Shown: positions 1-64,000 of the stretch, one piece after another | How positions within the stretch are numbered: the first letter of the stretch is position 1 | Layout of the letters: each line of letters begins with the position of its first letter | Assembly: GCA_904063045.1 (NCBI GenBank) | Contig: CAJFCJ010000001.1 | Coordinates: forward strand, 1,178,001-1,242,000 | Length of the DNA stretch: 64,000 nucleotides | Source of the DNA: Dimorphilus gyrociliatus | Lineage: Eukaryota; Animalia; Annelida | Reading direction: 5' to 3' | The notes under the pieces: generated by a model | Databases searched by the model: none | Seen by the model: the letters and a program-made list of their open reading frames with translations, nothing else | What the model was told of the DNA's origin: nothing | Program-made: the position numbers and the translations under genes

Positions 1-863
1 ATTTATAAATAGCGAATATTTTATCCATTATCAGATAATCAATAGAGTTTTATTTAACAACAGTAAGAGCAGGAGGGTGTGATCTGTTTATATATATCAT
101 TTTTTAAAAAAGACAACACAGAAACCTCCTGCTGCAAACATTCTCTCTATCCCTTATAAATGCGACATACTATATTATTAACTAAGCCATATACAATATG
201 ATAAGAGAAATAGCACCGCTTCTTAATTAACAAACTTAGTTCAATTACATTTGTAACAACAACACAACAAAAAAAAAGAGATGAAAACGAAAAACACAAA
301 ATTAATTCATTTATTTTTTTTTTTAAAAAACAAATATTATTTATTTATATTTATTTACTTTATTATTGTTTATTTAATTTAAATAACATCAAAAATCCAT
401 TTCGTTAGAAAGAATAAAGCATAAAAAGAAAGATTCTCTTGAAGATTCTTTTTTTTTTTTTTTGCTCTTTAAGATAAAGAGGCATGCAAAAATAAAAAAA
501 AAACGAATAAAAACTAAAAAAGAGAAGATGAATGGTAGAATTGATAATAAAGATATGCGTTACATAGATGCAGGGTATCTATATTTAGAATTGTTTCTCT
601 TTTTCTTTCTTGTGATTACATTTTTACTTTATAAAAAGTGTTTGTTATTGTTTCCGTTTTCTTTTGTTTAATTTATAAGTGATTACAACATTTTATATTT
701 TGAAAAAAATGAACTTTTCATGAATTTATAAGATAAATTTATTAAATTTCACTTATATAATCATTGAATAATGCTTGAAACAAGTAATAATATTCTGAAA
801 TCTACTTGTCTAACTGCCTCGTGTTTTAGTAATTACAAGGCTAGTTCGAGAATAAGTGAATAT

Positions 864-1423
864 ATGGCAGAGTATAAAGATCCAAAGAAACGTGTTAGGC
901 CTGTTACAACTTACAAAGAATTTCCTGATGTTCAGGATAGTTACGAAAATCAACCTGTCGGTGGAAGAGTTCAAGTAAATGTTTACTAAATTATCTTCAC
1001 TAAAAGCTCTTTAACGTTAAATTATATAACATCTTTTAGGAGAGATATAGACAATTTATTAAGAGGAAATTAGCTGAAGAGAAGAAAGTTAAGAAAGAGG
1101 AATCATCTCATGAAATATACTATTTGGATCCGTATCAGCATAGATCGCATCCTGAATCTATGTACCATATAGCAAAAAGCTACTACAAATCTAATCTACC
1201 ACATTGTAACATTGCTAGTTGCAATTATCCTTATCTAAAAACGTTTAACAGTACAAATCAATCAGAGAATGAAAATTGCGCAACAAAGCAAGTGAATTTT
1301 ACCAACAATAGTCATTATTATCCCTGTAAGACAAATCATACTTTAAATAGACACTCGAATACTCATTTATGTAAAAACTCTCTTAATTATAAAATAAATT
1401 CGCCTACTTGTCACAAAAGATGA
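864..1423 (+). CDS. Uncharacterised ~165-aa protein, 2 exons (864-974, 1040-1423)
   Basis: ORFs 771-989 and 1124-1423 join in frame across a 65-nt phase-0 GT-AG intron (975-1039). No family motif recognised, and the start codon is uncertain (771 or 864). Confidence 0.55.
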
Positions 1424-1735
1424 AGATTTTAGGCTAAAATCTAGGCTAAAGAGTAAATTATAAAAGAATGAATATATTTATATATACTTAAAAAGTGCAT
1501 AATGCGTTCTATACAGTTTTCTTTACAAGCTGAATAAATAAAATGTTAATAAAGAAACCGTTGATATAATAAATCAATAAGAAAAAACTAACTTTACTAA
1601 GATAACAAATGTATTAAGATACATTATACTGTTATTTTCAATAGATATTTAATATAGCAAACAATTTTGTATCAGTTATATAATAATTAATAATATGACA
1701 TCTTTATATTATTTAAATAATTAGAAGAGAAAGAA

Positions 1736-2447
1736 ATGTCAAATAGATTTACTAAGTCTAAATTAAATGATAAAAAGTCATTAAAAAGTAATAAATATAA
1801 CATTATTAAGTATTTCCATAAAATTTAATAAAACTCTTTAATTTAATTAATAAGACAGTGGAATATCTAGTTCTCAGGAGCCTCGTCTATCTACTCAACA
1901 ATATACAGTCTTTCAACAGGCCTGGAATTTAATTGATACAGAAAAGAAGGGATCCTTAAATTCTGCAGATCTAATGAAAGTTATCGGTAAATTTTCAGAA
2001 AAGATGAAACTTCAAAGCTGGAAATTTCCTGTCAATGAAAAAGATGTTGAATTATTTATCGAATCATTAGATGTAGATGGTAATAAAGAGTTGGGATTTG
2101 AGGAGTTTTGTCAATGGATGGCTTTTAAAATTGATAAACTACCACCAAAGCAAATTAAAGCAATACAAAATGAGGAAATAGAAGTCTATCGTATGGCATT
2201 TAAAGATATTGACCAAAATCAAGACGGTCATATAACATTTATAGAATTTAAAACGTATTTACATAATGTCCTTGAAGAACCTCTCAGCGATTTACAAATC
2301 AGAAATCTTATGAAATTAGCCGATTCTGACAATAATCAATTAATTAGTGAAGAAGAATTTGTTGATGCAATGCGCAAAGGCGGTACTACAGTTACAGTAC
2401 CTTCTCCTATTGTTAAATATTCAAAAACTGATTATTTTGACAGATAA
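1736..2447 (+). CDS. Calmodulin-like four-EF-hand protein
   Basis: ORF 1974-2447 extends upstream in frame to an acceptor at 1857-1858. Loops are DTEKKGSLNSAD, DVDGNKELGFEE, DQNQDGHITFIE and DSDNNQLISEEE. A putative first exon (ATG 1736, MSNRFT) joins via a phase-2 intron. Confidence 0.8.
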
Positions 2448-3049
2448 ATATTAGTTGCACTGAATAAACTATTCTATTTGATCAATAGAAATTTTCTTTC
2501 AGTAGTCTTCATTTGGAGTAAAAAGATATAAAATACATCTGAAATGAATCGGGCACCGCCCAACTTTCTCTTAATAGAATAGTTTTCTAACGTGACGAAA
2601 AGTCAAAAGATCCTATTTTCTTTTATTCAATGTACCTTAATAAAGTATATTTTCATTAATTTTTCCAAACATTATATTAAATCTTCATTAATATAGGCAA
2701 GGAACACACAGTTCATTCAATATTCTAATACTTAACTTACTATCTAGTAATACTTTGAAATGGTGAAGAAAGCTGTTACAAAATTATAATAACTGACAAA
2801 AACAACTATTTAGATTTTTCTATTTAGTTCTTGATTAAATTTAAAAAGTTATGATAAAGGATTAATAGTAAATTTTGGGCTATTTTAAGTGGACATCCCT
2901 AAATAAAAAGATAGGACAGGTTCGGAAGAAGCATGTTTTTTAAACTGGGTACCATGTCCCTCTCCCATTGAACGAGTGGTTGTTAAATATATATCTCGAG
3001 CCAGTTTACCGCGTCATTTCCTGAGGAGACTATCGAAGCACGAACCGCT

Positions 3050-4466
3050 ATGAATTTTCGTTTAATCTTTCTTCTATGTCTCTTTTACAGTCAATATATT
3101 TCGTGTGAAAATTATTTAAAAAGAGAGCATTCTTTAGTGAAACCTTACCAAGGTACCATTTATTTTCATACTTTTTATTGTAGATGTATGACGAATCTTT
3201 AGGACAAAGCAGACGATGTCGGTGTTCGCTTTTTTAGTTATTTTTTCACTTATCACTTAGATGGGAAGTGGGATTTTGTTGGCAGTACCATGGTTACCAA
3301 TAGTTATATACGATTAACTCCTGATCACCAGAGTAGACAAGGCGCTATATGGAATAATATTGTAAGTGTTACTTGTAATTTACACATAACCTTTTCACTT
3401 TTTATTTTTTATTCAAATAGCCTAACACTATACCAGACTGGGAACTTCATGTTAGTTTTAAAGTTCATGGAACTGGAACTGATTTATTTGGAGATGGGAT
3501 GTCGATTTGGTATACCAAAGAGAGACTACAATTAGGTTAGTTAACTCTCTTTTATAGAATCTCATTCACACGACACGTCTGTTTTAGGACCTGTATTTGG
3601 AAATAAAGATTATTTTAATGGATTGGGCGTCTTCCTGGATACATACAGCAACCACAATGGACCACATAATGTTAGTTGGATAACATACTTCTTTCGTAAA
3701 ACGCCATCTGGCAAACATTACTTTTTATTGATAGAACTGTATTCATTAAAGTGCTTGAACACTTACAAATTTAAAATTTGTTTACACAGCATGGCCATCC
3801 TTATATATCTGCTATGGTAAACAATGGCACTGGACATTATGATCATGACAAAGATGGAACACACACGGAATTATCTGGATGTGAATCCCATTTTAGAGGC
3901 GCAGATACAGATACACTTATTGCTATTCGATACTTGAATAATAAACTAGTTGTGTCAACTGATATTGAGGGAAAAAATGAATGGAGAGAGTGTTTCTCTG
4001 TAGAGGGTGTTCGTTTACCAACTGGATATTATTTTGGAGCATCAGCTGCAACAGGAGACTTAGCCGATAACCATGATATTATATCGATGAAACTTTACGA
4101 ACTTGAGGGAAATCGAAAGGTAACTGAAAGAAAATATTTAATATCAAATAGAATATTGACTGCAGCTCTTTAAATATAAATTATTTCCTATTTAGGAAGG
4201 TGAAGACTTTTCCAAAATTTCACCAGAGGCAGACTTTTTTGTTCCCCCTAGAGGTAAATCACTTCTAAATGTAAACACATTCAGCCTAACAGAGATTCTC
4301 ATAAATCATTCCAGATCACATTGATGATGCCAAGCCGTCTTCACTCTCTGGATGGAAATTATTTTTCCTAATTGTTATCGGTTTAGTGGGAGTATCAGTC
4401 TGTGCCATGATTGGTTTTGTAATTGTTACTAAAAGAGCAGAAGACCAGCGAAAGAGATTTTATTAG
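3050..4466 (+). CDS. LMAN2: VIP36/LMAN2 L-type lectin, multi-exon
   Basis: Signal peptide, EHSLVKPYQ, WDFVGSTMVTNSYIRLTPDHQSRQGAIWN, FLDTYSNHNG, GYYFGASAATGDLADNHDI, a TM helix and the C-terminal KRFY motif. Confidence 0.92.
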
Positions 4467-4802
4467 AACATTGGTGATAGAACAATTTTTTACTTTCGAA
4501 GCAAAATTTGTTGTGATGCGGTGCTCGCTCAAAAAATAACAACTCTTTAAAATACTTGTTCAAAAAACAAATAATGTTTATTCGGCGAAAATATTATGCA
4601 CATTTTGAAATACCTGTGAAAAATCAAGTATTTCTTGATTGTAGGCAAGTTTATTAGAGAAATGCTTGTTTTTTTTAATACTTTGAATCATTTTTTTCTT
4701 TTTTTTTCACAAAAATTATAGCTGCTCTGTCGAATAATACTTCAAAAAAACAAAATAAGTTTCATAATCAAAAAATGAGACGCTTAAAATACAATTCACA
4801 GT

Positions 4803-5471
4803 TTAATTCGCGTGATTCAGAACACTAACACTAACACTAAGACCTCCAAATCGAGTCTTTCGTCTTTTCATATTTGTTCGATTAAGTTTTTCTATCTTTT
4901 TCTTTCTATTAGGATCCTCGTGAGCACAATCCTCTATTTCTGTATAATCACTATCAGAATCAGTTTTACCTAAACTAGAATTATCTGAACTAGATAAAGC
5001 CGATTTGAACATCCCAAGATCCCTTCTCATGGAGCTATGATTTAATCTCTTCCTATATTTGAGAATAATATTAATAAATTAAATCTTATTTATAGAATGT
5101 AATATTTACCTTTTATGCCCCATTGGTGATTTACATATTTGCTGCCAATCTTCGAGTGATAAGTCCTCGTGCAAGCCCATTGCGAAATGAGTTACGATAG
5201 GCCTAACGTCAATTTTATTATATAACATTGTCATCCTTGTTCGTACTAGAACAGTGTCCGGAGGCGCTTTAAAAGGACCGACAGGAATCCTATCTGTTTT
5301 GCCGTGTTCTTTTATTGCTTGAATACGAAGTTTCCGCCTTTGATATTTTTCCCTATTTTCCCAATGATAGTGAAAGAACGAAACAGCGAAAATGGCCAAG
5401 ATGATGAAAGTTAAACAGGAGTAACTGGCTACAAATTCTAATGCCAGACGATCGTCGCTCGAATTTGTCAT
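4803..5471 (-). CDS. Uncharacterised single-pass membrane protein (~200 aa), 2 exons
   Basis: ORFs 5106-5471 and 4803-5030 join via a phase-2 intron (AG|GTAAAT ... ATAG|C). N-terminal hydrophobic helix, then a basic stretch and a Ser/acidic tail. Confidence 0.65.
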
Positions 5472-6063
5472 TTCTGGCCTAAAGCCAGATATGAATTATT
5501 GTTTGTGAGGAAAGTTGAATGACAGTCGCAATACTATCATATCGATCTTAATTGACAAATCACTTGCGAAAAAGTACTTTCTAAAGCCGTAATAATATAA
5601 TACTTGTATTCTTATTACACAATTTCTTCTTAAATTGTATTGGATTTAAGAGATTAATTTATTATTAGAACAGTAGTTATCTTTATATAACTTTTTTATA
5701 TTATCATTTCAATAAGGAAGATGTGCCTGTCTTTTAAAAAAAACTTATTTTTTTCACATAATATTTTATTTACAGTTTTAGAGGAGTATCTAATTTGGTT
5801 GTCAATGTCAAATATGCCGCCAAATATCCGGTAACCGGTTTATTATTCTTATACCGGTCACTCGCAAATCGGTAAAGCAATCACGCGTCTATTCGGCGAA
5901 ATACTTGAATTTTTCCTGAAAGTAGGAGGTATAATGACATGATTTATTATGCACAATTATAGGCAGGCTAACCTAGTTCAAATTTGCTTAAAAATATAAT
6001 CATTTATAGTGAGCTTTAGGCTATAGTCTTTTTCAATATCAGGAATATTCCAGAATTTTCGAA

Positions 6064-7509
6064 ATGGATCATAAACAGCTACAGCAACTAAAACAGTTTA
6101 TTCAACTATGCCAAACTGATCCAGATGTACTGTACCAACCGGAATTACAGTTCTTTATGTCGTATTTAGAGAGGTATAATCATATTATGCTAAATATTTG
6201 GGTTGAAATTAGAACGTCAACAGCCTAGGTGCTAAGATTCCACCAAAATCACAGACCGCAACCAATAAGGAAAAGACTACTGAATCAAAGGCTGAGCCTA
6301 CTCCTGTACCTGAACCTGAAGACGAGAGTGAAGAGAGTGAACTTGAATTAGACACTGAAGGTGTTATACCGGGAGATGACATTGTTGATCAGGAAATGGG
6401 TGATGCTTCGGTTGAAGTTACGGAAGAGATGATGGATCAAAGCTCAGACTTGAGATCACAGGCTTTGTCTGCTGTTTCAGACGGTAACTGTGATCTGGCT
6501 ATTGAATTATTTTCCAAAGCTATTAAGTTAAATCCTAATTCGGCTATCCTCTTTGCGAAGAGAGCAAGGTAATATCAAGTCAATTTAGCATATGTTGAAC
6601 TATATAAGTGTTACTTTTTTGCAGTGTATACATTAAACTCCAAAAACCGAATGCAGCCATTCAAGACTGTAATAAAGCTGTTAGCATCAATCCTGACTCA
6701 GCTCAGGGCTTCAAATGGCGAGGAAGAGCCCATGCGTAATTTTTTATTTTTATATTTAATATAAAATATCAAGTTTTGCATTACATCGTTAAATTTTTCA
6801 GATTACTTGGAAAGTTTGATCTTGCTCAAAAGGATTTAGCAACAGCTGTCAAACTGGACTACGATGATCAAGCTAATGAATGGCTTAAACAAGTTCAGCC
6901 TAACGTAACGTATTGTCTTTAAATCTTCCCAGTATTTACTAATTTTTTATTATGCAGGCAACAAAAATAGCTGAGCACAATCGTAAAAGAGAAAGAAAAC
7001 AAGAAGAAAGACTATTAAAGGAACGTCGTGAAAGAGTTAAACGTGCTCAAGAAGAAAGAGAAAAGGCAAGGAAAGAACAAGAAGAGAGAGAAAAGGCTGG
7101 TATGGGTGGTATGCCGGGTATGGGAGGAATGCCAGGAATGGGAGGAATGGGAGGAGGAATGCCAGGAATGGGAGGAGGAATGCCAGGTATGGGAGGAATG
7201 GGTGGCATGGAAGACATTTTCTCGAAGCTACTCTCAGACCCAGATATTGCTTCTGCTTTCAAAGATCCTGAAGTATCAGCTGCTTTTACGGATATCTCTC
7301 AAAACCCCTCCAATATCAACAAATACAAAGATAATCCAAAAGTTCAAAAACTTTTGGAAAAATTAACTGGAAAAATGGGTGGTGGAATGCCTGGTGGTAT
7401 GCCAGGTGGTATGCCAGGTGGTATGCCAGGAGGATTTCCAGGAGGATTTCCAGGAGCTGGTGGAGCTGGCCAGAATACAGGAGTTCCTGACATGCCCGAT
7501 ATCGATTAA
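6064..7509 (+). CDS. ST13: Hsc70-interacting protein (Hip), multi-exon
   Basis: N-terminal dimerisation segment ([18 protein letters not shown]), acidic linker, TPR repeats ([17 protein letters not shown]), charged region, GGMP repeats and STI1 domain. Confidence 0.95.
7099..7455 (+). repeat. Coding GGM(P)G tandem repeats of ST13 (blocks ~7099-7209 and ~7378-7455)
   Basis: Repeated ggaggaatgccaggaatg / ggtggtatgcca units encoding GGMPG, as in Hip/Hsc70. Confidence 0.9.
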
Positions 7510-7529
7510 ACTTGAAACAACATAAACAT

Positions 7530-8498
7530 TTATAAATCATCATAACTCCCCGTTATATACCCTATGATTAATTCACATAGTTCATGTCCTATAAATTTTT
7601 CTAATGTCTGTTCTATTACGTCTGGACGAAAATCACTACCGATTAATATTTCGTTAAGGAACGGATAATTAATTTCTTTGTGCAGTAGCTTGAAATCAGA
7701 AATTTTTCCTTTAACGACTTTTATCGTTAGATGATGGAGTCCAAGTGATGTGTTAAAGTCTTTAACAATAGTAAAAGCGGGAGAAAAACCATAAATCCAA
7801 TTCCAACTTTTTATTTTCTCTCTTTCGTATTTTACACCTTCAACTTCGTTTGGATCGATTATTTCTACTTTAGACTGAGGAGAGACTTTTCTTGATATAC
7901 AATCTATGATTGACTCCATGTTCAAACTAGGTGCCATTGAACATGTTAAGTTAGTTACTTGACTACGAATACTTTTGGTAGATTTCGACTCTATATTTAT
8001 TTTATTTTTAAGAGCCATGCTCATATTAAGTAAATCTGCGTTAACCAGTAAAGTTAGGTGATGATAAGCGTGCTCTCTGTCTAATTTAGAGGCCGTGCCA
8101 GAAACCTTGTATCCAAACATTTCAATGTCATCTCTATCAGTTGGATAAATATCTAAATCGGGCCACATATCTTGAACTGCGGAGCAAATAAGTTTTAAGT
8201 TCTTTGGTCGATCATACTCTTTCCTAGATGTATAAAAGGTACAATTGAGGTTTCCCAAGTCATGATATACAGCACCACCTCCACTTTTCCGTCGGGCAAT
8301 TGGAATTTTATTTCTTTCTAAATAACTTATATCGCATTCTAGCCATGGGTTTTGATGACGACCAATGACAACACAGGGATGATTTTGCCAGAGTAAAAGA
8401 GAATTGCCTAATTTCCCATTCATTAAGTCTTCATATGCAAGATTTGTATAAATATCTTGACTAAGCGAAAATATTACTCTCGATTTTCTTAGCGACAT
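7530..8498 (-). CDS. LIPT1: Lipoyltransferase 1, single coding exon
   Basis: LWQNHPCVVIGRHQNPWLEC, RRKSGGGAVYHDLGNLNCTF, KVSGTASK and HHLTLL motifs of the LplA/LIPT1 family. Confidence 0.92.
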   Translation of the reverse strand: MSLRKSRVIFSLSQDIYTNLAYEDLMNGKLGNSLLLWQNHPCVVIGRHQNPWLECDISYLERNKIPIARRKSGGGAVYHDLGNLNCTFYTSRKEYDRPKNLKLICSAVQDMWPDLDIYPTDRDDIEMFGYKVSGTASKLDREHAYHHLTLLVNADLLNMSMALKNKINIESKSTKSIRSQVTNLTCSMAPSLNMESIIDCISRKVSPQSKVEIIDPNEVEGVKYEREKIKSWNWIYGFSPAFTIVKDFNTSLGLHHLTIKVVKGKISDFKLLHKEINYPFLNEILIGSDFRPDVIEQTLEKFIGHELCELIIGYITGSYDDL

Positions 8499-8607
8499 TC
8501 CTCATATAATGTTTGAGCTCAATATAAAAAGAAGAAGAGCCAAAACCATGCAGTAAGTTGATACAGAGTACCAGTTTTTACTTCCATTTAGCACCGGTAC
8601 TGAGATA
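8499..8607. promoter_or_regulatory. Putative bidirectional promoter / overlapping 5' UTRs of LIPT1 and UBA2
   Basis: Divergent start codons are separated by only 109 nt. Confidence 0.6.
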
Positions 8608-11247
8608 ATGGCGGTAAACTGTGCTAATTTGCTTCCTATAGAATTATGCGAAAAAGTGAAAAACTCCAAGGTTTTCATGGTCGGTGCCGGAGGTATTGGA
8701 TGTGAACTATTAAAAAACTTAGTTTTAGTTGGATTTCCTTACATTGAAATCGTAAGTAAACTGAAAAAACTCTAAAATATTTTTTAACTATACCATTATC
8801 GATGAGTTCGTTATTTTCGTCTTCAACGAATGCAGATTGATCTGGACACAATTGATGTTAGTAACTTAAACAGACAGTTTCTCTTCAGAAAAGAACACGT
8901 TGGAAAGTCTAAAGCTGAAGTGATTATCATGTTAAACCTATAAGACTCTCCAAATCTCTACTAATTATTTGTTCTTCAGGTTGCAAAAGAATCGGCCTTA
9001 AAGTTTAATCCTAATACCAAAATCATAGCATACCAGGATAATATTAAAAGGTAGGTGAATGCTTGAGTATGTCTTGTTTATCTTTATTAATAAATAATTT
9101 ATTTTCAGTGATAAATATGATGTTGATTTTTTCAAGAAGTTTAATGTCGTCCTTAATGCTTTGGATAATAGAAGTATTGTATTATATATTCCAATGATGC
9201 AAGTTCTAATTCTGTCATTTTTAACGCTAAATTAGGTGCAAGAGTACACGTGAATAGAATGTGTCTTGCTGCTGACATACCCCTGATTGAAAGTGGTACT
9301 GCTGGTTATTTGGGTCAAACAACTCTTATTAAAAAGGTAATTTTCCATTCTCCCATGAAAGTCCTTAACTTGTTTTCAAACAGAACTTATCAGAATGCTA
9401 CGAGTGTACTCCTGTTAGTGGACAAAAGTCATATCCCGGCTGCACAATTCGTAATACACCTTCAGAATTAATTCACTGTATAGTTTGGTCGAAACACTTA
9501 TTTAAGTAAGATATGCCATAAAAGTTCAGGATATTTTCATTTAGCTTTTCAATTTTTAGTCAGCTTTTCGGTGAGGCAGATGCTGACGAGGAAGTTTCTC
9601 CAGACACAGAGGACCCTGAAGCTGCAGGTGATGCTGGAGAAGCTGTCCAAAAAAATTTGGACTTTGAACGTGTAAGCACAAGGAAATGGGCAAAAGAGAA
9701 TGATTATAATAATTTAAAAGTTTTTACTAAAGTGAGTAATTTGCGTCTCTATTCAGGAAATGTTCGAATAATTTTAATTTGAAAACTCTTACAAGCTCTT
9801 TCATGACGATATAAAGTATCTATTATCTATGACAAATTTATGGACGGAACGAACTCCTCCTAAACCATTAGTGATAAGCGAATTATCAGATACTCAGGGT
9901 TCGGCTCAATACCATTTTAATATAAGTAATTAATTTAGTACGCTTATAGACAATCAGTCAAACGTTATACCTGATCAGCGAATATGGTCTATAAAGGAAT
10001 GTTTTGATAAATTTTCCAATTGCTTGAAAGAATTGAAAGAACGTATTAAAGACGATGAAAACCTAATCTGGGATAAAGTATGATTTTTGTTGATGTTTGA
10101 TATTGTTTTGAAAAGTAATTGTCATCAAATTTTCAGGATGATGATATTGCAATGGATTTTGTAACTTCGGCTGCTTGTATTCGCGCTCATATATTTGGTA
10201 TTCAACGAAAAAGTAGATTTGACATAAAATGTTTGTATTGTTTTTCCAAAAGAGTCATTAAATAAGTTAAGTACATAAAAATCTATTTAAAGCTATGGCT
10301 GGAAATATTATTCCTGCAATTGCTTCAACAAATGCTATAATAGCAGGCTTGGTTGTTTTGCAAGCCCTAAAGGTAGTTCAGGGAAGAGCTAAGGATTGTA
10401 GACATGTAAGTAAGGTAACTTGAATAAAAGCAACAACGTTGCAATCAATGTTTTAAAAAAGATCTACATGAATCTGATGCCAAATCCAAGAAATAAGTTA
10501 CCAGTCTCGGGCTATTTATGCGAACCAAATCCAAAGTGTTATGTTTGTTCGAAGTCTTCGATTGCAGTCCGTCTTGCTCCAGAAAACATCACACTCAGAT
10601 TTTTTCAAGATAAAGTTTGTATGTGATTACTTGTTCTCATCTTATAGAAAAATTCATTTTATAGATATTAAAAAGTAGTCTTGGCATGGTTGCTCCGGAT
10701 GTTGAATTAGATGATGGAAAAGGTATTTTTGTTTGTATTGGTACAAAATAAAAATAATTAAAGTATATCTAATGAAATTGAATATCACTTTAAGGTACTA
10801 TTGTAATATCCAGTGAGGAAGGAGAAACAACTGAAAATATGGACAAAACATTGTCAGAGTTCAGTATCAAAAATGGAAGCCAATTAAAATGTGATGATTT
10901 TCTCCAAAGATATGAAGTTACAATTGTCATAGCAGAAGCGTTAGTTTTTTCTATAAAAATATATTTTATCACACTAAATTGAAATATTTTTCAGTTCAAA
11001 AGAGGATCTACCAGAGGATCAAGAGTTCGAAGTAGTTGGAGACATTGAACAACTTAAATCAAAGAAAGACGACGTTCAGAACGAAAACGGGAAAAATGGA
11101 AAGAATGAAAAAGACGACACTGACTTCCTTGAGGTGATATCTGATGAGGAGATGGAGGTATCTGAACCAAAAAAGAGAAAGGCTGAAGACGATAACGAAG
11201 TGCCTAGCGGAAAGAGATTGAAAACAGACGCAATTGAAATTGAATAA
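8608..11247 (+). CDS. UBA2: SUMO-activating enzyme subunit 2, ~15 exons
   Basis: [34 protein letters not shown], catalytic [35 protein letters not shown] Zn site, Ubl domain and basic C-terminal tail. Confidence 0.95.
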
Positions 11248-11401
11248 GAACTTTATTTAAACATTTTTGCAGATCAACCATTAGGATGTAAACCTCATTC
11301 ATTAATACAATCAAGTCATTTGAATGCGTTGCTAGAATTTCAAAATTGAAAAAACGTAGCTTCGAAATCTTAGAATATTCGTCACCATCTTTGAGATATA
11401 G

Positions 11402-11839
11402 CTAAAAACCTACAATTGATTCTACCTTTCTCTTGGCTTGATCCGCATAATCGAAATTATGAAATCCATATATTTGCTTCAAGTCCGATATATCTATTCC
11501 TTCTTTCTCTATCTTTTCAATATCTTGACGGATTTCATCACTCTCTTGAGTCAGCTTAAAATTTCTTGCTCTCATTGTAACTTTTACCTTATTAGTATCA
11601 TTCATTGTTGCTTTTAAGAACTTATCTTTTGCTCTCAATTCGCATAGCTCATCTTTGATTTTCGTCCATTCGAATTTGTTTAAATAATTGTGGATTCTCT
11701 CACGCTGTATTTGCTTTTTAAGTTTAAAAATTTCACTTCTCATTTGAGCCATTGATCTTTCATTCTTTATCTTCATTCGAAAAGCATTTTCTAAAGTTGT
11801 CTGCTGAGCGATTGTATCTTGGCGGTGAGAATTTTCCAT
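11402..11839 (-). CDS. Uncharacterised coiled-coil protein (~145 aa)
   Basis: Open ORF with first ATG at 11839 and heptad-like charged composition. No recognised family. Confidence 0.55.
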   Translation of the reverse strand: MENSHRQDTIAQQTTLENAFRMKIKNERSMAQMRSEIFKLKKQIQRERIHNYLNKFEWTKIKDELCELRAKDKFLKATMNDTNKVKVTMRARNFKLTQESDEIRQDIEKIEKEGIDISDLKQIYGFHNFDYADQAKRKVESIVGF

Positions 11840-11990
11840 ATTCAGATTATTGTCTTCAAGTGGCGGCCTTTCCAAAGTTATATTTGAATGTAATAAACGC
11901 AAGATTATTTTTTGAATAAAAGTTTTTTTGACTCATTTTAATAATTGAAATGTTTTAAATAAGTAAACTTTACAAAACAAAAAAAAAACA

Positions 11991-13676
11991 TCATGAGATG
12001 TTATCATATGGCAGTGCAAGTCTTATGTTATAGTTATAGCCTATTGGTTCGTCGTAGGAACTTTGACATATATCTAAAACATTATCAGCGTTTGATTCAA
12101 AATCCATTAACGATATTGAACCTCTATTCCTTAAGTGTTCAATCTCATCATCGCTTGTTACAGAGTTTCTTGGGATATCTGCGCAAACTAGATATCTGTC
12201 TGTAAATCTTACATGTCTGACTGGATGTCTTATAAAAAATTCCCATAATTTTTTATTTGTTCTCCTATCCCAAACAAAAAGATCTCCTCCTACTGAGGCC
12301 GACACTAGTTTGTAATCATCCATTTGTACACTTGTAATTTCACCAACGTGTCCCTGAAGAACGCTTGTAGGCCCTAAAGGACATCTATCGTCAAATATTC
12401 GTACGAGCTTATCAACACTTCCCGATGAAATATAATTAGTGTCGGCAGAGTGAAGGCAAGTAATTCGAGATGAATGTCCATAAAGTGAAGTAACCTCTTT
12501 CCAAGTTTCCATATCGTGAAGTATTAGCCTATAGGGCTGCCCAGAGAAAGAGATAAAAAGTGCTAATGCGAGGCGATTATCACGGCGAACTTCGAATTTC
12601 TCCGCATAAGATTCATGGGGAAGGTCTAAGACGGAAAACTTATCTTTTCCAGTTGCATCTTGCAAGTGAATTTCGTTTATCAGATTAAGAACGAAAAGGT
12701 TCGACTTATAGAAAAGAATATCTGATATTTTCTTTTCTAAAGTAAGATGCTGATCATTATCATGAAAGTTATGAAAATATATTTTATCCATTGATGTACA
12801 AGCGAGATAATCTTCGGAAAATTTAATTTTCTTCAAAGTAGAATTGGTATTAAATGACTTAAACGCCATTGTTCCATTAGCGTCATTTTTCCAAATATCG
12901 ACATTGCCTCTTAAAAATCCTGCAGCGGTATATTCTTCAGCTGTTTCAACGCACATTGGCACGTTGGACACTCGTCCATCATCGTCTAATAGTATAAGAG
13001 AATTTTCGGACGGTTGAAGAACAACTTCCTCTAAATTTGGTATGTTCCAAAGTTTAATAGAATTGTTTGAATAACCAGCGCAAACATATTTGGACGATGA
13101 ATTACAACACAATAATTTACCGCCTCTAGCGTGTTCAAGTCTCGTTAGATGTGCGGTTCTCATTCTCCAATTGTTACTTAACTGAGTTCTTCTTTCGAAA
13201 ACAGCTTGAACTTGTTTTTTCCAAGATAATTCACTAAAAATATTCTCATTTAATCCTTCATTTATGAACACTTTATGCCAAATTACATCATCTGATGCTA
13301 GTGAGTTCCATTCTCTGCTGACCATAGCACAATTGCATAAGTCTTTCATACTTAGGAATGAGAAGATACACAAAGCCACCTCTTTTGGAAGAGAAATATC
13401 AAATATCGGAATACCTCCTTCATTCAAATCTTCTATAAGAATGTCTACTAGGGCTTTTTTCTTCTTTTGTTCAGGATTATCTATTTCTAATTTACGTTTT
13501 TGTATATTTAACAATTTAGGAGCATCCAAGTCATTTCCCTGCAAAAGTTCATCTGCTATATTAAACGATTTGTAATTAGTCTGCTGTGGCTCATTTCTGG
13601 GTATTATGGTCGAGACCGATTGTAGTTCTTTCTTCCATTCTCTTCTGAAGGATTCGAGCTCGTCATGATGAGCCAT
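11991..13676 (-). CDS. FBXW8: F-box/WD repeat protein 8, intronless
   Basis: N-terminal LESFRREWKKEL, LVDILIEDLNE plus F-box (LPKEVALCIFSFL), WD40 repeats, and a C-terminal LALPYD matching the FBXW8 termini. Confidence 0.88.
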   Translation of the reverse strand: MAHHDELESFRREWKKELQSVSTIIPRNEPQQTNYKSFNIADELLQGNDLDAPKLLNIQKRKLEIDNPEQKKKKALVDILIEDLNEGGIPIFDISLPKEVALCIFSFLSMKDLCNCAMVSREWNSLASDDVIWHKVFINEGLNENIFSELSWKKQVQAVFERRTQLSNNWRMRTAHLTRLEHARGGKLLCCNSSSKYVCAGYSNNSIKLWNIPNLEEVVLQPSENSLILLDDDGRVSNVPMCVETAEEYTAAGFLRGNVDIWKNDANGTMAFKSFNTNSTLKKIKFSEDYLACTSMDKIYFHNFHDNDQHLTLEKKISDILFYKSNLFVLNLINEIHLQDATGKDKFSVLDLPHESYAEKFEVRRDNRLALALFISFSGQPYRLILHDMETWKEVTSLYGHSSRITCLHSADTNYISSGSVDKLVRIFDDRCPLGPTSVLQGHVGEITSVQMDDYKLVSASVGGDLFVWDRRTNKKLWEFFIRHPVRHVRFTDRYLVCADIPRNSVTSDDEIEHLRNRGSISLMDFESNADNVLDICQSSYDEPIGYNYNIRLALPYDNIS

Positions 13677-13769
13677 TTTCCATATAGGTGCCTTGACGTT
13701 TTCAGAACGTCAGGCTTATTCTGTATTAGGTTGATAGTGCAGCGCGATGTTTCAAAAAAGAAGAAAACA

Positions 13770-13783
13770 CTGCCATCTACAGG
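13770..13783 (-). promoter_or_regulatory. CTCF-like site upstream of FBXW8
   Basis: CCTGTAGATGGCAG on the minus strand matches CCASYAGRKGGCRS at 13 of 14 positions, about 95 nt upstream of the ATG. Confidence 0.5.
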
Positions 13784-14458
13784 CTACGAAATGAAATTTT
13801 CACTTTCCAAACTTTGAAAATATTCAATATCTACACTTTTCATGATAAGAGAATAATATTTCTATAACAAACGCTATAGTCAACAAATATTGACAAAAGA
13901 TAATTATGGACATAAATTTTCGTATCATATATTCTCATGCATCATTTTGCTAATCTCAGGGACGATACGCTTGTGTGATACTCAAGTTTTATCATAGTTA
14001 GAATTCGTTCAAAAATAGATTTTAATCTAGAAGAGTGAAATTTTCGAATCAATTATGCAATTATACACCAGATGTTCCTTATTCTTTTCATATAGAAAGA
14101 AAAGATAAAAATAAGTAGAATACTAATTATTTTTTCTTATCTAGCTTCTCATGTCAACGGTATGACTAATGTAAAGTTTGCGCAGCACTCACTAAAATAC
14201 ACGTACACAGAATTTTATGATTATTGATGTATTGTAAATTAGTATGAATAATACGGATTGCATCAGTCCAACACAACAAAAACATTCAACTCAATCAGAA
14301 ATAATATCCTTCTCAACTTCTTTGTACACATTTTTTCATTCATTTTGAGTTATTTTCCGTTCATGCTGAACTTCATAAAAACAGAGTTTAAAACAAATTT
14401 CTTATTTAAGTATTTGTCAAATTCAATATGTAAAAGGAAAAAGAAAAATTCGAAATTT

Positions 14459-15868
14459 CTAAACTCTGAAAGCAATGACAGCGACTGAGAGTAAGGAGAT
14501 GGCAATCGACGAGAAATTTGTGGTTGTTGTTGTTGCACCGGCTGTTGTTGTCGCTGGGGTTTGTGTGGTTGTTGCTTCGGATTTTTCTATTAAATTAATA
14601 ACAAATTTTATTGTTCTAGTTGAGAATGTTTTAGTATAATCTTACTGTTTAGACAGACTCTGTTGGTTTGTCCTGGATAGCAATCGACGCATAGTAGATT
14701 AGCGCTGCAAAATCTTCCAGTAGCGGTATAGGCTTCATCACATTTATCATACATAGCAGTATCGATTTTCGCTATTGAAAATAAAAGTAACTGTTGAAAA
14801 AAGTATATATTTCTCTGTAAACTTTTACGTACCATCCTTATGAAGGCATTCTGTGACGCTAACTCCTTGTTTATTGAAAGTTTGCTCTGTGAAGTCTGTT
14901 TTACAGTCACACTTTTTCGGATTTCCTTCGCATACTAAATTTGTTCCACAAGTTTTTTCAGGAGTACCGGCACATTCATCTCCCTTTGATCCTGCAGTAC
15001 ATGCACCATTCTTCAGGAAAAGTGCCGCTGGACACGCACATTTGTTAGCTGTACATTCTAATAGCTTCAAATCATTACAGTTGTTTTCATTAGGAGCAGA
15101 GCAGTCACCATCGTGTTCAAGTTTTGGAACACATACATCTGCGTTTCGGTAAAATCCAGGAGCACAAACACATTTTGCAGGAGTTCCAGAACAAATACTA
15201 TTGTCTGTGATATTCAACTTTTAATCTTTTTGACGTATAGTTTTCATAATCCACTTACCGAATTGACATTGTAGAGTGTCTACACATGGCTGGTCATAAG
15301 CTATAGAGTCTGCCTTACATACTCTATTCTCTTCAGTAAAACCACTTTTACATTTGCATTTGTTTTGATTGTCACACTCCAAATGTTTCTTGACATCACA
15401 GATTTTTTTATCGGCAGCAAGGCAAGATCCATCGAAGTCAGACTCTATTAATAAGAAATAAGATAGGATTATTAATAATGAAAGTCTATAATGTGTATAT
15501 TATTTAAATTTAAGGACCTTGCCAACATTCCTTTTCATTACCCGTAGGACCATTGTTATAGCCTGTTTTACATCTACATTTTCCGTATACACAAGAGGAT
15601 GTTACGTCACCCCTAAATAAAATGATTTAGTAAAAAATTAATTTACTTTATTAAGAAAATGTATAAAGTGTAAAAGATATAATATTTACTTATAGCATTC
15701 ACTATTCTCAGCCTTACAGCTATTATCGCCAGCACATTTTTCTCCTAAATCAATTGCATAAGTGCAAGCGATAAGTAGAAAAACAGCTAAAATCTATTGA
15801 AAAAGAAAAGAGAAAATTGAAAAAGTAAAGAAAAAGTATAAGAGAAAGAAAGTTACCGAGTACTTCAT
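14459..15868 (-). CDS. Secreted, probably GPI-anchored Cys-rich (EB/EGF-like repeat) surface protein, 7 exons
   Basis: Signal peptide MKYSILAVFLLIACTYA, six Cys modules of the type C..C..C..CxC..C, a Thr-rich stalk, and a hydrophobic C-terminus SSIAISLLSVAVIAFRV*. All junctions are in frame. Confidence 0.8.
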
Positions 15869-17261
15869 AACTTTTATAAATATTCTAATATCTAAAGTTC
15901 TAGTTAAAAGTTTCTTGTTAACTGCTCGGTAGAACTGCCATTAATAATTTAACTTGGATATTTATATACTTTTCAGTGAGTTCTTATCAAGGCGTGTTCA
16001 ATATTTACCAACGCTCCTTCTTTAATGACAAGCAAACATATATTATCAGTGTTTCTAGATATCTCTAGGCTGACAAAAGACGTTTCGTCATGGAAACCGT
16101 CAACTAATTATAATATTTATTCTATCAGGCTTTGTATTGTATTTATAATAAATATTATCAAGTATCTCGATGTGGTTCCTAACAAATAAACTATCAATGC
16201 GAAGTATTTACATCAAAAGATATGGTAATGTATTTTCTTCCCCGTTTCGTGAAAAAATCTCTCAAACAGTTAGTCAATTCTATATGACTATATTCTTTCA
16301 ATTTTCAGTAATAGGACAAGTCATTCATTCCTAAAAAGATAACTTTTTTTACAACAGAATTTTTACTTCCTAAAATAGTTCGAGTATTTTGCAACTTCCT
16401 ATTCAAGATACGTTTTCGAAAAGATAAAATGCAATAAATTCGATTAGCAAATTATTTTCATTTTATATCTATTAGGAGAATTCGAGTTTTATATTGCGAT
16501 TTTCGATTGTTGCATAGTATAGTCTATACGTATTTAATATGGAGAGAATGTGTACTGTATATATCGAAATTGTTATTTTATTAGGGCTTTAAGCGATTTA
16601 TTGACAAATTGAAATCGTTCAGTTTTGTTTCCTTTATAGCTTGTAATCTACAGTATATGATTTAAAATGATTGTTATACGATCAGAATAAATAAGAGTAA
16701 ATACGGAATATGACGTATAGGATATTTGGTCTTTTTTCATATTCCTTTTTTAGCAATAGAAAAAATTCAAAATTTCAGTTCGTGACTATTTCTCTGATTT
16801 AGCATCAAGCATATCAAGCTTGGTCACGAATTAAGATAAGAAAATTCGAAAAGTCGATACACAAACGTTCCAAAATCTGACAACGTATGGTCTATAATTT
16901 CAACTGATCTAGTTAAATCTAAATATGTATATACTGTATATGTATAGAAAGTATGCGAGAGTCTAGCACTTTCTGTTCGTTTTCACGATTTCTTATCATC
17001 TCTTAGCAAAAATAATAGTTGAAAAGAATATATCGGTTGAGCAGTTTTGATTTACAACGGTTTCTTTTATATAAATTTATCTACGTAGGGTTCATTTTAC
17101 CAGATGATTATATTCTCTAGATTTGAATAAATATATTATCTCTAAAATGATAACATTATTTTTCGTATAGTCAATTTTATAAGTTAGTAATTTAAAGAAA
17201 ATATAAGACAATATATAGCTTTATTTTCGTTTTTTTCCTCTTCTTTTGTTCTTTTATTATT

Positions 17262-20200
17262 TTAAATAGAGAATTTTGTCTCCCTTCGATCAGCCGATAG
17301 CATAATTAACGTTTTAGGATCTACCCATACTAGCCTAGCTAATTTATGTACAGCAATTCCAGCTGCCGGCTGCCACTGTGGAGCTGAAAGGGTTTTTATA
17401 CATCGAGTCTGGCTTCCACCCATTGTAAAGATTGATGAAGAACCAAACTGCCAAATGCAGACAGTGTTATCGACTAGCGAATATGATGCGCAATATTTTG
17501 AATCGGGAGATATGCTAACGGCAGCTATCTGTCCTTTATGGGAGTGAAAAACCTGGCATTTTTGATGTTTTAGGTCATAAATAGCTAAAGAACCAGTTTT
17601 CGATCCGCAAGCAACTTTTTTAGAGGAATGACACGATGACAGCATTGCTAATTTACATAAAGCTGGAAATAGTTCGTGCAATCCAGATTGTTTAAGGGAT
17701 GCTGAGTCGAGACAATGGATACTAACATCGACTACTTCGATAAGCATTTGCACGACGTTAGCCGTACTTTTGTCCACTAAAACTTCTAAAATTTTCAAAA
17801 TGTCCTTCTTCGCTCTGATAAGTATGGAATTCGATAAAGTTGCTGACGGAGTCTGAGACTGCGCAACTAATGCATTATATCTGGCAACCTCACGAGCCAT
17901 TGTTGAAATAAAATTCGCTGGTCTTGCTTTAGCTATCATTTCTAAGGAATTTCTGGCCGACCTGCAAGCATCAGCGGCCGAACTAAGAGGCAATCTTGAA
18001 TTTGATGCTGGTAATAATTTTTCGCTGCCAACACAAAATTCTAATAGTCCCAATAAAACTGCCGCAACATCTAGATAAGGCTCCCAGACTGTAAAGCCTC
18101 TACCAAGTAGGTCAACGGCCGCTCTTTGCATTATTGAATTTTGAGTATGTGACTTTAGAACAATGTGAGACAAAGCCTTAGACGTTATCATTGCTAGACT
18201 ATAATCTTTAATTCCAAAACCATCCGGAGCAGCCTGTTCTCTATTTTGGGGTGATGGTGCTATCTGTGCTCCGAATTCCGAACCAATCACAGCCATAAGT
18301 ACAATAGCAGTCGCTTGTCGCCGTCTGCTACCAAGGTCCAATCCTTCTACCAACAATTGCTCATCGTCATCTTCTTCTTCTTCAACTTCTTGCTCAGGTC
18401 CGGATAAAGGAGTTAAATCTTTATCTTTCGATTTTGGTGGCGATTGAGATTTCTCCTCGAAATTAGGAATAAGAGATCCCCATTTCTCTACTAATTTTTG
18501 TCTTCCTTCTCCTCCCATATGCCTTAATTCGGCCATTAGTAATGCTCTCGCAGCTTCTCTAATTTCTAAGCATCGATGCTGCCATCGTCTAGCCAATTCG
18601 GGTAACGAAACAGGAACATATTTATCGCCCAATAAATCTGGAAGCAGAACACAATGGAATGCCGCTATCCTACTCCAGTTTTGTTTTGTTGAATTTTCAT
18701 ACGATCCATCTCCCATCAAAGCATTAGCAACTGCAATAGCTGAGAGAACTCTGTGCGTAGATGAACGCCTTGACGTGCTTAACGATCGTGGAGCAGATCC
18801 GGGAACATACAACGTCATACGAGCTCCTCGAGAAACTAAACCAAAGCTGAACATACTTTTTGGTACCTTTAAGTTCAATTGATTTCGAACGATATCGTCT
18901 AAGGTGGGATCGATATCCCATAAATGAAGCAGGGACATTAAAAGTTTGGCTGCTTGAACTGATAGACTCTCTTTAGGTACAGGAGGCGGTGGTCTTGACG
19001 GTTTCGAACCCGGCGGTGCCGGTCTAGGTGGAGGACCTCCTCGACGTGGAGACGTTCGTGGAGACGAAGTTAGCCCTCGCCCAACGTCTCCTGCCTTATC
19101 TTTTACTTTGGCTAATATACTAGAAATGGAAAGTTCTTGTTTGGAATCGGATGAAGGTTCATTAGTTGACTGAAAATCTTTCGCGGCCTCCTCCGTTATT
19201 AATTGTACTATTAACGCTTCGACATCGAAGAAAAGTAAATGCGCGTCTGGATCGTTATTATTTGTTTTTAGACCTTGAATGATAATTGGAGCACTATCCC
19301 CCCTGACATTGATGCCGGAATCACCCTTGTCATCAGCAACATTGGAAGCTGTGAGTCGCTGCTGGGCAAGAGCTTTAAATGTTGCTAGATTTCGACGTCG
19401 GAATGCCTGAGCGAGTGATATTGTGGGATTTGTTAGATCGTCTTCAGATGTTTCAGTTGGTTTAACTGTTTTTTCCGTACAGGCTGCCATCATTTGTTCT
19501 GCCACCACACCATGTACTACCCTATCTAAATGACCCGTTTCCATTTGCCATACACTTACAGTACCGTCAGTGCAAGCAACAAGGACAAAGTCATCGTGAG
19601 GACGCCACCTTACAGCATGAATTGGAAACATATGTCTTGATGCTAAAAGAGTACATTTTTGATCTTTTAAATGAAGCAACGAAAGAGAATGATCAGAAGC
19701 AACAGCACAAATGCATGGCAAGACTCTTGGATTGCAGTTATTTGGTGGAACCAGCAGTTGAGTCAGCTCTCCCCCGTGTACAGTAAAAATATGCAGTTGG
19801 GTCTGTGAAATAACATCCCAGAGTATAACGCTAAAATCGACTCCTCCAGAAACTAAGTGTCGCTTATCGTATCTCTGATTCTCATTAAATGGGTACAACA
19901 AACATGATACTCGACCACAATGTTCACCCATAACTTGAATGGGTACAGCTTCAACTTGTTCACTTAAAAGTATAGAAGCGGCACATGATATAATAGGCAT
20001 GATTACGATTGTTCCATTTTCTCTACCGCAAACAATTTTTCCTTCAGATCGCATATAAGTTGTAGCGGTTACTTCTAATTTTTCTTCTCCTGATGCTTCG
20101 ATAACATCTACTATACCCCTTAATTTGTCACTCTTCCAAGCATCCTCCAACTTTGCTACGCATTTTGGCATTATCTTTGTTAATGAATCGAAACTATCTT

Positions 20201-22267
20201 GACGTTTTAGAACCTTTTCCCCACCTTCTGGCAATTCCCATATAGTTACCCGACCTTCACAATCCCCTCGAACAACTAGACCAACCTTACGACCTCTAGT
20301 CCAAATGAGATGACGCATTGCAGGTGGACAAAATAAGTTCTATATGAGAATAATAAAATAATAAAACAATAAAAATTATTGTGAGTAGCAAGTCGGAAAA
20401 TTTTGCTTACGCAAGAATATCCCAATTCTAAAACAGTATATGGTTGGGGTCCCGCACTATGCGGACTCTTTGGATCGATCGGCCGACGTCCTTCGTGTAA
20501 ACTGGAAATTCGACAGGTTTTCAAAGCTAAACTATTTTCTTAGGAATTGTAAAGAGAACAGAAGCGAGACCCACCTTCCCAGTGCTTTTCCAAGCAGTAA
20601 GCTAAGACACAATAACACATTAGTGCAAGCACTACCCTACGCCACTAACACAACACACTATCTAAGTTAATCTACTTGCATTTATCTGTTACCACTAGCA
20701 AGTCCTTTCCTATCTACTAAAGCACACCAAAAATAACTCACTTGGCAGGTAATTTGTATAGAAACGCTCGACCTTCAGTGCTCCAGGCAACGACAGCGTC
20801 GACAGATATAAAGTCACCTCCAGCCCACCTTTCGCCTCTTCTTGATGCTTCTGAGCACCGCAAAGAAAAATCGCTGGCATCGTATATCTGATTTGAAAAT
20901 TGTATATCCACTTCATTCAACATAAGTGTTAAATCTCTATACAAATAAATAATAATATAAGACTTGAATTGCTTTTTTATTATTAGATTGTAAAAGTATC
21001 AAATGCAAAACAGAAGAGGGAACGCTAAACCTTCTATTTCGGCCTGTTAGCCTAAGATGTTCTTTTATACATCACTAAAGTTAATATTTAACCAGGCTAG
21101 TCATACACATGCAAAGGAAGCTCACCCCTTCTTCAAACGTAAACCTTGTTGAATATATCTGGTTTTTTGAATGAATTGAAAATTGAATCAAATAGAAAAG
21201 GGTGAGGATATAGGCCAGTTCATATTAATGACTAACACTACACTCTAAAAATAATAAGGAACCTCTCTTATAGGCATATTTACCTGCCAGAATTTCGCAC
21301 AAACTATTAGAACAGTTCTCTGATTATAAGGGCAACAGCGTAATGTATGAGCATTTAAGCATCTAATTTGCTTTGCTTCATTTTCAAATAATTCTTTTTC
21401 CTGTTTCTCTGCATTTGATAAAGTCCAGACTTTAACTGTTCCCGAATTTGATATGGCAACTATTACATCATCTGAAAGAAAATTGATTTTAAGTATATAT
21501 GAATATGCAGTGCATGCATTCATCTTTTATGTAATGTAAACTAGTTACAAATACCTTGACTAGATGCTGGCCGCAAGACAGCAAATGCACTTATCCAATC
21601 TGGAGACATTCTGGACGAGAGTTTGAACAATACCGTCAGAGTCAACGGATCTATAATCTCAATATCAGCATAATTTCCATGGCAAACCAGTCGGGCATCT
21701 CGAGAACCAAGCAATTGATGAGCCTAAAGTAATTAAATACCATATAAGAATTTCATTGATGCAAATTTTTATGGTCAACCTCAATGAAAGTGTGTGTGTG
21801 CTGACTTTTAGATTGTTCTACGGATGTACTGTCATTCATATTCCATAGGCATAGTTCTCTGTAATTGGATAGAGTATTGATGAAAGGGTTAATAAAAACG
21901 ATCTTAACTAACCCGTCATCCGACGCGCTAACAAGTAATGGCTCTTGAAAACTACCTCTACATAAGGCAGTAATTGCAGTTGCATGCCCTAGTAATAGTC
22001 TTTCTGGTTTTATCTGAATAAAATCAATTAAGATGAATAAATTAGACTACTCCCCATTAAGATAAGAAACTATAGATCGACATCTTGCAATTTTTGATTT
22101 AAACAAACCTGCCAGTCATCATCTATTGACCAGATGCAAAGGGACCCATCGTTACATCCTGTGACTAGATTGTCAGGGGTTAAAAGAATACTAGAAATGC
22201 AATGAGTTGGAGCTCGATCTGCCCACAATGTTACTGGAATCACTAAGCTACTGGTGGATATCGACAT
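17262..22267 (-). CDS. WDR7: WD repeat protein 7 (Rabconnectin-3 beta), 8 constitutive exons plus candidate cassette exons
   Basis: VIPVTLWADRAPTHCIS, VCGRENGTIV, LLYPFNENQRYDKRHLVSGGVDFSV, LARRWQHRCLEIREAARALL and AAVDLLGRGFTVWEPY motifs. Confidence 0.93.
20575..20601 (-). other. Candidate 27-nt microexon in WDR7
   Basis: tgtgtcttag|CTTACTGCTTGGAAAAGCACTGGGAAG|gtgggt, phase 2-2 with no stop. Flanking introns are 140 and 73 nt. Confidence 0.55.
21126..21158 (-). other. Candidate 33-nt cassette exon in WDR7
   Basis: aaaaaccag|ATATATTCAACAAGGTTTACGTTTGAAGAAGGG|gtgagc, phase 0-0, with UGCAUG at intron +13. Confidence 0.6.
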
Positions 22268-23132
22268 GATCCTATAAACAAAATTTAGAAAAACATTATT
22301 ATTTCTAGATATGAGTACATTTGATCATCTACGATTAATTCATTACTTACATTTATAATTTTATTGTTGCTCCACACGTATTGTTCGAACTGCGCGAATT
22401 TTCACATAATTGGGGGAGGTCCGCACTTACGGAATAATTATGATGGATAATTTTATAAAAAAGAAACTTTTAAATATTAATAGTGAAATGAGTCGAAAGA
22501 ATCTTACATTATATAACTGTATTATTATCTGCATAATTTTGTTAGAGCGTAACCCAATAATATAATATCAGAATATTTGTTACTATAGAAACCACGTAAA
22601 TAGGAGCAGCATCCGAGAGTCGGTTTTTTAAAAGGTTTTACCGAATACAGATGAAAATAAGAGAAAGAATTATTTATTTTTTCAAATTGGACATTAAGTG
22701 AATAAAAGTTTTTTTTTATATGTACAAGAATTTGATATTAGGGATTTACAAAAAAGAATATATACTATATATATAAAAACCATGTTAATGACAAAAGTAG
22801 ATACTAATTGTTTTATTTTTTTAAATACAAATATACTATATGTACTCCAATTCAAAAAAAATCAGATTACATGAATTCAAGATGAACAATTAATTTCATA
22901 ATTTTATATTGATTAAATAATCAATATATTGATTCGAACCGATTGACTCTGACCAATGGTGAGCCATTCGGTGCAGGGAGGAGAGGGAGGGGGCGGGAGG
23001 AAGATATAACCATAACGAAAAAAAAATGAAAAAAAAATCAGAATGTTAAAAATGTAAATAATTTTATAAAAATTAAAAAAAAAATCTATATATAGATATA
23101 TAAATTTATATATATATGTATATATATTATTG

Positions 23133-26100
23133 TCATTCCACGATATATAAAACAAATTCCATTTCGATGCTTTCGCTTACCACTGAAGCAGCATTGTACA
23201 TTATTTGTACAAGATGCTCGTCCAAACTGGATAATATTGAATCATTTTTTATTAATGATCCGTTACCACCGACTTGAAATCCTACATTTTCAGATGAAAT
23301 ATTCACCCGAACGCCTATTCTTTTAATTTTTTCATCTACAAGCATTTCAGAAAATTTCATCAAAGCCAAAGCTGAACAATGGGCTAGGGCTTCTGCAAGT
23401 TTTGGTAATTCTGAATATTCGCAGGTCTTTCCGATTGGAGTTCCTGCATCGTCGGATTTAAACACATAGACGTTTGTCCATCGAATGGCGAATTTTCCGC
23501 TGGAACTGACTAAATCTTCCAGCTTTTTTATTTGAAGTGATTTTACTCCATCAAGTGCTTTACCATCGACTTCGCTTTCGATTTTTGAGTTTCCTTCGTC
23601 TTGTTCGTGTGACCATGTGACCAAAACTTGATCCTGTATTTAAAAAACTCCTTTAATAAGAACAAACTCACAAAAAGCTAAACAATCTTACCTGTTCAGC
23701 ACAAGACGCTTTAAATGGTCTGGTAGCAACTAAGCTGCTTTTTAACTCTTTAATAGCATCAGCAGTTAATTGAATCATCACTCCGTCTTCCACAATTACG
23801 GATCTTGCTTTGGCAGGACCTTGGGTTTTCAAGCTACCATTGAAAACAACAAAAGTTGCCGCTGTCAATCTTCTAGCTCTCTTCTCAATATTTATGGCTT
23901 GGGTGCTATAAGTTCCTAAATCGACTCCTTCTAGACATTGCATGCACACAAGATGTGAGTCAGCTTCGTTTGAAAAACTAGTTGCCATTGCTACAACATG
24001 TTCTTCACAATCTCTGAGAACTTTCATAACCTGGTTGTAGGACGAAAATGGTAGAATCAACTCGGTCACATGTTCTCGTAGATGTAGCTTAGCTCCAGAT
24101 ATAGTAACTAAAGTATATTGCAAATTGCGAACATCTGCCAATAGTCTTACAATAGAATTTCCCACTTCACCAAATACAGGTGGTCTATCTCTGATGTTGA
24201 CCAATGGGAAAGGATAGTATCTAAATTCAGCCCCTAATCTGAAAAGTAATCTTAAAGGTAACAATTTTGCCCAAACAATCTCCGGCCTCTCAACAAGAAT
24301 TGCGGCCAAATAAGGATGTCTTGGTTCTTTCAATTTACAAAGACACTGTAATGTAGGTTTTACAAATAAGAATCCGGCATGCGATCGAGAATCGAGAAAG
24401 GAAGATGAATTATGTGTCGGAACAACTTGAAGTTCTTCTATATGCTCTCCCGTCAGACTTTTTTCATACAAATGTTCTAAAAATTCGAATATGTCCTTAG
24501 GTGGAAGTTGTTCATTGTCGATCATTTGTATTATGAGTAATACTTCCGGTTGCGCAGCCGATAACATGCCATCAGTTGAAAAAATCCAACACTTTTTACG
24601 CAAGCAGCAGTCTACTACAAAGGACATAAATATCGATTAAAAAAATGTTAAAATTTTAGAATTGAACCTTACGATCAACTAAATCAACTTGAACAATTAA
24701 GTTACTATTAAGTAGGAACTGTAATCCTTCTTCCCCTTTCTCCGAGTACATTCTAGATATTTCCTCTTCATTTAAATCTACACCAACGACAGGTGGTAAA
24801 CAATTCTCTTTAATCAACGATTGACATCTTCCTATTGGTGGAATTCTCATACTAGAATTCGATTTCGAACCGAATAATTTTCTGGGTCCGTTAGAACTTC
24901 TTGCGTGAGGTCTTGGAGGAGGAGTTGCATCTAGATCAGTTAGAGCTCCGCCCGGTTTAATTCCGTCACTAAACATAACCGATTTAGGATTGGACCTCTG
25001 AGAGGTATCTTTACGAATAATTGAATTAGGTGTTGTCGGAGTTGGCGTTAGAAAAGCTTGAGCTCTATTCATATCTTGCATACAAACTGAGCAAACACGA
25101 CAATCACGGTTATTATTTAAAGGCAATTTGGCTCTGAAGCTACAACAGGCTGCAAAAAAATTTTTTGTTAAACTTTTACATCAATTAGAGTAATATCAAT
25201 GTTAGAAATACCTGCACAAAAAACATTACCACAAGCCCTGCAATGGTGACGCCTTTTCGTAAAAGTAAACTTTATTTCACATTGCTTACAGTTTGGCGCG
25301 TCAGCGTCCTTAACCCATTCTGGAGCGATAATGCCTAATTCCGTTAAGGGTATTTCCGTTAATGTTGACGAAGGAATATCTATTTGCGCTTGAGCTCCCT
25401 CAATATTCTCACTTTCTATAACTGGTTCCTCTACGGTTTCCAGCTCAGATGTATTGTCAGTATGGGCTATCGTTGACACTTCTTCATTAGGCACGGAAGT
25501 GACATCCTCTGCAGGTATTTGACTCGAAATTTCTAGTGAAGAGGGTCGAATTGCAGGTAGCCTCTTATCGCCCTCAACAGCAGGAGTTTTCGGAGGTTCA
25601 ATTGGGCCGCAAGATGAAAAACTTAAAAACCTTTCAACACTATCAACGCTTGCATTGCTTTTTGTTTCCTGAATATTCGCCTCAGCTCCAACTTCCTCAT
25701 TGGTGGTTAGACTGATTAATGCATCAATTTTTTGAACAGGTAGAATGCTTGGTCTTTTTGGTTTTTCCATTTGGATTTCATCTGGGGCGAGTATGTCCAA
25801 ATCTAAATTAATAGGAGATGCCTCATCATTCTGATCTTTCTCGATAACTTTCTCTTCAGAATCCATAACAATTGATGGTTTATCGAAGGTTTCGGTTTCC
25901 TCTACTTTTAATAAATTAGGTTGAATGCTATTGAAATCAGGACACTGGAAATCGTCAAATTGATTTGAAGTTACTTCTCTTTTGTTAGTTTGAGTTTGTT
26001 CATTGAAGTTAGTAAAATTGCTATCATTAGTTTCATCGCTATTAAAAGTATATATGAAACTGTAATACTTAAATGTAAACATTTAAAAATGGTGTTTTGC

Positions 26101-26568
26101 TTTTAATAAGTTAAGACGAGACTTTTTAAATAATTGAAATTTGGAATTATTTTATATTATCTATCTTTTAAACGTCGCTTTCATATATACTTTATTTGAG
26201 TATTATTGTCTTTCTCATCGCTCTCCTCTTCAATATGCTTTTTACTTTCAGAAAATGAAGCCGCACTTGGTGGAACTATATCTGGTGGCATTTCAGAAGT
26301 AACAAACTCAGAGTAAAGGGGACCAATTACTCTATCTTCGTCGGGAGTTGCTCTTAATATTTCTGGTTGATTGTTAAGAGCGGCTGCTATGAATGAGTAA
26401 GGAGGCGGTTGAGGACGATTAGGATAAGCTGGTTTTAAAGGAGCCGTCGGTGCTCTAACCACTGAATCTTTAAAAATAATAGTTAAATTACGAAATTTTT
26501 ACCGAAATCTTACCTTCGCTCTCCATATCATCCAAAAGTTGATCTAAATCGACCGTAAAATCATCCAT
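23133..26568 (-). CDS. SARA/endofin-family FYVE protein (ZFYVE9/ZFYVE16-like)
   Basis: N-terminal VDLDQLLDDME, FYVE (WVKDADAPNCKQC...RRHHCRACG...CRVC), KSVMFSDG, and a C-terminal DUF3480-like region ending MEFVLYIVE. Confidence 0.9.
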
Positions 26569-26905
26569 TGTTTAAAAATTCAAGAAATTTGTATAAGATA
26601 TTCAATAAATATTAAGGGAACGATCAAAGGTAATTTCATAGCATTTATTGTCACTTGAGTGAAAGCTTTTTTCAACGATTACTACAGAAAGCAAATGATG
26701 TACCCAAATTTGGCTATTTTTGTTGATGTTTACGTAAACATCAAGAAAGCCGCCATATTTTAACTCGTGATTTCTTTTAAATATTCTCACAATTATGTTA
26801 TAATTATTTCTGATTTTTTTTTATATATAACTATTTGAAAGGTGTATTTTACACGTAAAAAATATTTTTTAAATATATATTTGCTGCGGGATTTCATTAG
26901 GAGTG

Positions 26906-26913
26906 ACTTCCGG
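26906..26913 (-). promoter_or_regulatory. ETS/GABP-type site (CCGGAAGT) between the divergent FYVE gene and UBE2J2
   Basis: Exact CCGGAAGT in the middle of a 586-nt divergent intergenic region. Confidence 0.45.
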
Positions 26914-27154
26914 TCATTCTCATATTTTCGGAATAATATTCGTGAATTACTTTTTTAACCATTCTAGTTTGTCCGTGTGTAGGTATATTATTTTTAAATT
27001 ATTCCTTGTGAATAGAATTTTACTAATAAGAAATTATGGTTGTATACTTTCCAATGTCAGCCAAACTGGTTGATAAGCATATCATAATAAAGCAGGAAAA
27101 AAATGTTTAAATTTTGAATTTTTTCAATAGTCGCCTGAAAAGCTGATCTGCAAA

Positions 27155-28339
27155 ATGACGTCAAAGAGAGTGAATTCGACGGCCACCGCAAGATTGAAGC
27201 AAGATTATATCAGATTGAAGAAAGATCCTGTCCCTTATGTTTCTGCAGAACCTCATGCTTCTAATATACTTGAATGGTATGAAATTGTTCTTAGAGATTT
27301 TATGTTGCTAGAACGTCTCGTTTTTAATTAACTTTGTTTCAAAATAGTCATATATTTATCTATTTACTATTCTTGCGGTTTTTTTCCTTTCGCAATGTTT
27401 AAGCATATGTTGAAATTGTGGAAATGTTGATTTTAGAAAAATATGGTTAAAGTGTACAACTCGTTTATCTTAACAGGCATTATATGGTTAAAGGTCCGGA
27501 AAATTCTCCATACGAAGGTGGATATTATCATGGAAAGTTAATTTTCCCCAGAGAATATCCTTTTAAGCCCCCCAGCATCTACATGATTACTCCCAATGGT
27601 CGTTTTAAATGTAATACCCGATTGTGCTTATCAATTAGTGATTTTCATCCGGATACCTGGAATCCTGCTTGGTCAGTTTCAACCATTTTGACAGGGCTAT
27701 TAAGCTTTATGGTTAGTTGTTTTCGTTTTAATTTTATTTTACATCGCACATATAGAAAGGATTTGATCTCGTAAAAATGTTAAGAAATAATCCAATGTCA
27801 AATTTTGTGTAATCTGAAATCTCTTTTTTAGCTAGAAAATAGTCCAACCTTGGGCAGTATAGAAAAAAGCGATTACGCTGTAAGTATAGTAAATGATAAG
27901 TTCCGCTTTTATTGTTTGAGATAATACTTTCGCTATCTGAAAAATATATATATATTAATAACACGTTTTGCTTTGTTTCTAGAAACGACAATATGCTGCT
28001 CAAAGTGGAGAATTTAATTTAAAGGACAAAACATTTACGGAGCTTTTCCCAGATATAGTTGAAGTACTACTTTAAGTTCAATTAATTCATATTCTATAGG
28101 TTGAATTAATTATTTTTCTATATTTTTTTTTAAAGGAAATTAACCAGGTTCTGAAAAAACGCCAACAGCAACTAGAAGAGAGGACAAAAAAGGATCCAAA
28201 TCGAATGAGTAATATTCAAAGAACAATTGACGATCAAGGCGGTATTATCAATACAGCCCTAACAAACATCGTCGTTATTATTGGATTTGCTGCATTTGCA
28301 CTGACTGTTAAATATGTAGTTAATTCTCTTGTAAATTAA
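27155..28339 (+). CDS. UBE2J2: ER-anchored ubiquitin-conjugating enzyme E2 J2 (Ubc6)
   Basis: [55 protein letters not shown] and a C-terminal TM anchor. Confidence 0.93.
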
Positions 28340-28723
28340 ATGTTTAATCAATAGAATGAAATATTTTGTAAATATTGTAATGTCTAAAAAAAATGGAAAA
28401 AAACTTCAATGTACAATTACTGAAAATCGAGCTTTGATTAAATACAAATTGATTTTTTATATGCTCTCTATATATGAATAGATATATTGTATTAAAATAT
28501 AAGTCTAATACATTAATTACTCGATAATTTACCTCCTCTATTTCTTCTTTAATTTCACATAGATAGCAAAGTAATTAACGCCTTCCATTTCTTTATAGAC
28601 TTATTTGTTAAATAAACAACTTCAAGCCTTTCTCTCTCTCTCTTAGTTATACCGGTTAACACAAATAACAACCGTATTAATATTTGCTTTTCAAACTCTA
28701 ATCAAGTTTTATACAACTGTGAA

Positions 28724-31653
28724 ATGGACGCTTTAAATAATATTTTAAGCGATTTACAATGGGACGAAGGCATCGCAATGCCAGTTTCCAATATTGATAA
28801 TAAACTACTGGAGGATGAAATTCAAAGGAAACAGAAAAAGATAGCCGCATTAAATAGTAAAAAGGAAGAGAATGTCGATAGGATATCAAATCTTCGAGAA
28901 CATATGAAAAATGTGAAACAAGAGTTAAATCATACTCAAAGTTTAGTTAATTTTCAAAGGAAGGCTGTAGAAACAACAGATCATTTGGGAAAGGTAGACA
29001 TTTTTATAGCTAAACCTATAAAATTTTCTTAATTATAAATATTTCAAAAAGAATATTTATCTATCAAATTAAAATTAAAATCGATAAAGTTAGTCATTCT
29101 ATTTACATTTGTATTTTATCCTTTGAAGGTGGCTAATAGAGAAGGTGGACGCATTAAACACGAATTAGCAAGGTTAGGTAAAGACTTGAATGAAGTTAAA
29201 GAAAGATCAAACCGGCTGGAAAATGAAGTATTTCAACGTACAAAGAAACTTGACGATGTCAAAGAATCAGTCAATGTTGATGAAAAGGCTCTGGAAGAAT
29301 GGTTGGAAGAGTCGTCGAAAAGAGATGAGGATGCTATGGCTCTTTTAAAATACAATATTAAGGATGAGGGAAGGATTAAAACTATGAACCTTCAACTTGA
29401 ACGGCTATGCGATATAGCAAAGAAGAAGAAGGAAGAATTGGAAAAAGAGACAACTGAAACCCTTACAACTCAAATTGAACTTGATAAAACTGCTGAGGAG
29501 TTTAGGAAAATTCATTTAGAAAGACAAGATCTTTTATTTCAATGGGAGAAAATAATTAAACAAATGCAAGTAAAAGATGATGAAATAACCCAAATGGCTG
29601 TAAAATTAACACTAGCAAAGCAGGATATACGAACAATAGATGAAGAGATAGCAGAAAAAGAACAATTTTTAAAGGCAGAATCCGATAATAATGATGAAAT
29701 TAGAAAGCAAACAATAGAGAATGAAAGAATTCTTGGAAAATTAAAAATTCAATATCAAGAGGAAGAGTTGGTAAGGGATCAATTCAATTCTGAGCTAGAA
29801 GCTTTACAAAGAACATGCGAAAGAACAGCTTTAGATCTTGAATCTATGAGATGTCAAGTTACTCAACTTAAAAAGGAATCTAATGAGAAGAGTAATCAAT
29901 TACGAGATATACAAGAAAAGAAGAAAGATCTCGTAGAAAAGTTTAAAGTAATTTCTTTTATTTATTATAACCATAGCTTCGTATAATAGACGAAGATCTT
30001 ACATATTCTCTTTAATTTTGTTATTTATGTCTTCCCTATCTTCAGGTGGCTAATGAAATTTCACTAAGTGCTGAAGAAAGAGCTCAAGAAATGGATAAGC
30101 TACTCATAATGGAAGAAAAATTACAGACTAGATTGAGTATTGAATTGGATCGTTTAAGGGAACAAAACTTTCGCAATACTGAAATTTATACCAAGTTGAA
30201 GTCCGAAAAGAAGAATATCGAATCCGAAATTCAAGGAATTTACACCACTATACGTCATTTGAATACAAAGTTAACAAAATTAGATACAGAAGGTTTAAAG
30301 CAACAGGAAATATTGTACAACCAAGACTTCACTATTCAACAATTAGAGAGGAGAATGGGACGAATGCATGGTGAAACTTCAAATGAGGACAAACTAAGAA
30401 TGGAAGAAAAGATAAAAGTTCTATTAGAGGAGCTAAAAGAAAAAGAGAATAAAAAGTCAATTATGATACAGCAACTTAAAAGATCACAGGATGATGTAAG
30501 AAGAATAAAGAGAAATTCCGAAAAGGCTAAATCGGAAATGGATCATTTAGTTTCGAAAATCGAAGAAGTTGATTTACACGCTGAAACGGCTGAGCGAGAA
30601 TTAAAAAAAACAATCAACAAGAAACAAGATTTAATGGTTGAAGAAAACGTTCTGAAAGTTGAACTTAAAAAAGTCCGGAACATTCTAGGAGACAAGGCGG
30701 ATGACGTTGTTAGTTTAAAGAAACGGAAATTACAGCTGGATATTGCTTTAAAAGAGAGATCTCGGGAAATTTCTTTATATAAGGATATGATGATAAATGA
30801 GATGAGATTGGTGGAGGACGAAAGACAGAATGTGAGTTCAGAGCTACACGAGCGAGTAGCTAAAATTGATAAACTGAAAAAAAGATACGAATTACTCATG
30901 GTTACAATGGGTTCACCCGAAGGCGAAGAGGAGCAATCTCAAGCTTTCTACGTAATTAAATCAGCACAGGAAAAAGAAGAGTTACAAAAAGATGGAGATG
31001 AATTGGATGCCAAGATAAGAAAGGCGGAAAAAGAAATGGGCGCTTTAGAAAATACACTAAGAGTTATCAATTCCAGGAATGAAATATATAGAAAAAGCTT
31101 TAACAAAGTTCAAGAAACTTCAGATGAAATGGAAGAAAAACAAGAACTGGAAGAACAGTACAGGGCTGCTCAAGATAAATTCAAATATAAAAAGAGATTA
31201 ATAAGAGAATTAACTCATGATTTAAAATTAATGGGAAATACAATAGAAGAACTGTCGATTGAAGGAAATCACCTTTCAGAAATGTATGAACAGAATAAGA
31301 AGAAAATGTCGCAGCTGAATAAAGAAATATATAATCAAAATGAATCTTTGGATAGAGTCCAACGACAAACTCGAAACTTGAATAAAGTGCTGAAAAAAGG
31401 AGCGAAACGCTCTACAGAAGAAACAGATATTGAACTAAGAGGTGCAAGAGAATTTAATAAAAGTGTTATGAGAGAAATTAACGAAGTTATCACACAATTT
31501 CCGAATATGTCTAATTCTGCACATGCATATTTCCTAAGCGCTAATCTCCCTCCGCCTTCAATGACCTCAACTCCAGCATCATCTGTTAGAGGATCAGTCC
31601 ACTCTTCCGGATCAACGTCCAGTAGTAGATCATCATTAAGTCTACGTTTATGA
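28724..31653 (+). CDS. CCDC39: Coiled-coil domain protein 39 (axonemal 96-nm ruler), 3 exons
   Basis: LSDLQWDEGIAMPVSNIDNKLLE, QIELDKTAEEFRKIH and ELDAKIRKAEKEMGALENTL motifs. Confidence 0.92.
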
Positions 31654-31969
31654 GAATCCTCATAATAACTTAAATTATCCAAAAATTGTTTAAACAACTT
31701 AGATTATCTTATCTAAACAAACAAAATCCATTCTAAATATTATATTGAACGAAAAAAAATGTTAGCTTTATTAAAATAATTTTTTACATAAATTATTCTA
31801 TGTTTTGATATTTGAGAAATAAGAAATAAATTCTATTTTATTCCTAAATGACCTCTATAATTTATAGTATAATAAAATAATAAAAAGTTGAATTTAGTGA
31901 CATCGCTAAAACTTTTTCATTTGCAATCGACAACTGATATCAGAACTTAGCAACACCCAGTTCAAAAAA

Positions 31970-33284
31970 ATGGCGATGTCCATCGGCAAGCAATCCTTGA
32001 AGGTTATTTTGAGATCATGTGAAAAAATAAATGGTTTTCAACCCCTGTTTGCTCCAAAACTTATTAATAATGCAACAAAACGACGTGAACTGTGCCTTGC
32101 CTTTGCGTGTAATAAGTGGCAAAAGCATATACAGCAGGTAAATAGAAAATACTTTTTCGAACATGTGATTTCATCAGATTCAATTTTAATATAGATTACA
32201 AACTTTTAAGTTTTTTTTTTAAATTAAAATTTGTAAGGCGTAACGCAAGTTTCAGTGCTTGTATATACATATATATATATATATATAACAGCATCTTCCA
32301 ACTGAGTATACTCCAGAAGAACTTATCACATGGTCGCGAACAGAGGCTCAAGAGTTATGTACAAAAAGGTTACAAAACGCTTTGGTAGAATCAGGAGGAC
32401 ATCAGAAAACTTTAGAATGTTGTACATATGTTTGTGATGGCTCGGGAAAGTTAATTAGACCCCAGTTAGTTTTATTGACTGCAGGGGCTTGTTTTGAAAA
32501 TTCTCTTCCTTCGTCTGATCAAAAAACGATAGCAATGATAGCAGAAGTGATTCATACAGCTTCCTTGGTTCACGATGACATTGTTGATAATGCAGAATTA
32601 CGAAGAAAAAAGCCATCATCCCACTTAGTCTTTGGTGACACTTTAACAACATTTGTTGCCGACTACATGATTAGTGTATCTTCCCAGTTATTAGCCCGTT
32701 TAAGAAATCCAAGAGTTATAAAACTACTTTCCCAAGCAATGAATGATATCGTTAGAGGAGAGTTAAGTCAACAAAAACAAGGTGCAAATTTAAAAGAACA
32801 ATTTTCATTATATATGGACAAAACCTTTGCGAAAACTGCCAGCTTGACTACAAATGCATGTGCTGCAGTTGCAGTATTAGCAAAATGTAACGATCAATTA
32901 GTAGAGAACGCAAGAAACATAGGAAAACATGTCGGCTTAGCCTATCAATTGGTTGATGATTTGTTGGATCTCGTGAGCACCGAGGAAAAGTTGGGTAAAC
33001 CTGCAGTGGCAGACATGAAATTAGGATTAGCCACTGCTCCCGCTTTACTGGCAGCTAGAGACAGTGCGAAACTACAAGTGATAATTCAAAGAAGATATTC
33101 GCAAGATGGAGACATCGAAAATGCACTAGAATTGATAGAAAAATATGACGGAATTCAAAAGACTAGGGATTTAGCAAAAGAACATACTCTTAAAGCGATT
33201 GAAAATGCTAGGCAACTTCCTAATATCGTGTTCGCTGAAGCTCTTCACTTGTTTATTGAAAGACTACTTGGTAGATACTTCTAG
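31970..33284 (+). CDS. PDSS1: Trans-prenyltransferase, decaprenyl-diphosphate synthase subunit 1-like, 2 exons
   Basis: GKLIRP, EVIHTASLVHDDIVD (FARM), KTASL, AYQLVDDLLD (SARM) and GKPAVADMKLGLATAP. Confidence 0.78.
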
Positions 33285-33541
33285 ATAAAAATTTGATGCT
33301 TGATTTTTTTTAAATTGAAATAAAAAAGTTTTTGAGTAATCATGTGCTATTGGCCTATAAATAATAATATATGACCTGATCGAGGAAATATTCTTTTCTT
33401 TTCCCCATATTGAACACGTGTTGAGCTTTCATAAATTTGATCATTGACTTAATTGTTTAAATCAAACTAATTAACTACACGTAATGAGTTTCATTCAACA
33501 CAATCGAACATCTTATCTGTATTGAAACAACACGGCATTCT

Positions 33542-34296
33542 CTAACGTTTACGGCGCATTTGTTGCAAGTTGCGCCTCTTCCATGAAGCGAATCTAGAAC
33601 CACCAGTAGTTTTGGAGTAACCGTGACCCTTTCCAAGACCTCTGGATGATTTGCCGGCTGAGGTTAATCCTCTCATTTCACGATGTTTCATGACAGGTTT
33701 GCAAATCCAGTTAATCTGTTGAGAAATAAATATATAATATATAATAAAACTTATGTAAACTCGTTTTATATAATGACCTTGGCATCTCTTCTAATAGTTG
33801 TATGGAAGGGATCAACAAGAATAACTTCGAAGTATTTGTAAGTCGAATCTTGACCAACCCAATAGGAGTTCAAGACTCTGAGAGCCTTACAGTGTCGTCC
33901 GACTTTCTCCTCAGCAATTGCTTGGTGTCCGCGTTGATTCTTCAACTGGTTTACACCCTGGTTTGTTGGTTTACCGTAAGTGGCACCTTTACGGGCTTGA
34001 CGTTTCCTTCCACCACGACGTACACGTACACGGTAAATGACGTATCCTGGAAATAAATTTCACATTAAATATTTCTTTATTATTGTTTTGGGGTTGTTTT
34101 AAATTGAAAAAAAGCTAAATAAACCTTGCTTAGACCGATATCCAAGACGTCTAGCCTTGTCCGGTCTAGTTGATCTTGGCGCACGGTGAATTGCGGACAA
34201 TTGTCGGTAATGCCAAGTTCTTATACGGATTAGAAATCTCATAACATCGCATTGCTTCTTTCTGAATAGTTCTTGGATGTATTTATAAGCTCCCAT
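33542..34296 (-). CDS. RPL15: 60S ribosomal protein eL15, 3 exons
   Basis: [42 protein letters not shown] and the remainder of the conserved eL15 sequence. Confidence 0.97.
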
Positions 34297-34350
34297 GATG
34301 TTAATTTAAGTTTTTTGACAGCCAAGAAACACGAGGTTCAATGGCGGACC

Positions 34351-34364
34351 GGAAAAAGAAAGAA
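34351..34364 (-). promoter_or_regulatory. TCT initiator / 5'TOP tract of RPL15
   Basis: TTCTTTCTTTTTCC about 55 nt upstream of the ATG, with an upstream CAGGAAGT (ETS) and a downstream CCGCCATT (YY1-like), typical of ribosomal protein promoters. Confidence 0.7.
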
Positions 34365-34533
34365 CGTTGCCACTTCCTGTCCGCAGTTACGGATTAAACT
34401 TCTAAATAATTTTTTAAAAATGAGGAATAGCATATAATTTTTGTAAATTTTTTAGAGAAAAATTTTTTTGGAAATTATTAAACATTATTTAATAAAGGTC
34501 AAGGTTAAACTTATCTCAGTGAGAGAAACTGAT

Positions 34534-36063
34534 ATGGATTTGACTGTTAAAGATACAGTTTCTTCGGCAATCATCCTCCGTAAAAAAACTCTGAGAGATC
34601 TCAGTCATAAAATATGGTCTAACCCAGAAATCGGTTTTCAAGAGCATTTGGCTCATGATATAATAACGTCGTTCTTATCAAGTGAAAATTTTCAGGTCGA
34701 ACGAGAGTTTGTCCTGAAAACTGGCTTCAGGGCAACTTATAAAAATTCAGAAAGTTCAGCGGATGGGTGTCCAAATATTTGCTTTATTTGTGAATATGAC
34801 GCTGCGTGTGAAATTGGGCACGCTTCGGGTCATAATTTGCTAACAACAGCTAGTTTGGCAGCAGCCATAGGACTAAAAAGTTGTGTTGAAAAGAATTTGA
34901 TTAACGCTGAAGTAATTACAACAACACACATGTTTAATAGCTCAATTAAATTCATCACTTTAAATTAAATTATTCCAGGTGACAGTTATCGGTACGCCTG
35001 CAGAATTGTGCGGTGGAGGTACAAAGATTGATATGATTAAACATGGAGCTTTTAAACAAGTTGACGCAGCTTTGATGTTGTCACCATTCGATAAGAACCT
35101 TGCCAGTCCTCCAGCTTTCTGTTTGCTTTCCGTTACCGGTAAGTTTAGTCAATAGAATTGTGATATACCTTATATTTATTTATTCTGCAATAACGCGTAA
35201 ATCTCTTTTATTTTAATAAAGTTACGTATAAAGGGAAAGCTGCGCATTATTCCGCTTATCCATGGGAAGGAAAAAATGCTCTAGATGCAGCGGTCGCATG
35301 TTATAATAATATAGCACTCTTAAGGCAGGGGTTAAAGCCCAATTGGATGGTTAACGGTTTGTACATAAAGCATTTCTTATCTGTATTAGCTTACCTGTCA
35401 CTTTTCTATCAGGAATTATTACTAACGGTGGAGCAATGCCTAACATTGTTCCAGCAATAACAGAGATGAAATTTTGGCTTCGAGCCCCATCCCACACTGA
35501 TTTAATATTTTTGCAACAGAAATGTGCAGCTTGTTTCGTTGCTGCAGCCAAAGTACGAGTATATTGCTTTTCTTAGGAACAATATGATTTTATTATATGA
35601 CAATTATCTTAGGCAACTGGCTGTGAGGCGCAATTCAATTTTGAAGATAATATCTATTATCCTATGATTCAAAACAAGAGATTGGGCGATTTGTACAAAA
35701 ATTGCGCCAATGAAGTTGGACTAGAAATGGATACTGATGAAAGTGCAACCCATATTGGATCAACTGATATGGGAAATGTTTCTCAGGTTGTTCCATGTCT
35801 TGATTCAGCTTTCAATATTGGAACCTCAGCTGTTGAACTGTCAGAAACTTTCAGAGACGATTGTAATACCGAGAGAGCTCACGGTTTGTTATACTATTTG
35901 TATTTAAAAGTATTATTCGTAACGTATCATTATGTGGATAGAAAACACCCTTCAAGCTGCAACCGCTTTAGCCTATTCAGCTGCTCTTTTGTGCAAAGAT
36001 AAAGAAAAAATGTCCTCAGTTAAAGAAGAATTTGAAAGTCAGAAAACATCTCTTAGAGTGTAA
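34534..36063 (+). CDS. Peptidase M20D / PM20D2-like protein, predicted catalytically inactive
   Basis: IWSNPEIGFQEH, EYDA..GHASGHNL, GTPAEL, YPWEGKNALDAAV and GSTDMGNVS. Six exons splice in frame with no stops. Confidence 0.88.
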
Positions 36064-36531
36064 CTTTAACAAAATTGCATGTATATATCTTTGTCCATAT
36101 TAACAAGTAGATTGATACTATACAAATTTTACATCTTTATTTTATGTGTATGGAATTTGCAGTGTTTTTCTAAACAAAAAAGTCTATTGTGAAATTGACT
36201 TCGCTTAAAATTGAAACAGAACCTGCTTAGTTTCAGTTAAGAGTTGATATTGATCACTTGAGGGAAGGGGAAAGACAACTTAGGAATATCTTATATTTCA
36301 TTACATATTAATATTTAAATCACTTGCTTTTTACTAACAAAGATAGTAAATTCTAGGTTGTTGATTAATAATTACTCTAAAATAACACTATTTTCTATTA
36401 TAATTTAAATAAAAAATGTTTTAACGTTAGCTTTGATTTCAATTGATAAACACACGCTAACATTGATTTGTAATTAAGAAAATTACTGTTTTATTTTTGC
36501 CAATAAATAACATTCCTAACAAATTGAGATT

Positions 36532-38509
36532 TTATTCTGGTCCAAGAACCATCTGACCAGGGCCACCTCTCTTCATGTAACGACGATAGATTTTATATTT
36601 GTTACTTTCTGCAAGTTTCTGTTTTTCTTCTTCTTCTTTATTCTCTTTCCATTCCTAGAATATTTTTTATTTATTTCAAAAAAAATTCCTTTGTCGTTAT
36701 TAAAGTTTAATATTTCACCTGAAATTTTTCATCAATCCATAGTTCCATTCTATAGAAATCCTCTCTGTCATATTCTTCTAAAGCCTAATGATATTATATA
36801 TTATATTATAGACAGTAAAACTTAGTCAAACGATGATTTTAATTCTTAATTTATAAGTACATACATTCCATTTTCCTTCGGACAATTTCATATTTCTTCT
36901 AATAAGATATTCATGTTCCTCTCTTGTATATGGATTTCCACAGATATTGAACTTCCATATCCATCTTATATACCAAACGATGTACTGGAATGTATACCAA
37001 GGTAAAAGCGCCAATTGAAACCATAAAACATCTTTGATCGATGGTTTACTATAACTTCCTCTGAAAAATACGTGTGCTTAAATTGAATAGTCTAACGATC
37101 TGCTGTTATTACAAACTAGCCAAATCAATTTATATAGGTTTACGCACGTTGCTTTATTATAGTTTATTATCTAGTAAAATGTAATATATACTATAAAAAA
37201 TTATATGCCGTATGAAATTGCTACCGCTATTTAAAATTATACAATTATCTATTTTAAAATAAATAGCTACAGTATACAAATATAATATAAAGTTATATTT
37301 GCTTATAAACAAGTATTTAGCTCTTTTCAACTTTATTTGTATTATTCTAGAAAAAGTTCTAAAAACTCTCTTATATCAAAGAAATTGTGTAAATTTCTAG
37401 ATATTTACCTTATATCCATTTTTTCTGCAACGACTTTTCGTAGTACATTCTCTTCTTGTTCTCTTAATTCTTCTTTTGAAATTCCTCTCTGTTTTTTCTT
37501 ATTTGTCTCTAACATACCCTCTCTTTTTGCTATTTCCATTGCTTTTATCTTATATTTAGGATCTCTTGCAAAGTAATTTATGGCAGCATTATAATTATTC
37601 CATGAACTCCAATACTGTATCACAGATATGATTGTTATTGCAACGGCTATGACCAGTCGAACATCCACTTTAGGTGCTACACGAGTTCTGTAATATCTAT
37701 AGTAATGGTGGTAGTATTCATCTATAACAAAACAAACGATTTAGTTAAAAGGTCAAATGTGCCTGTTGTTCTGATGTACCTGGATTATCAAGCATATAAT
37801 CGTAATCTTTTCGCGATTCTTCATCTCGCAAAACCTAATGTAAAAATTTTCAATGACTTTACGATACTCGCACTTTCAATAAAGTGTTTTAATGATTTTG
37901 AAGTATGCAATGTGTTAAATATTGAAGAATCGACTGTTTGAACTTACTTCATAGGCCGTAGCAATTTTTCTGAACATTTCTTCAGCTAATACTTGCTTAT
38001 CTTGACTCTAAATTTGTAATATTATTTTACAAACAGTATAAAAAAGCATAAATATATATTTTAACAAACTTTTTTCCTATGCTTATCTGGATGCCATGTT
38101 TTAGCTAGTTTTCTATAGTTCCTACTGATTTCTTTCTGCATGATTGTCGAAAAACAAAAATATATGTTTGATTAGTTTTTAATAAATCTTAATTTAAATA
38201 ACAAGATATTACCGTATCTGAATCTCGCGTGACGCCCAAAACTAAAAAAAAGATAAAGTTGAGTTAAGACGTGGAAAAATGAACAAAGCGAATAAAAAGA
38301 TTCACTCGAAAATGAGACTATTTATTAAATAATTACATGTACATTTTATATATAAAACACACTCTTTACATAAAAATCTTACCATCGTAGCAATTGTCTC
38401 TTCCACAGTACAACCCCTCAATAAAACAAGTTACTTGTGGAAAGAAACTTAAAATTAAGAGAATTTGAATCAGCTTGTATAGGCCCATAGTAGTATCGTA
38501 GCTTCGCAT
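36532..38509 (-). CDS. DNAJC25: DnaJ homolog subfamily C member 25, multi-exon
   Basis: FIEGLYCGRDNCYDVLG, J-domain WHPD, YYRYYRTRVAPKVDVR and the C-terminal RGGPGQM. Confidence 0.92.
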
Positions 38510-38962
38510 ACGAGAATTGAAGCTTAATGATAGACTTACTCTTCTCAGCCACTAGAAAATCGATATCACAAAGAAATATCTTAAACAAACTGAAACACGT
38601 GGAAAAATATGTTCTGTTTTGTATAAGCTGTTTCATTACATAAATTTCAAAGCTATTATAATTTTTTTAGAATCTTTTCAATACTAAAACTGCAATTGTT
38701 CATTTATTCATGATAAGTAAAAATGAACATTTGCAAAATGTATATATACATATATATATAATACTAATAATTCTTCTACAGTTCTTTTTCAATAGAATAT
38801 TAATTATATTCCCAAATCTATTATTATTTGTGAAAAAAAGTGTTAAGAGAAGGAGAAAGTGTAAAAGAGAAAGAAGAACTACATAGTATAGTCAACTACT
38901 ATCACAGACGTTTTGTATACTTCAACTTAAAGAACAAGCAAGTACAGTATAGAAATTTGTGT

Positions 38963-39971
38963 TTAGTATTCTGCAGACCTTCGAACAGCTTTTAAAGCTT
39001 CTAACTTCCTATCAAACTCTTCCGGTGGAAAGCCGATAAATTTACTACGATATTCTGTGTCCCAGGCTGATGTTTGACGAGCTAAACGAGCCTTTTGGAG
39101 TTGAGATTCACGACAGAAGATATTGCGTCTGTCATTAAACAACGCTTTTTGACGTCTTTCCCAAAGTGGAATATCCTTTTCTTGTTGTTCATTATCGTGT
39201 ATAACTGCCTGACGTCTCTTTTGAGCCCTCAGAGCACTATCATAAATCTAGAAGCATCAATCGGTATTTATAATACAACATATTGGTTGTATTTAAAATA
39301 TATATGGAAACCCTTACTTGATCTGATGCTAGAACGTTGTAAGTTTTCTTTCTTCCTGTTTCGAGTTCACTATCTTTGTAGCCATATGCAATGAAAGGTT
39401 TAGATTGGATTTTAGGTTTAGTCGATAGCGATTTTGTTGGAGCTGAAGAAGGTTTTGGTACATACTTCGGAACTTTCTTAAATTTATAACCGATCTTCTT
39501 TTTGCTTTTCTCAGAAATGGCTCCTTCACTACCGTTTGTTAGAGTGCTTTTCAATGAGAGAAATAGGTTTAAATCAATTTTTAAACTTAATTATTCTCAT
39601 TTATATATTTACCGATTGCTGGTTTGAATTTCTTTCTCTTCGTATCTAGTCTTGGCATTCGAATTGGTATTTGTTGCTCTTTCAATAGATTTTAGGTTTA
39701 CTTTCAGTTCATCCTTTTGCTTTTTTTTAAACTTTTCTACCAACTTTTCATGTCTGAAAATGTGTACAGGAGCTGTACTCGGTCTTGGCGTCATTGAAGG
39801 GGTTTCATCTTCATCTTCCGATGATTGCCAATGAAACACATCTGAATTATGCGAGCTCTCCTTAAGACGACGACATATGCGATAATCTGACAAACTGACG
39901 TAGGTCTCAGGCTGAAGCCTGGGACGAAAAGCCCGCCTATATTCGGTTTTACTGGGAGAATGTTGTACCAT
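38963..39971 (-). CDS. CCSAP: Centriole, cilia and spindle-associated protein-like, 3 exons
   Basis: KTEYRRAF..YRICRRL, PFIAYGY...GRKKTYNVLAS-IYDSALRAQKRRQ and AWDTEYRSKF match the CCSAP blocks. Confidence 0.75.
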
Positions 39972-40117
39972 TCTCAGTATTAACAAGTTTCGACCTGTAT
40001 ACCAGTTTTTCGGTTACCCCACACACGAAATATTCTTAGTCACAAACTCGGTGCATTCGTATTGTAGTTTATTCGAATGAAGCAATACTAAACAACTGAT
40101 TGATCAAAAGAGACGTA

Positions 40118-40793
40118 ATGAACGTTTTGGACTGCCCAATTAATTCTGTAAGCGAATTTCCTCTAATTTTGTATTGAAAATGATAAAGTGATTATTTTTA
40201 TAGGCACACCAACAAGAACGAAAAGCTGATTCCCTCATAAACTATAAAAAATACGAAAGAGCTATTGAATGCTTAGACAAAGCGATTTGTTAGTAATACT
40301 CTTATGATTCAACATAAATGATTTTTCTCTTCGGGATCTCTTTTCAGATTTTATAGATCAAGCATCAGCTAGAACGAAAGTAAGAGACGTCCTAACTTCT
40401 TTAAAACTCCAAAAAGAATCCCTGCAAAGAAGGAAAAGAACTGTTCTTCAATTAGATGAAGAGAGCAGACGATCCTCTTCGCCGTGTTCAAGCACTGGAA
40501 GTGATCAGACAGATGACGTAAGCGAAGATGTGTTGCAAACCTTGTACGATTGTGACACACTATTAGCTGAGTTAGTACAAAGGCAAGGCTGTACTGTTCC
40601 ACCAATAAGACCCCTACCCAATGGAATGAATACCTCTAAAGTATTGGAAGAGTTACATATGCATAATGCTGCCCTACAAAAACATGTCCGAATGCTATTA
40701 GATGAAAGTGGTGAGAAGGATCGACAACTGAAACATTACAAACTCTTGAATCAACAACTTGAACAGAAACTGCATCAAATGGATTTAAAATAA
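40118..40793 (+). CDS. NRBF2: Nuclear receptor-binding factor 2 (PI3KC3-C1 subunit), 3 exons
   Basis: MIT-like N-terminus PINSAHQQERKADSL..YERAIEC, SLKLQKES, and a C-terminal coiled coil (LEELHMHNAALQKHV). Confidence 0.82.
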
Positions 40794-41212
40794 GCCAATT
40801 TGCACTTGATAAATTAAGAATGATCTATATATTTCGGTGCTTTACACTCACTATTAAAGATTATTTTAAAAAGGTTGATCGCAGATCTACTCAAACTTTT
40901 ATTCCAGCACATTTTTGTGATTTACTTATGTATTAAGTAGTTTTTTTAAGATTAGCGTCAAAATCAATCTATTGTACGTTCAAACCGTATACGAGTAATT
41001 TTTTGTTTATGCAATCGATGCTTTATAAATTAATAAATCTTTTTTCGCTATCAGGATTCCCAAATGTATTAATAAGAAAACTAATAACTTTCAAATAGAT
41101 GAACATTTCAGTTATACCTTATAAACCCGATAAACAAAACGGCGTTATTGCCCTATATTAGATATGACAAAATATTTACGACACTTTTTCAAGCATGTGT
41201 CTATTTTCAAGC

Positions 41213-42918
41213 CTAGTTTCCGTATTTTTTAAAGCATGAAATGACATCTTCAACGTCCTCCTTCGATCCAAGGAATATTGGGCTTCTTTGATGGATTGTT
41301 TCCGGCTGAATATCCAAAATATTACCAGTTCCGGTGGTTGCTAAGCCTCCTGCTTGTTCCATAATGAATGCCATTGGGTTGCATTCGTACAAAAGACGAA
41401 GTTTTCCATTTGGAGTTTCAGTTGTTGCAGGGTACGCAAAGATACCGCCGTAGCATAAAGTTCTGTGGACATCAGCAACCATAGAGCCAATGTACCTAGC
41501 TCCGTAGGGCTTGCCGCTCTGACAGTAAAATTAATATTAATTAGAGAATACTTTAAACTTTTTCATTTAACTTACAGCTGGTTTTTTCTTGCTATCAATG
41601 TACTTTTTTACTGGTTCTTGCCAAAGAGCAGAATATCCTTCATTAAGGGAGTAAATTTTTCCTTTTGGCTTAATACGAATATTTCTTTCGGTCAAAATAA
41701 ATTCTCCGATAGACTGAAAGTACACAAATTAAAACTATTTAATAATCAACATGAACATTTATATCGTACCGGATCCAACATAAAACCATTGACACCATTT
41801 CCGACACTTAATACTAACATGGTAGCACTACCATATAAGCAATAGCCCGATGCAATGATTTGTCTACCTGGCTGTAAAGCATCTTTAATATTAGCCGCTC
41901 CATCGCTAATCTATAAAAGAGAATATTTATATAAAAATTCAATATATGTTTATGTTGATAATTTAAACAACTCACCTTCTTGTAGATGGCAAAAATAGTT
42001 CCAATAGAAACCAGACAGTCAATGTTAGAAGATCCATCGAGTGGGTCAAAACAAACAACGTACTTTCCCTAAAATTTACAAAATTTATCATTAACAGTTT
42101 AATTTTATATAGATTAGTCAATAGAACACAGGCTAGAGGCATTCATGAAAAATAAAGGTTGTGGATATTACTAATTACACGAGACGTTAGCAAGAAAAGT
42201 TGTAACGACTTTAATCACACTCTTTATATGACAACATGTACTTACCACCGGTCCCTATAAGGACAAAGATAAAGCATATTAAAAAGAGCATCACGTGATC
42301 GGTCGACAGTGTTTATTGGTTTAGATAGTAAATTCTTTGTTTCCAGGTTAAATAGAGTATAATTACTTGTATTCATTAGCCAATTAACTATGAAACTTAT
42401 ATTTACCTGTTTATCTGATTCAACCTCAATAACTTTTTCGTTCTCCTCACTGACCATAAGACATGTAGTGTAACTAGATCTCAGCATGTTGATGAATAGG
42501 TCATTGGAAAGGACATCCAATTTCTTTACATCTTCTCCTTGAACATTCGTAGAACCAGCCATACCATATCTGAAAACGGGTGCAATAATTAAAAATTTTT
42601 GCAAATAAAGTCGAATATGACCGGCTTGGCTTATGCATTGCTTTCAGAATTGCAGAACTGTGCATTACAACATCTTCGATCTCACAAAGATATTATTATT
42701 ATGCACTTAAAGTTATGCATTGGAAGCTAATATTATTCTTACAATTTGGCAATTCCGGCTTTTCTTACAGCTGTTGAAATGGCTTTGCAAGCCGTACATA
42801 TTGCTGTCATTAATTGCGTTAAATCTCCAGTAGCATGAGGATGTTTTCTTTGTTCCGCTAGTAAATAACGGGTCAAAGTCATACAGTCAGTATCAATACC
42901 AGAAGAAGTTCCTGCCAT
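41213..42918 (-). CDS. FBP1: Fructose-1,6-bisphosphatase class 1, multi-exon
   Basis: [57 protein letters not shown] and [14 protein letters not shown]. Confidence 0.96.
42246..42254 (-). other. Candidate 9-nt microexon (Gly-Pro-Val) in FBPase
   Basis: atgctttatctttgtccttatag|GGACCGGTG|gtaagt, phase 0-0. Flanking introns are 152 and 177 nt. Confidence 0.7.
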
Positions 42919-44009
42919 TTTTAGTGTGTTCTCTTCAGCGGCTGACGTAGAGGTGAACTAAGCAAAAAAAGTAGAGGACGTTGACGGTCAAGGTCGTTTA
43001 ATGCCAATCGATCTCGTGATCGTTTTCAAAAAGTTCAACAATAAGATAGCAGCACGACTTCTTGCTTTTATCACATTAAAGCTTATTTTACGTATAATAA
43101 AAAAAGGCTATATAAACTAAACTCATTTTAAGTATAAAGTCAATAAATAGCTTACAAATGAAAAAAGACCTTTTGAGCTCTGGGCAAAATTTAAATGATG
43201 GTTATATCTTTGACTCTCTTTGTACATACCATCATTAGTTGTTTATGGAAGTATTGATGGATAATTAATATTTTTAAAGCTTCAAATTAGCAGATGGTAT
43301 ATTTTACCAGTATAAAATGGGATAAAATTTGTTATATATTAATAAATGCTGTGAATTCGACTTTTTGATAAAGATCATATAACAGATAGGGTCTATTGAT
43401 TTGCATTATGTCAAAAATGTAGAAGTTTATATTACCAATAAGTGTTGAATATCTTACAAGGTAATGTATAGAGGTGCATTGACATTAGAAAAAGTCAATT
43501 TCTTAATCCAAAAATATGTGTTTTCAGTATAAAGGCATTATACTTAGTGATTTATAAACATTACAACTTTGTAAATGAATACATTAGCTTTATTAAATCA
43601 TATTCCAGTTGTAAAAATATTTACTCTATTTCAAAACCTGATTCCAAACTTTTTCATTCAGACCAAACAGGTTTAGCTAATATATAAAATTCAAATTGTA
43701 AAACGTATATGATAAAAGTGAATTTAAGTAAAATCTATAATTTGTCGCTTGATATTATGAATAATTAAATTATTGACTACTGCTTGATAATGAATTGGTA
43801 AATACTCATATGTTTTTTTTTACGAAAACAACTTTAGTTGGTGTTTATCACGCCGTAGCAGCAATCTTGAACATTCCAATATTTTCCGACTTGTAAATAC
43901 AACTTCTATTTCAAATTAATTATTGACTCATTTTAAGGATATATTAAACACTCAGGAATTATTAGATAATTGGATAAAATGCAATAAATAAACTTATCAT
44001 ACTCGCGGA

Positions 44010-47000
44010 ATGCCGAAAACTGAGGAGAAAACTAAACGTGAGCTATGGTATTTAATTTTGGCCGTTTAATCCCTTTATGTGTTGTATTATAGAGAGAAAA
44101 AATTGGAATAAGTCTGATTTGCACATAAGTCTACCATCGACAGGCGAAAATGATCTAGAGGTAAATTATAGATAAATTAAGATTGTTAGAGAAATACGAA
44201 TTGTTGTAGTTTATATCTATAATTATGTCATCGCAGATTATACGATTAACTTTTTTATTTCTGTTAACAATAAATATAAGTCCAAATATAAATAATAGCA
44301 AAGCAATCATTCTTTAAAAAAGTTTTAAATTTCGAATAAATGATAATTGATTTCGTATTTTCTGTTTTATAGGCGAGACAAGATGTTGATCCTAACTATG
44401 AAGGATATTTGCTGGCATTGCAAGATAAGAACAGGTTATAAAACATACTACTATTTAAGTTAGAAGATGATGTAGTAAAATTTGCATTCAGAGTTCTCAA
44501 GACCCTTAGAGAAAAGGATGAAGATCAAAAAGAATTAGAGAGAAAAGAGCAAGGATTTACTCTCTATCTAAATGGCGCAAACGCACAGAGGAGGCGATCA
44601 TCGCCGTCTAGAAGAACCGTTATTAATCCAGGTAGACATGATTAGTATTTTCTAAGTAAACTTTAAGTTATTTGAAATTCTCTACAGCGTATGTTCGTTA
44701 TCCCCGTAAGTTAACTATTAGAGATAATTTACAACCTAACTAGTATTGGTGATCAGATTTAGTCAATGATAATTTATCTATTCCAGTTTCTCTTTATGAT
44801 TATAATCCAATAATTCTCTCTCCTATTAGATCTTTATTAAAGTTATATAGTATTCAATACAATGTACTGTTCCTATTCAATTATTCATTTATACTTTATA
44901 GATGCAATAGACTCAAAAGAAATTAAAACAAAGCCAACAATTCACAAAACAAAGAGACGTAGATGGAATGCTGCTTCTTTCAACATTCAAACTCAACGAG
45001 GAGAAAAAGTCAATGTTAAAGGACCTGGTCTGTTTTAATATTAGCGTAATATTTAAATATATTAATTGTTTGCATAAACTAATAGAAGCTCAATATGAAG
45101 ACGATTTTGATACCTGTTCAGAGGACGAAGAGAATCAAATGAGCTTGAAAATGAGTGTTAAAGACGTTAAGGTTTTCAATTATTTATATTTAAACAAAAC
45201 ATATAAATTGATCGAATCAGCTGATTATTGTATAATTTAGGAGGTACATAGAAAAAATATAAAAATATTTATATAAATAAACGTGATATAACCAAGTTAG
45301 TTCCTTCTGCCTCCCCCTTCCATTAATCATGCTATTTACTATTAAATTCCATTCAATTGAAACCAATTGTTTAAAAGCAAATTTACTACTCATTATTTAC
45401 AATGAATAATATTTAACTATTTAACAATAAACACTTTTTTATAAATAGAAACTTAGAAGAAGCCTGGAAATGAATAAGAGTATAAGGGATAGTTTAGCTC
45501 TACATTATATTGAATCGGATTCTGATGAGATTCCTGAGGAAATTCCTGAAGAGAATGATGAAATATGTCGCGAAGATAGTAGGTCAAAGTCTAGAGAAAA
45601 TGAAAAAGATATATTTGTATTAGAATTTGATAAACCTAAGAGCAGTAAGCTACTCTACTATTTAGTTTTATATTTATCGAGCTTTTAATGTCAACTTTAT
45701 ATTTTATAGAAAAAGTCTCCCTAAAAAAAACTGAGTTAGAACCTAAACACTCTGTTCAAAAGAGTAGACTAGGTAAAGTAAAAGGTGGAAAATCATTAGA
45801 AGGTACTTCGGAGTCAAAAGTCAATGCATCGTCAGTTTTTCGAGCTATGCAGGAAGAGAATAAAAAATTTGAAAGTTCCCGAATAAAAAATCTCACTAAA
45901 TCAAACGACGAGAGCAGAGATCATAAGCTAGGGGACAGAGAAGAAAAGCGTAGAATGAGCAATGAGACTGACTATCATACAATTATTGAAAGGGTTTTAG
46001 AAATGGATCCCTTTAAACAAAAGAAGTTATTACAAGCTTTAGAAGAGATTGAATCAGGGTTCAAGACTCCCGCTGTGCAATCTAGTTTTGATTCTTTTTC
46101 TAAATGTATCAAATTAAAAATTTTATCGAATTGGGGAGATTTTAGAGTTGGGTTAACCGAAATTGAATTGTTAAAGGAAAATGAGAAAATCCCTATTGAT
46201 AGTATTAGTGTGTTAAAGGCAAGAACTGAAAATGGAAATATCAGTAATCTAATCAACGGAAGGTTCAGAACAGTTAAAGAAAAGCACATGTGGAGTTGTT
46301 TGATGAGTGACGATGAAGAAAAATATCCTGTAATTGAGATAGAATGTAATGAAATACCAGACAAAATGAAAATATGGAATTATAACAAATCGCTGGCCGA
46401 AATATCGACAGGCGTCAAAGAAATTTTAGTGTCCTATGATGAACAAATTTTATTTCAAGGAATTATAGAAAAAGGATGTGGCAATCAAGTATTCGACTAT
46501 GGTCAAACAATTATCCTCAGTAACCCATCGTCTACACCGACTGTTGATAGAGTTAGTATGTTTGAGGCAGAGGATGATGAACATCCTAGGTGTGAAACAA
46601 GAGTTTTGGAGAAAGTTCCAAGGCAAGATATTCCTGTAATTGATAACGAATCAACAAGAATCAGGGGGAAGAAGAAAAAGAGTGTTGCTGCTCTTATTAA
46701 AGCTCGAAAATCAAAAATGAATAATGACGATTCCAAAATGGATATTGTTAAAAACGAGGATGAAAAAAAAATCGAAGAACCGAAGGAAAAAATTGATTCT
46801 ATATTATCAGCAAGGTAAAAGTTGCATTATTGGTATTTGTCCAGCTAGGGTGATCTTGCTTAACTATTAAATTTTTTGCAAATAGCTTAGAATCTCTTGG
46901 CTGTGTTTTTTTAGTTCTTAGAAATTTTGTTGAATTTAGTTTTACAGTGCATGATCACCCGGATAGAAAGCTCTTCAATCAATAATTTGTCATTTTCTAT

Positions 47001-50000
47001 ACTTTCTCGATTTCGTGCTTTCAGCGATAGCAATCTTCCAGCTCAAACACCTCGACCTGCATGGCTTAATTCTTCAATGTAATATAATATTCGAATTAAA
47101 TTGTATAAAAATGAATTCAAAACAGTTAAAGTTTTGCTAAAATTGAAGTGAATTTTATAGGGAAAAGCCTAAGTCGGCAGAAAAATTGATTGAGGTCATT
47201 CAAAAGAAGCAATCTCCTCCTCAAACTTCTATTCCTACTCAAACAACCACTTCAACAATGTAAATCGATTTCAGAGCACTTTTATTCAAAATTTATGATT
47301 TATTACAATTCTTATTTCAGTGAAGAGAGCTCTGCTGTACCTAAAAATAAAGAAAGCGTACCTCTATGGCTGAAAAATGATATGGCAAATGCATTGACTG
47401 AAAAAGAGATGCAATTGGAAGACGAAGTTTGTTTAAAACTTTCACAATCTTTTCCTATTGTAATAGCGACCATGATACACAGATTTTGGAAAACTGGCCG
47501 GTTGCTGGAAGAGCTAATTTACCTACCCTTTTGGATGAAGAAGCCAGTAGATTAACTCCTCCACCATCTTTTGGAAGACGTTCTAGGACTCCTGATATAG
47601 GTATGTTCACATTAGTTCTTATTATGAATAATCTTCTAAAACTTATTTTGTTTATTCAAAAGGTGCTGAAGATGAGGCAATAAGATTATCTAAAGCACAA
47701 GAGGCATCTTCTAGACCCAGTTCAAAGATGTCACAAATCGCACAAGCTCATGCCCAAAAACGCCGTGATTTAGATTTAGAACGATCACTCACATCGCTAA
47801 ATTGGTTTGATCGCTCCCAAAAAGGGAGAATATCAATGGATATTCAAAGTATTCTATATACTATTGTAGAAAAATTTTTTAAATATCCCTGGCTAATTTA
47901 TATTCAATTTGAATTGCAGATGATTCTCTAGATACCTGCATTCAACCTGCAAGAGCACCGAGCACAGTCAAAGAAGAAGAAGATGATCCCGAATTTAACA
48001 TTGATATACCAGAAGATAAGGGACCAAGTGGTCTATCTGATGACGAAGAAGATTTCATAATACCCGAATTACCGTATGGTTCTGAGATTGTTATTGATAT
48101 TCTATCGACATGGGGAGATAGACATTATGTTGGAATGACTGGTATAGAACTTTTCACCGACAACGGAGATATGCCAACCATAGCCAAAATAGAAGCAGAA
48201 CCATCTGATATAAATGTATTAGAAGAGTATAGTGATGATCCAAGAGTAGTTTCCAACTTGGTTGATGGAATCAACAGAACAAAGGACGACACTCACATGT
48301 GGCTAGCTCCTTTCAAGGATGGAGAAAGGTCTGTATAATAAATAATGAAGTACAAACAAACAAAATTCGAAATTTGTTTCTTTAGACACCTTGTTCGGAT
48401 AATTCTAAGACATCCTTGCCGTTTAGCTCTCTTTCGAATATGGAATTATAATAAAAGTCGAATTCACACAAGTCGTGGAATTCGTCACGTTTCCATATCG
48501 TTTGACAAAAATTTAATATTTAAAGGAGAGATTGCCAGAGCTTGCGGTGGAACATCAGGAGCTCCGTATCAATTTGGCGACACTATTCTTTTCACAACAA
48601 ACGACGATGTCTTGGAGAAAGTTGCCTTACATGATGAAGCCTTTGAGGAGGAAGATGATACTGTAGACGCATCATTCGATGAACAAAGACCACGAACTGC
48701 AGAAGATGACGAGCGACCCTTGACTCGAGCCTCAAATAGATCAGTCCATCAGGTAATGTACTTTATTGAGTTGATAATAAAATAAATTAGTTTATTCTAA
48801 AACATGAATAGAAGGCTGAAAGTACTCATGAAGAAGTATATAGGGCATCGAAGATTAAAATTAATTTACTAGATACTTGGGGAGATCCGTATTATATTGG
48901 ATTAACTGGAATAGAGCTGTTTGATAATAATGGAGATGTGATACCTGTTGATTGCTCGATGTTGGAATCTGATCCAAAAGACGTTAGAGAGCTACCTGGT
49001 CATGAAGATGATTTACGAACCATTGATAAATTGGTTAACGGAATAAATGTTACTACAGATGATCAATATATGTGGTTAGCTCCTTTTACATCAGGAGAAA
49101 ATCATTACGTCACAATTAATTTACCTTCATCGAGAGAATTATGTGGTATTAGAATTTGGAACTATAATAAGTCATTGGATGATACTTATAGAGGAGTCAA
49201 GTAAGTGAAAATCTATTAATTTTCGCCCCCCTCCAAGCCAATTTACAAATGCTTTTTCATCATTTTGATAGATGTATGAAAATAGAATTAGACGGTCGGG
49301 ATATCTCACCACCAGGAGGTGTTTTAATAAGAAAAGGTCCAGGACAGACTTGCTTTGATTTCGTCCAGGAAGTTCTTTTTAAGAAGGCTCCCCCCAAACC
49401 AGTTTCTAATGCTTTCACATCGAATTGTAGAGAATTACTTCCTAGTGGTTTTATTGTAAAATTGCACCTACTTTCAACTTGGGGAGATGCTTACTATGTT
49501 GGCCTTGATAAAATAGCTCTATTTGACGAGGGTGGGAAAGCTGTTGAACTTAAAGAGTATAATGTAACTGCTCATCCTCATAGTGTTAACGTGTTGCCTA
49601 ATGTACAAAATGATGTCAGAACTCCGGAAAAGTTGATTGATGGTACTTATGATCACAGCCATTCGTGGTTAGCCCCGATTCTGCCTTCAGAGCTTAATAA
49701 GCTGTTTATCATCCTTGACCAACCAGTTACATTTAGCAAGATTCATTTATGGAACTATTCAAAGTCGCCTTCGAGGGGCGTAAAGGATTTTGCGATTTAT
49801 GTCGACGACTTTGTAGTTTATACTGGAACGCTAGAAAGAAGTTTTAAAAGTGGAATATTGCCCAACAGCGATATCATGCCAAGACCGCACATCGTTACGC
49901 TTAGTACATCGTCGCCATCTAGTGGGAAGCACGGACAAAATGTTCAGTTGATGAATGACAGAACAATTGTTAATTCAGCAAAGTCAGAAAGATTTTCAAA

Positions 50001-50055
50001 AGCTGATCAAAGCCTTCGACCAACGACTAGTCTAACATCTGGTCGAAGGCGTTAA
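44010..50055 (+). CDS. KATNIP: Katanin-interacting protein (KIAA0556/JBTS26), many exons
   Basis: YLLALQDKNRVLKTL..EQGFTLYLNGAN and four DUF4457-type repeats (STWGD..VGLTGIELF...WNYNKS). Confidence 0.88.
44688..44705 (+). other. 18-nt microexon in KATNIP
   Basis: tctctacag|CGTATGTTCGTTATCCCC|gtaagt, phase 1-1 and frame-preserving. Confidence 0.65.
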
Positions 50056-50556
50056 AGCTATCGTACAACTGTGAATGACTTATATATTTGTAATATTTTA
50101 CAACATTTGCCGTCCAACGTTAAAAATACCGTCCTTTTGTTAGAAAAAACGATATAATCACATTTCAATCTTCATTTTTTTTTGTTACACAAAATTTTTT
50201 TTCAAGTCAATCAATAAATCATTCACTTTTTATTTACTTTTCGTAATTTCACAAACGTAAACAACTATATAGAGCGAGATATGAATAATTCCCTCTGTCG
50301 CTTTTTTTGTTGTCCTTTGAAAATACTCTCCTTCTTTTTATCACTTTAGATTGATGTGTCACATAGATAGAAGGATAGAGAAAGGGGTCAAGGAATTTTA
50401 TTTCAGAGTACTAGATTGTTTAGAAAACGGACCTATCTCACAAAATATTGTACTACATTTTTTCTGGGACACTAGCATTGTACATTGTAAAAAAAAAAAA
50501 GAAATACTGTATTCTCTTCTCCTTAAAAAATATTCAAAACAAGAAAGAAAAAAAAT

Positions 50557-52730
50557 CTAACGCTCTTTAAAATGTTCTGCAGCGAATTGCCTTGCTTCCG
50601 CCAGTCTAGATCGTCTGTATTTTGTAAGAGTTTAATTGAACTATAATTTTTTATTTAAATATTTATAAATAAAAATATAAAACTTACTGGCTTGATCGAC
50701 TAGTTGGAGGCGGAGATTGGTTTTCTTGCGGTGAGGATGGTAGTTGGCTCATCTTTTCCCAGAACGATGTCATACTGAGAAAAGAGAAATGGAATAATAG
50801 AAGAAGATATTATTAAAATTGCTTTACTTATTTGATAGATATTTTTCAAATTCTGATATATCACTTTCAAGAGTCTTCAATTGGGATTCTATTTGTTTCG
50901 AACTAATTACTAAGATATAAAAACAAGAATTGTTATTATTCTATTAGGATTCTTTGCACTTAATACGGTACCGCTTGTTGCCGCCGAAAGCGGTCTAAAA
51001 TAGGGCATAGAAGCAGTGTTATTCGTCTTTGTAAAATGAACCTAAAATAAAGAAAATGTGTTAATCTAATCCATACTCTAAAACATATCTATTAATAAAA
51101 ATAACTACCCCATCCAATATATGTAATGTCTCTATTTCATTTTGGAGAGATGTTATATAATTGTTTTCCTTTGTACACGGGTTGCATTGAACATTCAATT
51201 CAACTAAAGAAGCTAATTTCTTTAAATTCCTCTGTAAAGAAGTAAAAATAGATCTTGTTAAGAAAGGGGACCTGTTGATAGTCTACACTTATACGTAGGC
51301 CTAAGGCTGTTTAAAATATTTTGGTAAGAATAGCTTATTTTTTTACCAATTCTTGGAAATTTTCTATGTAATTATAACTGACATCCAGAATTTCTAAAGT
51401 ATTACTATAGTTGACTAGAAGATCTTTTGTTTCTCTTAATCGATTATTCGACAAATAGAATTCTTGCAGATCCCTATAAACAGACATATATAAGTCAATA
51501 TAATATAATAATCAGCTTTCAAGAAGTACTTTAGTTTCCCCAGAGATGATAGGCTTGTTAAGCAATTGTTGTTTACTCGTAGAATCTGTACAGAGAAGAC
51601 GGAGAAGAAAGAGAAATTTTAGCATTTAAAGAAAATTTCTTATTAGAAATATTATTACTTGAAGTTTAGAAGATCCTTTCAACCTCGATAGATCAGAAAT
51701 CTTATTGTCTGATAAATCAACTTCTTGTAACTGAATAAGCGAAAATGAGAATAATACTAAAAATAATAATAACAATAATAACCTTTGAGCATCTACATAA
51801 TTCTGGAATATTTTTTAAGTTGTTGTGAGTAACTCTTAAGTCTTCCAAATTAGGTAAATAACATACTGCCTGCAATAAAATATAGGAAGGTTGTAACAAA
51901 ACAAATAGCCTTATTAAGAATGATATAAAAGAAATAAAGTACCGTTATATTTTCTAACTTATTATGACTTAAATCCAGATAAGTTATAAGGGAACAACTG
52001 GACAATTCTCGCGTTTCCAATTTATATATATAGTTATTGTCTAATCGTAGTGTTTTTAAACGTTTTAAAGCTTGAAGACCATTGCCTATCAAAGGAATAG
52101 GAAACAAAGTGTATCAAGTTAGAACATTTGGTATAAATAGAAAAATTAGTCTCCTATCTCTTTATGTCATATAGAGTTGTATAACTTATAAGTAAAATTA
52201 TATATCTATATAGGAAATAGTAATATTAATACCCAAAGTAGAAAGTTTATTATATTGCAATTGTAAACATTCTAATAAACGGAAGTTTTCCAGGTTGTCA
52301 ATACATCTTATATTGTTCCCATAGAGTTTTAGCTCTCGAAGTTCCTGTATATTCGTTAAATAGATAAATATGCTCGTCATTTATTCATCAAATAGACAGT
52401 TTTGTTTAACATTGACAATTTACTTACCGTATTCTTGTCCAAATTTTCTATATTTTCAATTCTATTATTACTCAAATCTATTAGACGAACTTTGACAAAC
52501 TGTTGTAAAAAAAAAGAAGAAAGAAAGAGGACTATGTCCATAAACAAGACCAAACTTATGCAAAAACTGCAGTATGTTTGCAACGCAATTCGATAGTTTA
52601 TACTTGTATTATAGTTAACCTAATTTAATATTTTTTTCATTTGTAAATATATAAATACGTTATATAAAAATAACATAAGCACAGACTACTAACAAATAAC
52701 TATGGACTGTATATATACTATATGTATAAA

Positions 52731-52767
<37 letters not shown>

Positions 52768-53272
52768 CTACGGGTACTATTGAATTATTTACTTACAGCA
52801 TCTAAATTTCTTATATATTTAATACTCCTGGATCGAAGTTCTATTTCAAATACTTTTTCAGTGTTCTTCTCTTGAGCATCCTTCAGCTATTTTTTTTAAA
52901 TTACATTTTCATTAACTAATTAACTAATTAAAGAAATTGTATGCAAATGTGTATACAACTGAATTAAGTACTTACTATCTCGGTCACGTTAATTTCATTC
53001 GTTGTTTCAGTTCTTTCTTCGCATTCAGTATTTTGAGTAGTATCTAGATTTATAAATTTTATATCATCTTCTGTATTGTTATCTGTTGCTAAAATAGGTT
53101 CTTGTTGTTTTTTTTGTTGTTTATCCTTGCCAATTTTATTAATGGGCCCTTTTTTAATATTTTTCGTGGCGGATTTTATTCTTGGTCTCGTTTCTGGGTT
53201 TATAGGTGAAACGTAGTTCGTACGGGTCTTTGAACTTCTAAGAGGTTTTAATTGAACATTGGCCATCTTCAT
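50557..53272 (-). CDS. SDS22-like leucine-rich-repeat protein, 14 exons
   Basis: About 10 LxxLxLxxNxI repeats spread over small exons, an LRRcap (NPC...Y...LHILDG), then RPLSAA, a coiled coil, and the C-terminal RSRLAEARQFAAEHF. Confidence 0.8.
52735..52762. repeat. (TA)n microsatellite in an LRR gene intron
   Basis: Perfect TA run. Similar runs occur at ~23088-23125, ~32268-32287 and ~63798-63848. Confidence 0.85.
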
Positions 53273-53711
53273 GAAAAAAAGAGACAGTTAAAATTTATCG
53301 AATGTTATTTAGTTTGAAAGACTAACAATAGAGTAAATATTAGAACACTCTAGTGTTTTGTTGATAAAATCATTCTTCTATTTCTTCTTTAAGAGTTTAG
53401 TTGTACAGATTGTAATAATCGAAACTGTCAAGAAAATAAATCAATTAACCTTTACAGGTTTTTTTCTTCAATTGACAAGTTAATTACACAACAGCGGGGT
53501 CACACTTTTATTAGATTTGTCAAATTATAATTAAACATACTAAATTTATTCAAACAAAAATAAATCATTTTAAAATTGTTTTTGATCAAAGAGTCAATGT
53601 TTTAATAACTTACTCGTATATTATTTTATTCGAGATATATTACAAGTGTAATTTAGAGAGTAAACTAAACTTTAATCGGTGATATCATTCATAATCTCTC
53701 ATGCTATTTTA

Positions 53712-53743
53712 TGACGTCACCGGAAATATCTTTCCTTGGAAAC
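53712..53743. promoter_or_regulatory. CRE (TGACGTCA), ETS-like CCGGAAAT and X-box-like (CTTTCCTTGGAAAC) cluster
   Basis: Three adjacent motifs in the divergent intergenic region between the LRR gene and the GNAT-PARP gene. Confidence 0.5.
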
Positions 53744-53884
53744 AGGGCGATTCAGACGATGTGAGACAGTCGATACGATTTAGTTCGAAATGCATAGTCA
53801 TAATCGATATGATATATCGTTTTATCGGGAAGAAATCAATCACAGTAAGCTTTTAATTTACCGCGGTTCTAGTTTGTTTACATC

Positions 53885-56755
53885 ATGGCAGACGAAAAAT
53901 ACTGTTCGAAAAGCCTCTCGTCTCCTATAATTTTCGAATCCAAGGATGGACAAAAAATAACTTTAACCCCCTACCTCATCAATTTTAAACTGTCCAAATT
54001 AGATGCAAAGTTGCATAAAGAAAGCTATGTTACTCAAGGGGTTTTGTCAAATGATCTGCTACATTCCGTTGCCGCACTATATAGCGTCAGTCTTCCAGAA
54101 ATGTCACCCGACACGATTTATGATCATCTATCAGATCACGCTAAAACCATCGTCTTAATTCAAGACGAAAATGGTAATACATAACACTTTTCACCGTAAT
54201 AAATAACTTTTTCTGCTATTAAAAACTATATACTTTGCAGAAGTCGTCCAAAGCTACCCTAAACAGATTACTGCAGAAGAAGAACCAAAACCTGATTTAT
54301 CTAACCTAAAGCCAAGCGATGATAAAGACACCTGCCCCGTTTATGAATCTCCTCCAAACTTTTTCAAAGAAGTTTTTTCCGATAAAGAAAGCGAAGAAGA
54401 AGAAGAAGAGACAGAAGAAGATGAAGAAGACGAAGAAGATTTCTCTGAAGGATGTAATAAATTTATAAGAGATGTCGTACACAGAAGACAGAATAGAAGG
54501 GCAGAAATGCAGACAAAGGGAAATGAAAACTTTGGTATAGAAACTCGAATTGCCGCCGCGCTAACCTTCAATAAAACATACATGTAAGCACTCGTCTGTC
54601 TCATAATGTTTCAAGGATAACTGTATTCTTCTGTTCCAATAGCAATAAGGGTCAAGAAACTGTACATCATCTCAAATATCTAGCCACCAGATTGAAATAT
54701 CGCAAGAAATTTGGTATTGGGAAATATCTATTGAATGTATGAAATATTAAAATGCCGTATTCATAATAGTTTTTTTTAAATAGGGTTGATTATTTAACTA
54801 AACCAACAGTTAATTAAAGACAATACTATTTGCGGAAAGTATGATGCGATTGTAGTACACGCCGATAATGATGCAACAGGTTTTTTCTTACGTTATGGCT
54901 TTACAGATGACGTCATTTTAAATAGTCGATTTAAGTGAGTTTTATTAAAATAAAGTAAAAAAAAAAAGAGAATATTTTAACTTTGAACACTTTTAATTAT
55001 TCAGAGATTTGATGGAGCAATTTACAAACTGTACATTAATGAGCTATTTACCATCGTTTACCGGTAATTACTTATTTCTAAGCAATTAAGTACTATACCT
55101 CTAGGACTCCATTATTTTTAGATGATAATCGGTCCGAACCAGGCATGGATTTAGCTGATATGGACAGGCAAATAAATAAATGGCGATCTAAGGCTGTTGA
55201 ACATTTTCAAGAGCAAAGTGTTTTGTATAAAAGAATGCAAAGAGAAATTATTCACTTAAAAGCAATAACTACATCTCAGCAAACCATAATAAATCAATTA
55301 CAGACCAAATGCGATTTATTGTTAAAGCAAAAACTAGATATTGGTAAGCCTATGTAAAAACATTTTTCTCATACTTACATAAGATAAACACTAATTTTAA
55401 GGACATCCTCAATCGACCTTCTGTTTATAGCAGTTGTAAATATAACGTAGGCCAAAGTATATCTAGTGCTTCTATATAGGACAGTGACTAACTATCTTTG
55501 TTATAAACTGATAAAGCTTCTTTATAAAATTATTCATAATGTCTTTCCAGAACGTGAATATTTGCAGTATCGAATCAAAGCGGATCGATCAGATTCGGAT
55601 TTTGATGATGAAGATACAAGGAATTTAATAAAAGCTCTGGAGAAATACGAGGTAAAATGGAATTTGGATGACGACGAAGAGATGTACTGTCATGGAAAAG
55701 ATTCTGAGGAATTTTACGCTATCAGCTTGAAATTTAGAAAAAGTTTAGAAGCTGATCCTGAATTTTCTTTAGAAGATTACCAAGTACAATCCATTTCTAA
55801 GGTAAGCCTATAAAAATATGCAGTAAGTTTATAAAACACACGTGACTAAGTCACATAGGCTGTTTTAACACACAGAAATTTTTTTACTATCTGGTTATAT
55901 TTCATCTTAAAATGTTGTTTACTTCTCTTTAACAAAATGAGATCAGTAAAGCTGACATAATTAAAAGTCATGTGACATGAAATATGTATAAGTGAACCTT
56001 GATCTGATGTTGTCAGTTAATTTTTTATGCATAATATTTTCATTTCAGGCACAGATAAAAGATAATAGTGATAAGGGTATAGAAGCTTATTTGGTCGGAT
56101 CTACGAAAAATTCTAGTAGAATCCTGTCAGACGGTTTCATTGAAGAAGGTGAAATATAATATTAATACAGTATTCATTAATAATATTAAACGTCAAGGAG
56201 CATTCAGGTAAAAAGTAAAATGAATTCTTAAAGTAATTTAATAATGTTCCTTTGCACATAACATCAATTTCTACAGACTTATAAGTATTAATGATTAAGC
56301 CCAAACAACAAATAATGATTCTTATTTAAGCACATTACACAATATTCAAAAATGTTACTCATTTTCTTTGTATCAAATAGATTATACAGAATCTCAGGAT
56401 GGCAAAGCTCTACTCTTTACGAAATACCCATCGGTAGCCATTAAATCATCAAACCATGTAAGCCTATATATTTTTTCCTTCTTTAATTAGGGAATTTATA
56501 ACACTTAGTATTAGCACAAAAATACATTATCTTTCAGAATTCGTCCCAAGTGATATTTGCTAGAATATCAGATAATTGTTACAAGGAAATTTACAATGAG
56601 GTGATCTTTAAATAGATTAATGAATACGCAGTTATAAATCAATTTACGTAATATTTTTACAGCCGAACCAATCAGTTGGAAAAACGAAATACTTTGCTGT
56701 TTTCGACTTTAAATATGCTACACCTATTGCTTTAATAAAATTTGAAAAGAAATAA
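53885..56755 (+). CDS. GCN5-like acetyltransferase + coiled coil + degenerate PARP-like domain fusion protein, ~10 exons
   Basis: SVSLPEMSPDTI..KTIVLI / AAALTF..KYLAT..RKKFGIGKYLL..VVHADNDATGFFLRYGF..NCTLM (GCN5-like). C-terminal YLVGST..ILSDGF..GKALLFT..VIFARI..YFAVFD..PIALIKF (PARP-like). All exons join in frame. Confidence 0.75.
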
Positions 56756-56973
56756 ATATCACTATATTTGTAGTCTTTTTGAAAACTACCTTTTTACAAT
56801 CATCTTTAACACTTTTCTAACAGAATTAGAATTATTTGTTTCGATGAGATTGCGATTCATTTTTATTAATTAAATAATTAGTCGAAATTGTTGTAAAATA
56901 TGCACATAAATGCAAGTTTATTAACAAAAATCGATAAATATTCCAAGCTTATTCGATCAGCTGATATATAACA

Positions 56974-56987
56974 GCGCCGTCTGGTAG
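56974..56987 (-). promoter_or_regulatory. CTCF-like site upstream of the RING-CH gene
   Basis: CTACCAGACGGCGC at the start of a CpG-rich stretch preceding the 5' UTR. Confidence 0.45.
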
Positions 56988-57427
56988 CAATTTTCGCTGA
57001 GGGCGTTGCGAGGCGACGTAGACGAATAAGGACGGCAATACACGTCAAGTCGACGCCGCAAGATTTTAATAAATGCCAGGAAATTGAAGAAGAACTGTTC
57101 GGCTCAAGTTTTGTGAAGAGATCGCAGTTTAATCATCACTGACAATCGAAATATAGGTGACTGATTAGATAAAGAGCTGCAAGCGAAAAAAATCGGTGTA
57201 ACCGGTTTATAACCGGTAAGAAAATATTTTTTCTATGTATTTTGTCTCTATAGTTGATAAGGGTAGATATGGTTAAAACTGTTTAACTACAGACTGTAAA
57301 CAAGATAACTACAATTGCAACAAGAGAGGATCGTTCTTAATATTTTTTGTGTAGACTGTTTAAATTGACCGGTAACCGACTTCTAAGGTTCGTTCATGAG
57401 ATAAGATATTTCACTACGTACAGGCTA

Positions 57428-58096
57428 ATGATGGCGAACGTTCAAGAAGAAGAGTGTAAAAATCCTCTTGTAGAGCCTATACCAGTTATCGGGCATCCCC
57501 CACCAATATACGACGAAGATAAAGTTTCTGTTCAATCGATCGCCTATTGCCGTATATGTTTTTCAGGCGATGAACCAAATGATGTACTTATATCGCCTTG
57601 CCGATGTTCCGGCTCAATGGGATACATTCACAGATCTTGCCTGACAAGATGGTTGGAACAAAAGAAAGGCTCAAGGGGCAGTGCAAAATGTGAACTCTGT
57701 CGGTTTGTGTTCCACAGGCATAAAAAATTTAAGGTAAAATCCTGCCGGATGCCACCCGTCTCTCGTCGGGATAAGATTCTTCACACCGTCTTCGTTATAA
57801 ACCTTCTCATTATGATTGGCTGTGCAGTTGCAACGATCTTGTGTTTCCTGGCTGATAGGGAAAGAGTTCCACCAAAACGACGGCAGGATAAATCGAAATT
57901 GACTCGCGAGGAGATTATAACATTAACTTGCGGGGTACTCTTCTTCGTCTCTTTTTTTGTTGCCATGGCCGTTCAGATTAAAGCGAAGAATACGATCTAT
58001 CAATTATTTGTTAAATTTATCGTCCACAATATGGAATGGCAAATCGACGAGTATGATAAAAGTAAGGATCGGACATACCCGCCACAGTTCGTCTAA
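57428..58096 (+). CDS. MARCH-family RING-CH membrane E3 ubiquitin ligase
   Basis: CRIC...SPCRCSGSMGYIHRSCLTRW...CELC (C4HC3) followed by two TM helices. An acceptor (cag) lies just upstream of the ATG. Confidence 0.88.
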   Translation: MMANVQEEECKNPLVEPIPVIGHPPPIYDEDKVSVQSIAYCRICFSGDEPNDVLISPCRCSGSMGYIHRSCLTRWLEQKKGSRGSAKCELCRFVFHRHKKFKVKSCRMPPVSRRDKILHTVFVINLLIMIGCAVATILCFLADRERVPPKRRQDKSKLTREEIITLTCGVLFFVSFFVAMAVQIKAKNTIYQLFVKFIVHNMEWQIDEYDKSKDRTYPPQFV

Positions 58097-58433
58097 AGAA
58101 TATACGTCTCTCTTCTAGTCCGCAATACGATTCTGTTCTTTTTTTTTTCATCGATTGTAGTTCTTAAGGGATAATAATTTTCGGCCAGTTTGTGTGATAT
58201 ATGCATTCTTTAAATAAAAACGCAACAAGCCGGTTACCAAATAATAATAATATAGAATGTCATTGACCTTGAGATCTTACATGTTTACTTTTCGATTACA
58301 AGATATTATGCTATCATAAAACTGGGACGTTGAATAGGCTGATTGCTCTATTGGTAGTCTTCAACTTCATGTGTAGATGTCGCTACCGGCATAACACGTG
58401 ACATTGGCGATTTTTGGACGCTTGATCAGGACA

Positions 58434-59570
58434 ATGGATTTGAAAAGGAAAGCCGACGATTCCAGCGCATTAATCGCTGTTAAGAAAACTAGAACTGACT
58501 TAGTTGTTTCTGGAAATGATCGGAAGGCTCTTATCGAAGGCGTGAGTAAAATAATACGTACAGTTTCTTTGATTTCGCTAAATTCTTTTTTTTCGTAGAA
58601 ACCTAAAGCACCGGCTAGAACCTCCAACCTCCAATCGCCTATTATGCTCTTAACTGGCCATACTGGAGAAGTTTTTTGTTCTAAAATATCACCTGATGGT
58701 GATATTATTGCTTCTGCTGGATACGATCGGGCTATCTATCTGTGGGAAGTCTACGGGGATTGTGATAACCTGGCTGTGATTCGGGGCCACACTGGACCCA
58801 TTATAGATTTACAATTTTCTCCCGATGGCGAATATTTGCATACTTGCTCGACAGATAAGATGGTTTGTACTTGGGATATAGAAACTTGTACACGAATAAA
58901 GAAATTGAAAGGTCATACGACATATGTTAATTCGGTTTGCCCGGCTAGGAGAGGACCTCAAATTATTGTTTCGGGTTCTGATGATGGAACTGTTAAAGTT
59001 TGGGACGTTAGAAGAAAAGCTGCAGTTCACACTTTACAATCTGGATATCAAGTATTGTCAGTCGCTTTCTCTGATACCTCTGAACTTGTTTATTCAGGAG
59101 GAATAGATAATGATATCAAGGTTTGGGATTTACGTAAAGCTTCTAGCAACCCTCAGACTGCTCTGCAGCAACGTTTGAGCGGTCATGTTGACTCAGTGAC
59201 TGGTCTCTGCGTCAGTCCGGATGGTTCTTATCTTTTATCCAATTCTATGGATCAAACAATTAAAGTATGGGACATTAGACCATATGCTCCAACCGACAGG
59301 TGTATTAAAGTTTTCACTGGCCATCAACATACTTACGAAAAAAATTTATTGCGTTGCTGTTGGTCATATGATGGGCATAAAGTTAGCGCTGGATCGGGTG
59401 ATCGCTTTCTGCATATTTGGGACGTAAACTCTAGGAAACTTCTTTACAAACTGCCCGGACATACAGGAAGCGTCAATGACACTCACTTTCATCCAACAGA
59501 GCCGATCATCGTGAGCGGATCAAGTGATAAAACCCTCTATTTAGGAGAGATAGAACAGCCCCGTATGTAA
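58434..59570 (+). CDS. SNRNP40: U5 snRNP 40 kDa WD40 protein, 2 exons
   Basis: RTSNLQSPIMLLTGHTGEV, VSGSDDGTVKVWD, HTYEKNLLRCCWS and LYKLPGHTGSVN. Confidence 0.96.
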
Positions 59571-59973
59571 TAGCGCTATATGTAAAATTCTTTTGTAATA
59601 TAGTTGTTTAATAATAATAATATTATTTTAAAGTAATAATTTAAAACTTTTACATTTCCTTTTGTTATTTTTTTTTTCCTCCCCTAAAGTCTTTACTCGC
59701 AAATAAAAATTAAATATTACAGTTTTTTTAAGCATTGTATCTTTTTTGAAAAATAAAGGCTGAAATGAAATTGCAACAAATTTCCATGTCTTTTCGAAAG
59801 TGCAAAGATAAAAATTAACAGTAAAAATCAATATATCAATATTACAACTATATTTGCAGTTCTATTTTATATATTCTTCCAATTGAGGATATCTGGAAAA
59901 AGGAAATTATTATCATCTCATGAAGGAAATATATCATAATATTTTTAATTTTATAGTTTTGACAAACTATATA

Positions 59974-62798
59974 TTACCTGCTTAGAAAATCTTTATCATT
60001 TTCACTTAGCGGCGTCGTCTTATTTCTGGAGTACTTCAGGGAGAGTACGTCGCTAACTTCATCGAAAATTCTGAGGGCTTCATCGAGCATTTCTCTAGTG
60101 TGAGCGGCTGATAGACAAATTCTGGCTCTGGATTCAATAATTGGAGTGGCTGGAAAACCAACAACAACAACAGCAAGCCCTCTTGATAAACATTCTCTCG
60201 AAAATGCGGCAATTTTTGATGGGCAATAGAGTAATATAGGTACGACAGGAGAATCTGAATTTCCATAGACAATTAATCCGAGTTCAGCTAGTCGCCTTCT
60301 CAGATATCTGGTATTATAAGCAATTTGAGCCAATCTTCTTGCACCTTCTTTGGTTCCATCCAAACCCATTATAATGCGCATAGAAGTTAGTACTTGTTGA
60401 GCGATGGGAGGTGGCATAGACGTAGCATATGTAGCGGCATGCGAATTACGCTTCAGATGATTAATGATTTGCTTATTACCTAAAAATAAAAAAAAAGTTG
60501 TTAGAGTACCGGAAAGAATAAGAGAATTTTCTAGCTATTTCATACATGGAAATAATTGATAAATGTGAAAAAATCAATCAAAAACAAATGTTCTAAACAT
60601 AGCTGAATAATAGTAATAATGACAATGAATAGTCATTTCTTAAAAAATGTTTTGTTTTCAATCGATATGAATTCCTATTAAACATAAACTTCCGTTTTAT
60701 TAACGTTTACAAATGATAGTAATGCTAGTACTTTTTAAAAAGAATTAATGAATATTCACTATGAACAATGAATTAGTACTGTTTCAATAATAAACAGTAA
60801 TTATGGAAAAAAAATCAATATAAGGCATATTGTGTTGTACAAATATTGAAAATGTTCTATTTTTTATAACCTTATTGAATACCTTAAGTCAAGCTTCTTA
60901 TCAAGCTGTTTTTTTTTATATATATATCTAACGTTATTCGTGTTTCCATTGTTCCATTTTAACATCAATTCATATTGCTTTTGATGACAATAATATCGTT
61001 ATATTAGTATCTATCTAATCAGAATAATTTTTTGTCCGTATTTCATTATTAAATAATTATTAATGTACATTAGTTAGTCACCAATTTGAATAGGTAAATA
61101 AATTTTAACTGACTATTATTTAATTGATTTTAGGTGTTTGTTATATAATTTTAGCGAAAAAATGGCTATAAGACTTTTAAATATTCACTTCAAAATGTTA
61201 AATATAAACAGCTGGCGTAAAATAAAAATATGATATATAGAAATTATGCAGCCGTATGAAAATATAGAAGAATAGTCAATGAATTGCATTTTATTGCCTT
61301 TCAATGAAAAGGGGTAGTTTTATCCTAGATATGAGTTATTACGCTTTAAGATTTTCTAATATTATAAAAGTTATACTCATAAATACCTGCGATATATCCT
61401 CCCATTGCTCCAAAACTTTTTGTGAATGTACCCATCATAACGTCCACATCTTTTGCGTTACAATTCCAATAGTCTACAACCCCTTTTCCATTCGGTCCCA
61501 AAGCGCCAATACTGTGAGCTTCATCCAAATATAGATATGCTTTATATTTCTTTTTTAGTCTGATGAGTTCTGGTAAATTAACAATAGATCCTTCCATTGA
61601 ATATATGCCTTCGAATAATATCAGTATTTTTTTCCAAGGCCGATGAGTCTTAGGCTGACCGTAGACGACAGCATCTTTTAATTTTCTTTCTAGATCTTTA
61701 GTGTTGTTGTGTTTAAAAGTCATAATTGTGGCTCCAGAAATCTTCGCCCCGACGACTAAAGAGGAGTGATTTAGTTGATCACTCAAAATTAAAGATCCTT
61801 TTCCTACTAAAGCGGGTATGTTTAAGGCATTTGTAGCAAACCCCATGGCAAATACCATAGCTGATTCTTGTCCAACAAACTCGGCAACTAATTGTTCTAA
61901 TTCTCTGTGAATTTCTGAATTTCCTAGCTCCCTTCTCGATGCTGCAATACTACACCCATACTTTTCAATTGCATTTTTTGATTCTTGTGCACAGGGTCCA
62001 GAGTTTTCAGCAAAACCAAGGTAATTGTAGGACCCCATATTCATGCACTTGGTTTTCTTTCCAGTGAGTGTGAAGGTCCATCCCTGGTCAGATGTTTCTC
62101 TATCGATAAGATCGACATAGGCGGCGGGTACTGATGCGATGGGTCTGTTCCAACAATCTCTTATTCTTCTGTATAGGTTTCTTGTGTAGAATGCTTCAAA
62201 GCTATTGTACAGTGGTACCCATCCTGGGATTATAGGCTCGGCGAAGGGAATTTTCTCAAGTCCAAGTCTTCTCAACAGGTCTCTCATATGACCAAATATT
62301 ATGAGTACGCCATATCCCAAATATGTTAGGACTGCAACTGGCAACGGGGTTTCTTCAAAGCTTTCATGGAACGTTTCAAGTATAGCTTTATTTTGATTAG
62401 TGCCATTTTCTGCCTGATGAGTAATAAAAAGTAACACTTCAGGTCATCTGATTACAATCAACTATTTTCATAAAGAAAAGAAGATATTTAAAAGTCCGAT
62501 TTAACAATATAATTAATCAAAAACAGATTTTTAAATTGAAAAACTTAAAATTTGGCGACACTTCTAAAGCGTAAATATTTTCAGCTATGTTTTGGTAACT
62601 AATAAACAATGGTATTTCAACATTAATAACGTAATACTGTTATAAATACAATTTCTGTCTCGTCGGTTTTAATCTTACCTGTCTTGCATGAGTTCCATTT
62701 ACAGTCTTTTGAGTCTTTTCAGCATGTACGTGACCATTCGTTTTAGATTTTGTGGAAAATTGAGTTGTAGAATTATCCCCACCCTTGGTCGCCGCCAT
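59974..62798 (-). CDS. SPTLC2: Serine palmitoyltransferase 2 (LCB2), 3 exons
   Basis: [49 protein letters not shown], the PLP-lysine motif GTFTKSFG, and [20 protein letters not shown]. Confidence 0.95.
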
Positions 62799-63033
62799 TT
62801 TGTCAAAAATGACTCACTAAAGTTATTATCGTAAACTGTAGAAAAAATTACTAAAACTTGAAAAAAATGTTATTTAATTTTCTCTATATTTTTAAACAAA
62901 AACTAGATTTTTTTTAGGTCATGTCCACCATATTAGACGAGTCTTTAAACATTTGCTAATCGAGATCCGATTGTCGCCAATTACTCTCAAAAAAGCCAAC
63001 ATTTTACGTAATTTTGAAGTCACATGCAATAAA

Positions 63034-63423
63034 ATGCCTCTCGCTCCTCTGGCTGATCCTTGGACGGAACATGCCTTGAAGTCGTCTAATGGGGTATATA
63101 CATTTGTTTATTTTTAAATGAAAATTTTCGTTTTTTCCTTTAAATTCGTAATCTAAATTTTCCTTTTAACAGCTAACAAGGGACGAAGAGAAAAAATCTA
63201 GCGCAGATGATGCAATGTCAGTAGATGAGGTATGAATAGTTTCCTTGTTTTACGCACAGGACATTTTCTGATTTATTAACGTTGTATTGATTATAAAGTA
63301 GATATACCATTGGAGGTTTACAATTTACAGAATTTCACATACAAAACCTCAAGTTTATAGACATATAAATCAATGACCACTCAAAAATTGCTAGCTAATA
63401 TGCTACAAGGTGTAATTAAGTAG
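63034..63423 (+). CDS. Putative small spliced protein (MPLAPLADPW...), possibly partial
   Basis: Three short exons (63034-63093, 63171-63228, 63361-) join in phase 0 across GT-AG introns. No family recognised and the true ends are uncertain. Confidence 0.4.
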
Positions 63424-63796
63424 ATAAGAGTGATAATATTAGAAGCTGCACACACCCTTTAACTGGTTTCGCACTTAAATTCTATAAACGCTCTTGTTAA
63501 TTAAATTATTTTTTTAAAAAACAACTCATTTCGTGTAGAAACGTGTTTCATTTCGTTTATTTTACAAAGAGCAGAAGCTTTGTTTAAAGATGCCTAGATT
63601 ATACAATAGCGATCGATAGTCCATTTTTGGTGTTATATGTCCACCAGGGAATGTTTCTTGATTGTGAATACAGCAATACGTATTTCCCGTCAATAAAATT
63701 TGTTTTATGAATTAGGAATGGCAAGGCTGATTATCAAACTGTCATTAGGAGCATTACTGCAGTTATAATAAACCAATATGACGTAGATATATTTTA

Positions 63797-63797
<1 letters not shown>

Positions 63798-63829
<32 letters not shown>

Positions 63830-63848
63830 CTGTATATATATATAGATA
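63798..63848. repeat. (TA)n microsatellite
   Basis: Long, nearly perfect TA run. Confidence 0.85.
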
Positions 63849-64000
63849 TATTTATCTCTCTATATATAAAACATGTAGTAATAGTAATTGTCATTAATTA
63901 TAAATCTTTGGAAGTACAAAAGAAAAGCTAGCTTTTTTAATATCACCTAGAAAATATATTACTGATTACATCATGCGTAAATCACGCATACGGCACGTTT

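Follow-up and report, generated by a model that had tools for sequence, protein, structure and literature searches.

Long introns of the annelid Dimorphilus gyrociliatus, in WDR7 (two introns), FBPase (one) and KATNIP (one), very probably each hold a genuine cassette microexon (33, 27, 9 and 18 nt, respectively). In a related species, all four retain both length and splice sites, and the substitutions follow patterns expected under coding or regulatory constraint. They lie in a stretch of 64,000 nt, the window of this analysis, in a genome whose median intron measures 66 bp (PMC7854359). The data support an enrichment of the long introns studied here for real, conserved tiny exons, and intron length is a useful yet imperfect pointer to such exons, working in about half of the cases.

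Intron Lengths and Candidate Exons

In WDR7, FBPase and KATNIP, 22 introns are supported, and they fall into two classes, 14 of them measuring 54–95 nt and 8 measuring 173–396 nt; the original prediction, made from the sequence of this region, had placed most introns at ~50–75 nt and a few at two to six times that length. The census of long intervals was restricted to genes supported by RNA or comparative evidence, since censuses of the full window proved noisy: a home-made dynamic-programming gene finder, which grossly over-predicted (495 introns in the window), and an ORF-chaining census, which was too noisy, were both dropped. Ten intervals were covered, in four genes picked by the reader who made the original prediction (WDR7, FBPase, KATNIP and DNAJC25); five contain an exon of at most 33 nt, a rate of one in two that is not a genome-wide estimate, one further interval adjoins a 54-nt skipped exon, and the remaining four hold no exon at all, in keeping with the earlier caution that the rule is not absolute.

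Five candidates (the four exons named above and a 3-nt GAG in KATNIP) are at most 51 nt long, a multiple of three and free of stop codons; each is preceded by AG and followed by GT, preserves the reading frame and is the top scorer of its own intron under a splice-site position weight matrix (PWM). Conservation was assessed by alignment to genomic contigs of the relative (L001 and L002), to which coding exons are 79–88% and short introns 45–63% identical, and RNA evidence comes from whole-animal or environmental contigs (runs X1, X2 and X3) aligned at FBPase and KATNIP. RNA and/or conservation support four of the five candidates, the exception being the 3-nt GAG, the only one whose exon and splice sites are not kept in the relative. 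The earlier claim that long introns contain frame-preserving exons of 3–33 nt with valid splice sites therefore stands for the exons of 33, 27, 9 and 18 nt and is unsupported for the 3-nt one.

When the eight long introns were compared with 1000 dinucleotide shuffles of themselves, three introns held a candidate of at least 13 bits, that is, with splice sites as strong as those of ordinary introns, as against 0.13 in the shuffles; with the threshold lowered to 8 bits, the count was five, and the shuffles gave 1.8 (P = 0.014). Across these introns, shuffles yield ~2.3 candidates of at least 8 bits and 0.9 of at least 10 bits. The summed scores of the WDR7 exons are in this region, 10.5 bits for the 33-nt and 8.2 bits for the 27-nt exon, so that both of these weak-site exons stand on conservation and not on splice-site score.

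Two Conserved Exons in WDR7

Intron 5 of WDR7 (20888..21283, minus strand; 396 nt), as delimited by sequence and ortholog alignment, harbours the 33-nt exon (21126..21158, minus strand), which encodes IYSTRFTFEEG and separates sub-introns of 125 and 238 nt. Within an otherwise poorly alignable intron, this exon forms an island in which 31 of 33 nucleotides (94%) are identical in contig L001 of the relative, the two changes being synonymous (TCA>TCT) and R>K (AGG>AAG). The WDR7 proteins of molluscs, brachiopods and nemerteans carry inserts beginning [IVL]Y at the same protein position. The acceptor scores 2.8 and the donor 7.7 bits. Downstream of the exon, a UGCAUG hexamer (21108..21113, minus strand) is found at +13, and in the relative at +12, and ~100 nt downstream lies a pyrimidine-rich block (…CCCUCUUCUGUUUUGCAU…; 21001..21027, minus strand), identical to the relative at 25 of 27 positions and possibly a PTB/Rbfox-type element.

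Intron 6 (20502..20741, minus strand; 240 nt) harbours the 27-nt exon (20575..20601, minus strand), which adds LLLGKALGS and leaves sub-introns of 140 and 73 nt. All 27 nucleotides are identical in the relative, and the conservation extends into the intronic flanks (20520..20646, minus strand), including GUGCUUGCAC (20623-20632): the 45 nt upstream are 98% and the 55 nt downstream 95% identical, vs. 79–88% for the coding exons of WDR7. Flanks that are more conserved than coding sequence fit retained splicing-control sequence. Two UGC trinucleotides stand upstream, their positions (−30 and −26) being unchanged in the relative, and the acceptor is very weak (0.4 bits) next to a donor of 7.8 bits. 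A hairpin considered at this exon was rejected, its folding energy being no better than that of shuffles (z = +1.5).

Both WDR7 exons match optional inserts at equal protein positions in other protostome phyla. Inserts homologous to that of the 27-nt exon, of the form L(L)KGKA[LV], are found in the WDR7 of Owenia, Tubulanus, Lingula, gastropods and bivalves, and in Hymenoptera KLKGKALS is present in some isoforms and missing from others within one species (Nasonia P0069 vs. P0061), with a phase that, as judged from the protein junction, is that of the 27-nt exon. Since position, motif and phase are shared with optional exons elsewhere, the alternative use of this exon is probably very old, on the order of hundreds of millions of years; our literature search found no paper describing it. 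In D. gyrociliatus itself we infer that both exons are included, and skipping is read from the isoforms of other species; a search with the protein words of WDR7 exon 6 for transcript fragments over either microexon returned one unrelated genomic fragment only.

A 9-nt Exon in FBPase

Intron 2 of FBPase (42069..42406, minus strand; 338 nt) is defined by RNA joints in X2 and X3 that skip exactly this stretch. It harbours the 9-nt exon GGACCGGTG (42246..42254, minus strand), which encodes Gly-Pro-Val and lies between sub-introns of 152 and 177 nt. An X1 contig carries ACCGGTC between 42069 and 42406; completed by two letters shared at the ends, this gives the exon in reverse complement, and the exon is thus included in one RNA contig and skipped in two. 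In the relative, the corresponding sequence reads TTTATAG/GGACCAACG/GTAAGTAC, with length and both splice sites kept, although the exon itself is identical at only six of nine positions (CCG>CCA is synonymous). Its splice sites are strong, with a PWM sum of 17.8 bits. Two UGC upstream of the exon are missing in the relative.

The exon that follows begins at G111-K112-Y113 of mammalian FBPase, and K112 and Y113 are known to bind the inhibitor AMP. The placement of Gly-Pro-Val directly before them suggests that a metabolic switch may be under splicing control, through which the exon could change allosteric inhibition.

Further Exons in KATNIP and DNAJC25

An RNA joint in X3 skips the 270 nt of the KATNIP intron (44632..44901, plus strand) that harbours the 18-nt cassette exon (44688..44705, plus strand), placed by conservation between sub-introns of 56 and 196 nt and adding AYVRYP. 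The relative keeps its AG, its 18-nt length and its GTAAGTT, in an intron that is only 43–52% identical around it, and four of the five differences within the exon are synonymous third-position changes, the fifth being V>L. The PWM sum is 14.3 bits. The X3 contigs contain the skipped form only, inclusion not being seen in them.

The 3-nt GAG (45241..45243, plus strand), in the KATNIP intron of 277 nt at 45172-45448, has a good splice-site score (13.1 bits), but the relative lacks AG/NNN/GT at the aligned place. The X3 joint leaves the letters in between undefined, so that the contigs are silent on its use, and the GAG is most likely a chance match. Farther along the gene, a 54-nt cassette exon (47025..47078, plus strand) lies just downstream of the 210-nt intron at 46815-47024: one X3 contig joins 46814 to 47025 and another joins 46814 to 47161 onward with one mismatch, skipping the exon, and both forms are in frame. 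The 210-nt intron itself contains a conserved inverted repeat, but the search for a conserved unit bounded by AG and GT gave none.

The long intron of DNAJC25 had been given as one without a tiny exon. Its interval of 247 nt (38136-38382) does contain one, of 29 nt (38213..38241, minus strand; VLGVTRDSDT, the start of the J domain). Its CAG/…/GTAAGT borders are preserved in the relative, where most changes are synonymous. As it is required for the reading frame, this exon is constitutive.

Intron Length and the Proposed Control of Inclusion

We favour the view that each of the four microexons would divide one long intron into two sub-introns, its inclusion being set by nearby intronic elements that would differ from exon to exon. 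The 33-nt exon of WDR7 may be controlled by the conserved UGCAUG and the pyrimidine-rich block downstream of it, and the 27-nt exon by its weak 3′ splice site within near-invariant flanks carrying two UGC, and at the FBPase exon and the 18-nt KATNIP exon the splice sites are strong and neither UGC nor UGCAUG is conserved. The surplus length of the introns would then be due partly to control elements and partly to other causes.

The strongest competing explanation, a serious contender that we nonetheless rank below an even chance, is that the long introns are long mainly through transcriptional control elements and that the tiny exons are incidental. Open chromatin is tied to large introns in D. 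gyrociliatus, where 944 intronic ATAC-seq peaks lie in introns substantially larger than others (PMC7854359). Intron 2 of FBPase is 66–68% identical to the relative throughout its length, vs. 45–52% for most other FBPase introns. Motifs within it include a CCAAT box that is conserved (42311-42321) and an E-box, the palindrome ATCACGTGAT (42290-42299). The four long introns devoid of any exon also speak for this explanation. However, the most conserved intronic sequence, that around the 27-nt WDR7 exon, adjoins the splice sites of the exon directly, and the main island of conservation in WDR7 intron 5 takes in the exon together with the UGCAUG and the sequence immediately flanking the exon. The proposal that length was kept for splicing-control elements is upheld in part, by the long sub-introns and by the 95–98% identity of the flanks of the 27-nt exon, with open chromatin as a second cause of length. 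Transcriptional and splicing elements are compatible explanations of the same introns.

The original prediction attributed the exons to one neural programme acting through an eMIC-containing SRRM protein, with intron length kept to house its control elements, a view that we consider doubtful. A gene for an eMIC-type regulator is present: a Pfam profile search of the genome gave an SRRM_C (PF15230) match scoring 29 bits, above the cut-off of 27 (G000:C13:1373574-1373720). WDR7, or Rbcn-3B, is a synaptic-vesicle V-ATPase partner. Targets of eMIC are described as pairing a weak acceptor with a strong donor and a nearby UGC (PMC8797185), and the 27-nt WDR7 exon combines all three; the searched part of the supplements of that fly study makes no mention of Rbcn-3B. 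A UGC within 40 nt upstream occurs at two of the four exons (WDR7 27-nt and FBPase), close to the chance of ~0.3 per exon of finding at least one, and is conserved at the former only; none is present upstream of the 33-nt WDR7 exon or the 18-nt KATNIP exon. The 33-nt exon, the only one with a conserved UGCAUG within ~100 nt downstream, instead looks Rbfox-type, the 18-nt exon has neither motif, and FBPase, as a metabolic enzyme, is an atypical neural target. Moreover, eMIC-dependent exons of Drosophila are flanked by short introns (PMC8797185), in contrast to the long ones found here. Conserved motifs are thus a UGCAUG at one exon, UGCs at another and none at two. Three exons do carry UGC or UGCAUG, as had been reported, with the reservation that the UGCs of FBPase are not conserved, and a single neural programme is unsupported. 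A profile search of the genome for Fox-1_C (PF12414) gave 0 matches, as did the search controls.

A purely geometric link is unlikely. Any cassette exon requires two introns of at least ~45 nt, so that its host must reach at least twice the median, and an apparent long intron could be nothing but two ordinary ~60-nt introns and an uncounted exon. Three of the ten sub-introns around tiny exons are indeed of ordinary size (56, 73 and 77 nt), but the other seven, at 125–238 nt, exceed the median of 66 nt two- to fourfold, and the surplus length is therefore not merely that of two ordinary introns and an overlooked exon. Lastly, AG-(3n)-GT matches arising by chance, in long introns devoid of functional exons, are a highly improbable account of the candidates, in spite of the yield of shuffled introns and the unconserved GAG. 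This account is refuted for four of the five by the RNA inclusion of the FBPase exon, by the conservation in the relative of four exons and of the splice sites that bound them, and by the homologous inserts in other phyla; it stands for the 3-nt GAG only.

Relation to Known Microexons and Implications

Microexons are already known as a kind, and the exons described here are additional members. Like the alternative microexons of bilaterians (3–51 nt; vertebrates, amphioxus and Drosophila), those of D. gyrociliatus are short (9–33 nt) and frame-preserving, with canonical splice sites and conserved flanks; both inclusion and skipping are seen in FBPase, and two exons combine a weak 3′ with a strong 5′ site. 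They differ in their annelid host with its 66-nt median introns and in that one of them sits in a metabolic enzyme, beside AMP-site residues. The likeness to the eMIC/SRRM3-4 neural programme (Torres-Mendez et al., Sci Adv 2022, PMC8797185) extends to the SRRM_C gene and to the UGC near the weak 3′ site of the 27-nt WDR7 exon; the three other exons differ from it in having no conserved UGC. The 33-nt WDR7 exon, with a conserved UGCAUG and a conserved pyrimidine-rich block downstream, resembles the RBFOX/PTBP1-regulated micro-exons of Li et al. (Genome Res 2015, PMC4317164).

In the compact genomes of the nematode and the fly, regulated alternative exons sit between longer, conserved introns. 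The same relation is found here, with the difference that it serves to predict tiny exons missing from annotation; in a small, hand-picked sample, about one prediction in two held.

Exons of 9–33 nt are easily missed in annotation, and sequence combined with one related genome offers a cheap improvement of gene models in compact genomes. Tentatively, length outliers and a single related genome could be enough to find the majority of regulated microexons in this compact genome even without deep RNA sequencing, in a set that would include ancient, protostome-wide ones, such as the ‘LKGKAL’ exon that WDR7 shares with insects, and ones in metabolic enzymes, such as the Gly-Pro-Val exon of FBPase, which could act as a splicing switch of allosteric inhibition.

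Conserved Microexons within Long Introns

Four real and conserved microexons are present in the window, one of which is alternative in RNA. The DNA is that of an animal, AT-rich and with closely packed genes, and the published genome of Dimorphilus gyrociliatus (PMC7854359) measures 73.8 Mb, its median intron being 66 bp. The original prediction had placed five microexons in the long introns of this stretch; four of them are upheld by RNA and/or by conservation in a related species, whereas a 3-nt GAG in KATNIP is unsupported.

The five candidates, located from sequence, were scored (acceptor plus donor, in bits) with a splice-site model derived from 31 supported introns, the candidate sites themselves being left out. 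Under this model, real introns have a median of 13.1 bits, the FBPase 9-nt exon (42246–42254, minus strand) reaches 17.8, the KATNIP 18-nt exon (44688–44705, plus strand) 14.3, the KATNIP GAG (45241–45243, plus strand) 13.1, the WDR7 33-nt exon (21126–21158, minus strand) 10.5 and the WDR7 27-nt exon (20575–20601, minus strand) 8.2, each being the best scorer in its own intron. Introns with a candidate of at least 13 bits number three, against 0.13 in 1000 shuffles of the eight long introns, and those with a candidate of at least 8 bits number five, against 1.8 (P = 0.014); the equal frequency in shuffled sequence that would have counted against the original prediction is not observed. The two weak-site WDR7 exons would fail if judged by splice scores only.

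The related species is represented by a 10-kb genomic contig reached via the large WDR7 exon (protein 92% identical) and by a syntenic 17.8-kb contig reached via a KATNIP exon and also bearing FBPase and DNAJC25; baseline identity is 79–88% in coding exons and 45–63% in short introns. Database searches were run with single exons, and joined spliced models were used only in local scripts. RNA contigs came from two environmental runs (a coral and a marine metatranscriptome) and from a run of the organism itself; rare splice forms are dropped in such contigs. The comparison covered 41150–47100, a stretch spanning the FBPase and both KATNIP candidates.

An Alternative 9-nt Exon in FBPase

In a contig of the coral metatranscriptome, the letters ACCGGTC stand where the FBPase exons meet, between 42069 and 42406. 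Together with two shared end letters, these are the exact reverse complement of GGACCGGTG, the 9-nt exon, which is therefore included. Contigs from the organism and from the marine metatranscriptome, the latter originating from a relative 90–95% identical to the window, join the same exons directly, and the 9-nt exon is hence alternative. In the related species it reads GGACCAACG, with its length and both splice sites retained. The insert directly precedes G111-K112-Y113; K112 and Y113 bind AMP according to established structural work on FBPase, so that allosteric inhibition may be altered by the insert.

FBPase intron 2 contains a conserved CCAAT box and palindromic E-box ATCACGTGAT (42290–42321, minus strand), some 40–70 nt upstream of the 9-nt exon, and is over its whole length better conserved than the neighbouring introns, pointing to an enhancer or a promoter-like module inside the intron. 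As a separate observation, the occurrence of FBPase transcripts in the coral (>99% identical to the genome) and marine metatranscriptomes indicates that D. gyrociliatus or close kin were present in the coral-associated and marine samples.

KATNIP Exons and Intronic Elements

The KATNIP 18-nt exon retains its AG, its length and its GTAAGTT in the related species, and synonymous changes at third positions account for four of the five differences, for which the estimated probability under random changes is ~0.016; the insert would fall in a less conserved N-terminal region of the protein. The GAG lacks a counterpart in the related species. Contigs from the organism show the 270-nt intron around the 18-nt exon and the 277-nt intron around the GAG each excised whole, with the letters at the joints unresolved, so that a 3-nt exon would not show. 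Within the otherwise diverged 277-nt intron, a 20-nt block, ATAAATAAACGTGATATAAC (45273–45292, plus strand), is conserved without flanking splice sites.

A further KATNIP exon of 54 nt (47025–47078, plus strand) is both included and, in one contig, skipped among contigs from the organism, the frame being kept either way, and contains a UGCAUG kept in the related species. The 210-nt intron preceding this exon carries an inverted repeat conserved in both species, GGGTGATC…GATCACCC (46848–46864 and 46945–46963, plus strand), with arms ~80 nt apart; a UGCAUG beside it is not conserved in the related species. The repeat may pair as an RNA stem, thereby shortening the intron or regulating the 54-nt exon.

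Intron Length and the Question of a Common Programme

Intron length is a useful, imperfect flag for microexons. In a small sample of ten long intervals picked for the original prediction, an exon of at most 33 nt lies in five, namely the four conserved microexons and a 29-nt DNAJC25 exon (38213–38241, minus strand) within what resembles a single 247-nt intron. The reading frame depends on this exon, which codes for the beginning of the J domain (VLGVTRDSDT) and is conserved in the related species with mostly synonymous changes. A sixth interval, the KATNIP 210-nt intron, lies directly ahead of the skipped 54-nt exon. FBPase intron 1 (173 nt) and the KATNIP 212-nt and 277-nt introns hold no conserved exon-like unit relative to the related species, to which DNAJC25's other long intron, of 330 nt, does not align at all. 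Seven of the ten sub-introns flanking the tiny exons still measure 125–238 nt, so the length effect is more than geometry.

These flanks differ from those of fly eMIC exons, which are short (PMC8797185), and open chromatin has been given as another reason for long introns (PMC7854359). A single eMIC-driven neural programme is not demonstrated by these data: an SRRM_C (eMIC) match is present in the genome (domain search, 77.9-Mb assembly), yet candidate control motifs are not alike from exon to exon.

Conservation and Age of the WDR7 Exons

The WDR7 33-nt exon is a conserved island (31/33 identical to the related species, with one synonymous change and one R>K) inside a poorly alignable intron, followed by UGCAUG, whose position is +13 here and +12 in the related species. 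The 27-nt exon shows no difference, and its flanks are 98% (45 nt upstream) and 95% (55 nt downstream) identical, exceeding the coding level; the fold of a hairpin predicted there is nothing special. Just upstream of the WDR7 start codon, a 71-nt block (22343–22413) is 66/71 identical, above coding exons, and probably represents 5′ UTR sequence or a promoter element.

Both inserts would lie in the protein's N-terminal region. N-termini from 23 species or isoforms were aligned, and 120 protein matches were then scanned for patterns. At the 33-nt site (KYWQ^IYDA), 14 lophotrochozoan sequences have inserts, mostly beginning [IVL]Y. L(L)KGKA[LV] occurs at the 27-nt site (YKLPxN^) in annelid, nemertean, brachiopod and mollusc sequences, and KLKGKALS occurs there in Hymenoptera. 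The junction residues in Nasonia agree with an intron of the same phase, and its isoforms include some that have the insert and some that lack it. Hymenopteran proteins (P0051, P0062, P0066, P0069, P0070 and P0061 from Nasonia; P0100 and P0098 from Apis cerana) take three forms at this site, without insert, with KLKGKALS, and with VITQLES plus KLKGKALS, which suggests two neighbouring microexons in combinatorial use. A literature search found no paper describing either the 33-nt or the 27-nt exon. Judged by inserts at matching sites in other taxa, both WDR7 exons appear to be old alternative exons, and the 27-nt exon probably dates to early protostomes.

What the first reader, a model, noticed from the sequence alone, without database searches (positions are those of the whole stretch)
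42069..42406. Hidden 9-nt microexon in FBPase inserts Gly-Pro-Val immediately before the AMP-site Gly-Lys-Tyr
Seen: the intron between ...ESDKQ and [11 protein letters not shown] is 338 nt, against ~50-75 nt for most introns here. Inside it lies tttgtccttatag|GGACCGGTG|GTAAGT (42254-42246): a strong pyrimidine tract, a perfect donor, phase 0-0, and UGC(U) at -22 and -36. Established: Lys112 and Tyr113 (pig/human numbering, the GKY motif) are AMP-binding residues of the allosteric site of animal FBPase, and UGC motifs upstream of the 3' splice site mark SRRM4/eMIC-regulated neural microexons (UGCU also fits Muscleblind YGCY). Inference: a tissue-specific splice switch could tune AMP inhibition of a gluconeogenic enzyme. 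I do not recall such a microexon in FBPases.
Basis: partly seen in the sequence, partly recalled or inferred. Interest (0 to 1): 0.82.

Follow-up and report, generated by a model that had tools for sequence, protein, structure and literature searches.

The report
Real microexon beside FBPase AMP site
A 9-base optional exon hidden in an intron of this small worm's fructose-1,6-bisphosphatase gene is very probably real, because related animals carry a 6-base version at the same spot in both genes and mRNAs; it adds two or three amino acids right next to the residues that bind the enzyme's inhibitor AMP.

Summary
Intron 2 of a six-exon class-I FBPase gene on the minus strand (42406-42069) is 338 nt, against 173, 65, 56 and 57 nt for the other four. 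It holds tatag|GGACCGGTG|GTAAGT at 42254-42246, in phase 0-0.

Comparative evidence is strong instead:
- Two metatranscriptome contigs of one related species differ only by a 6-nt insert, GGAACG (Gly-Thr), exactly at the exon 2/exon 3 junction.
- Five more related proteins carry Gly-Ser, Gly-Gln (twice), Gly-Gly or Gly at that point. In contrast, 221 of 228 animal FBPases keep an invariant 12-residue spacing there.
- Three related genomic introns each hold one AG|GGAnnn|GTAAGT unit. In one species pair it is the only conserved block in the intron.
- All insert-bearing proteins, and the window's gene, fall in one clade of unnamed proteins, probably annelids.

The insert lands between residues 110 and 111 (pig numbering), in the loop just before the AMP ligands Lys112 and Tyr113.

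The proposed effect on AMP inhibition is untested. I found no paper and no earlier scan note describing this. I rate it a new member of a known kind, of moderately high interest.

The parts
41213..42918 (-). Class-I fructose-1,6-bisphosphatase gene with six constitutive exons: E1 42918-42743, E2 42569-42407, E3 42068-41976, E4 41910-41770, E5 41713-41576, E6 41518-41216 plus the stop codon.
   Evidence: Exon translations match Pfam FBPase (PF00316) and FBPase_C (PF18913). Splice sites were read.
42407..42569 (-). Exon 2, ending ...EVESDKQ. It corresponds to pig residues up to 110.
   Evidence: The intron position after this Gln is shared by many relatives, whose exon ORFs read ...EKQ and then V from GT....
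42255..42406 (-). Upstream half-intron, 152 nt. It has a GTAAAT donor, a TTAAT branch-point-like motif near -27, UGCU at -36 and -22, and a pyrimidine tract.
42246..42254 (-). Candidate microexon GGACCGGTG = Gly-Pro-Val, 9 nt, phase 0-0.
   Evidence: Homologous 6-nt units: GGAAGT at L003:4621-4626, GGAAGC at L009:5180-5185, GGACAA at L001:2531-2536, and GGAACG in mRNA contig L010. The pattern is expected 0 times in 20,000 shuffles of this intron.
42249..42254 (-). Possible 6-nt form GGACCG = Gly-Pro, using the weak GTGGTA donor 3 nt upstream of GTAAGT. The sequence GGACC-GGT-GGT-AAGT reads as a 3-nt tandem duplication of an ancestral GGACCG|GTAAGT.
   Evidence: Reading of the sequence and comparison with the 6-nt units of relatives. 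This is an inference.
42069..42245 (-). Downstream half-intron, 177 nt, with a GTAAGT donor and a ...TTAATGATAAATTTTGTAAATTTTAG acceptor.
41976..42068 (-). Exon 3, [31 protein letters not shown]. It equals residues 111-141 of pig and human FBPase, holding the AMP ligands Lys112 and Tyr113 and the metal-site DPLDG motif.
   Evidence: One search aligns it to residues 111-141 of 1cnq, 1eyi, 3ifa and other chains. PMC3785478 and PMC6400660 give the roles of Lys112 and Tyr113.

Best explanation
The 9-nt unit is a genuine cassette microexon of the FBPase gene. It is homologous to a 6-nt 'Gly-X' microexon that is alternatively included in related, probably annelid, species.

The spliceosome would treat the 338-nt intron as two introns of 152 and 177 nt. 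Inclusion would insert Gly-Pro-Val, or Gly-Pro if the weak upstream donor is used, between residues 110 and 111 (pig numbering). That is the surface loop that leads into the strand beginning Gly111-Lys112-Tyr113. Those residues hydrogen-bond AMP and start the allosteric signal.

The window's version is 3 nt longer than in relatives, most simply because a GGT tandem duplication moved the strong GTAAGT donor 3 nt downstream.

Shown:
- The unit and its signals are present.
- Both isoforms exist in a relative's mRNA.
- The unit is conserved in orthologous introns.
- The loop length is otherwise invariant.
- The insertion point maps next to the AMP site.

Inferred:
- The unit is spliced in this species (about 0.8-0.85).
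- The 9-nt form dominates over the 6-nt form (about 0.8, given splicing).
- Inclusion changes AMP affinity or cooperativity, giving one gene two differently regulated enzymes (about 0.4-0.5).
For: 1. Isoform pair in one species. P0192 (340 aa) and its cluster mate P0229 (342 aa) differ only by GT between ...ETEKQ and GKYVV. At nucleotide level this is CAA|GGAACG|GGAAAG, with 1 mismatch in 1023 nt of CDS and the same 5'UTR. The flanks contain no AG or GT that would allow a tandem splice site to explain it.
2. Five further cluster representatives carry GS, GQ, GQ, GG or G at the same point. The standard 12-residue SEE...GKY spacing holds in 221 of 228 sequences.
3. Orthologous introns of L003/L004, L009 and L001 each contain exactly one AG|GGAnnn|GTAAGT unit, with 5e-4 or fewer expected per intron.
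4. The L003 and L009 introns (1545 and 554 nt) share only one significant block: 38 nt, E = 1e-6, centred on the unit. The Ser codon differs synonymously, AGT against AGC.
5. All six insert-bearing proteins lie in one clade (SH-aLRT 95). The window's exon 6 falls in that clade (support 85), and the insert-bearers rank 3rd to 17th of 326 proteins in similarity to the window's exons.
6. Intron 2 is the longest intron of the gene, in a genome whose introns are mostly about 60 nt.
7. Exon 3 aligns to residues 111-141 of solved FBPases. An AlphaFold model of P0229 (pLDDT 86.5) puts the insert in the loop 108-117, before the strand that starts at Tyr118.
Against: - There is no RNA evidence for this species.
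- The unit is 9 nt here and 6 nt, or 3 nt in one case, in relatives.
- One in-clade lineage (L007, 161-nt intron) has no such unit, so it can be lost.
- No genome and transcript from the same species were paired.
- The clade is unnamed. Its annelid identity rests on earlier unchecked scan notes that call this genome Dimorphilus gyrociliatus.
- The functional effect on AMP regulation is pure inference.
Confidence: 0.78

Rival explanations
1. Relic or chance pseudo-exon. The unit looks like an exon, or once was one, but is no longer spliced into mRNA in this species.
For: There is no RNA data for this species. Its length departs from the 6 nt of relatives. The microexon is absent from one in-clade lineage (L007). 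About 2.8 exon-like units per window are expected by chance on loose criteria.
Against: The relative-defined pattern is expected fewer than 1 time in 20,000 in this intron. Both splice signals are near-perfect and the reading frame is kept. The intron has stayed 338 nt in a gene whose other introns are 56-173 nt; a dead exon would be expected to decay and the intron to shrink.
Confidence: 0.13
2. Constitutive rather than alternative. The unit is always included in this species, and the skipped model is simply a wrong annotation.
For: The splice sites of the unit are stronger than the outer pair: GTAAGT against GTAAAT for the donor, and a better pyrimidine tract than the exon 3 acceptor.
Against: In the one relative with both forms assembled, skipping and inclusion coexist. 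23 of 29 clade representatives are the skipped form.
Confidence: 0.1
3. A neuron-specific microexon driven by SRRM4/eMIC or Muscleblind through the upstream UGC(U) motifs.
For: UGCU lies at -22 and -36 in the window. Size and frame preservation fit the class. An earlier unchecked scan note reports an eMIC-type regulator gene in this genome.
Against: There is no UGC in the 42 nt upstream of the homologous unit in L003, L009 or L001. Two UGC in 40 nt of this composition is only mildly unusual: about 0.36 are expected by my own composition estimate, which no tool call ran. Inclusion forms dominate assembled contigs from bulk RNA in several species. FBPase is not a typical neuronal target.
Confidence: 0.12
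4. Spliced but functionally neutral. This would be tolerated splicing noise that adds residues to a surface loop without changing regulation.
For: The second residue of the insert is free to vary (S, Q, T, G, P). The insert sits in a surface loop with lower model confidence.
Against: The unit, its GGA Gly codon and its splice signals are kept across several lineages while the surrounding intron is unalignable. The loop length is otherwise invariant in 221 of 228 animal FBPases. It abuts Lys112 and Tyr113, which initiate the AMP signal (PMC6400660).
Confidence: 0.2

Closest known systems
Alternatively spliced cassette microexons of animals (3-27 nt), including the SRRM4/eMIC-regulated neural programme
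   Same: Tiny size, frame-preserving, strong own splice sites, sited in a surface loop next to a functional site, and conserved as an island inside an otherwise diverged intron.
   Different: The host is a central metabolic enzyme, not a neuronal or cytoskeletal protein. The UGC enhancer motif is not conserved among orthologues. No tissue data are available. In relatives the exon is at the extreme short end, at 6 nt.
Vertebrate FBP1 (liver) and FBP2 (muscle) isozymes
   Same: Two forms of the same enzyme with different sensitivity to AMP. Differences close to the AMP pocket set the sensitivity (PMC3785478).
   Different: Vertebrates achieve this with two genes and substitutions. Here a single gene would produce the two forms by splicing, through a loop insertion between residues 110 and 111 that no solved structure contains.
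Regulatory loop insertion of chloroplast FBPase (the redox '170s' insertion; from general knowledge)
   Same: A short insertion in a class-I FBPase that changes how the enzyme is regulated.
   Different: It has a different position and mechanism (thioredoxin-controlled disulfide). It is encoded constitutively, not by an optional exon.
Other microexons reported by this scan in the same genome (neurexin SS2, eIF4G, SOWAH, endophilin; unchecked AI notes)
   Same: Small conserved exons missing from simple gene models in a compact genome with unusually long host introns.
   Different: Those lie in signalling, synaptic or scaffold proteins. This one edits an allosteric nucleotide site of an enzyme.

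Membership tests
Class-I (type I) fructose-1,6-bisphosphatase | FBPase N-terminal and C-terminal domains | tested here: met
   Exons match PF00316 (E = 9e-11 to 1e-15 per exon) and PF18913 (E = 1.5e-38).
Class-I (type I) fructose-1,6-bisphosphatase | The metal/active-site motif DPLDGSSN, and the AMP-site G-K-Y at residues 111-113 | tested here: met
   Exon 3 aligns without gaps to residues 111-141 of pig, human liver and human muscle enzymes.
Alternatively spliced cassette microexon | Length of 27 nt or less, a multiple of three, no stop codon, flanked by AG and GT with a pyrimidine tract | tested here: met
   9 nt, phase 0-0, 10 of 12 pyrimidines upstream, GTAAGT donor.
Alternatively spliced cassette microexon | Both inclusion and skipping forms present in mRNA | tested here: inconclusive
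   Met in a relative: L010 against L011, which differ only by a 6-nt insert.
Alternatively spliced cassette microexon | Conservation of the exon in orthologous introns | tested here: met
   Units are present in L003/L004, L009 and L001. The unit is the sole significant block shared by the L003 and L009 introns.
SRRM4/eMIC-dependent neural microexon | UGC motif close upstream of the 3' splice site, conserved among orthologues | tested here: not met
   Present twice in the window but absent in L003, L009 and L001.
SRRM4/eMIC-dependent neural microexon | Neuron-enriched inclusion that depends on the eMIC regulator | not testable with these tools
Muscleblind (YGCY)-regulated exon | Clustered YGCY motifs near the exon, conserved | tested here: not met
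   There are two UGCU in the window only, and none in the three orthologous upstream regions.

The most novel reading that the evidence does not exclude
An old, clade-wide (probably annelid) splice switch toggles the allosteric AMP control of FBPase. A 6-9-nt microexon lengthens the otherwise invariant loop before Lys112/Tyr113 and produces an AMP-desensitised or re-tuned enzyme from the same gene. This would be a single-gene counterpart of the vertebrate liver/muscle isozyme pair. To my knowledge it would also be the first microexon known to edit an allosteric nucleotide site of a core metabolic enzyme.
Probability: 0.35. Interest if true: 0.8.

Novelty: new member of a known kind. Interest (0 to 1): 0.62.

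Why it matters
FBPase is the committed step of gluconeogenesis, and its inhibition by AMP is a textbook allosteric switch. Vertebrates tune that switch with two genes.

If this microexon changes AMP sensitivity, it would show that a splice choice of two or three codons can re-wire energy sensing of a core metabolic enzyme. It would also give enzymologists a natural loop variant at residues 110/111 with which to probe how the AMP signal starts.

It also shows that even 6-nt exons can be found and supported from conservation plus metatranscriptome isoform pairs. It corrects the gene model of this locus as well.

Tried and rejected
There is therefore no direct RNA test in this species.
- I did not build or search a joined exon 2 + microexon + exon 3 sequence, nor a junction DNA pattern. 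All searches used single exons or proteins returned by tools.
- The search for related loci on metagenome contigs with the clade alignment chose universal motifs ([16 protein letters not shown]).
- Look-ups of the Lingula and Liolophura genes, meant to test the intron outside the clade, found no record. The age of the microexon beyond the clade is therefore unknown.
- L002 and L005 end before exon 3. In L006, exon 3 is not within 9 kb, so its two 6-nt candidates cannot be judged.
- The first AlphaFold run, with a 20-sequence alignment, was poor (pLDDT 62.5). The 140-sequence run was used instead.
- Paper searches for 'microexon' with FBPase or FBP1 found nothing relevant.
- A tandem donor or acceptor (NAGNAG-type) as the source of the 6-nt difference was rejected. 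The flanks of the insert in L010 lack the required AG or GT, and the genomic units lie 118-1551 nt inside the introns.
- A paralogue as the source of the insert was rejected, because the two mRNAs are otherwise identical, including the 5'UTR.
- I did not use the costly search of protein representatives. Its 50%-identity clusters cannot resolve a 2-residue isoform.

Full report
**What is there**

The minus strand of 42918-41213 carries a six-exon class-I fructose-1,6-bisphosphatase gene. Its exon translations match Pfam FBPase and FBPase_C, and the splice sites were read directly. The exons are:
- E1 42918-42743
- E2 42569-42407
- E3 42068-41976
- E4 41910-41770
- E5 41713-41576
- E6 41518-41216

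The introns are 173, 338, 65, 56 and 57 nt. The 338-nt intron (42406-42069) separates ...EVESDKQ from [12 protein letters not shown]. At 42254-42246 it holds ctttatctttgtccttatag|GGACCGGTG|gtaagtac. The unit would split the intron into parts of 152 and 177 nt.

**Is it more than chance?**

On loose criteria (pyrimidine tract, YAG, 3-30 nt, GTAAGT) the window has 5 such units on both strands, against 2.8 expected from Markov shuffles. All five are multiples of three, against 0.9 expected. That hints that some are real exons, but it does not single out this one. The decisive evidence is comparative.

**RNA evidence**

No RNA test of this species was possible.

All searches used single exons by reference or proteins that tools returned.

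**Relatives: proteins**

1. A word search with the exon-2 ORF found 113 fragments. Many are exon ORFs that read ...EKQ and then run into an intron at the same position. All 23 that span the junction lack an insert.
2. A second search, seeded with a returned fragment, gave full-length proteins. 137 of 138 have exactly 12 residues between SEE and GKY.
3. Listing the clusters of the proteins closest to the window's exons found the key pair. P0192 (340 aa) and its cluster mate P0229 (342 aa) are identical except for Gly-Thr inserted between ...ETEKQ and GKYVV.
4. Their mRNA contigs, L011 (Logan ERR1712226) and L010 (JGI 3300008998), have the same 5'UTR and 1 mismatch in 1023 nt of CDS. They differ by CAA|GGAACG|GGAAAG. 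The insert has no AG at its end and no GT at its start. A tandem acceptor or donor therefore cannot explain it, and the near-identity excludes a paralogue. It is a 6-nt cassette exon.
5. A third search, scored on the 50 residues around the insert of P0229, found five more cluster representatives with an insert at the same point: GS (P0235), GQ (P0236), GQ (P0237), GG (P0238) and G (P0277). 221 of 228 sequences keep the 12-residue spacing.

**Relatives: genomes**

Contigs carrying exon-2 ORFs gave complete orthologous introns.

| Locus | Intron 2 length | Unit found |
|---|---|---|
| L003/L004 | 1545 nt | cag\|GGAAGT\|gtaagt |
| L009 | 554 nt | cag\|GGAAGC\|gtaagt |
| L001 | 2941 nt | cag\|GGACAA\|gtaagt |

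- Each intron holds exactly one match to AG|GGA+3 or 6 nt|GTAAGT. The expected number is 5e-4 or less per intron. For the window's intron there were 0 matches in 20,000 shuffles.
- The L003 and L009 introns are otherwise unalignable. Their only significant shared block is 38 nt (E = 1e-6), and it covers the unit, about 25 nt upstream and the donor. The Ser codon differs synonymously.
- L007 is in-clade by best match (92% to P0196) and has a 161-nt intron with no unit. L008 is a dipteran with a 56-nt intron and also has none.

**Which animals?**

In a maximum-likelihood tree, all six insert-bearing proteins lie in one clade of 29 unnamed proteins (SH-aLRT 95). That clade is separate from the named molluscs, a brachiopod, a bryozoan, arthropods and nematodes.

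The inserts are scattered over its sub-lineages. That is what an ancestral alternative exon sampled by transcript assembly would look like.

The window's exon 6 falls inside this clade (support 85). The insert-bearers rank 3rd to 17th of 326 proteins in similarity to the window's exons.

Earlier unchecked notes of this scan call this genome Dimorphilus gyrociliatus, an annelid. If so, the clade is annelid. I could not verify either point.

**What it does to the protein**

Exon 3 aligns without gaps to residues 111-141 of pig, human liver and human muscle FBPase, so the insert lies between residues 110 and 111. Lys112 and Tyr113 hydrogen-bond AMP (PMC3785478) and initiate the signal to the active site (PMC6400660).

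An AlphaFold model of P0229 from a 140-sequence alignment (mean pLDDT 86.5) puts the insert in the loop 108-117, which leads into the strand starting at Tyr118 of that protein. Local confidence is lower there, at about 74. An earlier model from 20 sequences was too poor to use.

A constant Gly followed by a free residue, in a loop whose length is otherwise fixed across animals, suggests that a flexible extension repositions Lys112 and Tyr113. A change in AMP affinity or cooperativity is therefore plausible, but it remains an inference.

**Why 9 nt here?**

The relatives have 6 nt followed directly by GTAAGT. The window reads GGACC-GGT-GGT-AAGT. A 3-nt tandem duplication of an ancestral GGACCG|GTAAGT would give exactly this, moving the strong donor 3 nt downstream and adding Val.

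The duplication leaves a weak GTGGTA donor at +6. That donor makes about 4 matches to U1, against 7 for GTAAGT. I therefore expect mainly the 9-nt form (Gly-Pro-Val), with a possible minor 6-nt form (Gly-Pro).

**Regulation**

None occurs in the 42 nt upstream of the unit in L003, L009 or L001. Inclusion forms were also assembled from bulk RNA in several species. The idea is not excluded for this species, but it has no comparative support.

**Literature and earlier notes**

No paper combines 'microexon' with FBPase, and the FBP1 hits refer to other proteins.

**Verdict**

- The unit is very probably (about 0.8) a real microexon, homologous to a conserved 6-nt Gly-X microexon of a probably annelid clade.
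- Its position beside the AMP ligands is confirmed.
- Its effect on AMP control and its tissue use are open.
- It is a new member of a known kind (alternative microexons), in an unusual and testable place.

Noticed in passing
window 50688-50699 (-), 38540-38551 (-), 3332-3361 (+), 35115-35138 (+): These are four other units of the type pyrimidine tract-AG|12-30 nt|GTAAGT. All are multiples of three, against about 0.9 such units expected by chance in the window. Some may be small real exons or microexons of neighbouring genes.
   Followed up: no
P0277 against P0166/P0159 (the proteins closest to the window's FBPase): P0277 reads ...ESEKE-G-GKYVV where its near relatives read ...ESEKE-GKYVV. The single extra Gly at the same junction cannot come from a NAGNAG or GTNGTN tandem site, so it may be a 3-nt version of the microexon.
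   Followed up: partly
L006:9295-18375: In this in-clade genome (89% to P0277), exon 3 is not found within 9 kb of exon 2. The stretch holds two 6-nt candidates with GTAAGT donors: GGGGCG at 16532 and GGCACG at 17544.
   Followed up: partly
P0186, P0230, P0231, P0232 (Lingula anatina isoforms X1-X4): The four annotated isoforms combine two alternative N-terminal exons with two near-identical versions of the segment K(T/S)GKPYGARY...L(L/M)YGG...SE(T/S)P. This looks like a pair of mutually exclusive exons in a brachiopod FBPase. None has an insert before GKY.
   Followed up: no
P0233, P0234, P0282, P0289: These vertebrate 'FBPase' models of 399-598 aa contain two FBPase N-terminal regions. They are probably read-through gene models fusing tandem FBP genes. 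They inflated summed BLAST scores and were ignored.
   Followed up: no
window 42742-42744 and 42569: Intron 1 is phase 2: the Leu codon is split TT|A. Exon 1 therefore ends at 42743 and exon 2 starts at 42569, one base off a naive ORF-based model. The protein sequence is unchanged.
   Followed up: yes

Follow-up and report, generated by a model that had tools for sequence, protein, structure and literature searches.

A gene of Dimorphilus gyrociliatus predicted to join a split GCN5/PCAF-type acetyltransferase domain to a coiled coil and a diverged PARP-like domain

GCN5-type acetylation and PARP-type ADP-ribosylation are two major protein marks, using acetyl-CoA and NAD+, respectively. Some PARP-fold domains are inactive, the triad reading Y-Y-V in PARP13/ZC3HAV1 and Q-Y-T in PARP9; these two and the TASOR/TEX15 pseudo-PARP have the PARP fold without the catalytic triad, with a presumed binding or structural use. 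To our knowledge, PARP13, PARP9 and TASOR/TEX15 have no GNAT partner. In a window of 64,000 nucleotides (the whole stretch of DNA analysed here) from the annelid Dimorphilus gyrociliatus we studied a gene whose 571-residue product, in the reading that we consider likely as a whole, would consist of a split GCN5/PCAF-type GNAT domain, a coiled coil and a C-terminal PARP-type ART-fold domain. As part of this reading, and with the same degree of confidence, the gene would be a diverged orthologue of a conserved, uncharacterised animal GNAT-coiled coil-PARP family. Its C-terminal domain likewise lacks the catalytic triad, whereas the partner domains of PARP13, PARP9 and TASOR/TEX15 are wholly unlike those of the window protein.

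Among solved structures, GCN5/PCAF (KAT2A/KAT2B) are the best match of the N-terminal half in both sequence and fold, and the likeness runs through the entire HAT domain, with motifs A and B as well as the C-terminal ...GxTLM.. segment. Unlike GCN5/PCAF, the window protein has a HAT domain interrupted by ~110 inserted residues, a His for the catalytic Glu, and neither a bromodomain nor a PCAF-homology region. Neither the window exons nor the orthologues showed a bromodomain in Pfam scans, in agreement with the earlier note, and the HAT domain is instead followed by a coiled coil and then the PARP-like domain; on these grounds the gene was rejected as a KAT2 orthologue. With regard to the second half, the described relatives are tankyrase and the other PARPs (PF00644): the C-terminal domain of the orthologue family exceeds the PARP threshold of Pfam and is modelled as a PARP fold. 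PARPs have an NAD+-binding His at a position where the family has Cys, whereas all three triad residues are absent from the window copy, which is also shorter. Membership in the TASOR/TEX15 DUF3715 family was rejected since the orthologues match PARP and not DUF3715; there was no Pfam match to DUF3715 at E ≤1 on nine family proteins, five of them at least 418 aa long, and the window exons had none at E ≤10.

The coding region rebuilt from the sequence has 11 exons and 1716 nt, corresponding to 571 codons and a stop (Table 1). A splice-site check of 53885-56755 showed that all ten introns are GT..AG with compatible phases throughout, and every peptide string quoted in the earlier note was recovered in this model. 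No gene model of the window protein itself was found in a representative search or in word searches. Exons 1-7 are spliced as modelled in one 1655-nt contig (run X2), which has no mismatches and bridges 55343/55551, and the junctions E8/E9, E9/E10 and E10/E11 all lie inside one 763-nt contig from the same run. The E7/E8 junction, whose shorter side has only 27 letters in an X2 contig, is less firm than the others; it also occurs with 39 letters in a 90-95% alike contig from a marine metatranscriptome (X1). The gene is real and expressed, with one spliced transcript across exons 1-7 and the other junctions seen separately. That an acetyltransferase and a small PARP-like protein are encoded by two separate genes, or have been joined by a contig artefact, might be suspected from the 207-nt intron before 55551, which is among the longer ones, and from the fact that Logan contigs may merge overlapping transcripts, as is the case with the neighbours at both ends. 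However, the zero-mismatch contig links exons 6 and 7 at an in-phase GT..AG intron, a relative shows the same junction in an RNA run, and orthologues of many phyla are single proteins with an identical part order. The two-gene reading, which is exceedingly improbable, was dropped because of the spliced contig over 55343/55551; as this contig crosses 55551, the single transcript proposed from the sequence holds.

Table 1. Features of the gene, in window coordinates
Feature	Position	Strand	Assignment and basis
Whole CDS	53885..56755	+	Splice sites and phases; spliced contigs; all exons present in syntenic relative L001
Exon 1	53885-54173	+	N-terminal beta-hairpin region and first GCN5-type half (helices, strand beta1; LLHSVAALYSVSLPEMSPDTI..KTIVLIQ)
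Exon 2	54241-54583	+	Beta1-beta2 insertion with VFSD and DFS.G motifs, then helix, then start of beta2
Exon 3	54643-54736	+	Part of GNAT core (exons 3-5)
Exon 4	54810-54934	+	Part of GNAT core (exons 3-5)
Exon 5	55005-55063	+	Part of GNAT core (exons 3-5)
Exons 3-5 with two introns	54643..55063	+	GNAT core: motifs A, B and FTNCTLM; tblastn with orthologues
Exon 6	55122-55343	+	Long helix, probably coiled coil
Exon 7	55551-55801	+	Acidic linker; first helix and strand of PARP-like domain from 55664
Exon 8	56049-56148	+	Strand bearing the triad His in PARPs; Val here, codon 56094-56096
Exon 9	56381-56457	+	G-x-G-x-Y-F motif region, GKALLF here; Leu 56413-56415 at triad Tyr position
Exon 10	56538-56600	+	Presumed strand-turn-strand of PARP-like domain; placed by position only
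Exon 11	56663-56755	+	Final PARP-like strands; Tyr 56690-56692 at catalytic Glu position; stop 56753-56755

The syntenic relative (L001) has kept 11 of the 11 exons and their splice sites, with different intron lengths and with equal exon lengths apart from one in-frame 3-nt difference in exon 2. Since dS between the two is ~1, near saturation, the dN/dS values are rough; they amount to 0.03 for exon 7, 0.05 for the GNAT core (exons 3-5), the second lowest among the regions compared behind exon 7, and about 0.14 for the PARP-like exons.

When exon 1 was used as a phmmer query, full-length orthologues were retrieved from molluscs, annelids, brachiopods, bryozoans, amphioxus, echinoderms and corals, every one of them named "uncharacterized". 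The 68 homologues, most of which already carry precomputed GNAT and PARP Pfam domains, extend from corals to amphioxus, a frog and a lamprey among the matches listed, where insects, nematodes, birds and mammals are absent. What could not be seen from the sequence alone is that databases already list the family as 'uncharacterized protein' with automatic GNAT and PARP calls. The words acetyltransferase and GNAT do not occur in a survey of the PARP family (Perina et al. 2014, PMC4245714), and a GNAT-PARP fusion was not found in the literature searched, whose coverage omits most subscription journals. Orthologue searches of the window by tblastn reached E 2e-36 over exons 1-6 and gave weaker, ordered matches on exons 7, 8, 9 and 11; placed on the family alignment A1, the exon fragments are collinear except for exon 10. 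Three orthologues, from Haliotis asinina (XP_067678316.1, P0004), Plakobranchus ocellatus (GFO03135.1, P0008) and Paralvinella palmiformis (LSH36_713g01000, P0056), have the same part order as the window protein and are collinear with it over exons 1-9 and 11. Common to all four are LLHAV..LYDVSL, VFSD with the acidic tract, DFSKG, R-K-x-G-I-G, VVHADN..FF..GFSDD, FTNCTLM, the coiled coil and the PARP-like domain. They differ in size (650-710 aa in the three orthologues versus 571 aa in the window) and in the triad, which is C-Y-E with an invariant Glu in the orthologues and V-L-Y in the window. The orthologues exceed the Pfam thresholds of both GNAT and PARP: P0004 matched Acetyltransf_10 (4e-9) and PARP (1.7e-8), the PARP (PF00644) scores being 34.7 bits for P0004 and 26.9 bits for P0008 against a curated cut-off of 26.7.

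The family profile matched GCN5 among solved structures at 2.9e-9, in two pieces (Tetrahymena GCN5, 1q2c), and through this profile exon 1 aligns with residues 14-67 of Tetrahymena GCN5. These alignments through the orthologue family reproduce the split GCN5/PCAF-type HAT domain proposed in the earlier note. Single exons gave no match for exon 1 and weak GCN5 chains for exon 4 (E 0.15-1) when compared with solved structures by phmmer, and the sole relevant match of the exon-by-exon Pfam scan in this half was Acetyltransf_10 on exon 4 alone (E 0.17). The N-terminal part of a Haliotis orthologue was modelled by AlphaFold2 with a pLDDT of 80.4, and the best 28 Foldseek matches of this model were all GCN5/PCAF, with a TM by target of 0.70-0.79 for 26 of the 28; the exceptions, a SAGA-module chain at rank 2 (0.38) and an Ada2/Gcn5 chain at rank 20 (0.53), are both longer chains. 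The fold match extends across the insertion of ~110 residues, and exons 1-5 of the window are collinear with the modelled orthologue as judged by tblastn. A GCN5/PCAF-type domain, with GCN5/PCAF as the closest fold, is thereby supported for the GNAT half by way of the Haliotis model.

The acetyl-CoA motif A reads RKKFGIG at 54701-54721 (+) and lies opposite Q-V-R-G-Y-G of GCN5 in the family profile. In the family this motif is R-K-x-G-I-G, with the Arg in 51 and the last Gly in all 53 of 53 members; motif B (A-D-N-x-A-x-x-F-F-x-x-x-G-F), near-invariant in the family, is intact in the window, and the GNAT core is 64% identical to that of the annelid orthologue P0056. Given the intact motifs A and B and the strong constraint, we infer that this half has retained acetyl-CoA binding and the acetylation of a substrate, and it is probably an active acetyltransferase. 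The profile alignment to 1q2c places the His codon 54668-54670 (+) opposite the catalytic Glu of GCN5 (E122 in Tetrahymena, E173 in yeast), confirming the replacement reported earlier, and the residue at this position is His in 38, Gln in 10 and Glu in 1 of 53 family members, so that the base chemistry would be unlike that of GCN5. The same substitution might be taken to mean that neither half is active and that the protein serves entirely as a non-catalytic scaffold. Yet motifs A and B are preserved and the GNAT core is strongly constrained, and other GNATs employ His or water as base; we regard the loss of both activities as decidedly unlikely. The term scaffold or reader, which had been suggested for the entire protein, may therefore suit the PARP-like half, but fits poorly with a probably active GNAT half whose acetyl-CoA motif is preserved.

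On the family alignment A1 the insertion of about 100-110 residues is placed after strand beta1, where the earlier reading had an acidic insertion of ~100 aa (beta1-beta2), and its acidic tract at 54387-54440 (+) has 16 Asp/Glu among its 18 residues. In the orthologue model the insertion is of low confidence or disordered, and the helix behind it is confident. Exon 6 encodes a helical segment of 66 residues without Pro or Gly, with 75% of the a/d positions hydrophobic in a heptad count. Its weak Pfam matches are restricted to coiled-coil-like families, and it is conserved across the orthologue family (tblastn, alignment A1). As judged by the heptad count, this exon is probably a coiled coil, as previously proposed.

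The assignment of the C-terminal domain in the window relies on four collinear exon-level matches to the family C-domain profile A3. In hhalign comparisons exon 7 aligned with columns 55-99 (E 1.9e-7, probability 93.7%), exon 8 with columns 124-149 (E 6e-4; Val opposite the family Cys), exon 9 with columns 155-173 (E 3e-5; E 0.002 to orthologues by tblastn) and exon 11 with columns 227-246 (E 1.2e-3), and exon 10 showed no significant alignment. The C-domain profile in turn matched tankyrase among solved structures at 5e-11, with the family Cys opposite the tankyrase His, and ZC3HAV1 chains appeared among the family profile matches at 1e-5. The C-terminal part of a Haliotis orthologue was modelled with a pLDDT of 91.6 (AlphaFold2) and matched tankyrase-2 with E 3e-11 and a TM of 0.70. 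For the window domain a PARP-type ART fold is predicted from these ordered matches, and the residues encoded at 55664-56755 are linked to PARP via the family profile, in line with the PARP layout seen in the earlier note, although Pfam found no PARP match on single window exons. This lack of a direct match, together with exon 10, which aligns nowhere, could be read as a sign that the region is not PARP-derived and resembles PARP by chance; against this stand the order and significance of the four exon matches and the tankyrase likeness of both profile and model, and chance resemblance appears very improbable. A search of the ESM Atlas with exon 7 gave no usable match, and 17 of the 21 residues of exon 10 are retained in the relative.

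Profile alignments through the orthologue family put Val-Leu-Tyr at the PARP His-Tyr-Glu positions, the same triad as in the alignment of the earlier note; the relative has Ala-Leu-Tyr. The second Gly of G-x-G is replaced by Ala and the aromatic residue behind the S-K-A-A-Q motif by Ser. Moreover, the domain is ~24 residues shorter than in the family, with the gap located before exon 11; the absent residues include a core strand of tankyrase, and the fold may be remodelled. The PARP-like exons are at most 25-28% identical to orthologues (at most 25% to P0056), and among the other members this domain is 29-59% identical in 49 of 50, the fiftieth, a congeneric abalone, reaching 91%. Owing to the V-L-Y triad, the loss of the G-x-G Gly and of the aromatic residue, and the ~24 missing residues, the domain is predicted most likely to be unable to bind NAD+ canonically or to transfer ADP-ribose. 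By its dN/dS the PARP-like domain is nevertheless under purifying selection despite the lost active-site residues; the dead domain would therefore be maintained rather than decaying. The selection, and the exon structure of the domain kept in the relative, would also be expected if the domain still read a ligand (ADP-ribose, NAD+ metabolites or another nucleotide) and regulated the acetyltransferase despite the loss of the triad. All mappable pocket residues are altered, however, and the missing residues count against this as well, so that we consider a ligand-reading role unlikely.

In the reading that we prefer, the GNAT half would bind acetyl-CoA and acetylate a substrate by a base chemistry other than that of GCN5, the acidic insertion is likely to serve as a docking site for basic substrates or to control access, and two chains are likely to pair through the coiled coil. 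The PARP-like domain would in this lineage serve as a structural or binding module on the acetyltransferase, without NAD+ chemistry. In terms of function, the protein is probably an active acetyltransferase with a non-catalytic PARP-fold module.

The finding places the two folds in a single conserved protein, a fusion absent from the PARP survey checked (PMC4245714). The absence of insects, nematodes, birds and mammals among the listed matches may explain why the family escaped study. Cys-Tyr-Glu is the triad of 44 out of 57 family sequences, and its Glu is invariant; this points to a functional nucleotide pocket in most members. The combination of this Glu with a Cys for the NAD+-binding His poses a testable question on the role of the pocket. 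It is a tentative and rather doubtful proposal that the whole family consists of undescribed bifunctional or metabolite-gated enzymes, in which a GCN5-type acetyltransferase is coupled to an ART-fold C-Y-E pocket. If true, the pocket, with its unprecedented triad, would transfer ADP-ribose or sense NAD+-derived ligands, and acetylation would be tied directly to NAD+ chemistry across most animal phyla outside the amniotes. The window copy would then be a natural separation-of-function variant, an acetyltransferase working without the pocket, and since it has lost the pocket and yet kept the domain, it would provide a ready-made natural control.

The window consists of eukaryotic, AT-rich DNA with a GC content of about 0.32, and its introns are short. 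We translated 53700-56900 in three frames and spliced the open pieces at GT..AG sites, which gave a single consistent exon model for 53885-56755 containing all peptide strings quoted in the earlier note. Only two public sequencing runs contain the gene's stretch: X2, a 2017 run of 60 million letters, and X1, a marine metatranscriptome recorded as RNA. The X2 contigs lack introns exactly at the modelled junctions, indicating that they derive from spliced RNA, and the X1 contigs are 90-95% alike to the window and thus come from a relative. One X2 contig of 1655 nt spans 53614-55802 with 0 mismatches, with exons 1-7 spliced as in the model. It bridges the 55343/55551 junction, and the question raised previously, whether one gene or two lie here, is thereby answered in favour of one. 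Another X2 contig (763 nt) runs from 56661 to 57215 and extends back over the exon 10/11 junction, and the exon 8/9 and 9/10 junctions were reported in X2 at the depth of this contig. The exon 6/7, 8/9 and 9/10 junctions are likewise present in X1. The exon 7/8 junction is less firm, having a 27-letter side in X2 (under the 31-letter rule) and a 39-letter side in X1. The gene is expressed, with the architecture modelled.

Searched exon by exon, the gene gave Acetyltransf_10 on exon 4 (E 0.17) as the sole relevant Pfam match, and matches of exon 4 to GCN5 chains were weak. A phmmer search with exon 1 against 1.84 billion representatives retrieved 17 proteins, including full-length ones from Haliotis asinina, Plakobranchus, Lytechinus and Styela, all labelled 'uncharacterized' or 'hypothetical'. 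With the Haliotis protein as query, a word search yielded 68 relatives from molluscs, a brachiopod, nemerteans, annelids, a bryozoan, amphioxus, sea urchins, corals and anemones, horseshoe crabs, one frog and one lamprey; GNAT and PARP Pfam domains are precomputed for most of them. The ESM Atlas contains two clusters with this domain pair, which occur most often in Chordata and Rotifera. Database entries for the family carry automatic annotation only, and no GNAT-PARP fusion is described in the literature covered (most subscription journals lay outside its scope) or in a survey of the PARP family (Perina et al. 2014, PMC4245714). When orthologues were compared with the window by tblastn, they were collinear over exons 1-6 (E 2e-36), and exons 7, 8, 9 and 11 gave weaker matches, in order.

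With regard to the acetyltransferase half, Pfam assigns Acetyltransf_10 to the Haliotis protein at 4e-9, and the Plakobranchus protein passes the thresholds for both Acetyltransf_10 and PARP. The top matches of the family's N-part profile are GCN5/PCAF chains only (Tetrahymena GCN5 2.9e-9, KAT2A 4e-7, PCAF 9e-6). The profile aligns to GCN5 in two pieces, family 49-102 with GCN5 14-67 and 207-307 with 59-158, so the split GCN5-type domain proposed earlier is borne out, about 110 residues being inserted after beta1. Invariant Phe, Ser-Asp and Gly/Phe positions flank the acidic tract of this insertion. The AlphaFold2 model of an orthologue's N-part (pLDDT 80.4) shows the insertion as disordered, and GCN5/PCAF accounts for every one of its top 28 Foldseek matches, with TM by target of 0.70-0.79 except for two longer complex chains (0.38 and 0.53); since the alignments are 250-307 columns long, the insertion is spanned. 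Across 53 family members, the motif A Arg is kept in 51 and its last Gly in all, motif B is close to invariant, and the residue aligned with the catalytic Glu of GCN5 is His in 38 members and Gln in 10. The window copy retains intact GNAT motifs and has His at that position (codon 54668-54670), as the earlier note had read it. The GNAT half is probably an active acetyltransferase with a base unlike that of GCN5. The acidic insertion, in which VFSD and DFS.G motifs are conserved, probably docks basic substrates or regulates access, and the coiled coil, assigned by a heptad count, would pair chains.

The C-terminal half is PARP-like in the family. Pfam PARP matches the Haliotis protein at 1.7e-8 (34.7 bits, cut-off 26.7), and the C-part profile finds tankyrase-1/2 at 5e-11, followed by PARP4, PARP10, PARP3 and PARP1/2. 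An orthologue's C-part model (pLDDT 91.6) matches the tankyrase-2 catalytic domain (E 3e-11, TM 0.70). In the profile's alignment with tankyrase-1, the triad His is matched by a family Cys, and the triad Tyr and the catalytic Glu by the same residues. Of 57 members, 44 have the triad C-Y-E; three sea slugs have A-Y-E, two members C-H-E, the bryozoan S-Y-E and the frog G-Y-E. The domain is absent from four proteins (Styela, a Lytechinus isoform, two horseshoe crabs) and partly missing from a lamprey and one coral sequence. The Glu is invariant across the 51 sequences having the domain, and at least 90% of members have Cys in place of the NAD+-binding His. The first triad position of known PARPs is His, Gln or Tyr, and we know of none with Cys there.

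Single window exons also aligned to the C-part profile: exon 7 (E 1.9e-7, columns 55-99), exon 8 (E 6e-4, columns 124-149), exon 9 (E 3e-5, columns 155-173) and exon 11 (E 1.2e-3, columns 227-246); exon 10 gave no alignment. Homology is shown for both halves. These alignments place at the triad the same V-L-Y residues that had been proposed from the sequence (see table). Ala stands in place of the second Gly in G-x-G, Ser in place of the aromatic after S-K-A-A-Q, and 11 residues separate the strands matching family E-T-V and Q-E-Y (family median 35, minimum 17). Compared with the annelid orthologue, identity is 64% in the GNAT core and at most 25% in the PARP-like exons, whereas 49 of the 50 other members share 29-59% identity with the abalone sequence over the PARP-like domain, indicating that it changed fast in the window lineage.

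Coordinates of the gene, its triad positions and downstream neighbours
Feature	Position	Strand	Detail
Coding region	53885 (ATG) to stop 56753-56755	+	11 exons, 1716 nt, 571 codons plus stop
Val	56094-56096	+	Cys/His triad position, C-part profile alignment
Leu	56413-56415	+	Tyr triad position, C-part profile alignment
Tyr	56690-56692	+	Glu triad position, C-part profile alignment
WD40 protein	58644-59570	+	Intronless, 308 aa, downstream
Aminotransferase class I/II fragment	59974-60417	-	Downstream

A syntenic relative, L001 (a genomic Logan contig that comes from a different sample), also has the RING-CH, WD40 and aminotransferase genes downstream; the latter two stand in the same order, showing conserved synteny. 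All 11 exons are kept with identical splice sites, and exon lengths equal those of the window bar one 3-nt in-frame difference in exon 2, whereas intron lengths differ in 8 of 10. The proteins are 79% identical overall. Nei-Gojobori estimates, rough because dS is about 1, put dN/dS at 0.14 across exons 8-11, compared with 0.08 in exon 1, 0.05 in the GNAT core, 0.06 in the coiled coil and 0.03 in exon 7. The triad positions of L001 read Ala-Leu-Tyr, so the triad was lost before the two taxa diverged, and the domain has stayed conserved from then on. Judged from this sequence comparison, the degenerate domain is not decaying.

Within 55773-56049, a minor X2 contig retains 184 nt from the start of intron 7 before joining donor 55985 to exon 8, at a depth of 32 versus 534 at the main junction. 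The retained part encodes Val-Ser-Leu-stop immediately after exon 7, and this form would therefore be without the PARP-like core. A Lytechinus protein named 'isoform X2' (P0017) likewise drops out of the family alignment at the corresponding position and has no PARP domain, so short forms may recur.

At 53237-53884 the gene overlaps head-to-head with a minus-strand leucine-rich-repeat gene. The junction 53424->53614 has CT..AC ends (GT..AG on the minus strand), and the loose contig end at 53614 leads into 53237-53266, which codes for MANVQLKPLR, the first residues of the minus-strand ORF 52964-53272. This de Bruijn contig also extends into exon 1 of the GNAT-PARP gene, so the two 5' ends overlap or share a promoter region. 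Downstream, the exon 11 contig is unbroken to 57215, where a GT donor leads to acceptors at 57293 or 57425, shortly ahead of where the intronless RING-CH (MARCH-type) ORF 57347-58096 begins, and there are poly(A) signals near 56869 and 57068. On the contig evidence, the stretch 56756-57425 represents either a 3' UTR overlapping the next gene's 5' UTR exon or read-through. Both flanking genes begin Met-Ala-Asn-Val-Gln (53252-53266 on the minus and 57431-57445 on the plus strand), with Met-Lys ahead of it in one case and Met in the other case, probably by chance.

The family is a conserved, so far undescribed combination of known folds, and the window gene is a diverged member of it. In the window lineage the PARP-fold domain is predicted to be a non-catalytic module; elsewhere in the family, conservation of the C-Y-E triad speaks for a functional pocket.
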